The notes under the pieces: model-generated | Seen by the model: the letters and a program-made list of their open reading frames with translations, nothing else | Database searches by the model: none | What the model was told of the DNA's origin: nothing | Source of the DNA: Octopus sinensis | Taxonomy: Eukaryota | Direction: 5' to 3' | DNA length: 64,000 nucleotides | NCBI RefSeq assembly: GCF_006345805.1 | Contig: NC_043005.1 | Span: 93,310,001-93,374,000 of the forward strand | Shown here: piece by piece, positions 1 through 64,000 of the stretch | Position numbering within the stretch: position 1 is the stretch's first letter | Layout: every line of letters starts with the position of its first letter | Translations under genes and position numbers: made by a program

Positions 1-11
1 ATATATATATT

Positions 12-320
12 GTGGAGGCCAATGGCCCAGTTGTTAGGCAGCGGACTCGCGTCGTAGGATCGCGGTTTCGATTCCCAGACCGGGCGTTGTGAGTGTTTAT
101 TGAGCAAAACACCTAAAGCTCCACGGGGCTCCGGCAGGGGTTGTGGTGAACCGTGCTGTACTCTTTCACTGCACAACTTCCTCACTCTTTCTTATGTTGG
201 CCTGCTCGCTTAGCCAGCGGGTGGTCCGTCATTAGAAGGCCTAAACAATGCGAAACGCATTGTGACCAGCGATGTGTAGCAACATCTGATAAGCCTGGTC
301 GGTCACGGTCGTCACGGTGA
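12..320 (+). mobile_element. tRNA-derived SINE
   Basis: Pol III A-box-like TGGCCCAGTTG (23-33) and B-box GGTTTCGATTCC (64-75), followed by a central motif GTGTTTATTGAGCAAAACAC that is also seen in the copy at 8623-8865; flanked by TA-rich microsatellite. Confidence 0.75.
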
Positions 321-470
321 TATAAATAATATAATATAAACATATATATATACATACACATACCTATATACATCACATACATACATGCACACACACATAT
401 ACATATCATAATATACATACATAATATATATATATGCACATACATTATATTCTGCATACATATAATTTAT
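321..470. repeat. mixed (TA)n/(CA)n/(CATA)n microsatellite
   Basis: Low-complexity tract seen directly; it explains the spurious ORF 182..457. Confidence 0.85.
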
Positions 471-1999
471 TCTGATATGTTCTACTTTGTTTCTTCTTCA
501 AAATTTACGATTGTTTGATCAGACGCCTCGATGATCTATAGGAATACATTTCACAGGTTCAAGTGATATTCTCAATTGACATAAGATATATTCCTTAAGG
601 GAAGACAGCTGTGCTTGAATTCGATTACAATATTCGTCGTTTGACTTAAGTGTTAGCTCGGTTTACTGTGTAGGTTTCTTGATAACCTCATGTCTGATAA
701 TACACATAAGATCATGTCTTTGTTATAAGTGAATAACTGTCCTTCCCTTGTTTGTGGATGCCAATATTTTGCTTTCAATTTTAACTTGATTTTTCCTGTC
801 TAAACATTTTCTTTCTCCCTTAGTTGACTGTAAGTTCAGATAGATGTAATTCGAAATCTATTAGCGCTGGGATATGTTCGAATGCTTGAAGCTTGTACTT
901 GTTTATGTGATAGCATGAATATGTAGAATATATTTTATATATCTTCGCTTCTGTTTAAGCTGTGACCAGGTAGAGTAAAAAATTTTGAATTGACCATTGC
1001 TACAAAATCCGTTTTGTGTCTTTTCTTTTGTAAAAAAGATCCCATTTTTTTGAGGATGGTTGCTTTCCGTTTTGTTACTCATGGACCAAACAATATATTT
1101 GAAAAAGTGTGTGACATTTTACCTACTTCAAGATTTAAACGAATGGATATATATGTATCAAGCTTTAAACGTATTCTCGGTAAACCCGCTGTACGTTTCT
1201 ACTCTAGAGTCTGCCCATTTTCATCTTTCGCTAGATGCTATTTGTTGCCATTCAATGGATAACTAATCATGGCTCTGAAATGATAACTAGATTGCGTTAT
1301 TCTTCTCGAATTTATAAACTTTTTTTGTTGCAGTTAGAAATTTGAAATCCTGTTAGCCATACAATTATAGTTGGGTTTAACAGAACTTCGTGATATCTGT
1401 TTAAAGCAGAGAAACAAAGGAGTAACAATTTTCTAAACATTTAAACTATATAGAGGATTAACCCAGATGAATTTTCCATTTTCATGTTTGGTGTTATTTA
1501 TTCTGTGTTGTTCTATGTATTCCAATTAAATATTAAATCCTCTTCATGCTAGAATTCTATAGTAGTGTGGAACACATTTTCTGCTAAATATTTTTTGTTC
1601 TATGATAGGCTGGTTATGTAACTACTAATGTTATCTGTAATGTGCTGTATGATGTTAGGTGGGTAATTGCAAATCCTAATTTACATATTTCTTCATTAGG
1701 TTTGCAATCGGGTTGCTGATTAAGATTAATGCTGTATATAAGGACTTTTCTATTTTCAGGTTTGTAGTTTTCAAATTACATTCTCTAAAAATTCTAATTA
1801 GTGTTTTTCCGAGTTGTCTATGTTTATGCTACAGGATATTGCTCGTCTGTTTCTATAAAGTTTAATGCTGGCGGATCATATTCTGTTTTGCTGTGAAAGC
1901 AGTATAATTTGTCCAAATATGAAACCTCTTTTTCATTGTAGAGATAGATAAATGGAAAAGTTAATTGCTGTTTCTTAACTTAAGCGGATTAGTCATAAT

Positions 2000-2228
2000 A
2001 GTCCTTCCTACTATAGGCACAAGTCCTGAAAGATTTTGGAAGAGGGTTAGTCGACTACATCCATCCCAGTGTTCAACTGGCATTTATTTTATCGAACCCA
2101 GTGTTCAACTGGTACTTATTTTATCGACCCCAAAAAGAATGAAAAGCAAAATCGGCTTCAGCAGAATTTGAACCTAGAAGCGCTGTTTACCATTTTGTCC
2201 GGTGTGCTAACGATTTTACCAGTTCTCC
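2000..2228 (-). mobile_element. SINE with Nin/Deu-like domain, diverged, with an internal ~32-bp duplication
   Basis: Reverse complement aligns with the copy at 3126-3349 (GGTACTTATTTTATCGACCCC..GAATGAAAAGCAAA; GTGCTAACGATTTTACCAG). CCCAGTGTTCAACTGG..TTATTTTATCGA occurs twice in tandem. Confidence 0.75.
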
Positions 2229-2269
2229 ATCATAGAATAGTCGTAAGTAACATTTTCTTTGCATTCAGT

Positions 2270-2466
2270 ATTGGTTTCAAATTTTGATACAAGACTAGCA
2301 AGTTCAGATTAGGAGAATAGCCGATTACATCGACCTCCAATGCTCAACTAATACTTATTCTATTGATCCCGAAAGGGATGAAAGGTAAAGTCTACCTCAG
2401 CGAGTTTGAACTCAGAATGTAAAGACGGACGACAATATGTTAAGCATTTTACCCAGCGTGCTAACT
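2270..2466 (-). mobile_element. SINE, same family, diverged
   Basis: GATCCCGAAAGGGATGAAAGGTAAAGTCTACCTCAGCGAGTTTGAACTCAGAA is close to the reverse complement of the core of 3126-3349. Confidence 0.75.
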
Positions 2467-2694
2467 TACCTGTCTTCCTTTGCCTACTTACCGCTTTCCT
2501 TGCCTTTAATATTATCGTGTTATCGTAGTGTATTCTTGATTAAATTTTTGATATTTTAGTAAAAGACCTTTTTAATTCAATTCTACAACCTCGAAATGGG
2601 TGAATCTACCGGTGGACTCAGTGTTGTTAATAACGGTGCTGATACAATTCCATTATGTTAAGTGTGGTGGGTGTACCTTTTTATTGTATTTATT

Positions 2695-2850
2695 AGGAAT
2701 CGAACTGGTAGAAAAGTTAGAGCTCCGGAAAATGCCTTGTATTTCTTCAGGCACTTCACATTCTTACTTTAAATTCCACTATGGTAAACTGCACCAATAA
2801 AGAACCAATCAAGTACTGGGGTCGAGGGAATCGACAAACACTCCCTCTCG
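2695..2850 (+). mobile_element. highly decayed SINE copy
   Basis: GAACTGGTAGAAAAGTTAG...TTTAAATTCCAC...AAGTACTGGGGTCGAGGGAATCGAC resembles the 3126-3349 copy with an internal deletion. Confidence 0.45.
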
Positions 2851-3125
2851 TAAGTGGTGAAATAATTATTGCGCTTACATATAAAACACATATACACACG
2901 CGCTTACACATTAAAAATAATGTGGTTTATTTGAAGCATTATAAAATATACTTAAGAATTACGCAGAAAGCAGCAACAATGATAAATAGAAATAATGGAT
3001 TGGAGCCAAAACTAAAGAACAAATGTTTAAATTGTATCATATTTTGATATTTTGGTTATAAAAATCCCGAATAAAGTAGAACATATTTCTGGTATACACA
3101 GTAGTGTATACCAGAGTGTATATAA

Positions 3126-3349
3126 GGCGGCGAGCTGGCAGAATCGTTAGCACGATGCTTTGCGGTATTTCGTCTGCCGTTACGTTCTGAGTTCAAATTC
3201 CGCCGGGGTCGACTTTGCCTTTCATCCTTTCGGGGTCGATTAAATAAGTACCAGTTACGCACTGGAGTCGATATAATCGACTTAATCCGTTTGTCTGTCC
3301 TTGTTTGTCCCCTCTATGTTTAGCCCCTTGTGGGTAGTAAAGAAATAGG
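3126..3349 (+). mobile_element. near-complete SINE (tRNA-like head + Nin/Deu-like domain)
   Basis: Head GGCGGCGAGCTGGCAGAATCGTTAGC, B-box GAGTTCAAATTCC, domain GCCTTTCATCCTTTCGGGGTCGAT..TAAGTACCAG; flanked by a 16-bp direct repeat GGTATACACAGTAGTG (3091-3106, 3348-3363). Confidence 0.85.
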
Positions 3350-3484
3350 TATACACAGTAGTGCTAGCTGCAAAGCTCACTCTCTTAAATAAAAAGAGCA
3401 GACTAATTTTAATTTATCAGCCCATTCCTAAGTTATTTCTCAAGAGTCCAGCTAATACGCAACAAAACAACTGATTATATACAC

Positions 3485-3765
3485 TAGTGGTTCTCAGCCA
3501 GGGTCCATATAGCCACGAGGCTTCATATAAGATATTGGAGGTTTCACGCAGCAAAATAGTAAATCGGCTCCTGAAAAAAAATTTGCTTTAGATGTATGTA
3601 TTGGTGTGTATTGCAAGAAACAGCTAGGTTTCTTTCTCTGACGTTTTACATAGTCCAACCTACACAAGTTAATGTGTGAAAAGCAGAATAGTTTTTAAAC
3701 ACAGAATGGGTATGAAGTGAGGGTATACCAGAACAAAAGATAAGAAATAGTTGAAAATGCTTGAT
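3485..3765. mobile_element. decayed hAT-like MITE related to 3790-4037
   Basis: Starts TAGTGGTTCTCAGCC and shares TTTTAAAC..CAGAATGG.TATGA with the neighbouring copy; right end is degenerate. Confidence 0.45.
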
Positions 3766-3789
3766 CTATAGAATAAACACTGTTGGGAG

Positions 3790-4037
3790 CAGTGGTTTTC
3801 AACCGGATCCACCCGACCCTTTCGCGTCCGTACAAGATGTTAAAGTTTATGTGCGATAAATTGACTCTGCATCTACAATACGCAAAATATTTTAGAAATT
3901 TTTTAAAAATACAATTCTTTATAATATTTAATTATAAAATATAGTAAGACTTTTTAAACAGCGAATGGCTATGAGGGTCCACTTGAGTAAAATAAGAACC
4001 ATAGGGCTTCATGGGTAAAAATGGTCGAGAACCACTG
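3790..4037. mobile_element. non-autonomous hAT (Charlie/MER5-like) MITE
   Basis: 15-bp TIRs CAGTGGTTTTCAACC / GGTCGAGAACCACTG (2 mismatches); no ORF; flanking 8-mers only partly match (GTTGGGAG / TTTTAGAG). Confidence 0.7.
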
Positions 4038-4179
4038 TTTTAGAGCGATTCTAATGCTTTCCACCTCATCCGATGTGTACAGTCTATAGACAGACGATTC
4101 GTACGAAACCGTTGCTCACGTTATATAATTCCTGCTTATATCACATATTAACTGCGTGGCACATTGGGCAAGAGTTTTT

Positions 4180-4473
4180 CTTGCTACGGTCCAGGGCCAA
4201 CCAAATCCTTGTGAGTAAATTCGGCAGACGGAAACTGAAAGAGCCCGTTGTATATAGATATGGATATATATCTATGTGTGTGCTGGAGTTGTGTTTGTCC
4301 CCAATCCCTATTTGACAACCGGTGGTGGTTTGTTTACGACCACATAACTAAGCGGCTTGACAAAAAAGAAACTGTTAGTGTACCAGTACTTAAAAATAAG
4401 TACAGGCGGCGATTTGTTCGGCTAAACGTTTTAAGGCGGTGCTCAAGCATAGCCACAGTCGAATGAGTAACAG

Positions 4474-4475
<2 letters not shown>
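4180..4475 (+). mobile_element. 3' part of a SINE carrying a LINE-derived tail
   Basis: CCAAATCCTTGTGAGT..GACGGAAACTGAAAGAGCCCG...; ends GGCGGTGCTCAAGCATAGCCACAGTC, which resembles the CR1-type LINE 3' end at 62500-62547; followed by (CA)n. Confidence 0.65.

Positions 4476-4476
<1 letters not shown>

Positions 4477-4510
<34 letters not shown>
4477..4510. repeat. (CA)n microsatellite
   Basis: Seen directly. Confidence 0.95.
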
Positions 4511-4512
<2 letters not shown>

Positions 4513-4689
4513 TATAGCGGGCAATTCATATCTACTCATTTGGTTTTCACGTTCTCGATCATCTGACTGATAATTGAGAACATAAAATCCGAATAACTAG
4601 ATGTGAGTTACCTTGTGTAATAGCCATTAACAACTCTCGCTCCTTAGTATTGAGTGCAGTTTTGAACTTCTCGCCTATATCTAAGTGCA

Positions 4690-4885
4690 CTATACACACA
4701 TATACACCATAATTTACGTATTTATGCCTGCATCCCTGTATATAAACTCATGTATGTATAATTATGTATTTATGTATAAATTTATATATAGACATATCTA
4801 TGTGTATATACAGACACATAAACATACACACAGATACGTGCACACACAGATGCACGCTCGCACGTATACATACATACACATATGC
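4690..4885. repeat. degenerate TA/CA microsatellite
   Basis: Low-complexity purine-pyrimidine alternation. Confidence 0.7.
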
Positions 4886-5279
4886 TAACAGAATAATGGA
4901 ATCCTGTCTAGTCGGTAAGTCATGTCTTGCAATAAAAATGATAGGTTTTTTTATTTACGGAGGAATCTATAAAAGTTATAAGTAATACGTGCTATTTCTA
5001 CTGAACGAAACTTGATCTATGTACATCTGTGATACATCTAACTTGAAAATGAAATTGACTAACATATTTAGACATCGCGCGGGGTGAATCAATATAACCA
5101 GTCGTGGAACTGTGACTCTACAAACGGCTATTTCCCAAAATATCAAGTAATCTGTCTATCAGCAACCAAATAAACACTCGCGGACGAAATGGTTTGTTCG
5201 AAGCTTTGAAGGTTTAACCATCCAACGGTATACAAACTTATCCAAATTCGTTAAAAACTTTTGCCTCAGAAAATTTCCT

Positions 5280-5517
5280 GTATGTATGTATGTATGTATG
5301 TATTATGTATGTATGTATGTATGTATGTATGTATGTATGTATGTATGTAGGTATGTATGTGTGTATGTATGTATGTATGTATGTGTGTGCGTGTGTGTAT
5401 GTATGTATGTATGTATGTATGTATGTATGTATGTATGTATGTATGTATGTATGTATGTATGTATGTGTGTGTGTGTATGTGTGTAAGTGTGTATGTGTGT
5501 ATGTATGTATGTATGTA
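5280..5517. repeat. (TATG)n/(TG)n microsatellite
   Basis: Seen directly. Confidence 0.95.
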
Positions 5518-8321
5518 GCTGTGATGAAGATAAAATAATCTTTTATACCCAGCTGAGAGCCATACTTAGAAAAATCCCCAATTCTGATAAAGTCATTTTA
5601 CTGGGGGATTTTAATGCCAGAGTAGGAACAGACTGGCAAACATGGAACTCTCTAGGACGTTTTGGAGTAGGGAAAATGAATAGCAATGGTCTCATGCTAC
5701 TGGAGCTTTGCGAAGAACATGGACTTTACATTGCAAGTACTCATTTTGTGCACAAAGGTGATCACACAACAACATGGATGCATCCAAGGTCCAAAGTTTG
5801 GCACTTGCTGGATTACGTCATCATCCGCAAGCGCGGCATTTATGACATTTGTAATGTCAAGTCCTTGCATGGATCAGAATGCTGGACAGACCACAGTCTG
5901 GTGCGAGCAAAGTTCCGAATGGTGATTAGGGCGAAAGAGAGAAGAGGACCAGTCAGCATTCCTCGCCGTCTAAATGTCCACAAGGTATATGACGTTGTGG
6001 TTAGGAAAGAGCTTCAGACTCGCTTGTCCAGCATTGAAACTGCTGCAGCATGGGAAGATTTTCGAGACCAGGTTGTTCAATGTGCAGCCGAAACACTGGA
6101 GTATGTTACTGCCAGACACAGAGACTGGTTTGATGAGAATGATGCTGAAACTCAACGACTATTAGTGGTGAAGCGCCATGCCCACAGTGTGTTGCTGCAC
6201 AGAGAACTCTCTACTGTGCAGCGAAGTCTAGCACTTGCCCACTATAACAGTGTAAAATCACTACTGCAGCGATTTCTCAGGAAGATGCAGAACACTTGGT
6301 GGGAGGATCTTGCTCGTGATATTCAGGCTGCTGCTGATGCAAATGACAGCAAGAAACTTTACCATCTTATGAAGCGAGCTTGTGGACCTAAGAGCTCCAC
6401 ATCAGCTCCTTTGCTTTCCAAGGAGTCTTCCACTCTGTTTACTAAATCAACAGAAATCACAGGTCGCTGGATCGAACACTTCTCTGAACTCCTAAACCAT
6501 GAGTCAGTTGTGGATGAAACAGTGATTGATACTATGAAACAAAGACCTATCATTGACTCCTTAGACTCCTCGCCATCAATACATGAAGTAATGACATCAA
6601 TAAGTAAATTGAATCTTGGTAGGGCACCTGGAAAGGATAGAATTTGTGCTGAGGTCTTGCGATTTGGTGGTAATCGCATCACACAGTCCCTTCATGAACT
6701 TATTAGTGCAGTCTGGAGGGATGGTGCAATCCCTAAGGACTGGAAGGATGCAATTATTCTTCCTCTATATAAAGGAAAAGGAGCCAGAACAATGTGTGGT
6801 AACTACAGAGGTATTGCTCTACTATCATCTGCTGGCAAAGTTCTGGCAAATATTCTTCTTACCCGTCTGAATGGGTGTCTCGTAAATGATGTCATATCTG
6901 AATCTCAATGTGGCTTCCGATCTGGTAGAGGGACAATGGATATTATTTTCACAGCAAGACAGATGCAGGAGAGGTGCTATGAGCAGAATATGGATCTTGT
7001 CCAGGTATTCATTGATTTAACTAAGGCCTTTGATACTGTAAATAGGGCCTTTCTATGGAAAATACTTGGCAAACTTGGATGTCCGGATCACTTTGTATCT
7101 ATAATTAAATCATTTCATGATGGGATGGAGGCTTGGGTCAATGTTGGTGGTGCCATGGCGAGACCCATTCCTGTAGAGAATGGTGTTAAGCAGGGTGACA
7201 TCCTTGCCCCAACTCTCTTTTCTTTGTACTTTGCTGCTACTTTTACTCATTCTTTTGCTAAGGTTAGCTCTCTGGGAATATATGTCAGATATAGATCTTC
7301 TGGCCGCCTCTTTAATCTTCGCCGATTTGCTGCCAATTCAAAGGATTTCCAGTCTATTATTCGTGACCTCCTTTATGCAGATGACTGTGACTTAGTCACT
7401 CATACAGTGGATGACATGCAAATACTCATGAATTGCATTTCTGCTTCTTGCAGGGTTTTGGACTTTGCATTAGCCTGGACAAGACTGTTGTAATGTTCCA
7501 GCCTGCACCAGGAAATCCATATATAGAACCAGCTATCTTGGCTGAAGAAACAATTCTGAAGGTAGTAGACAAGTTTGTCTACCTGGGCAGCACACATCAG
7601 CCGTTCTTCCTCCCTGGATGAGGAAATATCTTTCAGGTTGCAGAGAGCAATTAATTCCTTCCGGTCTCTTCAGTCTCTTGTCTGGTCCCAACTTGGCATC
7701 GCAAGGAGAACAAAAGTTGCTGTGTACCGTAGTTGTGTACTGACATCGCTTCTCTACTCATGTGAGACATGGACTCTGTACAAACGTCAGGTAAGGGTCC
7801 TTGAACGTTTTCATCAGAGATGTGTCAGACACATTCTCAATGTTGGCTGGACCTCAAAAATTCCAGACACACAGATCCTGAGGACACATGATATCTTGAG
7901 TATTAAGGCGATGGTACACAAGCACCGGTTGCGTTGGACTGGACACCTTATTAGAATGGAGCATAGAAGGATTCCTAAGCAGATGCTTTATGGAGAACTT
8001 GTGAATGGAAGGAGACTCCGACAGAAACCAAGGCTGCGATTTAAGGACTGTGTCAAGTCCTCGTTAAAGGCCTTTGATATGCAGGACACTGACTTGGAGA
8101 ACAATGCCTGTCATCGCCACAGATGGAGGAAGCAGGTTAAGGAGGGGATCAACACTTTTGAGAGAGCACGTATCCAGCATGAAGAACTTAAGCGAGCTGC
8201 GCGAAAGCGCACGGCTCGTATAGTGAATGGGGAAAGCTTGGTCTGCAGTGTTTGCAGTCGTGTATGCTTGTCAAGAGCCGGGCTCATTAGCCACCAACGG
8301 AGTCGCAAATGCAAAATATAA
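5518..8321 (+). pseudogene. RTE polyprotein (AP endonuclease C-half + reverse transcriptase + C2H2 finger), two frameshifts
   Basis: APE motifs GDFNARVG, LLDYVI, TDHSLV; RT motifs NYRGIALLS, QCGFR, FIDLTKAFD, GVKQGD, LYADD; FGLCISLDKT..KFVYLGST lies in another frame (7433-7621); C-terminal RLRWTGHLIRM and CSVC..AGLISHQR. The ORF-track start at 5487 is microsatellite-derived. Confidence 0.92.
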
Positions 8322-8392
8322 GTTAGTCCTAGAGCGCACAATGTTCCTGAAGGTCGGCAATGGTCTTCCTCGGTCACGAGTGGACAGCCATC
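5518..8392 (+). mobile_element. RTE-clade non-LTR retrotransposon, 5'-truncated
   Basis: Single ORF with APE-RT-ZnF architecture, short 3' UTR ending in a hairpin (ATGGTCTTCCTCG-GTCA-CGAGTGGACAGCCAT, ~8360-8391); (TATG)n on both sides. Confidence 0.92.
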
Positions 8393-8420
8393 ATGTATGT
8401 ATGTATGTATGTATGTATGT
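8393..8420. repeat. (TATG)n at the RTE 3' end
   Basis: Seen directly. Confidence 0.9.
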
Positions 8421-8622
8421 CCTTATTCGGTTTTATTTCAAGATTTCTTGCCAATAGAGAAAGAGTCGGTTTCTAACCTAGATCCAAGGCTCCTTCATTG
8501 GAATTTGAACATCAACAAAGCATTTTTATGTATGTCTATGTGTGTGTGTGTGCGCGTGTATATATATATAATATGTATGTGTCTGTATATGTGTATACAT
8601 ATGTGTGTGTGTGTGTGTGTGT

Positions 8623-8865
8623 AGGATTTGTGGCCTAGTGGTTTGGATGTCCGACTCATAATCGTAAAGATTGTGGTTTCGATTCCTAGAACAGGTGACG
8701 CGTTGTGTTCTTGAACAAAACACTTCATTTCACGTTGTTCCAGTCCATTCAGCTGGTAAAAATTAGTAATCCGGCGTCCCGACCAGGTGGGGAATATACA
8801 TGCCATTGAAATCAGGTAACCGACCTTCATGATCCTGTTATGGCTCGAGAAGGAAATATTTATTT
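8623..8865 (+). mobile_element. tRNA-derived SINE related to 12-320
   Basis: A-box TGGCCTAGTGG (8631-8641), B-box GGTTTCGATTCC (8675-8686), then TTGTGTTCTTGAACAAAACACTT. Confidence 0.75.
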
Positions 8866-8937
8866 ATTTTATACACACACACGCACATATATATATATAT
8901 ACACACACACATACATATATAATATATATAAACACAC

Positions 8938-9088
8938 TACGTTCTAAGTTCAAATTCCGCCGAGGTCGACTTTGCATTTCATCCTTTAGGGGTCGATAAA
9001 TTAAATACCAGTTTGGTACTTGCGTCGATCTTATCGATTGGCCCCTCCCCCAAAATTTCCGGCATTGTGCCTAGAGTAGAAAAGAATA
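8938..9088 (+). mobile_element. 5'-truncated SINE with Nin/Deu-like domain
   Basis: TACGTTCTAAGTTCAAATTCCGCCGAGGTCGACTTTGCATTTCATCCTTTAGGGGTCGAT is nearly identical to 3182-3240. Confidence 0.85.
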
Positions 9089-9188
9089 TACATAACACAC
9101 GCACGCACACACACACACACACACATTATACATATATATGTGCACACTCACACATACACATACATATTTCGCGTGAAGTATTGTAATA

Positions 9189-9410
9189 AAGTGAACTGAG
9201 ATACAAGGGAAGCTTCTAAAAATGCAGAGAAACTTTTATATTTCGGGCGCAAATGCCCATCTTCAGAAAAATACAAAAAAATGCGTGTTTATATATACCC
9301 TGCTATTTTGGATAACCGGATGAGCCGCGAGAGAGACCTTTGTGCTTGAAAAGTTTAAAAGAAAAACTTTCTGCATCGTTAGAAGCTTTCCTTATTTCTA
9401 ATTTCATTTA
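9189..9410. repeat. imperfect inverted repeat with hammerhead-like cores (possible Penelope tail remnants)
   Basis: GGGAAGCTTCTAAAAATGCAGAGAAAC versus CTTTCTGCATCGTTAGAAGCTTTCC; the minus arm contains CTGAAGA-TGGGC..GCCC-GAAA. Confidence 0.55.
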
Positions 9411-9414
9411 ATCT

Positions 9415-9597
9415 CTCCTTCTCTCTCCCTCTCTCTCACTCACTCTCTGTCTGTCTATCTGTCTGTCCGTCCGTCCGTCTATTTATCTGTCTGTCTGTCT
9501 CTATCTGTCTGTCTGTCTCTATCTGTCTGTCTGTCTCTATTTGTCTGTCTGTCTCTATCTGTCTGTCTGTCCGTCTGTCTGTTTATCTATCTGCCTA
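9415..9597. repeat. (CT)n/(CTGT)n/(CTAT)n microsatellite
   Basis: Seen directly. Confidence 0.9.
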
Positions 9598-9846
9598 CAT
9601 TATTAATAGTTAGCAAAACCAACTGAGTGAATCAAGAGATGAGAGTTTCGAGCACTTATCAAACTAGTTACTAATCGAGAGGCTGTAAATTTATATTCTG
9701 GTGATAGTTCTGGAACGAATTATAAAAATAATTACATTCCAACGTGGATATTTCATATTTTTCAAATAGTTTGTCCATTATGCTGTTCAATAAATAAATA
9801 CGTAATTAAACAACTAAGGAAAATTTGTGCGTACTTACGCACACAT

Positions 9847-9946
9847 NNNNNNNNNNNNNNNNNNNNNNNNNNNNNNNNNNNNNNNNNNNNNNNNNNNNNN
9901 NNNNNNNNNNNNNNNNNNNNNNNNNNNNNNNNNNNNNNNNNNNNNN
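9847..9946. other. assembly gap (100 N)
   Basis: Run of N; the satellite starts immediately after it. Confidence 0.99.
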
Positions 9947-12900
9947 TTCATGAATAAGCAGAAGGGCTGAAACGTAAGCGAAGAATATACATGAAGTTTC
10001 ATGAATAAGCAGAAGGGATAAATCGTAAGCCAAGAATATCCATGATGTTTCATGAAGAAGCAGAAGGGCTGAAACGTAAGCCAAGAATATACATGACGTT
10101 TCATGGAGAAGCAGAAGGGCTGAAACGTATGCCAAGAATATACATGATGTTTCATGAATAAGATTAAGGGCTGAAACGTAAGCCAAGAATATACATGATG
10201 TTTCAGGAAGAAGCAGAAGGGCTTGAATGTAAGCCAAGGATATCCATGCTGTTTCATGAATAAGCAGAAGGGCTTGAACGTAAGCCAAGAATATACATGA
10301 TGTTTCATGAATAAGCAAAAGGGCTGAAACGTAAGCCAAGAATATATATGATGTTTCATGAATAAGCAGAAGAGCTGAAACGTAAGCCAAGAATATACAT
10401 GATGTGTCATGAAGATGGAGAAGGGCTGAAACGTAAGCCAAGAACATACATGATGTTTCATGAATAAGCAGAAGGGCTGAAGCGTAAGCCAAGAATATAC
10501 GTGATGTTTCATGAAGAAGCAGAAGGGATGAAACGTAAGCCAAGAATATCCATGATGTTTCATGAAGAAGCAGAAGGGATGAAACGTAAGCCAAGAATAT
10601 ACATGAAGTTTCATGTAGAAGCAGAAGTGCTGAAACGTAAGTCATGAATATACATGATATTTCATCAATAAGCAGAAGGGCTGAAACGTAAGCCAAGAAA
10701 ATACATGATGTTTCATGAAGAAGCAGAAGGGCTGAAACGTAAGCCAAGAATATCCATGATGTTTCATAAATAAGCAGAAGGGATGAAACGTTAGCCAAAT
10801 AAATACATGATGTGTCATGAAGAAGCAGAAGGGCTGAAACGTAAGCCAAGAATATACATGATGTTTCATGAAGAAGCAGAAGGGCTGAAACGTAAGTTAT
10901 GAATATACATGATGTTTCATGAATAAGCAGAAGGGCTGAAACGTAAGCGAAGAATATACATGAAGTTTCATGAATAAGCAGAAGGGATAAAACGTAAGCC
11001 AAGAATATCCATGATTTCATGAAGAAGAAGAGAAGGGCTGAAACGTAAGCCAAGAATATACATGACGTTTCATGGAGAAGCAGAAGGGCTGAAACGTATG
11101 CCAAGAATATACATGATGTTTCATGAATAAGATGAAGGGCTGAAACGTAAGCCAAGAATATACATGATGTTTCAGGAAGAAGCAGAAGGGCTGAAACGTA
11201 AGCCAAGAATATACATGACGTTTCATGGAGAAGCAGAAGGGCTGAAACGTAAGCCAAGAATGTACATGATCTTCATGAAGAAGCAGAGAAGGGCTGAAAC
11301 GTAAGCAAGAATAAGAATATCCATGATGTTTCAGGAAGAAGCAGAGGGGCTGAGAACGTAAGCCAAGATTTTATATGATGTTTCATGAATAAGCAGAAGG
11401 GCTTGAATGTAAGCCAAGGATATCCATGCTGTTTCATGAATAAGCAGAAGGGCTTGAACGTAAGCCAAGAATATACATGATGTTTCATGAATAAGCAAAA
11501 GGGCTGAAACGTAAGCCAAGAATATATATGATGTTTCATGAATAAGCAGAAGAGCTGAAACGTAAGCCAAGAATATACATGATGTGTCATGAAGATGCAG
11601 AAGGGCTGAAACGTAAGCCAAGAACATACATGATGTTTCATGAATAAGCAGAAGGGCTTAAGCGTACGCCAAGAATATACGTGATGTTTCATGAAGAAGC
11701 AGAAGGGCTGAAACGTAAGCCAACAATATACATGATGAGTCATGAATAAGCAGAAGGGCTGAAACGTAAGCCAAGAACATACATGATGTTTCATGAATAA
11801 GCAGAAGGGCTGAAGCGTAAGCCAAGAATATACGTGATGTTTCATGAAGAAGCAGAAGGGATGAAACGTAAGCCAAGAATATCCATGATGTTTCATGAAG
11901 AAGCAGAAGGGATGAAACGTAAGCCAAGAATATACATGATGTTTCATGAAGAAGCAGGAGGGATGAAACGTAAGCCAAGAATATACATGATGTTTCCTGA
12001 AGAAGCAGAAGGGCTGAAACGTAAGCCAAGAATATACATGATGTTCCATGAATAAGCAGAAGGGCTGAAACGTAAGCCAAGAATATACATGATGTTTCAT
12101 GAAGAAGCAGGAGGGCTGAAACGTAAGCCAAGAATATACATGATGTTTCATGAAGAAGCAGAAGGGCTGAAACGTAAGTCATGAATATACATGATGTTTC
12201 ATGAATAAGCAGAAGGGCTGAAACGTAAGCGAAGAATATACATGAAGTTTCATGAATAAGCAGAAGGGATAAAACGTAAGCCAAGAATATCCATGATTTT
12301 TCATGAAGAAGCAGAAGGGCTGAAACGTAAGCCAAGAATATACATGACGTTTCATGGAGAAGCAGAAGGGCTGAAACGTATGCCAAGAATATACATGATG
12401 TTTCATGAATAAGATGAAGGGCTGAAACGTAAGCCAAGAATATACATGATGTTTCAGGAAGAAGCAGAAGGGCTGAAACGTAAGCCAAGAATATACATGA
12501 CGTTTCATGGAGAAGCAGAAGGGCTGAAACGTAAGCCAAGAATATACATGATCTTTCATGAAGAAGCAGAAGGGCTGAAACGTAAGCCAAGAATATCCAT
12601 GATGTTTCAGGAGGAAGCAGAGGGGCTGAAACGTAAGCCAAGATTTTATATGATGTTTCATGAATAAGCAGAAGGGCTTGAATGTAAGCCAAGGATATCC
12701 ATGCTGTTTCATGAATAAGCAGAAGGGCTTGAACGTAAGCCAAGAATATACATGATGTTTCATGAATAAGCAAAAGGGCTGAAACGTAAGCCAAGAATAT
12801 ATATGATGTTTCATGAATAAGCAGAAGAGCTGAAACGTAAGCCAAGAATATACATGATGTGTCATGAAGATGCAGAAGGGCTGAAACGTAAGCCAAGAAC

Positions 12901-15900
12901 ATACATGATGTTTCATGAATAACCAGAAGGGCTGAAGCGTAAGCCAAGAATATACGTGATGTTTCATGAAGAAGCAGAAGGGCTGAAACGTAAGCCAAGT
13001 ATATACATGATGAGTCATGAAAAAGCAGAAGGGCTGAAACGTAAGCCAAGAACATACATGATGTTTCATGAATAAGCAGAAGGGCTGAAGCGTAAGCCAA
13101 GAATATACGTGATGTTTCATGAAGAAGCAGAAGGGATGAAACGTAAGCCAAGAATATCCATGATGTTTCATGAAGAAGCAGAAGGGATGAAACGTAAGCC
13201 AAGAATATACATGATGTTTCATGAAGAAGCAGGAGGGATGAAACGTAAGCCAAGAATATACTTGATGTTTCATGAAGAAGCAGAAGGGCTGAAACGTAAG
13301 CCAAGAATATACATGATGTTCCATGAATAAGCAGAAGGGCTGAAACGTAAGCCAAGAATATACATGATGTTTCATGAAGAAGCAGGAGGGCTGAAACGTA
13401 AGCCAAGAATATACATGATGTTTCATGAAGAAGCAGAAGGGCTGAAACGTAAGTCATGAATATACATGATGTTTCATGAATAAGCAGAAGGGCTGAAACG
13501 TAAGCGAAGAATATACATGAAGTTTCATGAATAAGCAGAAGGGATAAAACGTAAGCCAAGAATATCCATGATGTTTCATGAAGAAGCAGAAGGGCTGAAA
13601 CGTAAGCAACGAATATACATGACGTTTCATGGAGAAGCAGAAGGGCTGAAACGTATGCCAAGAATATACATGATGTTTCATGAATAAGATGAAGGGCTGA
13701 AACGTAAGCCAAGAATATACATGATGTTTCAGGAAGAAGCAGAAGGGCTGAAACGTAAGCCAAGAATATACATGACGTTTCATGGAGAAGCAGAAGGGCT
13801 GAAACGTAAGCCAAGAATATACATGATCTTTTATGAAGAAGCAGAAGGGCTGAAACGTAAGCCAAGAATATCCATGATGTTTCAGGAAGAAGCAGAGGGG
13901 CTGAAACGTAAGCCAAGATTTTATATGATGTTTCATGAAAAAGCAGAAGGGCTTGAATGTAAGCCAAGGATATCCATGCTGTTTCATGAATAAGCAGAAG
14001 GGCTTGAACGTAAGCCAAGAATATACATGATGTTTCATGAATAAGCAAAAGGGCTGAAACGTAAGCCAAGAATATATATGATGTTTCATGAATAAGCAGA
14101 AGAGCTGAAACGTAAGCCAAGAATATACATGATGTGTCATGAAGATGCAGAAGGGCTGAAACGTAAGCCAAGAACATACATGATGTTTCATGTATAACCA
14201 GAAGGGCTGAAGCGTAAGCCAAGAATATACGTGATGTTTCATGAAGAAGCAGAAGGGCTGAAACGTAAGCCAAGAATATACATGATGAGTCATGAATAAG
14301 CAGAAGGGCTGAAACGTAAGCCAAGAATATACATGATGTTTCATGAATAAGCAGAAGGGCTGAAGCGTAAGCCAAGAATATACGTGATGTTTCATGAAGA
14401 AGCAGAAGGGATGAAACGTAAGCCAAGAATATCCATGATGTTTCATGAAGAAGCAGAAGGGATGAAACGTAAGCCAAGAATATACATGATGTTTCATGAA
14501 GAAGCAGGAGGGATGAAACGTAAGCCAAGAATATACATGATGTTCATGAAGAAGCAGAAGGGCTGAAACGTAAGCCAAGAATATCCATGATGTTTCATAA
14601 TAAGCAGAAGGATGAAACGTTAGCCAATTAAATACATGATGTGTCATGAAGAAGCAGAAGGGCTGAAACGTAAGCCAAGAATATACATGATGTTTCATGA
14701 AGAAGCAGAAGGGCTGAAACGTAAGTCATGAATATACATGATGTTTCATGAATAAGCAGAAGGGCTGAAACGTAAGCGAAGAATATACATGAAGTTTCAT
14801 GAATAAGCAGAAGGGATAAAACGTAAGCCAAGAATATCCATGATGTTTCATGAAGAAGCAGAAGGGCTGAAACGTAAGCCAAGAATATACATGACGTTTC
14901 ATGGAGAAGCAGAAGGGCTGAAACGTATGCCAAGAATATACATGATGTTTCATGAATAAGATGAAGGGCTGAAACGTAAGCCAAGAATATACATGATGTT
15001 TCAGGAAGAAGCAGAAGGGCTGAAACGTAAGCCTAGAATATCCATGATGTTTCAGGAAGAAGCAGAGGGGCTGAAACGTAAGCCAAGATTTTATATGATG
15101 TTTCATGAATAAGCAGAAGGGCTTGAATGTAAGCCAAGGATATCCATGCTGTTTCATGAATAAGCAGAAGGGCTTGAACGTAAGCCAAGAATATACATGA
15201 TGTTTCATGAATAAGCAAAAGGGCTGAAACGTAAGCCAAGAATATACATGATGTTTCATGAATAAGCAGAAGAGCTGAAACGTAAGCCAAGAATATACAT
15301 GATGTGTCATGAAGATGCAGAAGGGCTGAAACGTAAGCCAAGAACATACATGATGTTTCATGAATAACCAGAAGGGCTGAAGCGTAAGCCAAGAATATAC
15401 GTGATGTTTCATGAAGAAGCAGAAGGGCTGAAACGTAAGCCAAGAATATACATGATGAGTCATGAATAAGCAGAAGGGCTGAAACGTACGCCAAGAATAT
15501 ACATGATGTTTCATGAATAAGCAGAAGGGCTGAAACGTAAGCCAAGAATATCCATGATGTTTCATGAAGAAGCAGAAGGGATGAAATGTAAGCCAAGAAT
15601 ATACATGATGTTTCATGAAAGGAGGAGGATGAAACGTAAGCCAAGAATATACATGATGTTTCATGACGAAGCAGAAGGGCTGAAACGTAAGCCAAGAATA
15701 TACATGATGTTCCATGAATAAGCAGAAGGGCTGAAACGTAAGCCAAGAATATACATGATGTTTCATGAAGAAGCAGGAGGGCTGAAACGTAAGCCAAGAA
15801 TATACATGATGTTTCATGAAGAAGCAGAAGGGCTGAAACGTAAGTCATGAATATACATGATGTTTCATGAATAAGCAGAAGGGCTGAAACTTAAGCGAAG

Positions 15901-18900
15901 AATATACATGAAGTTTCATGAATAAGCAGAAGGGATAAAACGTAAGCCAAGAATATCCATGATGTTTCATGAAGAAGCAGAAGGGCTGAAACGTAAGCCA
16001 AGAACATACATGATGTTTCATGAATAAGCAGAAGGGCTGAAGCGTAAGCCAAGAATATACGTGATGTTTCATGAAGAAGCAGAAGGGATGAAACGTAAGC
16101 CGAGAATATCCATGATGTTTCATGAAGAAGCAGAAGGGATGAAACGTAAGCCAAGAATATACATGATGTTTTATGAAGAAGCAGGAGGGATGAAACGTAA
16201 GCCAAGAATATACATGATGTTTCATGAAGAAGCAGAAGGGCTGAAACGTAAGCCAAGAATATACATGATGTTCCATGAATAAGCAGAAGGGCTGAAACGT
16301 AGGCCAAGAATATACATGATGTTTCATGGAGAAGCAGGAGGGCTGAAACGTAAGCCAAGAATATACATGATGTTTCATGAAGAAGCAGAAGGGCTGAAAC
16401 GTAAGTCATGAATATACATGATGTTTCATGAATAAGCAGAAGGGCTGAAACGTAAGCGAAGAATATACATGATGTTTCATGAATAAGCAGAAGGGATAAA
16501 ACGTAAGCCAAGAATATCCATGATGTTTCATGAAGAAGCAGAAGGGCTGAAACGTAAGCCAAGAATATACATGACGTTTCATGGAGAAGCAGAAGGGCTG
16601 AAACGTAAGCCAAGAATATACATGACGTTTCATGGAAAGCAGATGGGCTGAAACGTAACCCAAGAATATACATGATCTTTCATGAAGAAGCAGAAGGGCG
16701 GAAACGTAAGCCAAGATTATACATGATGAGTCATGAATAAGCAGAAGGGCTGAAACGTAAGCCAAGAACATACATGATGTTTCATGAATAAGCAGAAGGG
16801 CTGAAACGTAAGCCAAGAATATACGTGATGTTTCATGAAGAAGCAGAAGGGATGAATCGTAAGCCAAGAATATCCATGATGTTTCATGAAGAAGCAGAAG
16901 GGATGAAACGTAAGCCAAGAATATACATGATGTTTCATGAAGAAGCAGGAGGGATGAAACGTAAGCCACGAATATACATGACGTTTCATGGAGAAGCAGA
17001 AGGGCTGAAACGTATGCCAAGAATATACATGATGTTTCATGAATAAGATGAAGGGCTGAAACGTAAGCCAAGAATATACATGATGTTTCAGGAAGAAGCA
17101 GAAGGGCTGAAACGTAAGCCAAGAATATACATGACGTTTCATGAGAAGCAGAAGGGCTGAAACGTAAGCCAAGAATATACATGATCTTTATGAAGAAGCA
17201 GAAGGGCTGAAACGTAAGCCAAGAATATCCATGATGTTTCATCAGGAAGAAGCAGAGGGCTGAAACGTAAGCCAAGATTTTATATGATGTTTCATGAATA
17301 AGCAGAAGGGCTTGAATGTAAGCCAAGGATATCCATGCTGTTTCATGAATAAGCAGAAGGGCTTGAACGTAAGCCAAGAATATACATGATGTTTCATGAA
17401 TAAGCAAAGGGCTGAAACGTAAGCCAAGAATATATATGATGTTTCATGAATAAGCAGAAGAGCTGAAACGTAAGCCAAGAATATACATGATGTGTCATGA
17501 AGATGCAGAAGGGCTGAAACGTAAGCCAAGAACATACATGATGTTTCATGTATAACAGAAGGGCTGAAGCGTAAGCCAAGAATATACGTGATGTTTCATG
17601 AAGAAGCAGAAGGGCTGAAACGTAAGCCAAGAATATACATGATGAGTCATGAATAAGCAGAAGGGCTGAAACGTAAGCCAAGAATATACATGATGTTTCA
17701 TGAATAAGCAGAAGGGCTGAAGCGTAAGCCAAGAATATACGTGATGTTTCATGAAGAAGCAGAAGGGATGAAACGTAAGCCAAGAATATCCATGATGTTT
17801 CATGAAGAAGCAGAAGGGATGAAACGTAAGCCAAGAATATACATGATGTTTCATGAAGAAGCAGGAGGGATGAAACGTATGCCAAGAATATACATGATGT
17901 TTCATGAAGAAGCAGAAGGGCTGAAACGTAAGCCAAGAATATCCATGATGTTTCATAAATAAGCAGAAGGGATGAAACGTTAGCCAATTAAATACATGAT
18001 GTGTCATGAAGAAGCAGAAGGGCTGAAACGTAAGCCAAGAATATACATGATGTTTCATGAAGAAGCAGAAGGGCTGAAACGTAAGTCATGAATATACATG
18101 ATGTTTCATGAATAAGCAGAAGGGCTGAAACGTAAGCGAAGAATATACATGAAGTTTCATGAATAAGCAGAAGGGATAAAACGTAAGCCAAGAATATCCA
18201 TGATGTTTCATGAAGAAGCAGAAGGGCTGAAACGTAAGCCAAGAATATACGTGACGTTTCATGGAGAAGCAGAAGGGCTGAAACGTATGCCAAGAATATA
18301 CATGATGTTTCATGAATAAGATGAAGGGCTGAAACGTAAGCCAAGAATATACATGATGTTTCAGGAAGAAGCAGAAGGGCTGAAACGTAAGCCAAGAATA
18401 TACATGACGTTTCATGGAGAAGCAGAAGGGCTGAAACGTAAGCCAAGAATATACATGATCTTTCATGAAGAAGCAGAAGGGCTGAAACGTAAGCCAAGAA
18501 TATCCATGATGTTTCAGGAAGAAGCAGAGGGGCTGAAACGTAAGCCAAGATTTTATATGATGTTTCATGAATAAGCAGAAGGGCTTGAATGTAAGCCAAG
18601 GATATCCATGCTGTTTCATGAATAAGCAGAAGGGCTTGAACGTAAGCCAAGAATATACATGATGTTTCATGAATAAGCAAAAGGGCTGAAACGTAAGCCA
18701 AGAATATACATGATGTTTCATGAATAAGCAGAAGAGCTGAAACGTAAGCCAAGAATATACATGATGTGTCACGAAGATGCAGAAGGGCTGAAACGTAAGC
18801 CAAGAACATACATGATGTTTCATGAATAACCAGAAGGGCTGAAGCGTAAGCCAAGAATATACGTGATGTTTCATGAAGAAGCAGAAGGGCTGAAACGTAA

Positions 18901-21900
18901 GCCAAGAATATACATGATGAGTCATGAATAAGCAGAAGGGCTGAAACGTACGCCAAGAATATACATGATGTTTCATGAATAAGCAGAAGGGCTGAAACGT
19001 AAGCCAAGAATATCCATGATGTTTCATGAAGAAGCAGAAGGGATGAAACGTAAGCCAAGAATATACATGATGTTTCATGAAGAAGGAGGAGGGATGAAAC
19101 GTAAGCCAAGAATATACATGATGTTTCATGAAGAAGCAGAAGGGCTGAAACGTAAGCCAAGAATATACATGATGTTCCATGAATAAGATGAAGGGCTGAA
19201 ACGTAAGCCAAGAATATACATGATGTTTCATGAAGAAGCAGGAGGGCTGAAACGTAAGCCAAGAATATACATGATGTTTCATGAAGAAGCAGAAGGGCTG
19301 AAACGTAAGTCATGAATATACATGATGTTTCATGAATAAGCAGAAGGGCTGAAACGTAAGCGAAGAATATACATGAAGTTTCATGAATAAGCAGAAGGGA
19401 TAAAACGTAAGCCAAGAATATCCATGATGTTTCATGAAGAAGCAGAAGGGCTGAAACGTAAGCCAAGAACATACATGATGTTTCATGAATAAGCAGAAGG
19501 GCTGAAGCGTAGGCCAAGAATATACATGATGTTTCATGAAGAAGCAGAAGGGATGAAACGTAAGCCGAGAATATCCATGATGTTTCATGAAGAAGCAGAA
19601 GGGATGAAACGTAAGCCAAGAATATACATGATGTTTCATGAAGAAGCAGGAGGGATGAAACGTAAGCCAAGAATATACATGATGTTTCATGAAGAAGCAG
19701 AAGGGCTGAAACGTAAGCCAAGAAATACATGATGTTCATGAATAAGCAGAAGGGCTGAAACGTAGGCCAAGAATATACATGATGTTTCATGAGAAGCAGG
19801 GCTGGCTGAAACGTAAGCCAAGAATATACATGATGTTTCATGAAGAAGCAGAAGGGCTGAAACGTAAGTCATGAATATACATGATGTTTCATGAATAAGC
19901 AGAAGGGCTGAAACGTAAGCGAAGAATATACATGAAGTTTCATGAATAAGCAGAAGGGATAAATCGTAAGCCAAGAATATCCATGATGTTTCATGAAGAA
20001 GCAGAAGGGCTGAAACGTAAGCCAAGAATATACATGACGTTTCATGGAGAAGCAGAAGGGCTGAAACGTATGCCAAGAATATACATGATGTTTCATGAAT
20101 AAGATGAAGGGCTGAAACGTAAGCCAAGAATATACATGATGTTTCAGGAAGAAGCAGAAGGGCTGAAACGTAAGCCAAGAATATACATGACGTTTCATGG
20201 AGAAGCAGAAGGGCTGAAACGTAAGCCAAGAATATACATGATCTTTCATGAAGAAGCAGAAGGGCTGAACCGTAAGCCAAGAATATCCATGATGTTTCAG
20301 GAAGAAGCAGAGGGGCTGAAACGTAAGCCAAGAGTTTATATGATGTTTCATGAATAAGCAGAAGGGCTTGAATGTAAGCCAAGGATATCCATGCTGTTTC
20401 ATGAATAAGCAGAAGGGCTTGAACGTAAGCCAAGAATATACATGATGTTTCATGAAAAAGCAAAAGGGCTGAAACGTAAGCCAAGAATATATATGATGTT
20501 TCATGAATAAGCAGAAGAGCTGAAACGTAAGCCAAGAATATACATGATGTGTCATGAAGATGCAGAAGGGCTGAAACGTAAGCCAAGAACATACATGATG
20601 TTTCATGAATAACCAGAAGGGCTGAAGCGTAAGCCAAGAATATACGTGATGTTTCATGAAGAAGCAGAAGGGCTGAAACGTAAGCCAAGTATATACATGA
20701 TGAGTCATGAAAAAGCAGAAGGGCTGAAACGTAGGCCAAGATCATACATGATGTTTCATTATTAAGCAGAAGGGCTGAAGCGTAAGCCAAGAATATACGT
20801 GATGTTTCATGAAGAAGCAGAAGGGATGAAACGTAAGCCAAGAATATCCATGATGTTTCATGAAGAAGCAGAAGGGATGAAACGTAAGCCAAGAATATAC
20901 ATGATGTTTCATGAAGAAGCAGGAGGGATGAAACGTAAGCCAAGAATATACATGATGTTTCATGAAGAAGCAGAAGGGCTGAAACGTAAGCCAAGAATAT
21001 ACATGATGTTCCATGAATTAGCAGAAGGGCTGAAACGTAAGCCAAGAATATACATGATGTTTCATGAAGAAGCAGGAGGGCTGAAACGCAAGCCAAGAAT
21101 ATACATGATGTTTCATGAAGAAGCAGAAGGGCTGAAACGTAAGTCATGAATATACATGATGTTTCATGAATAAGCAGAAGGGCTGAAACGTAAGCGAAGA
21201 ATATACATGAAGTTTCATGAAAAAGCAGAAGGGATAAAACGTAAGCGAAGAATATCCATGATGTTTCATGAAGAAGCAGAAGTGCTGAAACGTAAGCCAC
21301 GAATATACATGACGTTTCATGGAGAAGCAGAAGGGCTGAAACGTATGCCAAGAATATACATGATGTTTCATGAATAAGATGAAGGGCTGAAACGTAAGCC
21401 AAGAATATACATGATGTTTCAGGAAGAAGCAGAAGGGCTGAAACGTAAGCCAAGAATATACATGACGTTTCATGGAGAAGCAGAAGGGCTGAAACGTAAG
21501 CCAAGAATATACATGATCTTTCATGAATAAGCAGAAGGGCTGAAACGTAAGCCAAGAATATCCATGATGTTTCAGGAAGAAGCAGAGGGGCTGAAACGTA
21601 AGCCAAGATTTTATATGATGTTTCATGAATAAGCAGAAGGGCTTGAATGTAAGCCAAGGATATCCATGCTGTTTCATGAATAAGCAGAAGGGCTTGAACG
21701 TAAGCCAAGAATATACATGATGTTTCATGAATAAGCAAAAGGGCTGAAACGTAAGCCAAGAATATACATGATGTTTCATGAATAAGCAGAAGAGCTGAAA
21801 CGTAAGCCAAGAATATACATGATGTGTCATGAAGATGCAGAAGGGCTGAAACGTAAGCCAAGAACATACATGATGTTTCATGAATAACCAGAAGGGCTGA

Positions 21901-24900
21901 AGCGTAAGCCAAGAATATACGTGATGTTTCATGAAGAAGCAGAAGGGCTGAAACGTAAGCCAAGAATATACATGATGAGTCATGAATAAGCAGAAGGGCT
22001 GAAACGTACGCCAAGAATATACATGATGTTTCATGAATAAGCAGAAGGGCTGAAACGTAAGCCAAGAATATCCATGATGTTTCATGAAGAAGCAGAAGGG
22101 ATGAAATGTAAGCCAAGAATATACATGATGTTTCATGAAGAAGGAGGAGGGATGAAACGTAAGCCAAGAATATACATGATGTTTCATGAAGAAGCAGAAG
22201 GGCTGAAACGTAAGCCAAGAATATACATGATGTTCCATGAATAAGCAGAAGGGCTGAAACGTAAGCCAAGAATATACATGATGTTTCATGAAGAAGCAGG
22301 AGGGCTGAAACGTAAGCCAAGAATATACATGACGTTTCATGAAGAAGCAGAAGGGCTGAAACGTAAGTCATGAATATACATGATGTTTCATGAATAAGCA
22401 GAAGGGCTGAAACGTAAGCGAAGAATATACATGAAGTTTCATGAATAAGCAGAAGGGATAAAACGTAAGCCAAGAATATCCATGATGTTTCATGAAGAAT
22501 GAGAAGGGCTGAAACGTAAGCCAAGAACATACATGATGTTTCATGAATAAGCAGAAGGGCTGAAGCGTAAGCCAAGAATATACGTGATGTTTCATGAAGA
22601 AGCAGAAGGGATGAAACGTAAGCCGAGAATATCCATGATGTTTCATGAAGAAGCAGAAAGGGATGAAACGTAAGCCAAGAATATACATGATGTTTTATGA
22701 AGAAGCAGAGGGATGAAACGTAAGCCAAGTATATACATGATGTTTCATGAAGAAGCAGAAGGGCTGAAACGTAAGCCAAGAATATACATGATGTTCCATG
22801 AATAAGCAGAAGGGCTGAAACGTAGGCCAAGAATATACATGATGTTTCATGGAGAAGCAGGAGGGCTGAAACGTAAGCCAAGAATATACATGATGTTTCA
22901 TGAAGAAGCAGAAGGGCTGAAACGTAAGTCATGAATATACATGATGTTTCATGAATAAGCAGAAGGGCTGAAACGTAAGCGAAGAATATACATGAAGTTT
23001 CATGAATAAGCAGAAGGGATAAAACGTAAGCCAAGAATATCCATGATGTTTCATGAAGAAGCAGAAGGGCTGAAACGTAAGCCAAGAATATACATGACGT
23101 TTCATGGAGAAGCAGAAGGGCTGAAACGTAAGCCAAGAATATACATGACGTTTCATGGAGAAGCAGATGGGCTGAAACGTAAGCCAAGAATATACATGAT
23201 CTTTCATGAAGAAGCAGAAGGGCGGAAACGTAAGCCAAGATTATACATGATGAGTCATGAATAAGCAGAAGGGCTGAAACGTAAGCCAAGAACATACATG
23301 ATGTTTCATGAATAAGCAGAAGGGCTGAAACGTAAGCCAAGAATATACGTGATGTTTCATGAAGAAGCAGAAGGGATGAATCGTAAGCCAAGAATATCCA
23401 TGATGTTTCATGAAGAAGCAGAAGGGATGAAACGTAAGCCAAGAATATACATGATGTTTCATGAAGAAGCAGGAGGGATGAAACGTAAGCCAAGAATATA
23501 CATGATGTTTCATGAAGAAGCAGAAGGGCTGAAACGTAAGCCAAGAATATACATGATGTTCCATGAATAAGCAGAAGGGCTGAAACGTAAGCCAAGAATA
23601 TACATGATGTTTCATGAAGAAGCAGGAGGGCTGAAACGTAAGCCAAGAATATACATGATGTTTCATGAAGAAGCAGAAGGGCTGAAACGTAAGCCAAGAT
23701 TTTATATGATGTTTCATGTATAAGCAGAAGGGCTTGAATGTAAGCCAAGTATATCCATGCTGTTTTCATGAATAAGCAGAAGGGCTTGAACGTAAGCCAA
23801 GAATACATGATGTTTCATGAATAAGCAAAAGGGCTGAAACGTAAGCCAAGAATATATGATGTTTCATGAATAAGCAGAAGAGCTGAAACGTAAGCCAAGA
23901 TATACATGATGTGTCATGAAGATGCAGAAGGGCTGAAACGTAAGCCAAGAACATACATGATGTTTCATGAATAACCAGAAGGGCTGAAGCGTAAGCCAAG
24001 AATATACGTGATGTTTCATGAAGAAGCAGAAGGGCTGAAAAGTAAGCCAAGTATATACATGATGAGTCATGAATAAGCAGAAGGGCTGAAACGTAAGCCA
24101 AGAACATACATGATGTTTCATGAATAAGCAGAAGGGCTGAAGCGTAAGCCAAGAATATACGTGATGTTTCATGAAGAAGCTGAAGGGATGAAACGTAAGC
24201 CAAGAATATCCATGATGTTTCATGAAGAAGCAGAAGGGATGAAACGTAAGCCAAGAATATACATGATGTTTCATGAAGAAGCAGGAGGGATGAAACGTAA
24301 GCCAAGAACATACATGATGTTTCATGAATAAGCAGAAGGGCTGAAGCGTAAGCCAAGAATATACGTGATGTTTCATGAAGAAGCAGGGATGAAACGTAAG
24401 CCGAGAATATCCCTGATGTTTCATGAAGAAGCAGAAGGGATGAAACGTAAGCCAAGAATATACATGATGTTTTATGAAGAAGCAGGAGGGATGAAACGTA
24501 AGCCAAGTATATACATGATGTTTCATGAAGAAGCAGAAGGGCTGAAACGTAAGCCAAGAATATACATGATGTTTCCATGAATAAGCAGAAGGGCTGAAAC
24601 GTAGGCCAAGAATATACATGATGTTTCATGGAGAAGCAGGAGGGCTGAAACGTAAGCCAAGAATATACATGATGTTTCATGAAGAAGCAGAAGGGCTGAA
24701 ACGTAAGTCAAATATACATGATGTTTCATGAATAAGCGAAGGGCTGAAACATAAGCGGAATATACATGAAGTTTCATGAATAAGCAGAAGGGATAAAACG
24801 TAAGCCAAGAATATCCAATGATGTTTCATGAAGAATCAGAAGGGCTGAAACGTAAGCCAAGAACATACATGATGTTTCATGAATAAGCAGAAGGGCTGAA

Positions 24901-27900
24901 GCGTAAGCCAAGAATATACGTGATGTTTCATGAAGAAGCAGAAGGGATGAAACGTAAGCCGAGAATATCCATGATGTTTCATGAAGAAGCAGAAGGGATG
25001 AAACGTAAGCCAAGAATATACATGATGTTTTATGAAGAAGCAGGAGGGATGAAACGTAAGCCAAGTATATACATGATGTTTCATGAAGAAGCAGAAGGGC
25101 TGAAACGTAAGCCAAGAATATACATGATGTTCCATGAATAAGCAGAAGGGCTGAAACGTAGGCCAAGAATATACATGATGTTTCATGGAGAAGCAGGAGG
25201 GCTGAAACGTAAGCCAAGAATATTCATGATGTTTCATGAAGAAGCAGAAGGGCTGAAACGTAAGTCATGAATATACATGATGTTTCATGAATAAGCAGAA
25301 GGGCTGAAACGTAAGCGAAGAATATACATGAAGTTTCATGAATAAGCAGAAGGGATAAAACGTAAGCCAAGAATATCCATGATGTTTCATGAAGAAGCAG
25401 AAGGGCTGAAACGTAAGCCAAGAATATACATGACGTTTCATGGAGAAGCAGAAGGGCTGAAACGTAAGCCAAGAATATACATGACGTTTCATGGAGAAGC
25501 AGATGGGCTGAAACGTAAGCCAAGAATATACATGATCTTTCATGAAGAAGCAGAAGGGCGGAAACGTAAGCCAAGATTATACATGATTTCATGAATAAGC
25601 AGAAGGGCTGAAACGTAAGCCAAGAACATACATGATGTTTCATGAATAAGCAGAAGGGCTGAAACGTAAGCCAAGAATATACGTGATGTTTCATGAAGAA
25701 GCAGAAGGGATGAATCGTAAGCCAAGAATATCCATGATGTTTCATGAAGAAGCAGAAGGGATGAAACGTAAGCCAAGAATATACATGATGTTTCATGAAG
25801 AAGCAGAGGGGAAACGTAAGCCAAGAATATACATGATGTTTCATGAAGAAGCAGAAGGGCTGAAACGTAAGCCAAGAATATACATGATGTTCCATGAATA
25901 AGCAGAAGGGCTGAAACGTAAGCCAAGAATATACATGATGTTTCATGAAGAAGCAGGAGGGCTGAAACGTAAGCCAAGAATATACATGATGTTTCATGAA
26001 GAAGCAGAAGGGCTGAAACGTAAGCCAAGATTTATATGATGTTTCATGTAATAAGCAGAAGGGCTTGAATGTAAGCCAAGTATATCCATGCTGTTTCATG
26101 AATAAGCAGAAGGGCTTGAACGTAAGCCAAGAATATACATGATGTTTCATGAATAAGCAAAAGGGCTGAAACGTAAGCCAAGAATATTATGATGTTTCAT
26201 GAATAAGCAGAAGAGCTGAAACGTAAGCCAAGAATATACATGATGTGTCATGAAGATGCAGAAGGGCTGAAACGTAAGCCAAGAACATACATGATGTTTC
26301 ATGAATAAGCAGAAGGGCTTAAGCGTAAGCCAAGAATATACGTGATGTTTCATGAAGAAGCAGAAGGGCTGAAACGTAAGCCAAGAATATACATGATGAG
26401 TCATGAATAAGCAGAAGGGCTGAAACGTAAGCCAAGAACATACATGATGTTTCATGAATAAGCAGAAGGGCTGAAGCGTAAGCCAAGAATATACGTGATG
26501 TTTCATGAAGAAGCAGAAGGGATGAAACGTAAGCCAAGAATATCCATGATGTTTCATGAAGAAGCAGAAGGGATGAAACGTAAGCCAAGAATATACATGA
26601 TGTTTCATGAAGAAGCAGGAGGGATGAAACGTAAGCCAAGAACATACATGATGTTTCATGAATAAGCAGAAGGGCTGAAGCGTAAGCCAAGAATATACGT
26701 GATGTTTCATGAAGAAGCAGAAGGGATGAAACGTAAGCCGAGAATATCCCTGATGTTTCATGAAGAAGCAGAAGGGATGAAACGTAAGCCAAGAATATAC
26801 ATGATGTTTTATGAAGAAGCAGGAGGGATGAAACGTAAGCCAAGTATATACATGATGTTTCATGAAGAAGCAGAAGGGCTGAAACGTAAGCCAAGAATAT
26901 ACATGATGTTCCATGAATAAGCAGAAGGGCTGAAACGTAGGCCAAGAATATACATGATGTTTCATGGAGAAGCAGGAGGGCTGAAACGTAAGCCAAGAAT
27001 ATACATGATGTTTCATGAAGAAGCAGAAGGGCTGAAACGTAAGTCATGAATATACATGATGTTTCATGAATAAGCGGAAGGGCTGAAACGTAAGCGAAGA
27101 ATATACATGAAGTTTCATGAATAAGCAGAAGGGATAAAACGTAAGCCAAGAATATCCATGATGTTTCATGAAGAAGCAGAAGGGCTGAAACGTAAGCCAA
27201 GAATATACATGACGTTTCATGGAGAAGCAGAAGGGCTGAAACGTAAGCCAAGAATATACATGACGTTTCATGGAGAAGCAGATGGGCTGAAACGTAAGCC
27301 AAGAATATACATGATCTTTCATGAAGAAGCAGAAGGGCGAAACGTAAGCCAAGATTATACATGATGTTCATGAATAAGCAGAAGGCTGAAACGTAAGCCA
27401 AGAACATACATGATGTTTCATGAATAAGCAGAAGGGCTGAAACGTAAGCCAAGAATATACGTGATGTTTCATGAAGAAGCAGAAGGGATGAATCGTAAGC
27501 CAAGAATATCCATGATGTTTCATGAAGAAGCAGAAGGGATGAAACGTAAGCCAAGAATAAACATGATGTTTCATGAAGAAGCAGGAGGATGAAACGTAAG
27601 CCAAGAATATACATGATGTTTCATGAAGAAGCAGAAGGGCTGAAACGTAAGCCAAGAATATACATGATGTTCCATGAATAAGCAGAAGGGCTGAAACGTA
27701 AGCCAAGAATATACATGATGTTTCATGAAGAAGCAGGAGGGCTGAAACGTAAGCCAAGAATATACATGATGTTTCATGAAGAAGCAGAAGGGCTGAAACG
27801 TAAGCCAAGATTTTATATGATGTTTCATGTATAAGCAGAAGGGCTTGAATGTAAGCCAAGTATATCCATGCTGTTTCATGAATAAGCAGAAGGGCTTGAA

Positions 27901-30900
27901 CGTAAGCCAAGAATATACATGATGTTTCATGAATAAGCAAAAGGGCTGAAACGTAAGCCAAGAATATATATGATGTTTCATGAATAAGCAGAAGAGCTGA
28001 AACGTAAGCCAAGAATATACATGATGTTTCATGAAGCAGAAGGGCTGAAACGTAAGCCAAGAACATACATGATGTTTCATGAATAACAGAAGGGCTGAAG
28101 CGTAAGCCAAGAATATACGTGATGTTTCATGAAGAAGCAGAAGGGTGAAACGTAAGCCAGAATATCATGATGTTTCATGAAGAAGCAGAAGGGCTGAAAC
28201 GTAAGCCAAGAATATACATGATGTTTTATGAAGAAGCAGGAGGGATGAAACGTAAGCCAAGAATATACATGATGTTTCATGAAGAGCAGAAGGGCTGAAA
28301 CGTAAGCCAAGAATATACATGATGTTCCATGAATAAGCAGAAGGGCTGAAACGTAAGCCAAGAATATACATGATGTTTCATGGAGAAGCAGGAGGGCTGA
28401 AACGTAAGCCAAGAATATACATGATGTTTCATGAAGAAGCAGAAGGGCTGAAACGTAAGTCAAAAATATACATGATGATTCATAAATAAGCAGAAGGGCT
28501 GAAACGTAAGCCAAGAATATACATGAGTTTCATGAATAAGCAGAAGGGATAAAACGTAAGCCAAGAATATCCATGATGTTTCATGAAGAAGCAGAAGGGC
28601 TGAAACGTAAGCCAAGAATATACATGACGTTTCATGAGAAGCAGAAGGGCTGAAACGTAAGCCAAGAATATACATGATTTCATGGAGAAGCAGATGGGCT
28701 GAAACGTAACCAAGAATATACATGATCTTTCATGAAGAAGCAGAAGGGCGGAAACGTAAGCCAAGATTATACATGATGAGTCATGAATAAGCAGAAGGGC
28801 TGAAACGTAAGCCAAGAACATACATGATGTTTCATGAATAAGCAGAAGGGCTGAAACGTAAGCCAAGAATATACGTGATGTTTCATGAAGAAGCAGAAGG
28901 GATGAACGTAAGCCAAGAATATCCATGATGTTTCATGAAGAAGCAGAAGGGATGAAACGTAAGCCAAGAATATACATGATGTTTCATGAAGAAGCAGAGG
29001 GATGAAACGTAAGCCACAATATACATGTCGTTTCATGGAGAAGCAGAAGGGCTGAAACTTATGCCAAGAATATACATGATGTTTCATGAATAAGATGAAG
29101 GGCTGAAACGTAAGCCAAGAATATACATGATGTTTCAGGAAGAAGCAGAAGGGCTGAAACGTAAGCCAAGAATATACATGACGTTTCATGGAGAAGCAGA
29201 AGGGCTGAAACGTAAGCCAAGAATATACATGATCTTTTATGAAGAAGCAGAAGGGCTGAAACGTAAGCCAAGAATATCCATGATGTTTCAGGAAGAAGCA
29301 GAGGGGCTGAAACGTAAGCCAAGTTTTTATATGATGTTTCATGTATAAGCAGAAGGGCTTGAATGTAAGCCAAGTATATCCATGCTGTTTCATGAGAAGC
29401 AGAAGGGCTGAACGTAAGCCAAGAATATACATGATGTTTCATGAATAAGCAAAAGGGCTGAAACGTAAGCCAAGAATATATATGATGTTTCATGAATAAG
29501 CAGAAGAGCTGAAACGTAAGCCAAGAATATACATGATGTGTCATGAAGATGCAGAAGGGCTGAAACGTAAGCCAAGAACATACATGATGTTTCATGAATA
29601 ACCAGAAGGGCTGAAGCGTAAGCCAAGAATATACGTGATGTTTCATGAAGAAGCAGAAGGGCTGAAAAGTAAGCCAAGAATATACATGATGAGTCATGAA
29701 TAAGCAGAAGGGCTGAAACGTAAGCCAAGAACATACATGATGTTTCATGAATAAGCAGAAGGGCTGAAGCGTAAGCCAAGAATATACGTGATGTTTCATG
29801 AAGAAGCTGAAGGGATGAAACGTAAGCCAGAATATCCATGATGTTTCATGAAGAAGCAGAAGGGATGAAACGTAAGCCAAGAATATACATGATGTTTCAT
29901 GAAGAAGCAGAGGATGAAACGTAAGCCAAGAATACATGATGTTTCATGAATAGCAGAAGGGCTGAAGCGTAAGCCAAGAATATACGTGATGTTTCATGAA
30001 GAAGCAGAAGGGATGAAACGTAAGCCGAGAATATCCATGATGTTTCATGAAGAAGCAGAAGGGATGAAACGTAAGCCAAGAATATACATGATGTTTTATG
30101 AAGAAGCAGAGGGATGAAACGTAAGCCAAGTATATACATGATGTTTCATGAAGAAGCAGAAGGGCTGAAACGTAAGCCAAGAATATACATGATGTTCATG
30201 AATAAGCAGAAGGGCTGAAACGTAGCCAAGAATATACATGATGTTTCATGAGAAGCAGAGGGCTGAAACGTAAGCCAAGAATATACATGATGTTTCATGA
30301 AGAAGCAGAAGGGCTGAAACGTAAGTCATGAATATACATGATGTTTCATGAATAAGCGAAGGGCTGAAACGTAAGCGAAGAATATACATGAAGTTTCATG
30401 AATAAGCAGAAGGGATAAAACGTAAGCCAAGAATATCCATGATGTTTCATGAAGAGCAGAAGGGCTGAAACGTAAGCCAAGAATATACATGACGTTTCAT
30501 GGAGAAGCAGAAGGGCTGAAACGTAAGCCAAGAATATACATGACGTTTCATGGAAAGCAGAGGGCTGAAACGTAAGCCAAGAATATACATGATCTTTCAT
30601 GAAGAAGCAGAAGGGCGGAAACGTAAGCCAAGATTATACATGATGAGTCATGAATAAGCAGAAGGGCTGAAACGTAAGCCAAGAACATACATGATGTTTC
30701 ATGAATAAGCAGAAGGGCTGAAACGTAAGCCAAGAATATACGTGATGTTTCATGAAGAAGCAGAAGGGATGAATCGTAAGCCAAGAATATCCATGATGTT
30801 TCATGAAGAAGCAGAAGGGATGAAACGTAAGCCAAGAATAAACATGATGTTTCATGAAGAAGCAGGAGGGATGAAACGTAAGCCAAGAATATACATGATG

Positions 30901-33900
30901 TTTCATGAAGAAGCAGAAGGGCTGAAACGTAAGCCAAGAATATACATGATGTTCCATGAATAAGCAGAAGGGCTGAAACGTAAGCCAAGAATATACATGA
31001 TGTTTCATGAAGAAGCAGAAGGGCTGAAACGTAAGCCAAGAATATACATGATGTTTCATGAAGAAGCAGAAGGGCTGAAACGTAAGCCAAGATTTTATAT
31101 GATGTTTCATGTATAAGCAGAAGGGCTTGAATGTAAGCCAAGTATATCCATGCTGTTTCATGAATAAGCAGAAGGGCTTGAACGTAAGCCAAGAATATAC
31201 ATGATGTTTCCTGAATAAGCAAAAGGGCTGAAACGTAAGCCAAGAATATATATGATGTTTCATGAATAAGCAGAAGAGCTGAAACGTAAGCCAAGAATAT
31301 ACATGATGTTTCATGAAGATGCAGAAGGGCTGAAACGTAAGCCAAGAACATACATGATGTTTCATGAATAACCAGAAGGGCTGAAGCGTAAGCCAAGAAT
31401 ATACGTGATGTTTCATGAAGAAGCAGAAGGGATGAAACGTAAGCCGAGAATATCCATGATGTTTCATGAAGAAGCAGAAGGGATGAAACGTAAGCCAAGA
31501 ATATACATGATGTTTTATGAAGAAGCAGGAGGGATGAAACGTAAGCCAAGAATATACATGATGTTTCATGAAGAAGCAGAAGGGCTGAAACGTAAGCCAA
31601 GAATATACATGATGTTCCATGATAAGCAGAAGGGCTGAAACGTAGGCCAAGAATATACATGATGTTTCATGGAGAAGCAGAGGGCTGAAACGTAAGCCAA
31701 GAATATACATGATGTTTCATGAAGAAGCAGAAGGGCTGAAACGTAAGTCATGAATATACATGATGTTTCATGAATAAGCAGAAGGGCTGAAACGTAAGCG
31801 AAGAATATACATGAAGTTTCATGAATAAGCAGAAGGGATGAAAACGTAAGCCAAGAATATCCATGATGTTTCATGAAGAAGCAGAAGGGCTGAAACGTAA
31901 GCCAAGAATATACATGATGTTTCATGGAGAAGCAGAAGGGCTGAAACGTAAGCCAGAATATACATGACATTTCATGAGAAGCAGAAGGGCTGAAACGTAA
32001 CCCAAGAATATACATGATCTTCCATGAAGAAGCAGAAGGGCGGAAACGTAAGCCAAGATTATACATGATGAGTCATGAATAAGCAGAAGGGCTGAAACGT
32101 AAGCCAAGAACATACATGATGTTTCATGAATAAGCAGAAGGGCTGAAACGTAAGCCAAGAATATACATGATGTTTCATGAAGAAGCAGAAGGGATGAATC
32201 GTAAGCCAAGAATATCCATGATGTTTCATGAAGAAGCAGAAGGGATGAAACGTAAGCCAAGAATATACATGATGTTTCATGAAGAAGCAGGAGGGATGAA
32301 ACGTAAGCCACGAATATACATGACGTTTCATGGAGAAGCAGAAGGGCTGAAACTTATGCCAAGAATATACATGATGTTTCATGAATAAGATGAAGGGCTG
32401 AAACGTAAGCCAAGAATATACATGATGTTTCAGGAAGAAGCAGAAGGGCTGAAACGTAAGCCAAGAATATACATGACGTTTCATGGAGAAGCAGAAGGGC
32501 TGAAACGTAAGCCAAGAATATACATGATCTTTTATGAAGAAGCAGAAGGGCTGAAACGTAAGCCAAGAATATCCATGATGTTTCAGGAAGAAGCAGAGGG
32601 CTGAAACGTAAGCCAAGATTTTATATGATGTTTCATGAATAAGCAGAAGGGCTTGAATGTAAGCCAAGGATATCCATGCTGTTTCATGAATAAGCAGAAG
32701 GGCTTGAACGTAAGCCAAGAATATACATGATGTTTCATGAATAAGCAAAAGGGCTGAAACGTAAGCCAAATATATATATGTTTTTCATGAATAAGCAGAA
32801 GAGCTGAAACGTAAGCCAAGAATATACATGATGTGTCATGAAGATGCAGAAGGGCTGAAACGTAAGCCAAGAACATACATGATGTTTCATGTATAAACCA
32901 GAAGGCTGAAGCGTAAGCCAAGAATATACGTGATGTTTCATGAAGAAGCAGAAGGGCTGAAACGTAAGCCAAGAATATACATGATGAGTCATGAATAAGC
33001 AGAAGGGCTGAAACGTAAGCCAAGAATATACATGATGTTTCATGAATAAGCAGAAGGGCTGAAGCGTAAGCCAAGAATATACGTGATGTTTCATGAAGAA
33101 GCAGAAGGATGAAACGTAAGCCAAGATACCATGATGTTTCATGAAGAAGCAGAAGGGATGAAACGTAAGCCAAGAATATACATGATGTTTCATGAAGAAG
33201 CAGGAGGGATGAAACGTATGCCAAGAATATACATGATGTTTCATGAAGAAGCAGAAGGGCTGAAACGTAAGCCAAGAATATCCATGATGTTTCATAAATA
33301 AGCAGAAGGGATGAAACGTTAGCCAATTAAATACATGATGTGTCATGAAGAAGCAGAAGGGCTGAAACGTAAGCCAAGAATATACATGATGTTTCATGAA
33401 GAAGCAGAAGGGCTGAAACGTAAGTCATGAATATACATGATGTTTCATGAATAAGCAGAAGGGCTGAAACGTAAGCGAAGAATATACATGAAGTTTCATG
33501 AATAAGCAGAAGGGATAAAACGTAAGCCAAGAATATCCATGATGTTTCATGAAGAAGCAGAAGGGCTGAAACGTAAGCCAAGAATATACGTGACGTTTCA
33601 TGGAGAAGCAGAAGGGCTGAAACGTATGCCAAGAATATACATGATGTTTCATGAATAAGATGAAGGGCTGAAACGTAAGCCAAGAATATACATGATGTTT
33701 CAGGAAGAAGCAGAAGGGCTGAAACGTAAGCCAAGAATATACATGACGTTTCATGGAGAAGCAGAAGGGCTGAAACGTAAGCCAAGAATAACATGATCTT
33801 TCATGAAGAAGCAGAAGGGCTGAAACGTAAGCCAAGAATATCCATGATGTTTCAGAAGAAGCAGAGGGGCTGAAACGTAAGCCAAGATTTTATATGATGT

Positions 33901-36900
33901 TTCATGAATAAGCAGAAGGGCTTGAATGTAAGCCAGAATATCCATGCTGTTTCATGAATAAGCAGAAGGGCTTGAACGTAAGCCAAGAATATACATGATG
34001 TTTCATGAATAAGCAAAAGGGCTGAAACGTAAGCCAAGAATATACATGATGTTTCATGAATAAGCAGAAGAGCTGAAACGTAAGCCAAGAATATACATGA
34101 TGTGTCATGAAGATGCAGAAGGGCTGAAACGTAAGCCAAGAATACATGATGTTTCATGAATAACCAGAAGGGCTGAAGCGTAAGCCAAGAATATACGTGA
34201 TGTTTCATGAAGAAGCAGAAGGGCTGAAACGTAAGCCAAGAATATACATGATGTTTCATGAATAAGCAGAAGGGCTGAAACGTACGCCAAGAATATACAT
34301 GATGTTTCATGAATAAGCAGAAGGGCTGAAACGTAAGCCAAGAATATCCATGATGTTTCATGATGAAGAAGCAAAGGGATGAAACGTAAGCCAAGAATAC
34401 ATGATGTTTCATGAAGAAGGAGGAGGATGAAACGTAAGCCAAGAATATACATGATGTTTCATGAAGAAGCAGAAGGGCTGAAACGTAAGCCAGAATATAC
34501 ATGATGTTCCATGAATAAGATGAAGGCTGAAACGTAAGCCAAGAATATACATGATGTTTCATGAAGAAGCAGAGGGCTGAAAACGTAAGCCAAGAATATA
34601 CATGATGTTTCATGAAGAAGCAGAAGGGCTGAAACGTAAGTCATGAATATACATGATGTTTCATGAATAAGCAGAAGGGCTGAAACGTAAGCGAAGAATA
34701 TACATGAAGTTTCATGAATAAGCAGAAGGGATAAAACGTAAGCCAAGAATATCCATGATGTTTCATGAAGAAGCAGAAGGGCTGAAACGTAAGCCAAGAA
34801 CATACATGATGTTTCATGAATAAGCAGAAGGGCTGAAGCGTAGGCCAAGAATATACATGATGTTTCATGAAGAAGCAGAAGGGATGAAACGTAAGCCGAG
34901 AATATCCATGATGTTTCATGAAGAAGCAGAAGGATGAAACGTAAGCCAAGAATATACATGATGTTTCATGAGAAGCAGGAGGGATGAAACGTAAGCCAAG
35001 AATATACATGATGTTTCATGAAGAAGCAGAAGGGCTGAACGTAAGCCAAGAATATACATGATGTTCCATGAATAAGCAGAAGGGCTGAACGTAGGCCAAG
35101 AATATACATGATGTTTCATGGAGAAGCAGGAGGGCTGAAACGTAAGCCAAGAATATACATGATGTTTCATGAAGAAGCAGAAGGGCTGAAACGTAAGTCA
35201 TGAATATACATGATGTTTCATGAATAAGCAGAAGGGCTGAAACGTAAGCGAAGAATATACATGAAGTTTCATGAATAAGCAGAAGGGATAAATCGTAAGC
35301 CAAGAATATCCATGATGTTTCATGAAGAAGCAGAAGGGCTGAAACGTAAGCCAAGAATATACATGACGTTTCATGGAGAAGCAGAAGGGCTGAAACGTAT
35401 GCCAAGAATATACATGATGTTTCATGAATAAGATGAAGGGCTGAAACGTAAGCCAAGAATATACATGATGTTTCATGAATAAGATGAAGGGCTGAAACGT
35501 AAGCCAAGAATATACATGATGTTTCATGAAGAAGCAGAAGGGCTGAAACGTAAGCCAAGAATATACATGATGTTCCATGAATAAGCAGAAGGGCTGAAAC
35601 GTAAGCCAAGAATATACATGATGTTTCATGAAGAAGCAGGAGGGCTGAAACGTAAGCCAAGAATATACATGATGTTTCATGAAGAAGCAGAAGGGCTGAA
35701 ACTTAAGTCATGAATATACATGATGTTTCATGAATAAGCAGAAGGGCTGAAACGTAAGCGAAGAATATACATGAAGTTTCATGAATAAGCAGAAGGGATA
35801 AAACGTAAGCCAAGAATATCCATGATGTTTCATGAAGAAGCAGAAGGGCTGAAACGTAAGCCAAGAATATACATGACGTTTCATGGAGAAGCAGAAGGGC
35901 TGAAACATATGCCAAGATGTTTCATGAATAAGATGAAGGGCTGAAACGTAAGCCAAGAATATACATGATGTTTCAGGAAGAAGCAGAAGGCCTGAAACGT
36001 AAGCCAAGATTATACATGAAACGTATGCCAAGATGTTTCATGAATAAGATGAAGGGCTGAAACGTAAGCCAAGAATATACATGATGTCCAGGAAGAAGCA
36101 GAAGGGCTGAAACGTAAGCCAAGAATATACATGACGTTTCGTGGAGAAGCAGAAGGGCTGAAACGTAAGCCAAGAATATACATGATCTTTCATAAAGAAG
36201 CAGAAGGGCTGAAACGTAAGCCAAGAATATCCATGATGTTTCAGGAAGAAGCAGAGGGGCTGAAACGTAAGCCAAGATTTTATATGATGTTTCATGAATA
36301 AGCAGAAGGGCTTGAATGTAAGCCAGGATATCCATGCTGTTTCATGAATAAGCAGAAGGGCTTGAACGTAAGCCAAGAATATACATGATGTTTCATGAAT
36401 AAGCAAAGGGCTGAAACGTAAGCCAAGAATATATATGATGTTTCATGAATAAGCAGAAGAGCTGAAACGTAAGCCAAGAATATACATGATGTGTCATGAA
36501 GATGCAGAAGGGCTGAAACGTAAGCCAAGAACATACATGATGTTTCATAAATAACCAGAAGGGCTGAAGCGTAAGCCAAGAATATACGTGATGTTTCATG
36601 AAGAAGCAGAAGGGATGAAACGTAAGCCAAGAATATACATGATGAGTCATGAATAAGCAGAAGGGCTGAAACGTAAGCCAAGAATATACATGACGTTTCA
36701 TGGAGAAGCAGAAGGGCTGAAACGTAAGCCAAGAATATACATGATCTTTCATGAAGAAGCAGAAGGGCTGAAACGTAGGCCAAGAATATCCATGATGTTT
36801 CAGGAAGAAGCAAAGGGGCTGAAACGTAAGCCAAGATTTTATATGATGTTTCATGAATAAGCAGAAGGGCTTGAATGTAAGCCAAGGATATCCATGCTGT

Positions 36901-39900
36901 TTCATGAATAAGCAGAAGGGCTTGAACGTCAGCCAAGAATATACATGATGTTTCATGAATAAGCAAAAGGGCTGAAACGTACGCCAAGAATATATATGAT
37001 GTTTCATGAATAAGCAGAAGAGCTGAAACGTAAGCCAAGAAATACATGATGTGTCATGAAGATGCAGAAGGGCTGAAACGTAAGCCAAGAATATACATGA
37101 TGTGTCATGAAGATGCAGAAGGGCTGAAACGTAAGCCAAGAATATACGTGATGATTCATGAAGAAGCAGAAGGGATGAAACGTGAGCCAAGAATATACAT
37201 GATGTTTCATGAATAAGCAGAAGGGCTGAAACGTAAGCCAAGAATATCCATGATGTTTCATAAAGAAGCAGAAGGGCTGAAACGTAAGCCAAGAATATCC
37301 ATGATGTTTCATGAATAAGCAGAAGGGATGAAACTTTAGCCAATTAAATACATGATGTGTCATGAAGAAGCAGAAGGGCTAAAACGTCACCCGAGAATGT
37401 CCATGATGTTTCATGAAGAAGCAGAAGGGATGGAACGTAAGCCAAGAATATACATGATGTTTCATGAAGAAGCAGAAGGGCTGAAACGTAAGCCAAGAAT
37501 ATACATGATGTTCCATGAATAAGCAGAAGGGCTGAAACGTAAGCCAAGAATATACATGATGTTTCATGAAGAAGCAGAAGGGCTGAAACGTAAGCCAAGA
37601 ATATACATGATGTTTCATGAATAAGATGAAGGGCTGAAACGTAAGCCAAGAATATACATGATGTTTCATGAAGAAGCAGAAGGGCTGAAACGTAAGCCAA
37701 GAATATACATGACGTTTCATGGAGAAGCAGAAGGGCTTAAACGTAAGCCAAGAATATACATGATGTTTCATGAAGAAGCAGAAGGGCTGAAACGTAAGCC
37801 AAGTATATACATGATGTTTCATGAATAAGATGAAGGGCTGAAACGTAAGCCAAGCATATACATGATGTTTCATGTAGAAGCAGAAGGGCTGAAACGTAAG
37901 TCATGAATATACATGATGTTTCATGAAGAAGCAGAAGGGCTGAAACGTAAGCCAAGAATATCCATGATGTTTCATGAAGAAACAGAAGGGCTGAAACGTT
38001 AGCCAAGAATTTATATGACGTTTCATGAATAAGCAGAAGGGCTTGAACGTAAGCCAAGAATATACATGATGTTTAGCAATCACCAGAAGGGCTCAAACGT
38101 AAGCCAAGAATATCCATGATGTTTCATGAATAACCAGAAGGGCTGAAACGTAAGCCAAGAATATCCATGATGTTTATAAATAAACAGAAGGGCTGAAACG
38201 TAAGCCAAGAATATACATGATGTTTCATGAAGAAGCAGAAGGGCTGAAGCGTAAGCCAAGAATATACGTGATGATTCATGAAGAAGCAGATGGGATGAAA
38301 CGTGAGCCAAGAATATCCATGATGTTTCATGAAGAAGCAGAAGGGCTGAAACGTAAGCCAAGAATATCCATGATGTTTCATGAAGAAGCAGAAGGGCTGA
38401 AACGTAAGCCAAGAATATCCATGATGTTTCATGAATAAGCAGAAGGGCTGAAACGTAAGCCAAGAATATACATGATGTTTCATGAAGAAGCAGAAGGGCT
38501 GAAACGTAAGCCAAGAATATACATAATGTTTCATAAATAAGCAGAAGGGCTGGAACGTAAGCCAAGAATATACATGATGTTTCATGAATAACCAGAAGGG
38601 CTGAAACGTAAGCCAAGAATATCCATGATGTTTCATGAAGAAGCAGAAGTGCTGAAACGTAAGCCAAGTATATCCATGATGTTTCATGAATAAGCAGAAG
38701 GGATGAAACGTTAGCCAATTAAATACATGATGTGTCATGAAGAAGCAGAAGGGCTAAAACGTCACCCGAGAATATCCATGATGTTTCATGAATAAGCAGA
38801 AGGGCTGAAACGTAAGCCAAGAATATACATGATGTTTCATGAATAAGATGAAGGGCTGAAACGTAAGCCAAGAATATACATGATGTTTCATGAAGAAGCA
38901 GAAGGGTGAAACGTAAGCCAAGAATATACATGACGTTTCATGGAGAAGCAGAAGGGCTTCAACGTAAGCCAAGTATATCCATGATGTTTCATGAAGAAGC
39001 AGAAGGGCTGAAACGTAAGCCAAGAATATACATGATGTTTCATGAATAAGCAGAAGGGCTTAAGCGTAAGCCAAGAATATACGTTATGTTTCATGAAGAA
39101 GCAGAAGGGATGAAACGTAAGCCAAGAATATCCATGATGTTTCATGAAGAAGCAGATGGGCTGAAACGTAAGCCTAGAAAATCCATGATGTTTCATGAAG
39201 AAGCAGAAGGGCTGAAACGTAAGCCAAGAATATCCATGATGTTTCATGTACAAGCAGAAGGGCTGAAACATAAGCCAAGAATATACATGATGTTTCATGA
39301 AGAAGCAGAAGGGCTGAAACGTAAGCCAAGAATATCCATGATGTTTATAAATAATCAGAAGGGGTGAAACGTAAGCCAAGAATATACATGATATTTCATG
39401 AATAAGCAGAAGGGCTGAAACGTAAGCCAAGATTATACATGATGTTTCATGAATAAGCACGATGGCTGAAAGGTAAGCCAAGCCTATCCATGATGTTTCT
39501 AAAAGAAGCAGAAGGGCTGAAACGTAAGCCAAGAATATCCATGATGTTTCATAAATAAGCAGAAGGGCTGGAACGTAAGCCAAGAATATACATGATGTTT
39601 CATGAATAAGCAGAAGGGCTGAAACGTGAGCCAAGAATATCCATGTTGTATCATGAATAAGCAGAAGGGATGAAACGTAAGCCAAGAATATACCTGATGT
39701 TTCATGAAGAAGCAGAAGGGCTGAAACGTAAGCCAAGAATATACATGATGTTTCATGAAGAAGCAGAAGGGCTGAAACGTAAGCCAAGAATATACATGAT
39801 GTTCCATGAATAAGCAGAACGGCTGAAACGTAAGCCAAGAAATACATGATGTTTCATGAATAAGCAGAAGGGCTGAAACGTAAGCCAAGTATATACATGA

Positions 39901-42900
39901 TGTTTCATAAATAAGATGAAGGGCTGAAACGTAACCCAAGAATATACATGATGTTTCATGAAGAAGAAGAAGGCCTTAAACTTAAGCCAAGAAAATACAT
40001 GACGTTTAATGGAGAAGCAGAAGGGCTGAAACATATGCCAAGAATATACATGATATTTCATGAAGAAGCAGAAGGGCTGAAACGTAAGCCAAGAATATAC
40101 ATGATGTTTCATGAATAAGCAGAAGGGCTTAAGCGTAAGCCAAGTATATACGTGATGTTTCATGAAGAAGCAGAAGGGCTGAAACGTAAGCCAAGAATAT
40201 ACATGATGTTCCATGAATAAGTAGAACGGCTGAAACGTAAGCCAAGAATATACATGATGTTTCATAAAGAAGCAGAAGGGCTGAAACGTAAGTCATGAAT
40301 ATACATGATGTTTCATGAAGAAGCAGAAGGGCTGAAACGTAAGCCAAGAATATACATGACATTTCATGGAGAAGCAGAAGGGCTGAAACGTAAGCCAAGA
40401 ATATATATGATGTTTCATGAATAAGATGAAGGGCTGAAACGTAAGCCACGAATATACATGATGTTTCAGGAAGAAGCAGAAGGGCTGAAACGTAAGCCAA
40501 GAATATACATGACGTTTCATGGAGAAGCAGAAGGGCTGAAACGTAAGCCAAGAATATACATGACGTTTCATGAAGAAGCAGATGGGCTGAAACGTAAGCC
40601 AAGAATATCCATGATGTTTCAGGAAGAAGCAGAGGGGCTGAAACGTAAGCCAAGATTTTATATGATGTTTCATGAATAAGCAGAAGGGCTTGAATGTAAG
40701 CCAAGGATATCCATGCTGTTTCATGAATAAGCAGAAGGGCTTGAACGTAAGCCAAGAATATACATGATGTTTCATGAATAAGCAAAAGGGCTGAAACGTA
40801 AGCCAAGAATATATATGATGTTTCATGAATAAGCAGAAGAGCTGAAACGTAAGCCAAGAATATACATGATGTGTCATGAAGATGCAGAAGGGCTGAAACG
40901 TAAGCCAAGAACATACATGACGTTTCATGAATAACCAGAAGGGCTGAAGCGTAAGCCAAGAATATACGTGATGTTTCATGAAGAAGCAGAAGGGCTGAAA
41001 CGTAAGCCAAGAATATACATGATGAGTCATGAATAAGCAGAAGGGCTGAAATGTAAGACAAGAATATACATGATGTTTCATGAATAAGCAGAAGGGCTGA
41101 AGCGTAAGCCAAGAATATACGTGATGTTTCATGAAGAAGCAGAAGGGATGAAACGTAAGCCAAGAATGTACACGATGTTTCATGAAGAAGCAGAAGGGCT
41201 GAAACGTAAGCCAAGAATATACATGATGTTTCATGAAGAAGCAGGAGGGCTGAAACGTAAGGAAAGAATATACATGATGTTTCATAAATAAGCAGAAGGG
41301 CTGGAACGTAAGCCAAAAATATACATGATGTTTCATGAATAAGCAGAAGGGCTGAAACGTAAGCCAAGAATATCCATGATGTTTCATGAAGAAGCAGAAG
41401 GGCTGAAACGTAAGCCAAGAATATCCATGATGTTTCATGAATAAGCGGAAGGGATGAAACGTTAGCCAATTAAATACATGATGTGTCATTAAGAAGCAGA
41501 AGGGCTAAAACGTCACCGAGAATGTCATGATGTTTCATGAAGAAGCAGAAGGGATGAAACTTAAGCCAAGAATATACATGATGTTTCATGAAGAAGCAGA
41601 AGGGCTGAAACGTAAGCCAAGAATATACATGATGTTCCATGAAGAAGCAGAAGGGCTGAAACGTAAGCCAAGAATATACATGATGTTTCATGAAGAAGCA
41701 GAAGGGCTGAAACGTAAGCCAAGAATATACATGATGTTTCATGAATAAGATGAAGGGCTGAAACGTAAGCCAAGAATATACATGATGTTTCATGAAGAAG
41801 CAGAGGGGCTGCAACGTAAGCCAAGAATATACATGACGTCTCATGGAGAAGCAGAAGGGCTTAAACGTAAGCCAAGAATATACATGAAGTTTCATGTAGA
41901 AGCAGAAGTGCTGAAACGTAAGTCATGAATATACATGATATTTCATGAAGAAGCAGAAGGGCTGAAACGTAAGCCAAGAATATCCATGATGTTTCATGAA
42001 GAAACAGAAGGGCTCAAACGTTAGCCAAGTATTTATATGACGTTTCATGAATAAGCAGAAGGGCTTGAACGTAAGCCAAGAATATACATGATGTTTAGAA
42101 ATCACCAGAAGGGCTCAAACGTAAGCCAAGAATATCCATGATGTTTCATGAATAACCAGAAAGGCTGAAACGTAAGCCAAGAATATCCATGATGTTTATA
42201 AATAACCAGAAGGGGTGAAACGTAAGCCAAGAATATACATGATGTTTCATGAAGAAGCAGAAGGGCTGAAACGTAAGCCAAGAATATACATGATGTTCCA
42301 TGAAGAAGCAGAAGGGCTGAAACGTAAGCCAAGAATATACATGATGTTTCATGAAGAAGCAGAAGGGCTGAAGCGTAGGCCAAGAATATACGTGATGATT
42401 CATGAAGAAGCAGAAGGGATGAAACGTGAGCCAAGAATATCCATGATGTTTCACGAAGAAGCAGAAGGGATGAAACGTAAGCCAAGAATATCCATGATGT
42501 TTCATGAAGAAGCAGAAGGGATGAAACGTAAGTCAAGAATATCCATGATGTTTCATGAAGAAGCAGAAGGGCTGAAACGTAAGCCTAGAAAATCCATAAT
42601 GTTTCATGAAGAAGCAGAAGGGCTGAAACGTAAGCCAAGAATATACATGATGTTTCATGAAGAAGCAGAAGGGCTGAAACATAAGCCAAGAATATACATG
42701 ATGTTTCATGAAGAAGCAAAAGGGCTGAAACGTAAGCCAAGAATATCCATGATGTTTCATGAATAAGCAGAAGGGCTGAAACGTAAGCCAAGAATATACA
42801 TGATGTTTCATGAAGAAGCAGAATGGCTGAAACGTAAGCCACGAATATACGTGATGTTTCATGAATAAGCACAAGGGCTGAAAGGTAAGCCAAGAATATC

Positions 42901-45900
42901 CATGATGTTTCATGAAGAAGCAGAAGGGCTGAAACGTAAGCCAAGAATATCCATAATGTTTCATAAATAAGCAGAAGGGCTGGAACGTAAGCCAAGAATA
43001 TACATGATGTTTCATGAATAAACAGAAGGGCTGAAACGTAAGCCAACAATATCCATGATGTTTCATGAAGAAGCAGAAGGGCTGAAACGTAAGCCAAGAA
43101 TATCCATGATGTTTCATGAATAAGCAGAAGGGATGAAACGTCAGCCAATTAAATACATGATGTGTCATGAAGAAGCAGAAGGGCTAACACGTCACCCGAG
43201 AATATCCATGATGTTTCATGAAGAAGCAGAAGGGCTGAAACGTAAGCCAAGAATATACATGATGTTTCATGAATAAGATGAAGGGCTGAAACGTAAGCCA
43301 AGAATATACATGATGTTTCATGAAGAAGCAGAAGGGGTGAAACGTAAGCCAAGAATATACATGACGTTTCATGGAGAAGCAGAAGGGCTTAAACGTAAGC
43401 CAAGAATATACATGATGTTTCATGAAGAAGCAGAAGGGCTGAAACGTAAGCCAAGAATATACATGATGTTTCATGAATAAGCAGAAGGGCTTATGCGTAA
43501 GCCAAGAATATACGTGATGTTTCATGAAGTAGCAGAAGGGATGAAACGTAAGTCAAGAATATCCATGATGTTTCATGAAGAAGCAGAAGGGCTGAAACGT
43601 AAGCCTAGAAAATCCATGATGTTTCATGAAGAAGCAGAAGGGCTGAAACGTAAGCCAAGAATATACATGATGTTTCATGAACAAGCAGAAGGGCTGAAAC
43701 ATAAGCCAAGAATATACATGATGTTTCATGAAGAAGCAAAAGGGCTGAAACGTAAGCCAAGAATATCCATGATGTTTATAAATAACCAGAAGGGGTGAAA
43801 CGTAAGCCAAGAATATACATGATGTTTCATGAATAAGCAGAAGGGCTGAAACGTAAGCCAAGAATATACATGATGTTTCATGAATAAGCACGAGGGCTGA
43901 AAGGTAAGCCAAGATTATCCATGATGTTTCTAAAAGAAGCAGAAGGGCTGAAACGTAAGCCAAGAATATCCATGATGTTTCATAAATAAGCAGAAGGGCT
44001 GGAACGTAAGCCAAGAATATACATGATGTTTCATGAATAAGCAGAAGGGCTGAAACGTAAGCCAAGAATATCCATGATGTGTCATGAAGAAGCAGAAGGG
44101 CTGAAACGTAAGCCAAGAATATCCATGTTGTTTCATGAATAAGCAGAAGGGATGAAACGTAAGCCAAGTATATACCTGATGTTTCATGAAGAAGCAGAAG
44201 GGCTGAAACGTAAGCCAAGAATATACATGATGTTTCATGAAGAAGCAGAAGGGCTGAAACGTAAGCCAAGTATATACATGATGTTTCATAAATAAGATGA
44301 AGGGCTGAAACGTAACCCAAGAATATACATGATGTTTCATGAAGAAGCAGAAGGCCTGAAACTTAAGCCAAGAAAATACATGACGTTTAATGGAGAAGCA
44401 GAAGGGCTGAAACGTATGCCAAGTATATACATGATATTTCATGAAGAAGCAGAAGGGCTGAAAAGTAAGCCAAGAATATACATGATGTTCCATGAATAAG
44501 TAGAACGGCTGAAACGTAAGCCAAGAATATACATGATGTTTCATGAAGAAGCAGAAGGGCTGAAACGTAAGTCATGAATATACATGATGTTTCATGAAGA
44601 AGCAGAAGGGCTGAAACGTAAGCCAAGAATATACATGACGTTTCATGGAGAAGCAGAAGGGCTGAAACGTAAGCCAAGAATATATATGATGTTTCATGAT
44701 GAAAGATGAAGGCTGAAACGTAAGCCAAGAATATACATGATGTTTCAGGAAGAAGCAGAAGGGCTGAAACGTAAGCCAAGAATATACATGACGTTTCATG
44801 GAGAAGCAGAAGGGCTGAAACGTAAGCCAAGAATATACATGATGTTTCATGAAGAAGCAGATGGGCTGAAACGTAAGCCAAGAATATCCATGATGTTTCA
44901 GGAAGAAGCAGAGGGGCTGAAACGTAAGCCAAGATTTTATATGATGTTTCATGAATAAGCAGAAGGGCTGAAGTAAGCCAAGAATATCCATGCTGTTGTT
45001 TCATGAATAAGCAGAAGGGCTTGAACGTAAGCCAAGAATATACAAATGTTTCATGAATAAGCAAAAGGGCTGAAACGTAAGCCAAGAATATATATGATGT
45101 TTCATGAATAAGCAGAAGAGCTGAAACGTAAGCCAAGAATATACATGATGTTTCATGAAGAAGCAGAAGGGCTGAAACGTAAGCCAAGAATATACATGAT
45201 GTTTCATGAATAAGCAGAAGGGCTGAAACGTAAGCCAAGAATATCCATGATGTTTCATGAAGAAACAGAAGGGCTCAAACGTTAGCCAAGTATTTATATG
45301 ACGTTTCATGAATAAGCAGAAGGGCTTGAACGTAAGCCAAGAATATACATGATGTTTAGAAATCACCAGAAGGGCTCAAACGTAAGCCAAGAATATCCAT
45401 GATGTTTCATGAATAACCAGAAAGGCTGAAACGTAAGCCAAGAATATCCATGATGTTTATAAATAACCAGAAGGGGTGAAACGTAAGCCAAGAATATACA
45501 TGATGTTTCATGAAGAAGCAGAAGGGCTGAAACGTAAGCCAAGAATATACATGATGTTCCATGAAGAAGCAGAAGGGCTGAAACGTAAGCCAAGAATATA
45601 CATGATGTTTCATGAAGAAGCAGAAGGGCTGAAGCGTAGGCCAAGAATATACGTGATGATTCATGAAGAAGCAGAAGGGATGAAACGTGAGCCAAGAATA
45701 TCCATGATGTTTCACGAAGAAGCAGAAGGGATGAAACGTAAGCCAAGAATATCCATGATGTTTCATGAAGAAGCAGAAGGGCTGAAACGTAAGCCAAGAA
45801 TATCCATGATGTTTCATGAATAAGCAGAAGGGCTGAAACGTAAGCCAAGAATATACATGATGTTTCATGAAGAAGCAGAATGGCTGAAACGTAAGCCACG

Positions 45901-48900
45901 AATATACGTGATGTTTCATGAATAAGCACAAGGGCTGAAAGGTAAGCCAAGAATATCCATGATGTTTCATGAAGAAGCAGAAGGGCTGAAACGTAAGCCA
46001 AGAATATCCATAATGTTTCATAAATAAGCAGAAGGGCTGGAACGTAAGCCAAGAATATACATGATGTTTCATGAATAAACAGAAGGGCTGAAACGTAAGC
46101 CAACAATATCCATGATGTTTCATGAAGAAGCAGAAGGGCTGAAACGTAAGCCAAGAATATCCATGATGTTTCATGAATAAGCAGAAGGGCTGAAACGTAA
46201 GCCAAGAAATACATGATGTGTCATGAAGAAGCAGAAGGGCTAACACGTAAGCCAGAGAATATCCATGATGTTTCATGAAGAAGCAGAAGGGCTGAAACGT
46301 AAGCCAAGAATATACATGATGTTTCATGAATAAGATGAAGGGCTGAAACGTAAGCCAAGAATATACATGATGTTTCATGAAGAAGCAGAAGGGGTGAAAC
46401 GTAAGCCAAGAATATACATGACGTTTCTGGATAAAGAAGCAGAAGGGCTTAAACGTAAGCCAAGAATATACATGATGTTTCATGAAGAAGCAGAAGGGCT
46501 GAAACGTAAGCCAAGAATATACATGATGTTTCATGAATAAGCAGAAGGGCTTATGCGTAAGCCAAGAATATACGTGATGTTTCATGAAGTAGCAGAAGGG
46601 ATGAAACGTAAGTCAAGAATATCCATGATGTTTCATGAAGAAGCAGAAGGGCTGAAACGTAAGCCTAGAAAATCCATGATGTTTCATGAAGAAGCAGAAG
46701 GGCTGAAACGTAAGCCAAGAATACATGATGTTTCATGTATGAACAAGCAGAAGGGCTGAAACATAAGCCAAGAATATACATGATGTTTCATGAAGAAGCA
46801 AAGGGCTGAAACGTAAGCCAAGAATATCCATGATGTTTATAAATAACCAGAAGGGGTGAAACGTAAGCCAAGAATATACATGATGTTTCATGAATAAGCA
46901 GAAGGGCTGAAACGTAAGCCAAGAATATACATGATGTTTCATGAATAAGCACGAGGGCTGAAAGGTAAGCCAAGATTATCCATGATGTTTCAAAGAAGCA
47001 GAAGGGCTGAAACGTAAGCCAAGAATATCCATGATGTTTCATAAATAAGCAGAAGGCTGGAACGTAACCAAGAATATACATGATGTTTCATGAATAAGCA
47101 GAAGGGCTGAAACGTAAGCCAAGAATATCCATGATGTTTCATGAAGAAGCAGAGGGCTGAAACGTAAGCCAAGAATATCCATGTTGTTTCATGAATAAGC
47201 AGAAGGGATGAAACGTAAGCCAAGTAATATACTGATGTTTCATGAAGAAGCAGAAGGGCTGAAACGTAAGCCAAGAATATACATGATGTTTCATGAAGAA
47301 GCAGAAGGGCTGAAACGTAAGCCAAGTATATACATGATGTTTCATGAATAAGAGAAGGGCTGAAACGTAACCAAGATATACATGATGTTTCATGAAGAAG
47401 CAGAAGGCCTGAAACTTAAGCCAAGAAAATACATCGTTTTATGAAGAAGCAGAAGGGCTGAAACGTATGCCAAGTATATACATGATATTTCATGAAGAAG
47501 CAGAAGGGCTGAAAAGTAAGCCAAGAATATACATGATGTTCCATGAATAAGTAGAACGGCTGAAACGTAAGCCAAGAATATACATGATGTTTCATGAAGA
47601 AGCAGAAGGGCTGAAACGTAAGTCATGAATATACATGATGTTTCATGAAGAAGCAGAAGGGCTGAAACGTAAGCCAAGAATATACATGACGTTTCATGGA
47701 GAAGCAGAAGGGCTGAAACGTAAGCCAAGAATATATATGATGTTTCATGAATAAGATGAAGGGCTGAAACGTAAGCCAAGAATATACATGATGTTTCAGG
47801 AAGAAGCAGAAGGGCTGAAACGTAAGCCAAGAATATACATGACGTTTCATGGAGAAGCAGAAGGGCTGAAACGTAAGCCAAGAATATACATGATGTTTCA
47901 TGAAGAAGCAGATGGGCTGAAACGTAAGCCAAGAATATCCATGATGTTTCAGGAAGAAGCAGAGGGGCTGAAACGTAAGCCAAGATTTTATATGATGTTT
48001 CATGAATAAGCAGAAGGGCTTGAATGTAAGCCAAGGATATCCATGCTGTTTCATGAATAAGCAGAAGGCTTGAACGTAAGCCAAGAATATACATGATGTT
48101 TCATAATAAGCAAAAGGGCTGAAACGTAAGCCAAGAATATATATGATGTTTCATGAATAAGCAGAAGAGCTGAAACGTAAGCCAAGATATACATGATGTG
48201 TCATGAAGATGCAGAGAGGGCTGAAACGTAAGCCAGAATATACATGATGTTTCATGAATAACCAGAAGGGCTGAAGCGTAAGCCAAGAATATACGTGATG
48301 TTTCATGAAGAAGCAGAAGGGCTGAAACGTAAGCCAAGAATATACATGATGAGTCATGAATAAGCAGAAGGGCTGAAACGTAAGACAAGAATATACATGA
48401 TGTTTCATGAATAAGCAGAAGGGCTGAAGCGTAAGCCAAGAATATACGTGATGTTTCATGAAGAAGCAGAAGGGATGAAACGTAAGCCAAGAATGTACAC
48501 GATGTTTCATGAAGAAGCAGAAGGGCTGAAACGTAAGCCAAGAATATACATGATGTTCCATGAATAAACAGACGGGCTGAAACGTAAGCCAAGAATATAC
48601 ATGATGTTTCATGGAGAAGCAGGAGGGCTGAAACGTAAGCCAAGAATATACATGATGTTTCATAAATAAGCAGAAGGGCTGGAACGTAAGCCAAAAATAT
48701 ACATGATGTTTCATGAATAAGCAGAAGGGCTGAAACGTAAGCCAAGAATATCCATGATGTTTCATGAAGAAGCAGAAGGGCTGAAACGTAAGCCAAGAAT
48801 ATCCATGATGTTTCATGAATAAGCGGAAGGGATGAAACGTTAGCCAATTAAATACATGATGTGTCATTAAGAAGCAGAAGGGCTAAAACGTCACCCGAGA

Positions 48901-51900
48901 ATGTCCATGATGTTTCATGAAGAAGCAGAAGGGATGAAACTTAAGCCAAGAATATACATGATGTTTCATGAAGAAGCAGAAGGGCTGAAACGTAAGCCAA
49001 GAATATACATGATGTTCCATGATGAAGCAGAAGGGCTGAAACGTAAGCCAAGAATATACATGATGTTTCATGAAGAAGCAGAAGGGCTGAAACGTAAGCC
49101 AAGAATATACATGTTTTCATGAATAAATGAAGGGCTGAAACGTAAGCCAAGAATATACATGATGTTTCATGAAGAAGCAGAAGGGCTGCAACGTAAGCCA
49201 AGAATATACATGACGTCTCATGGAGAAGCAGAAGGGCTTAAACGTAAGCCAAGAATATACATGAAGTTTCATGTAGAAGCAGAAGGCTGAAACGTAAGTC
49301 ATGATATACATGATATTTCATGAAGAAGCAGAAGGGCTGAAACGTAAGCAAGAATATCCATGATGTTTCATGAAGAAACAGAAGGGCTGAAACGTTAGCC
49401 AAGAATTTATATGACGTTTCATGAATAAGCAGAAGGGCTTGAACGTAAGCCAAGAATATACATGATATTTAGAAATCACCAGAAGGGCTCAAACGTAAGC
49501 CAAGAATATCCATGATGTTTCATGAATAACCAGAAAGGCTGAAACGTAAGCCAAGAATATCCATGATGTTTATAAATAACCAGAAGGGGTGAAACGTAAG
49601 CCAAGAATATACATGATGTTTCATGAAGAAGCAGAAGGGCTGAAACGTAAGTCATGAATATACATGATGTTTCATGAAGAAGCAGAAGGCTGAAACGTAA
49701 GCCAAGAATATACATGATGTTTCATGGAGAAGCAGAAGGGCTGAAACGTACCAAGAATATATATGATGTTTCATGAATAGAAGAGAAGGGCTGAACGTAA
49801 GCCAAGAATATACATGATGTTTCATGAAGAAGCAGAAGGGCTGAAACGTAAGCCAAGAATATACATGACGTTTCATGAGAAGCAGAAGGGCTGAACGTAA
49901 GCCAAGAATATACATGATGTTTCATGAATAAGCAGAAGGGCTGAAACGTAAGCCAAGAATATACATGATGTTTCATGAGAAGCAGAAGGGCTGAAACGTA
50001 AGCCAAGATATACATGATGTTTCATGAAAAAGCAGAAGGGCTGAAACGTAAGCCAAGAATATACATGATGTTTCATGAAGAAGCAGAGGGCTGAAACGTA
50101 AGCCAAGAATATACATGATGTTTCATAAATAAGCAGAAGGGCTGGAACGTAAGCCAAAATATACATGATGTTTCATGAATAAGCAAGGGCTGAAACGTAA
50201 GCCAAGAATATCCATGATGTTTCATGAAGAAGCAGAAGGGCTGAAACGTAAGCCAAGATATCCATGATGTTTCATGAATAAGCAGAAGGGATGAAACGTA
50301 GCCAATTAATACATGATGTGTCATGAAGAAGCAGAAGGGCAAAACGTCACCCGAGAATGTCCATGATGTTCATGAAGAAGCAGAAGGGCTGAAACGTAAG
50401 CAAGAATATACATGATGTTTCATGAAGAAGGCAGAAGGGCTGAAACGTAGCCAAGAATATACATGATGTTCCATGAAGAAGCAGAAGGGCTGAAACTAAG
50501 CCAAGAATATCCATGATGTTTCATGAAGAAGCAGAAGGGCTGAAACGTAAGCCAAGAATATACATGATGTTTCATGAATAAGAGAAGGGCTGAAACGTAA
50601 GCCAAGAATATACATGATGTTTCATGAAGAAGCAGAAGGGCTGAAACGTAAGCCAAGAATATACATGATGTTTCATGAGAAGCAGAGGGCTGAAACGTAA
50701 GCCAAGAATATACTGATGTTTCATGAAGAAGCAGAAGGGCTGAAACGTAAGCCAAGAATATACATGATGTTTCATGAAAAGCAGAAGGGCTGAAACGTAA
50801 GCCAAGAATATACATGATGTTTCATGAAGAAGCAGAAGGGCTGAACGTTAGCCAAGAATATCATGATGTTTCATGAATAAGCAGAAGGGCTGAAACGTAG
50901 CCAGAATATACATGATGTTTGTTGAATACCAGAAGGGCTGAAACGTACCAAGAATATACATGATGTTTCATGAATAAGCAGAAGGCTGAAACGTAAGCAG
51001 AATATACATGATGTTTCATGAATAAGCAGAAGGGCTGAAACGTAAGCCAGATATACATGATGTTTCATGAAAAGCAGAAGGGCTGAAACGTAAGCCAAGA
51101 ATATACATGATGTTCATGAGACAGAAGGGCTGAAACGTAAGCCAAGAATATACATGATGTTTCATGAAGCAGAAGGGCTGAAACGTAAGCCAAAATATAC
51201 ATGATGTTTCATGAAGAAGCAGAGGGCTGAAACGTAAGCCAAGAATATCCATGATGTTTCATGAAGAAGCAGAAGGGCTGAAACGTAAGCCAAGAATATA
51301 CATGATGTTTCATGAAGAAGCAGAAGGGCTGAAACGTAAGCCAAGAATATCCATGATGTTTCATGAATAAGCAGAAGGGCTGAAACGTAAGCCAAGAATA
51401 TACATGATGTTTCATGAAGAAGCAGAATGGCTGAAACGTAAGCCAAGAATATACATGATGTTTCATGAATAAGCAGAAGGGCTGAAACGTAAGCCAAGAA
51501 TATACATGTTGTTTCATGAAGAAGCAGAAGGGCTGAAACGTAAGCCAAGAATATACATGATGTTTCATAATAAGCAGAAGGGCTGAAACGTAAGCCAAGA
51601 ATATACATGATGTTTCATGAAGAAACAGAAGGGCTGAACGTAAGCCAAGAATATACATGATGTTTCATGAAGAAGCAGAAGGGCTGAAACGTAAGCCAAG
51701 ATATACATGAATGTTTCATGAATAAGCAGAAGGGCTGAACGTAAGCCAAGTAATATACATGATTTTCATGAAGGCAAAGAGGCTAAAACGTAAGCCAAGA
51801 ATATCCATGATGTTTCATGAAGAAGCAGAAGGGCTGAAACGTAAGCCAAGATATACATGATGTTTCATGAATAAGATGAAGGGCTGAAACGTAAGCCAAG

Positions 51901-54900
51901 AATATACATGATGTTTCCAAGATCATAGAAGGCAGAAGGGGTGAAACGTAAGCCAAGAATATCCATGATGTTTCATGAAGAAGCAGAAGGGCTGAAACGT
52001 AAGCCAGAAATACATGATTTTCTGAAGAAGCAGAAGGGCTGAAACGTAAGCCAAGAATACATGATGTTTCATGAATAAGCAGAAGGGCTGAAACGTAAGC
52101 CAAGAATATACATGATGTTCATGATGAAGCAGAAGGGATGAAACGTAAGCCAAAAATATACATGATGTTTCATGAATAGCAGAAGGGCTGAAACGTAAGC
52201 CAAAAATATACATGATGTTTCATGAAGAAGCAGAAGGGCTCAAACGTAAGCCAAGAATATACATGACGTTTCATGGAGAAGCAGAAGGGCTTAAACGTAA
52301 GCCAAGAATATACATGATGTTTCATGAAGAAGCAGAAGGGCTGAAACGTAAGCCAAGAATATACATGATGTTTCATGAATAAGCAGAAGGGCTGAAGCGT
52401 AAGCCGAGAATATACGTGATGTTTCATGAAGAAGCAGAAGGGATGAAACGTAAGCCAAGAATATCCATGATGTTTCATGAATAAGCAGAAGGGCTGAAAC
52501 GTAAGCCAAGAAAATCCATGATGTTTCATGAAGAAGCAGAAGGGCTGAAACGTAAGCCAAGAACATACATGATGTTTCATGAATAAGCACAAGGGCTGAA
52601 AGGTAAGCCAAGACTATCCATGATGTTTCTAGAAGAAGCAGAAGGGCTGAAACGTAAGCCAAGAATATCCATGATGTTTCATAAATAAGCAGAAGGGCTG
52701 GAACCTAAGCCAAGAATATCCATGATGTGTCATGAAGAAGCAGAAGGGCTGACACGTCAGCCAAGAATATCCATGTTGTTTCATGAATAAGCAGAAGGGA
52801 TGAAACGTAAGCCAAGAATATACCTGATGTTTCATGGAGAAGCAGAAGGGCTGAAACGTCAGCCAAGAATATCCATGATGTTTCATGAAGAAGCAGAAGG
52901 GCTGAAACGTAACCCAGGAATATACATGATGTTTCATGAATAACCAGAAGGGCTGAAACATAAGCCAAGAATATACATGATGTTTCATGAATAAGCAGAA
53001 GGGCTGAAACGTAAGCCTAGAATATACATGATGTTTCATGAATAAGCAGAAGGGCTGAAATGTAAGCCAAGAATATACATGATGTTTCATGAATAGGCAG
53101 AACGGCTGAAACGTAAGTCAAGAATATTTATGATGTTTCATGAATAAGATGAGGGGCCGAAACTTAAGCCAAGAATATACATGATGTGTCATGTATAACC
53201 AGAAGGGCTGAAACGTAAGCCAAGAATATACATGACGTATCATGAATAAGCAGAAGGGCTGAAACGTAAGTCAAGAATATTCATGATGTTTCATGAAGAA
53301 GCAGAAGGGCTGAACCCTAAGCCAAGAATATACATGATGTTTCATGAATAAGCAGAAGGGCTGAAACATAAGCCTAGATTGTACATGATGTCTCATGAAT
53401 AAGCAGAAGGGATAAAACGTAAGCCAAGAATATACATGATGTTTCATGAAGAAGCAGAAGGGCTGAAACATAAGCCAAGAATATACATGATGTTTCATGA
53501 ATAGGCCGAACGGCTGAAACGTAAGTCAAGAATATACATGATGTTTCATGAATAAGCAGAAGGGCTGAAACATAAGCCAAGAATATACATGATGTCTCAT
53601 GAATAAGCAGAAGGGCTGAAACATAAGCCAAGAATATACCTGATGTTTCATGAATAAGCAGAAGGGCTGAAACATAAGCCAAGAATATACATGATGTTTC
53701 ATGAAGAAGCAGAAGGGCTGAAACGTAAGCCAAGAATATACATGATGTTTCATGAATAGGCAGAAGGGCTGAAACATAAGCCAAGTATATACATGATGTT
53801 TCATGAAGAAGCAGAAGGGCTGAACCCTAAGCCAAGAATATACATGATGTTTCATGAATAAGCAGAAGGGCTGAAACATAAGCCTAGAATGTACATGATG
53901 TCTCATGAATAAGCAGAAGGGATAACACGTAAGCCAAGAATATACATGATGTTTCATGAAGAAGCAGAAGGGCTGAAACATAAGCCAAGAATATACATGA
54001 TGTTTCATGAAGAAGCAGAAGGGCTGAAACGTAAGCCAAGAATATACATGATGTTTCATGAATAGGCAGAACGGCTGAAACGTAAGTCAAGTATATACAT
54101 GATGTTTCATGAATAAGCAGAAGGGCTGAAACATAAACCAAGAATATACATGATGTTTCATGAATAAGCAGAAGGGCTGAAACATAAGCCTAGAATGTAC
54201 ATGATGTCTCATGAATAAGCACGAGGGCTGAAACGTAAGCCAAGAATATCCATGATGTTTCATGAATAACGAGAAGGGCTGAAACGTAAGCCAAGAATAT
54301 CCATGATGTTTCATGAAGAAGCAGAAGGGCTGAAACGTAAGCCAAGAATATACATGATGTTTCATGAATAAGCAGAAGGGCTGAAACATAAGCCTAGAAT
54401 GTACATGATGTCTCATGAATAAGCACGAGGGATAAAACGTAAGCCAAGAATATCCATGATGTTTCATGAATAACCAGAAGGGCTGAAACGTAAGCCAAGA
54501 ATATCCATGATGTTTCATGAAGAAGCAGAAGGGCTGAAACGTAAGCCAAGAATATACATGATGTTTCATGAATAGGCAGAACGGCTGAAATGTAAGTCAA
54601 GAATATACATGATGTTTCATGAATAAGCAGAAGGGCTGAAACATAAGCCAAGAATATACATGATGTCTCATGAATAAGCAGAAGGGCTGAAACATAAGCC
54701 AAGAATATACATGATGTTTCATGAATAAGCAGAAGGGCTGAAACATAAGCCAAGAATATACATGAAGTTTCATGAATAAGATGAAGGGCTGAAACATAAG
54801 CCAAGAATATACATGATGTTTCATGAATAAGCAGAAGGGCTGAAACATAAGCCAAGAATATACATGATGTTTCATGAATAAGCAGAAGGGCTGAAACATA

Positions 54901-56596
54901 AGCCAAGAATATACATGATGTTTCATGAATAAGATGAAGGGCTGAAACATAAGCCAAGTATATACATGATGTTTCATGAATAAGCAGAAGGGCTGAAACA
55001 TAAGCCAAGAATATACATGATGTTTCATGATTAAGCAGAAGGGCTGAAACTAAGCCAAGAATAACATGATGTTTCATGAATAAGAGAAGGGCTGAAACAT
55101 AAGCCAAGAATATACATGATGTTTCATGAATAAGCAGAAGGGCTGAAACATAAGCCAAGAATATACATGATGTTTCATGAATAAGCAGAAGGGCTGAAAC
55201 ATAAGCCAAGAATATACATGATGTTTCATGAATAAGATGAAGGGCTGAAACATAAGCCAAGAATATACATGATGTTTCATGAATAAGCAGAAGGGCTGAA
55301 ACATAAGCCAAGAATATACATGATGTTTCATGAATAAGATGAAGGGCTGAAACATAAGCCAAGAATATACATGATGTTTCATGAATAAGCAGAAGGGCTG
55401 AAACATAAGCCAAGAATATACATGATGTTTCATGAATAGCAGAAGGGCTGAAACGTAAGTCATATATACATGATGTTCATGAATAAGCAGAAGGGCTGAA
55501 ACATAGCCAAGAATATACATGATGTTTCATGAATAAGCAGAGGGCTGAAACATAAGCCAGAATATACATGATGTTTCATGAATAAGCAGAAGGCTGAAAC
55601 ATTCCATGAATAAGCACGAGGGATAAAACGTAAGCCAAGAATATCCATGATGTTTCATGAATAACCAGAAGGGCTGAAACGTAAGCCAAGAATGTCTCAT
55701 GAATAAGCACGAGGGATAAAACGTAAGCCAAGAATATCCATGATGTTTCATGAATAACCAGAAGGGCTGAAACGTAAGCCAAGAATATCCATGATGTTTC
55801 ATGAAGAAGCAGAAGGGCTGAAACGTAAGCCAAGAATATACATGATGTTTCATGAAGTAGCAGAAGGGCTGAAACGTAAGCCAAGAATATCCATGATGTT
55901 TCATGTATAACCAGAAGGGCTGAAACGTAAGCCAAGAATATACATGATGTTTCATGAAGAAGCAGAAGGGCTGAAACGTAAGCCTAGAATGTACATGATG
56001 TCTCATGAATAAGCACGAGGGATAAAACGTAAGCCAAGAATATCCATGATGTTTCATGAATAACCAGAATGGCTGAAACGTAAGCCAAGAATATCCATGA
56101 TGTTTCATGAAGAAGCAGAAGGGCTGAAACGTAAGCCAAGAATATACATGATGTTTCATGAAGTAGCAGAAGGGCTGAAACGTAAGCCAAGAATATCCAT
56201 GATGTTTCATGTATAACCAGAAGGGCTGAAACGTAAGCCAAGAATATACATGATGTTTCATGTAGAAGCAGAAGGGCTGAAACGTAAGCCAAGAATATCC
56301 ATGATGTTTCATGAAGAAGCAGAAGGGCTGAAACGTAAGCCAAGAATATACATGATGTTTCATGAAGTAGCAGAAGGGCTGAAACGTAAGCCAAGAATAT
56401 CCATGATGTTTCATGTATAACCAGAAGGGCTGAAACGTAAGCCAAGAATATACATGATGTTTCATGAAGAAGCAGAAGGGCTGAAACGTAAGCCAAGAAT
56501 ATCCATGATATTTCATGAAGAAGCAGAAGGGCTGAAACGTAAGCCAAGAATATACATGATGTTTCATGAATAAGATGAAGGGCTGAAACGTAAGCC
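9947..56596. repeat. 51-bp tandem satellite, ~915 monomers, with higher-order repeats
   Basis: Consensus TTCATGAA[G/T]AAGCAGAAGGGCTGAAACGTAAGCCAAGAATATACATGATGT repeated head-to-tail in one orientation; no inserted element was seen; 17-aa periodicity in the ORF track. Confidence 0.99.
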
Positions 56597-56692
56597 CTTT
56601 CTAAATGGGTAATGTAACTTTGAATTTAGGTCGAAGGTAATATCTAGGAAATTAACTATCTTAGTTTTAGTTTCATATGTACTGCCTAGAAA
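56597..56692 (-). pseudogene. Penelope-like reverse transcriptase fragment (inverted)
   Basis: Minus strand encodes TKTKIVNFLDITFDLNSKLHYPFRK, matching the PLE RT C-terminal pattern VNFLDxTxDL..Y.P(Y/F)RK; recognised from family knowledge. Confidence 0.7.
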
Positions 56693-56696
56693 TTTC

Positions 56697-56965
56697 AATA
56701 ATAATAATAATAATGGTAATATTAAATATATTATCAATAATGATGATAGCAACAACAACAACAATAATAATAATGATAATAATAATAATAATAATAACAA
56801 CGTTGATATAAATAATGATAATAACAATACCAATAATACAGATAGTATAAGTAAAATTATGGTAGGTGGGAATGATGGTGAAGATGGATTGATAAATAGT
56901 AACCCTAATTTAGATATCAACATGATCACTAATAATGAAAATAATACTAATAATAATTTTAATAT
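56697..56965 (+). repeat. (AAT)n/(AAC)n/(GAT)n tract, probably an Asn-rich linker
   Basis: Trinucleotide repeats directly upstream of the Cys motif. Confidence 0.8.
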
Positions 56966-57028
56966 CAGTAATGTTCGGGAACTATCCTTAAATAATTCCA
57001 AAACTGAATACTATCCCCCGCCCCCCGT

Positions 57029-57452
57029 TGTAATTGTAGGATTAGATCAAAATGTCCGGTATCTGGTCGTTGTTCGGTCCAAAACGTAACTTAAAAAATG
57101 CACGATAATAACTTCTAACATTAGCTTTCTTTATTTCGGATGTTCGGTGGATTTAAAAAAACGTCTTAACAATCATTTTTCCTCTTTTAGACTAAAACAT
57201 AAGGCAGGTTGCACAACACTATCTAGCAAAATTTGGGAACTAAAAACAAATAATATAGGATTCAACCTAAAATGGGATATAGTTAGAAGGGCGAAACCTT
57301 ATAGAAATTATAGGGAAGGTTGCCAACTTTGTTCTATGGAAACTTATGAAATTTTGAAACATCAGAGTAATATAAATCTGTTGAATAATCGTCTGGAGTT
57401 GGGACAATCTTGCATACATTCCACAACTCGAACGTTTAAATACTTTAAATGA
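57029..57452 (+). pseudogene. Penelope GIY-YIG endonuclease domain, disrupted
   Basis: CNCRIRSKCPVSGRCSVQNVT from 57029, stop/frameshift in the A-run at ~57093-57098, then KCTII..FLYFGCSVDLKKRLNNHFSSFR..LSSKIWELK..KWDIV..AKPY..CQLC..E..LLNNR.EL..SCIH. Confidence 0.82.
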
Positions 57453-57762
57453 AAATTATGAGTATTCCTATATTTTTCAAATTTTAACTTTTTATTATAA
57501 TAATAATAAGAAATATACTATACTAGCCTTCAACTTAACTTTCATAGAGGACTAAAAATCTTCACTGTAAACTTGAAATTGAATTTTTTTGTAAATCTAA
57601 TCTAGTCTTAAAGTTAATAAAGCTATCCCCCAATTATAAAATACTATGCCTTCTCATAAGTGATAGTTTTTTCCCTACTCTTTGTAAAGGAGATTAATGA
57701 CCTTTTGACACTGACCTAGTTTCTTCTCACCAAATAGCAGTAATTGGCATCTTGTTAGTGGC

Positions 57763-57875
57763 AACTTGAATTCCTTTTATGGTATTCTGAAACTTCCCTT
57801 ACCCTCATTCCTACAACTAACTTGAATTCCTTTTATGATATTCTGTAACCTCCCTTACCCTCATTCATGCAACTA
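57763..57875. repeat. 56-bp tandem duplication (2 copies) in the PLE 3' UTR
   Basis: AACTTGAATTCCTTTTATG[G/A]TATTCTG[A/T]AAC[T/C]TCCCTTACCCTCATTC.. starts at 57763 and 57819. Confidence 0.92.
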
Positions 57876-58059
57876 AAAAAATCTTTTATTACTTCTAATT
57901 CTTGTAGCAGTTAAACACAACCATAGTTTGGTCAGTTAGTGGGTGGACTTCACAACCTAATGTTCTTAAAATTTAAATCTACATCTTTATCTGTATATCT
58001 ACCTTCTCTAAAATGTTACTACTTGATTTGGAAGCTTTTGTATTACTGGAAAACCTATA

Positions 58060-58152
58060 TAATTGGCTGAAGAGCACTCAACATCTTAAATCTGCTGTAA
58101 TACTTACAACTTTTAATAGAATGTTGTAGTGTGAAACAAATGTACCAAATTA
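58060..58152 (+). ncRNA. type I hammerhead ribozyme (Penelope-associated)
   Basis: Helix I TAATTGG/CCAA(A)TTA; core CTGAAGA (58067-73); helix II GCACTCAACAT/ATGTTG(T)AGTGT; GAAA (58133-36); helix III AC-AAAT-GT; cleavage triplet GUA (58142-44). Confidence 0.82.
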
Positions 58153-58184
58153 CCGGAGTCATTCTTGTTGCTTATATATATATA

Positions 58185-58578
58185 CTAGCAGTATCGCCCG
58201 GCGTTGCTCGGGTTGTAAGGGAAATAACTATATAAGCATTTTTAGAGAGTTATAGCCAAAAAATTGCAAAAAAATGCATTAAAAATTGAAAAAAAATTAA
58301 GGTAAATTTTTTTTTAAATCGTTGACACATCGTAGATATTTTTAGAGAGTTACTTCCCTTATATAAAAGCGGAAAAAATGCATTAAAATGGAAAAAATAT
58401 GATGGTAATTTTTTTTAAAATCGTAGACTCATCGTAGACGCGCTAATATTCAGACGGGCTCGATATGAATCACGACTATAAGATACCCGCTTTTGGTTAA
58501 ACTGCACCGCAAAATGTGGGAGTAGTTACGAATCTAAATCAAAGGGGACAGACACACAACTTCACTCTTATATAAAGA
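58185..58578 (-). mobile_element. non-autonomous Helitron, family A
   Basis: On the minus strand: A|TC 5' end, 3' GC-rich hairpin CCCGAGCAACGCCGGG about 10 nt before CTAG|T; homologous to 60649-61284. Confidence 0.85.
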
Positions 58579-58594
58579 TGCTTTTTTTTTTCAG

Positions 58595-59359
58595 TCATAG
58601 AGTTAGATTTATGAAGGTCTTCAGTAGAAAATCCTTCGAATTCTGACTCGCTGCTTGATATAATGAAATTCGTATCCATTTTTTGTCAGAATTACAAATT
58701 TTGAAAACACAATAGGAACAAATTTCGGAAAAAAATCTCCCATAATTCACGGAATTAAAATTACACTTCGATTTTTGTACAAAACTGTATTTGAAGTGTT
58801 TACGAAGTATAATACGTGTTTTCACGAATGTACTAAAGAGATTTACTCTGATATTCTCATTTAAATATGAATAGGTAAATTCGGGCGGTTTGGTAACGAA
58901 AGGGTTTATATAAGTGTCGTCTGTTTATACATAAACACTGTTTCATACTTTCAGTTTAGTCTTCCTCAAATCACTCTGTCGCTAATTTACTCTCTTCCAA
59001 GAACATTTTCACTCACTCTTATCTGTTAGCTTCCCATACATTTTACTCATGTATCTATCAGCGTGATAGACAGAAACAAATATTACATCTAGTTTCACTT
59101 TATTCGTTGTACACTGTGTGTGTGCGTTTGCGTGTGGTGTAAACCAGACTAAGAAAAGCATTTGACATACACACCAGAATGTGAGTTTTCTGTAAATTTT
59201 GCTTAATTGGAGTTTAAATTTTAAAAACTGGACCTGGCATGACGCGATGCATTGTACTCTTAAAAATGCTAGGTAAATTGTAATTGAAGAAATCCTATAT
59301 TGTAGATTTCTATAACTCCCAAAGGGAGGCAGATAAAATCTGCCTTTTATAATAAGAGA
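58595..59359 (-). mobile_element. putative Helitron-like repeat, family B (5' part); left arm of an inverted repeat
   Basis: Begins A|TCTCTTATTATAAAAG in a (TA)n site; near-identical inverted copy at 59423-59855. No CTRR 3' end seen; the left boundary is a guess (homology to the right arm reaches ~58945). Confidence 0.55.
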
Positions 59360-59422
59360 TATATATATATCTCTTATTATAAAAGGCAGATAGACAGACA
59401 GATAGACAGATATATATATATA

Positions 59423-59855
59423 TCTCTTATTATAAAAGGCAGATTTTATCTGCCTCCCTTTGGGAGTTATAGAAATCTACAATATAGGATTTCTTCAATT
59501 ACAATTTACCTAGCATTTTTAAGAGTACAATGCATCGCGTCATGCCAGGTCCAGTTTTTAAAATTTAAACTCCAATTAAGCAAAATTTACAGAAAACTCA
59601 CATTCTGGTGTGTGTGTCAAATGCTTTTCTTAGTCTGGTTTACACCACACGCAAACGCACACACACAGTGTGCAACGAATAAAATGAAAGTAAATAGCGA
59701 CAGAGTGATTTGAGGAAGACTAAACTGAAAGTATTCTGTCTATGACGCTGATAGATACATGAGTAAAATGTATGGGAAGCTAAGAGCTAAGAGTGAGTGA
59801 AAATGTTCTTGGAAGAGAGTAAATAGCGAGAGAGAGAGTGATTTGAGGAAGACTT
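59423..59855 (+). mobile_element. family B copy; right arm of the inverted repeat, distal part rearranged
   Basis: 59423-59690 is the near-perfect reverse complement of ~59095-59359; further blocks match 58945-59075, with one block duplicated. Confidence 0.65.
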
Positions 59856-59898
59856 TACATTAAATAACCGTAGTGGCTTGTGTTAGTAATAAAGTAAA

Positions 59899-60210
59899 CA
59901 TACACTCATACATACATACATACATACATACATACATACATACATACATACATACATACACACACACATACATACACACACACACACATACATACATACA
60001 CACATACATACATACATACATACATATACATACATACATATACATACATACATACACACACACACATACACACACACAGTATTGAAGCTTGAGAACAATC
60101 AGATACATTTGCAACACATCTGTTGAAAATATTATTGTTCACACACATACATATACATATATACATACAGACAGATAGACAGATAGACACACACACACAC
60201 ACACACACAC
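59899..60210. repeat. (CATA)n/(CA)n/(GATA)n microsatellites
   Basis: Seen directly, with a short unique interruption. Confidence 0.9.
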
Positions 60211-60213
60211 ATC

Positions 60214-60262
60214 ATCCAGCATGGCCACAACCTCAAGGCTGAAACATATAAAAGAATAACAG
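60214..60262 (+). mobile_element. orphan SINE/LINE 3' tail
   Basis: TCCAGCATGGCCACAACCTCAAGGCTGAAACA resembles the LINE 3' end CCCAGCATGGCCGCGGCCTTCGGGCTAAAACA. Confidence 0.6.
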
Positions 60263-60267
60263 AATAT

Positions 60268-60630
60268 AAATGTGTGCAAAGTACAAGAAATATTAATGCA
60301 GTATATGGGGATTGGACAATAAGCGTAAGGCAGTGTCAATGGTGGTTCCAGAAATCCCGAGCCATAAACTACAGCCTAGAAGACGAGCCTCATCCTGAAA
60401 GATCTGTAGAACTCGACAAGGACATCCTGAAAGCCCTGGTGGAACAAAATCTCATCGTAACTGTTGAGGAACTAGCAGAGAAGCTTGGATTTGGTCATTC
60501 AACCATTCATTGAGACCTGTGTGCTATCGGAAAAGTCAGCAAATTGGGTCAATGGGTTCCTCACGAACTTTCCGAGTCTAATTGCATGCAGAGAGTGAAT
60601 GTATGCTTTTCTTTGCTGTCACATCTCACC
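60268..60630 (+). pseudogene. mariner transposase N-terminal fragment
   Basis: RNINAVYG..ISVRQCQWWFQK..SLEDEP..TVEELAEKLG..HSTIH*, continuing in frame to GKVSKLGQWVPHEL (WVPHEL at 60553-60570); in-frame stop; no DD34D domain. Confidence 0.88.
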
Positions 60631-60648
60631 ACTGCTGCGCTATGTATA

Positions 60649-61284
60649 TCTATATATATAAAACTGTAGTTGTGTGAGTGTCTGTCCCCTTCGATTTAGA
60701 TTCCTAACTACTCCCACATTTTGAGGTGCAGTTTAACCAAATTCGGGTAGCTTATAGTCGTGGTTCATATCGAGCCCGTCTGAATATTAGCGCGCGTCTA
60801 CGATGAGTCTACGATTTTAAAAATAATTTAACATCATTTTTTATTCCATTTTAATGCATAATTTTTCGTGTGTCGATGGCGGCGGAGTTGGCGTCCACGC
60901 TCACACCTGCACCTGTGGGGAAGGGAGTGTAAGGAAATCAACGTCGTAATGCGTTGTCAAGGAGACCAGTGTTCTTTTAGAACAACGACTTCATGGCTTG
61001 AAGACACCAAAACAGAAATGGCTAAGAAAGCGTCTACATGAGTCTACGATTTAAAAAAAAATTTACCATCGTTTTTTTCCATTTTAATGCATTTTTTCGC
61101 TATTATATAAGGGAAGTAACTCTCTAAAAATGTCTACGATGAGTCAACGATTTTTCAAAAAATTTACCATCATATTTTTTCCATTTTTAATGCATTTTTT
61201 GCTATTTTTTGGCTATAACTCTCTAAAAATGCTTATATAGTTATTTCCCTTACAAACCCGAGCAACGCCGGGCGATACTGCTAG
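60649..61284 (+). mobile_element. non-autonomous Helitron, family A (longer copy)
   Basis: A|TCTATATATATAAAA 5' end; 3' CCCGAGCAACGCCGGG hairpin + CTAG|T; three internal subrepeats GTCTACGATGAGTC[T/A]ACGATTT..CCATTTTAATGCAT. Confidence 0.87.
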
Positions 61285-61946
61285 TATATATATATATATA
61301 TTATATATATATATATTGTATATATATATATAATATGTATGTATATATATATATGTATTGTATATATATATATATAATGTATATATATATTATATATATT
61401 ATGTATATATGTATATAATATATATATATATATAGTATATATATATGTATATATATATGTATATATATATATGTATTATATATATGTATATATGTATATA
61501 TATATATATGTATATATGTATATATATATTTATATATATATATATGTATATATATATTATATGTATATATATATATATTATGTATATATATATATGTATA
61601 TATATATGTATATATATATATATATGTATTATATATATATGTATATTATATATATATATGTATATATATATATGTATATATATATGTATTATATATATAT
61701 ATGTATATATATGTATATATATATTATATATATATTATATATATATATGTGTATATATATATATATATATTGTATATATATGTATATATATGTTATATAT
61801 ATATGTGTATATATATATATATATATATTGTATATATATGTATATATATGTATATATATGTATATATATATATATATATATGTATTATATATATATGTAT
61901 ATAATATATGTATATACATATATATATGTATATACATATATATATG

Positions 61947-61977
<31 letters not shown>

Positions 61978-61982
61978 GTATA

Positions 61983-62027
<45 letters not shown>

Positions 62028-62028
62028 G

Positions 62029-62059
<31 letters not shown>

Positions 62060-62071
62060 TATATATATATG

Positions 62072-62104
<33 letters not shown>

Positions 62105-62156
62105 GTATATATATTATGTATATACATATATATATGTATATATACATATATATATG

Positions 62157-62196
<40 letters not shown>

Positions 62197-62240
62197 TAAT
62201 GTATATATATATAGTATATATATATATGTATATATATATG

Positions 62241-62271
<31 letters not shown>

Positions 62272-62304
62272 GTATATATATATATGTATATACATATATA
62301 TATG

Positions 62305-62369
<65 letters not shown>

Positions 62370-62482
62370 ATATATGTGTGTGTGTATATATATGTATGTA
62401 TATATATATATGTGTATATATATGTATGTATATATATATATGTGTATATATACATATATGTATATATATATATTTATATATA
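61285..62482. repeat. ~1.2-kb degenerate (TA)n/(TATATG)n microsatellite
   Basis: Seen directly. Confidence 0.97.
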
Positions 62483-64000
62483 TAAATCCTTAAATCCTTA
62501 AAAATGTTTTAGCCCGAAGGCCGCGGCCATGCTGGGGCACCACCGCTGAATGAGCTACACTAGTTTGTGAATCCACCTTTGATACGTGGCACTTGATCAA
62601 CAAGGGAGTTCGATGCTGCTGCCCGCATCCGTGTCTCCTGTCATGAGGTAGGTTCATCTGGGACTCCCAACAAGAAGAGATCCAGTTTAGTTTTAAAGAA
62701 ACCCACATCCACACCATGTAAGTCTCTCAGGCATTTAGGGAGGATGTTAAAGAGCTGTGGTCCTCTGAAACCCAAGCTGTTGCAGTATCTGGACCTGTAT
62801 TTTGATGGTGATGTTGGAATCCTTGGCACCACGCAGCGGCGCCCCATTCTGCGGTTGGAGTAACTTTGAATGCCAAAGTTTGGGACAAGACCCTCCAGGA
62901 TTTTCCAGATGTATATCACTGCATATCTCTCCCACGCCTCCGCCTCCAGGGAGAAGAGGTTTAATACCTTCAGTCTTTCCCAGTAGCTGACATTTTGCAT
63001 TGAGACGATTTTCTTTGTGTAGCTTCTCTGAGTTGCTTCGAGTTCTGCTGTTTGTTTTATATTGTGTGGTGACCAAAGTTGGGAGCAGTAGTCCAAGCGG
63101 CTGAGGACGAATGTTTTCCATAGGACCATCAGTGTCTCCTTCTCTCTTGTTCTGAAAGTTCGGAGAATCCATCCAGCTAGCCGTCTGCATTTTATCACCA
63201 GATTGGCAATATGCATTTGGAAATGCATCATTGCTCATGTCAATGCCCAGGTAACGCACTGATTTTGACTCAGGGATTGCAATTCTTCCTGGGCCAGTGT
63301 ATCCAGTCTTCACGTCATTTACCTTTGTGTGCCAGTAGCGCAGGGCCTGGAACTTACCTGCATTAAACTGCATGTTGTTGTCCTCAGCCCACCTGTATAT
63401 TGTGTCCAGCTCATGTTGCAGATGCGCAATATTTTCAGGGTTCTGTATTGCGTGGGAGACCTTTGTGTCATCTGCATAGCTAGCAAGGGTGGTCATCGTA
63501 GCAACTGAAGGCATGTCTGAAAGGGCCACTATGAACATCAGTGGCCCCAAGACAGTGCCCTGTGGGACACCGCTTGTTATTTGCGTTTCCTTGGAGGTGG
63601 CTCCATTGCTCACAACTGCCTGTTTTCTGTCTTTTAGGAAGTTGTGCAGCCACTCTCCAAGTTTTCCGCCTATGCCGAGACCACGCAGTTTGTGACAGAT
63701 CATACCATGGTCGACTTTATCAAAGGCTTTTGCAAAGTCAAGATATATTACATCCACATTTGAGCCATTTAGTAGCTGTTTCAACACCCAGTCATAGTGT
63801 TGCAGGAGCTGTGTTAGGCAGCCTCTACCTGGTCGAAATCCATGCTGGGTGTCAAACAGTAAGTCATTTTCTTCAAGGAACATGATTAGTTTCTTACGAA
63901 CTATTCGTTCCATGACTTTGCTGATGTGTGAGGTCAGAGAGATAGGCCTATAATTTTTAGCATCTGCTCTGCTACCTCCCTTATGGATAGGGCATATTAC
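62483..64000 (-). mobile_element. CR1-type LINE, 3' portion (continues beyond the window)
   Basis: RT ORF, short 3' UTR and 8-bp terminal repeat (AAGGATTT)2. Confidence 0.88.
62641..64000 (-). pseudogene. CR1-type ORF2 reverse transcriptase, frameshifted near 63225
   Basis: NYRPISLTS, QHGFRPGRGCLTQLL, YLDFAKAFDKVDH, SGVPQGTVLGP, YADDTK, YLGI; then in another frame WILRTF..LDYCSQLWSPH..SYWERLKVLNLFSLE. Confidence 0.9.

Follow-up and report, generated by a model that had tools for sequence, protein, structure and literature searches.

A single-locus 51-bp satellite of Octopus sinensis may descend from a minimal hammerhead ribozyme that has lost its catalytic core

Introduction

Is a satellite whose 51-bp unit resembles a minimal hammerhead ribozyme a working ribozyme array, the relic of one, or a likeness that arose by chance? 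The question is raised by a locus in a window of 64,000 nucleotides of Octopus sinensis DNA, the whole stretch analysed here. An earlier note on the window had read each unit as a hammerhead core in which, in its GAAGA variant, only position 3 deviates (A for C), and had proposed that the whole unit may be a ribozyme-sized module, with an inactive relic or a chance likeness as the caveat. Satellites that arise from fragments of transposable elements form a general class, and the relic would belong to it.

According to a recent preprint (bioRxiv 10.64898/2026.07.22.740005; Li, Clavereau and Pollet 2026), non-LTR retrozymes have their origin in Penelope-like element ends and grow locally into arrays, the tandem units that carry hammerheads have consensus lengths of 51–972 bp and number up to 300, and eight of nine dimers tested did not cleave; satellites that come from pieces of transposable elements are discussed there as well. 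Published tandem units of the hammerhead type reach down to 51 bp, and the statement of the earlier note that hammerhead tandem repeats are much longer does not stand against that range.

Results

The downstream block of the satellite (window positions 9947–56596, plus strand) has a period of 51 and 917.7 copies by tandem-repeat measurement and was called as 918 units, in agreement with the roughly 900 copies first reported. Unit length is exactly 51 bp in 766 of the 918, and there are 401 distinct sequences in the block. Position 9947, which had been given as the start of the array, is the start of the block but also the limit set by an assembly gap of 100 N (9847–9946); a further 314 units lie upstream of the window (G000:C9:93292716-93308700), together with a decayed outlier copy of the unit (G000:C9:93291267-93291324). 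The whole satellite thus comprises about 1,230 units (62 kb) at a single locus, in two blocks that are 11 kb apart in the assembly. All exact genome matches of two unit words (585/585 and 617/617) and of a third unit pattern (290/290) fell at this locus; decayed copies would escape such exact-word searches, which found no dispersed monomers or short multimers of the unit in the genome. Because all exact unit-word matches sit at one locus, the array likely grew at the DNA level. It has the traits of an ordinary satellite: units in a long head-to-tail array, variants distributed over its whole length, and edges that have decayed. Mean identity between units is 0.90, and higher-order peaks are weak (lags 25, 35 and 60). 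A coding repeat was rejected, given an in-frame TAA in 377 of the 918 units. A literature search, thin on subscription papers, returned no description of this satellite, and a scan for bacterial promoters at the 5′ edge of the array, with a model not apt for animal DNA, returned nothing. Sequencing runs guessed to be of RNA, and possibly of DNA, gave 12, 1 and 1 contigs, from which level, strand and ends cannot be read.

The commonest unit stands next to a second copy of itself just once (39701–39802, plus strand), and this pair served as the natural dimer for folds and scores. Of the unit's columns, 3–10 hold C, an extra A and TGAAGA, 11–13 and 20–22 form helix II, 23–26 are GAAA, 26–29 are the ACGT palindrome and 28–30 are the GTA triplet. 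Much of the core reported earlier is present in the downstream block: the four columns of the G12-A-A-A15.1 box are kept in 817, 851, 912 and 859 of the 918 units, the C-G of the palindromic helix III is found in 829, and an NUH triplet accompanies this helix, with GAAACGTA occurring 662 times on the plus strand. Position 3 is A in 907 of the 918 units. Position 8, however, is G in 510 and T in 387, and the complete motif with A3 and G8 described in the earlier note is confined to 206 units; positions 3 and 8 form an A-G mismatch in 503 units and an A3-U8 Watson–Crick pair, which that note had overlooked, in 385.

What a hammerhead needs beyond these letters is largely missing. An exact CUGANGA box occurs in 2 of the 918 units, never in neighbours, and in none of the 314 units upstream; one matching unit carries an A to C change (11997–12023, plus strand), and the other (52022–52048, plus strand) lacks the extra A and has only two helix I pairs. 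A single unit of the 918 is fully intact with C3-G8, and there are no adjacent intact pairs. As the earlier note had cautioned, helix I is absent in its register (no pairs, in place of the expected 4–5 bp), although three of four pairs form at 737 of 917 joints in a shifted register with one A looped out. Helix II is not stable; it has 3 bp with an A-U closure and not the usual G10.1-C11.1 closure, and its middle pair is broken in 145 units. The second caveat of that note, a competing GGCU/AGCC hairpin, is equally borne out in predicted folds: across 142 natural tetramers its mean pair probability is 0.54 versus 0.047 for helix II, and it is favoured by about 17 kcal/mol. Nor are the core columns better kept than the rest of the unit (median conservation 0.942 versus 0.956).

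These observations bear on the idea that the units cut, as dimers with A3-U8 or with a looped-out A, to yield 51-nt ladders or circles in the manner of non-LTR retrozymes, which we regard as very improbable. Several features could be cited for it. The 144 A3-U8 units that keep every other element include 33 adjacent pairs, and the organisms designated A and C both have the division into G and T at position 8. In 5 of the 918 units a pair of helix II has changed on both sides, from G-C to C-G, and the AGC..GCT closure of this helix (A-U) recurs in 41 dispersed core matches versus 1 in the control. Published hammerheads show C3-G8 at positions 3 and 8, and Schistosoma elements naturally carry the swap U3-A8 (PMC4209133); some natural but impaired variants have short insertions close to C3 (PMC3088659). 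Against this, if position 3 is A then helix I is absent, and if it is C then an insertion falls within the core box. Units with T8 are no more often otherwise intact than those with G8 (145/387 versus 208/510, p 0.33), the satellite occupies one locus only, and there is no dispersed A3 family: of 10 non-array matches 8 were examined, and among these the only family ties were those of two copies in an inverted pair and of a decayed copy that belongs to a C3 family. The literature searched, thin on subscription papers, contained no description of a natural A3-U8 hammerhead. That the whole 51-bp unit is a self-cutting A3-U8 hammerhead, which would make it the smallest known retrozyme and also the most amplified one, is a proposal to which we give very little credence.

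We next consider how far the likeness exceeds chance. The descriptor taken from the earlier note was matched by 30 of 20,000 dinucleotide shuffles and by 30 of 20,000 non-array 51-mers from the window, a shuffle rate of 0.15% that rises to 0.5% with one core mismatch allowed anywhere. The hammerhead likeness of the unit therefore exceeds chance. Structure models gave a different answer. In a covariance model built from 28 genomic copies of a hammerhead family of this genome (described below), the best array unit scored 10.9 bits (E 2.6), versus 18.7 bits for an unrelated real hammerhead and 38–49 for family members, so that this model rates array units as noise. An Rfam scan of the window gave 67 matches at E values of 10 or less, none of them to a hammerhead; this negative is uninformative because Rfam also gave no hammerhead match at 5 loci that carry real hammerhead motifs. 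A working ribozyme array is very unlikely, because an exact core box is found in 2 of the 918 units, helix I is absent in register, the rival hairpin dominates, the core columns are no better conserved and the covariance score is that of noise. Almost all copies have a broken catalytic core, and the unit is predicted to be inactive; a working module is not supported.

The genome offers a possible source. A genome-wide search with the hammerhead core pattern gave 52,503 matches versus 7,646 for the reversed control, so a hammerhead seed is not rare in this genome. Real minimal hammerheads with the layout of the unit are among them, and one family matches the unit beyond the core. This dispersed family, first met through a pattern from the 3′ end of the unit and sampled through its 3′ flank only, has at least 9,855 copies and accounts for 15–17 of the first 100 core matches listed. 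Its consensus is ATGTTT-C(T/C)GANGA-AGAGCTYYGCTC-GAAACGT, and the family's ATGTTT-CTGANGA-AG…GCTC-GAAACGT stands against ATGTTTC-A-TGAAGA-AG…GCT-GAAACGT in the unit. Because the letters of family and unit align around the extra A, C3 of the unit may be displaced and not substituted, in which case the sole deviation first described, A for C at position 3, would be an insertion.

Several comparisons speak for the kinship, and against the reading that an ordinary purine-rich 51-mer was amplified and that its hammerhead-like letters, picked out from many scanned satellites, are coincidental. The pairwise score of the natural dimer against 30 flank-selected family copies was reached by 10 of 3,000 shuffles and by 5 of 828 shuffles that already passed the descriptor. 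The 5′ flank matches at 7 of 7 letters one base upstream, and none of the 828 descriptor-passing shuffles reached 6 of 7. In a test blind to family, which took the best score against 30 unselected core loci, the five highest places went to the family or a close relative; this score was reached by 10 of 3,000 shuffles and by 8 of 696 descriptor-passing shuffles. It was also reached by 14 of 3,000 ordinary 51-mers from the window, which counts against the kinship. The helix I pairs that form in the shifted register at most joints speak for it, and the outlier copy shows GTTT/AGAC with 4 of 4 helix I pairs, as in one subfamily of the dispersed family. The other half of the unit resembles the 3′ flank of the family (80 of 5,000 shuffles are as good), and both halves map in order onto natural copies of the family that bear a deletion: of 7 non-array matches, the 4 examined all lacked the pyrimidine tract that follows the hammerhead in the family, and 2 natural copies have the helix II loop inverted.

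The coincidental reading nonetheless keeps considerable weight, and we hold it to be the lesser but still substantial prospect. A shuffle rate of 0.15% to 0.5% would be met now and then by a large scan, the covariance score is at noise level and the core columns bear no sign of selection. A one-pass long-gap alignment, the direct test of the deletion model, was not significant (118/1,789; conditional 36/475). Searches of the genome for a direct parent returned only two array copies or two ordinary family copies, and among dispersed copies none that shares helix II or the 5′ flank with the unit; likewise, the outer arms of the family left no trace at the four array edges. The check for dispersed homologues proposed in the earlier note thus came out in part: a family with CTGANGA and a letter match is there, a direct parent copy was not found. 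T8 is found in the outlier copy and in the first and last units of the array, so T may be older than G at this position, and the T8 form scores lower against the family (55 of 3,000 shuffles). Three parts of the comparison, namely the shifted register, the matching linker and the inverted loop, were put forward only with the data in view, and the linker and 5′ flank matches have seven letters in common.

On balance, we favour by a modest margin over doubt the relic: the unit of this single-locus satellite would have come from the minimal hammerhead of the dispersed family by shortening and decay, and is predicted not to cut. What is observed is an array at one locus, with a broken core and a match in letters to the family; the parent is proposed from about 30 letters, and several changes would be needed. 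One family copy would have lost a pyrimidine tract of roughly 30 nt behind its hammerhead, and the helix II loop of this seed copy would have been inverted. A stretch from U4 to the 3′ flank may then have been duplicated head to tail, the joint leaving an A between C3 and U4, and the unit may have been amplified by ordinary unequal exchange and slippage, without selection on the ribozyme. The array would later have been interrupted by a piece of an ORF1-type LINE, by a 5′-inverted Penelope-like element and by other insertions.

The elements that touch the array suggest another source, with the unit coming from the 3′-end Penelope-like element or the 5′-end ORF1-type element, which we judge least probable of all. 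The unit can also be read as 17 codons, and the start of the upstream block follows a decayed ORF1-like frame by about 35 bp. Abutting the last unit is an inverted fragment of a Penelope-like reverse transcriptase (56597–56689, minus strand; FLDITFDL motif), a fragment that shares its orientation with the endonuclease in 4 of 30 related loci; it is followed by a 5′-truncated Penelope-like element (56690–58175, plus strand) with an Asn-rich stretch, a GIY-YIG endonuclease (57090–57452; Pfam E 8.5e-4, below the curated cut-off) and a 3′ untranslated part. However, 29 relatives of the Penelope-like element hold no unit-like sequence, 29 relatives of the ORF1 element are at shuffle level apart from gappy purine-rich coding matches, and a profile search of 90 loci (290 kb) found no unit. 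A decayed unit lies beyond the ORF1 piece, which was therefore likely inserted into the edge of the array. Furthermore, the Penelope-like element has a type I hammerhead of its own (58061–58151, plus strand; C3 at 58067, GAAA at 58133), whose long helix II, a layout kept in 21 of the 26 relatives whose sequence spans this site, is unlike the satellite unit. Sequence comparison thus largely refutes an origin from the adjacent elements, and the Penelope-like element is a neighbour of the array and not its source. The unit matches the dispersed family, which may be tied to Penelope-like elements: 5 of 92 loci have a GIY-YIG frame nearby, on one side or the other.

Discussion

The satellite shares with non-LTR retrozymes (Cervera and de la Pena 2020, PMC7229834; bioRxiv 10.64898/2026.07.22.740005) head-to-tail units with a motif like that of a type I hammerhead, and its unit length is at the lower end of the range reported there. 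Unlike them, it has no two consecutive units with a complete hammerhead, and in place of the dispersed monomers expected of retrozymes there is one locus of about 1,230 units. With the minimal type I hammerheads of Penelope-like elements (Cervera and de la Pena 2014, PMC4209133) it shares the GAAA box, the palindromic loopless helix III and the NUH triplet, at a spacing equal to that of a real family of the same genome. Those hammerheads, however, have a helix I of 4–5 bp, where the unit has no pairs and a C3 that is displaced or absent; their helix II is longer, with G10.1-C11.1 and an unpaired base before it, and they sit in the end repeat of an element, which the unit does not. With satellites born from transposable elements it has in common a short unit, a single locus, decayed edges, variants that related organisms share, and later insertions; what would set it apart is that the source piece, as judged from the letters, would be a ribozyme core.

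If the relic is real, a 62-kb satellite was seeded by a ribozyme core, through steps two of which (the tract deletion and the loop inversion) are seen in natural family copies. Hammerhead arrays could then outlast catalysis, and searches for intact cores would overlook them. Hammerhead chemistry and what is known of retrozymes would be unchanged; only the unlikely case of an active array would surprise specialists.

Two smaller observations concern other hammerheads. An off-centre census of 561 kb of loci gave 3 hammerhead motifs, too few for a ranking of families. Across the assembly gap, 670 bp from the array, a member of another hammerhead family has an intact minimal type I motif (9231–9273, minus strand), which provides an internal positive control.

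A 51-bp satellite at a single locus

The satellite array, which has a period of 51 bp, spans positions 9947–56596 on the plus strand of the window and is bounded on its 5′ side by a gap of 100 Ns. Cutting the array yielded 918 units, 766 of which are 51 bp long and 401 of which are distinct, with an identity to the commonest unit of 0.93–0.95 along the array; the core-like 51-bp monomer that had been described from sequence as repeated some 900 times in tandem is indeed there. Another 314 units form a block upstream of the window (NC_043005.1, 93292716 to ~93308700), bringing the number of units in the assembly to ~1,230. At its 3′ edge (93308660–93309000) this block decays abruptly into low-quality-looking sequence; what looks like an edge there may be an assembly artefact produced by read ends. 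Every exact genome match of two unit words (585 of 585 and 617 of 617) falls at the array locus, so the satellite is confined to one place. Contigs of a related organism, which come from two runs of one study (X11 and X12) and prove presence only, share with the array its unit, its 5′ edge and the G/T split at position 8 of the hammerhead core; no position-3 variant of the unit is listed in them at 1%.

The satellite units are predicted not to cleave

On present evidence the array is not a ribozyme. An exact CTGANGA box occurs in 2 of the 918 array units and in none of the 314 upstream units, and the one fully intact unit among the 918 is without an intact neighbor. Both caveats raised in the earlier note held up: helix I forms 0 pairs in register, and in predicted folds of 142 natural tetramers the competing GGCU/AGCC hairpin had a mean probability of 0.54 versus 0.047 for helix II (dimer helix III, 0.07). 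Forcing a dimer into a hammerhead-like fold gave −3.6 versus −20.4 kcal/mol. Core columns were not more conserved than the rest (means 0.908 versus 0.950, the former lowered by the G/T column; medians 0.942 versus 0.956; one-sided p = 0.87), and the middle pair of helix II is disrupted in 145 units, whereas just 5 of the 918 units carry a double change. The T8 form provides an A3–U8 pairing in 385 units, and the study defining the minimal motif describes a natural U3–A8 and low activity even for dimers (PMC4209133); the fraction of intact units is no higher for T8 than for G8 (p = 0.33).

Under a covariance model trained on 28 real hammerhead copies of the same genome, no unit scored above 10.9 bits (E = 2.6), compared with 38–49 bits for members of a dispersed hammerhead family (below) and 18.7 bits for an unrelated, intact minimal type I motif on the minus strand at 9231–9273. 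That motif, which has a 4-bp helix I, an extra U ahead of a 4-bp helix II, a loopless AUAU and an AUA triplet, had no close relative among the fetched loci. Rfam returned no hammerhead match on the array, nor on five loci with real hammerhead motifs. We predict that the units do not cleave, and regard an active ribozyme satellite as very improbable. The idea that the unit is a ribozyme-sized module is partly supported: as a likely ancestry, through its letter match to the family, and not as a working ribozyme, given the state of the core box and helix I.

Retrozyme units measure ~220–350 bp in PMC7229834. A 2026 preprint (bioRxiv 10.64898/2026.07.22.740005) gives units of 51–972 bp, numbers of up to 300 units, two complete units as the criterion and cleavage in 1 of 9 dimers tested. 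That range, which has the length of the present unit at its lower end, makes the view that hammerhead-bearing tandem monomers are all much longer outdated; the array does not contain two complete units and thus resembles a retrozyme array without being a member. Further hammerhead sources are PMC3884650 and PMC6765202.

The unit matches a dispersed hammerhead family

The proposed comparison with shuffled sequence used a descriptor comprising any base, TGANGA, a helix II of at least 3 pairs, GAAA, a palindromic or hairpin helix III, and UH. With 20,000 sequences in each set, 30 dinucleotide shuffles, 23 plain shuffles and 30 non-array 51-mers passed it, and 105 of 20,000 did so when one core mismatch was permitted anywhere; the likeness is unusual in a single satellite, but not across a scan of thousands.

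The genome is hammerhead-rich (52,503 core-pattern matches versus 7,646 in the control), and its ~45,000 excess matches include several abundant families, some in close inverted pairs. A pattern containing the 3′ tail of the unit led to a dispersed family that, sampled by 3′ flank alone, numbers at least 9,855 copies. Its consensus is ATGTTT-C(T/C)GANGA-AGAGCTYYGCTC-GAAACGTT-AAAC, with GUUU/AAAC as helix I, and a subfamily ends in GAAACGTA-AGAC; the satellite unit reads ATGTTTC-A-TGAAGA-AGCAGAAGGGCT-GAAACGTA-AGCC. Aligned in this way, the unit retains C3 with an additional A behind it, and at 737 of 917 joints 3 of the 4 helix I pairs form. Core variants, together with impairing insertions near C3, are covered in PMC3088659. 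An outlier, a decayed copy of the unit that precedes the first block by 1.4 kb (E = 1.8e-4), has GTTT/AGAC but has lost TGA. The family copies fetched (L197–L226) are short hammerhead-bearing repeats with TA runs at their bounds; of the 28 copies aligned, 14 have C in place of U at position 4 (CCGACGA), and a form that is probably impaired is thus widely spread.

The mean score of the unit dimer against 30 flank-selected family copies was reached by 10 of 3,000 shuffles and by 5 of 828 descriptor-passing shuffles (from 597,430); a C one base upstream plus such a helix I occurred in 12 of these 828, and at least 6 of 7 flank letters in none. To remove the effect of having chosen the family, the best match among 30 core loci picked without selection was scored instead. 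This family or its close relative supplied the five highest-ranking loci, and the score was reached by 10 of 3,000 shuffles, 8 of 696 descriptor-passing shuffles and 14 of 3,000 window 51-mers, some of which overlap the real hammerhead motif. The other half of the unit resembles the family 3′ flank (80 of 5,000). Natural copies without the tract between the two halves exist (4 examined of 7 non-array matches; control count 6), and 2 natural copies carry an inverted helix II loop that agrees with the purine-rich loop seen in both the unit and the outlier; template switching can make such changes (PMC8794818).

Against a family origin stand the noise-range covariance score, a one-pass long-gap alignment that was not significant (118 of 1,789; 36 of 475), genome pattern searches that returned no parent copy bearing the unit's own letters, and four array edges at which no family arms were seen. 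The T8 form, carried by the outlier and by the first and last units, matches the family less well (55 of 3,000 shuffles). As a rough prior, ~45,000 excess cores of 40 bp in 2.7 Gb give ~7e-4 for a satellite seeding on one; the rough counterpart for a shuffle passing both tests is ~1.6e-5. Discounting this comparison for at least four changes and for post hoc choices, several family comparisons having been picked after the data had been seen, we lean modestly toward a hammerhead relic, likely dead, and give a chance likeness an appreciable though smaller probability. A relic would have arisen from a family copy by deletion of a tract, inversion of the helix II loop and head-to-tail duplication with the joint falling within the core box, followed by expansion through unequal exchange; confinement to one locus fits such DNA-level growth better than RNA-mediated spread.

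Elements at the array edges and elsewhere in the window

A decayed ORF1-like element of a large family (L037; NC_043005.1, 93291400–93292630) lies at the array 5′ edge, just before the upstream block. Its frame, which we take to be LINE ORF1, had no Pfam match, and its relatives carry no satellite unit; they include head-to-tail ORF1-only copies, some ~1.75 kb apart (L076 among them). The last unit adjoins a 93-bp inverted reverse-transcriptase fragment, beyond which lies a 5′-truncated Penelope-like element with an Asn-rich stretch, a GIY-YIG frame and many relatives. Inverted 5′ pieces are typical of such elements (bioRxiv 10.1101/2021.04.23.441226). This element and the ORF1-like element look like insertions at the array edges. 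The Penelope-like element has its own type I hammerhead (58061–58151, plus strand; helix II with a 59-nt insert), which differs from the satellite unit and is kept in 21 of 26 relatives (the L042–L070 family); subfamilies have GCACT/AGTGC or GTACT/AGTAC in helix II and CAATTG or CGATCG in helix III, with pairing preserved.

The overall set of repeats looks cephalopod-like. Between the two satellite blocks sits a nearly whole LINE ORF2 (5487–8321, plus strand; endonuclease and reverse transcriptase in two frames; Pfam RVT_1, E = 7e-24). A long near-perfect inverted repeat occupies 59009–59713, with a hairpin at 59314–59468 and a TA-rich center; Rfam miRNA matches there fell far under their cut-offs. 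A 1.2-kb TA-rich microsatellite is accompanied by a Mariner-type transposase fragment (60187–60669; Pfam HTH_48, E = 5e-7) and by the 3′ portion of a decayed LINE (62641–63953, minus strand).

Follow-up and report, generated by a model that had tools for sequence, protein, structure and literature searches.

Penelope-like elements (PLEs) of the Hydra clade, the C-terminal EN+ group, have been described as carrying a C-terminal GIY-YIG endonuclease, a CxCX5C motif in the linker, CxxC and CxH motifs and a hammerhead in the tail, as targeting (TA)n runs, and as showing 5' truncation together with an inverted adjacent copy (Craig et al. 2021, PMC8557442). In the minimal hammerheads of metazoan PLEs, helix III is replaced by a palindromic ACGU (Cervera and de la Pena 2014, PMC4209133). 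Tandem hammerhead repeats derived from PLEs are also known (PMC7229834; 10.64898/2026.07.22.740005), with reported retrozyme units of 51-972 bp in arrays of up to 300 units (10.64898/2026.07.22.740005), and they have been proposed to arise from PLE termini that subsequently undergo local amplification (10.64898/2026.07.22.740005; PMC7229834). For L1 elements, inversions at the 5' end have been attributed to twin priming, and both inversion points lie within 20 bp of each other in 46% of the reported cases (PMC12016303).

Here we describe a locus of Octopus sinensis at which a 51-bp satellite with hammerhead-like monomers directly adjoins a rearranged PLE. The analysed DNA, hereafter the window, is the whole stretch of 64,000 nucleotides at positions 93,310,001 to 93,374,000 of NC_043005.1 (scaffold C9). 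The PLE family represented in it shares each of the Hydra-clade features listed above, from the C-terminal GIY-YIG domain to the 5' truncation with an inverted copy, and differs from the published description (PMC8557442) in a long Asn-rich insert in the linker and a long stem II in the hammerhead, while the window copy itself deviates further, its inverted arm lacking the 3' terminus and abutting a satellite. The satellite resembles non-LTR retrozymes in its tandem hammerhead-like units, the length of 51 bp being that of the shortest unit in the retrozyme account (10.64898/2026.07.22.740005). Unlike the retrozymes described there, it has no complete hammerhead, one locus, no dispersed monomers and no homology to the adjacent PLE, and its approximately 1,230 assembled units are four times the maximum of 300 given in that account.

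The satellite array and the PLE beside it

The features of the locus are as follows, with positions given in the window and R numbers referring to a natural reference copy of the PLE family.

9947..56596, plus strand: 51-bp satellite array of ~917 monomers, mean pairwise monomer distance 9.4%
56546..56596, plus strand: last 51-bp unit, ending at the junction; 18 further units of the window array and 10 of a second segment have exactly its sequence
56566..56592, plus strand: hammerhead-like stretch of the last monomer (ATGAATA core variant, GAAAC, GTA), with stem II broken in this variant
56597..56689, minus strand: inverted 93-bp piece of the C-terminal region of the PLE reverse transcriptase (RT), R1428-1521, 87-92% identical to family copies
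56690..56696, no strand: 7-nt filler at the inversion point
56697..57028, plus strand: start of the sense arm, Asn-rich (AAT)n linker, which in intact copies begins ~770 nt downstream of the inverted piece
57029..57055, plus strand: CxCX5C linker motif (as described in PMC8557442), here CNCRIRSKC, out of frame with the endonuclease through a frameshift
57090..57452, plus strand: remnant of the C-terminal GIY-YIG endonuclease with CxxC and CxH motifs
58063..58148, plus strand: PLE type I hammerhead motif from a motif scan (CTGAAGA core, long stem II, 4-bp stem I)
58149..58175, plus strand: PLE 3' terminus
58173..58184, no strand: (TA)6 run, the usual target of the PLE family
58185..58578, minus strand: Helitron-like insertion right of the PLE

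The window array comprises 917.7 copies of the 51-bp unit and is bounded on its left by an assembly gap (N100 at 9847-9946), so that its contig begins within satellite. A second segment of 16 kb (C9 93,292,673-93,308,679; loci L089 and L073) lies 11 kb to the left in the same orientation. When two 25-nt monomer patterns were run against the whole assembly with at most three mismatches, they gave 1102 and 1117 matches, none on the reverse strand; 1101 of the former and all of the latter fell inside the two C9 segments, and neither pattern found dispersed monomers or dimers elsewhere in the assembly. The left edge of the second segment is formed by a degenerate unit, with changes at 8 of 35 positions, that abuts non-PLE sequence, while its right end passes into garbled sequence with traces of the monomer, followed by 11 kb of other DNA and then the gap; the garbled stretch is possibly a mis-join or an old degenerate edge. 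No PLE family copy of at least 300 bp was found in the 204 kb examined around the locus besides the one in the window, and no satellite was found for 57 kb to the right of that copy. Weak higher-order periods of 25, 35 and 60 monomers were seen in the left and middle parts of the window array, and short local periods near its right end. A search of the literature, of incomplete coverage, found no paper on the 51-bp satellite.

The array terminates at 56596 as ...GAAACGTAAGCC, 4 nt past the GTA, and continues without a spacer into the inverted RT piece. This fusion had been reported in the preliminary description and is borne out at 56596/56597 of the assembly, which is the sole source for the join. 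The same applies to the arrangement given there of a sense-strand linker, GIY-YIG domain and hammerhead tail head-to-head with the inverted piece, these parts having been located within a sense portion spanning 56697-58175, with the 7-nt filler as an addition; the earlier reading of a PLE, truncated and inverted, that borders the array also holds. Compared with their nearest neighbours, the last 17 full-length units show three differing positions in total. The join itself carries no significant signature: its 1-nt microhomology (C) does not exceed chance, and 8% of 5000 simulated joins form a hairpin as good as the 7-nt one that spans it, at which value snap-back (hairpin-primed) joining, a candidate prompted by a predicted fold, was dropped. 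No target duplication was seen by eye around the PLE.

Public runs were consulted through Logan contigs for 7 of the 24 runs listed (X1-X4 at 90%; X1, X6, X8 and X9 at 96%). No listed piece spans 56596/56597, and the RT bases private to the window (56633G; 56672-56689) are likewise absent from these contigs, which drop rare variants; across 56600-56623, the listed family-type pieces account for the whole depth in each of the four runs of the second set, so that no bridging piece is hidden there. Given the missing private bases, the lack of a spanning piece speaks neither for nor against the join. Exact satellite pieces of 31-51 nt occur in public contigs of runs under four organism labels, which are possibly synonyms, and none of the 24 listed public runs with the sequence is an RNA run. 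In X1 and X2 the summed contig depth of the monomer (56546-56596) is ~300 times that of the RT piece (56602-56657), a ratio that is not a copy number and that weakly hints at an array much larger in the genome than in the assembly.

The window PLE has 18 private substitutions in 1315 columns (1.4%) when compared with 19 loci and 2.0% when compared with the closest six, and its nearest relative is 94% identical; the inverted piece has private changes at 5 of 93 positions, its closest subfamily being possibly under-sampled. Its endonuclease matches PF01541 (E=0.00085; 20 bits, under the curated cut-off of 22.6). The hammerhead in its tail is a predicted ribozyme, called from the motif scan and from compensatory substitutions that family copies show in both stem II and stem III; its minimum free energy fold is no better than that of shuffles, and Rfam, searched at the gathering score or E<=10, recognised a hammerhead neither in the PLE tail nor in the monomer. 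The 3' UTR contains a 56-bp tandem duplication (57763-57874).

The family is dispersed, with 3591 candidates in the genome (best 93% among 40 scored), and its intact copies run in the order RT, Asn-rich linker, CNCRIRSKC, GIY-YIG, CQLC...CIH. In the translation, the CxxC and CxH of CQLC...E...N...CIH flank a conserved E and N, and CCHH was judged by eye to be absent. Regarding RWK and DKT, the motifs of the N-terminal RT part in the Hydra clade, one decayed copy has RWI and a frameshifted xKT, and the homologues P0008 and P0011 have RWK and DKT. There are 22 long homologues, of which the best-named is labelled Argonauta hians, and both of those inspected share the layout of RT followed by endonuclease. 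Searches of Pfam and PDB with the RT gave no naming match, the best being a group II maturase (E=0.38). A TA/AT run stands next to 14 of 21 family 3' ends, with a longer tail in the remaining seven. Judged by its linker and endonuclease motifs, tail hammerhead and (TA)n ends, the PLE is likely a Hydra-clade family with an Asn-rich linker. Nine loci (L053, L054, L057, L058, L059, L061, L063, L064 and L065; two pairs among them overlap other fetched loci) start at a common internal point, R1100-1102, which suggests either a subfamily of shorter elements or truncation at a fixed site.

Other repeats were noted in the window. The Helitron-like insertion, which we take to be such from its CTAG end with a GC hairpin and its A|T site, has a relative on the opposite strand at ~60640-61280. 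A near-perfect palindrome occupies 59087-59695, with 288-nt arms that are 98% complementary and 33 nt apart. On the far side of the array, an RT remnant, presumably LINE-like, was seen by eye at 7000-8390, ending in (ATGT)n. A minimal hammerhead-like motif on the minus strand (9230-9270), 600 bp left of the gap, is unrelated to the monomer.

A proposed secondary fusion and its rivals

The course of events that we favour, and to which we give about an even chance, is a secondary fusion in which a deletion brought a satellite that was already present up against the innermost 93 bp of an inverted arm, that of a PLE inserted earlier. The satellite would have expanded independently by local tandem amplification, and the PLE would have inserted at the (TA)n run to the right of this older array as a two-armed copy (arms of ~2.3 kb and 1.5 kb), its two arms forming an inverted repeat of 1.5 kb. 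Long inverted repeats are prone to deletion, and a single deletion could have taken ~2.2 kb of the left arm, the hammerhead and TA flank of that arm, any intervening DNA and the old right edge of the array, after which end joining would have sealed the gap at the 1-nt microhomology.

Support comes from the other two-armed copies, of which nine were present among the family loci fetched (L002, L008, L020, L063, L072 and L168-L171, with a duplicate inside L169 entered once). In eight of them the inverted arm extends to the 3' terminus (R3664-3740), in L170 after an interruption of 3.1 kb; in the complex L171 one arm stops internally. The inverted arm in the window stops at R1521, ~2.2 kb short of that terminus, and a later deletion is favoured because full inverted arms are the rule elsewhere. 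The count is to be read with the sampling in mind, as most family loci were retrieved with queries that included the 3' part, which favours complete arms, and in L008 and L063 the arms, with a likeness to the reference of only ~75%, are possibly separate insertions; the locus in its undeleted state did not turn up. A two-armed precursor, its arms back-to-back and both reaching the 3' terminus as in the family copies, also fits the PLE structure described in PMC8557442.

Several properties of the locus point the same way. The 3' end of the PLE lies in (TA)n, as do 14 of 21 family ends, with no satellite beyond it; the far edge of the array is degenerate (8/35), whereas 28 other units share the exact sequence of the junction unit; and the monomer scores at shuffle level against the PLE family at a locus that is interstitial, 16.3 Mb from the end of the 109,703,381-bp scaffold. 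This position also disposes of the earlier thought that the element might be attached to a chromosome end and, together with the GIY-YIG domain, rules out a telomere-associated (EN-minus) PLE. That the satellite is the older partner is favoured by its mean distance of 9.4% against 1.4-2.0% private changes in the PLE, a rough comparison, as homogenisation and assembly errors both shift monomer distances.

Somewhat unlikely, in our estimate, is a primary insertion at the array edge, in which first-strand synthesis started from (TA)n and the satellite end primed a second, inverted cDNA within the RT region in a twin-priming-like manner, with loss of any intervening target DNA. The order of flank, inverted upstream piece and sense 3' part is the geometry of L1 5' inversions by twin priming (PMC12016303), which involve an enzyme of a different class, and a GCC(C) match of 3-4 nt is found in the PLE family sequence 3 nt from the join. 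The unbroken last monomer agrees with the low divergence of the PLE, and is indeed also expected under this course, with 0.7-1.5 changes expected and a 22-49% chance of none. However, the inverted arm of eight of the nine two-armed copies starts at the 3' terminus and not internally, no target duplication was evident, and the gap between the arms is ~770 nt, whereas the points lie at most 20 bp apart in 46% of L1 inversions, a figure that also means that gaps are not rare (PMC12016303).

A misassembly, in which a satellite read was chimerically joined to a palindromic PLE locus, we regard as unlikely. The contig does open inside satellite at a gap, the second array segment ends in garbled sequence, and tandem and inverted PLE structures are described as troublesome for assemblies (PMC8557442). 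Against this, the sequence is clean on either side of the join, with 97% of 13-mers common to the array, and the contig runs on gap-free for at least 57 kb to the right, being scaffolded in the same orientation 11 kb from the only other satellite segment; such proximity would be a coincidence if the join were chimeric, except where scaffolding had relied on the repeat.

Finally, the suggestion of the preliminary description that reverse transcription of the window PLE, through template switching or reiterative copying, gave rise to the array we consider scarcely credible: the two directly adjoin, the hammerhead-like motif of the monomer exceeds chance and PLE termini are reported to yield tandem retrozymes (10.64898/2026.07.22.740005), but the monomer resembles neither the whole element (score reached by 152 of 200 shuffles) nor the PLE hammerhead tails (149 of 1000), the array meets the RT region and not the hammerhead tail, no monomers are dispersed (1117/1117 and 1101/1102 matches in the two segments), the degenerate left edge has no PLE family copy, and divergence within the array exceeds that of the PLE copy.

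A hammerhead-like monomer

The monomer contains TGAAGA or TGAATA, a 3-bp stem, GAAA, a palindromic ACGT and GTA, and thereby matches the minimal PLE hammerheads in the UGANNA core, the GAAA, the ACGU palindrome in place of helix III and the GUA triplet; it differs from them in having A at position 3, no stem I, and a 3-bp stem II closed by A-U and not by G10.1-C11.1 (PMC4209133). Among 20,000 dinucleotide shuffles, 173 gave the core, stem II, GAAA and UH, and 7 added the palindrome, by criteria that were set after the monomer had been seen. In the array, 356 motifs with a palindromic helix III were found, of which 340 have a stem I of 0 bp, and no monomer reaches 4 bp or more. A Watson-Crick 3-8 pair is present in 145 of them, none with a stem I of at least 3 bp, and no complete type I hammerhead was found in two or more consecutive units among the 356. 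The monomer is therefore hammerhead-like above chance, and is predicted to be inactive on account of the A at position 3 and the lack of a stem I. Of the earlier characterization of the monomer as hammerhead-like beside a hammerhead-bearing element, the motif stands, while stem I is lacking and the best resemblance is to another repeat family rather than to the neighbouring PLE.

The commonest polymorphism in the array is at monomer position 26 (G in 426 and T in 327 of 763 units), which corresponds to hammerhead position 8. A T there would pair with the A at position 3, and an A3-U8 pair may keep some hammerhead activity, though neither variant has a stem I; that the polymorphism falls on position 8 is a post hoc observation with a chance of about 1 in 150.

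The other family, likewise a dispersed repeat, carries a minimal hammerhead that is intact; it comprises 2273 candidates and was found by means of a pattern derived from the monomer. Its copies (L105 1500-1532, at C16:5212038, and L108-L167) are short, with a 4-bp stem I, a 4-bp stem II and the ACGT palindrome. The monomer aligns to it in register, and the best two among four alignments have 30-31 matches over 39-40 columns. Against 10 copies, none of 1000 dinucleotide shuffles and 40 of 1000 core-fixed shuffles did as well as the monomer, and one of 6000 random genomic windows scored as high. Because the repeat was found with a monomer-derived pattern, the core-fixed value (p=0.04) is the only fair one. 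Stem II is not conserved between the two, and the 15 nt outside the motif do not align.

A parent ORF for the second repeat was not found within 1.5 kb in 47/60 loci that kept the motif. An intact ancestor with the monomer's own stem II was sought with two patterns, and none was found outside the array except L077 and L105; the other four non-array matches are without a hammerhead core or at the control count. Derivation of the monomer from the SINE-like tail at ~60240, the hammerhead at 9266, that of L077 or the left flank was rejected, with scores of 15-21 against a background mean of 15.

From these comparisons it is plausible that the monomer descends from some minimal hammerhead. More specifically, and with a probability that we place a little short of even, it may be the fossil minimal hammerhead of another mobile repeat, the 2273-copy family being the best match, that lost its function through the gain of one A and the loss of another and then multiplied, at one locus, to ~1,230 units or more. 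On this reading, the change from G8 to U8 (327 of 763 units) would restore the Watson-Crick 3-8 pair.

Significance for PLEs and satellites

The junction is an ordinary boundary between a satellite and a retroelement in a repeat-rich animal genome, and provides no evidence that the reverse transcriptase of a PLE builds satellite arrays. What it adds to the PLEs is a family, likely of the Hydra clade, in which the linker is rich in Asn and two-armed insertions are regular. The monomer, in turn, may record the route from a PLE-type hammerhead to a large homogenised satellite that was proposed for short arrays by Li et al. 2026, and if so, this route would extend to a far larger, single-locus array with a dead ribozyme. 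Should the fossil reading prove true, the array would represent a ribozyme-born, protein-free satellite outside the retrozyme life cycle.
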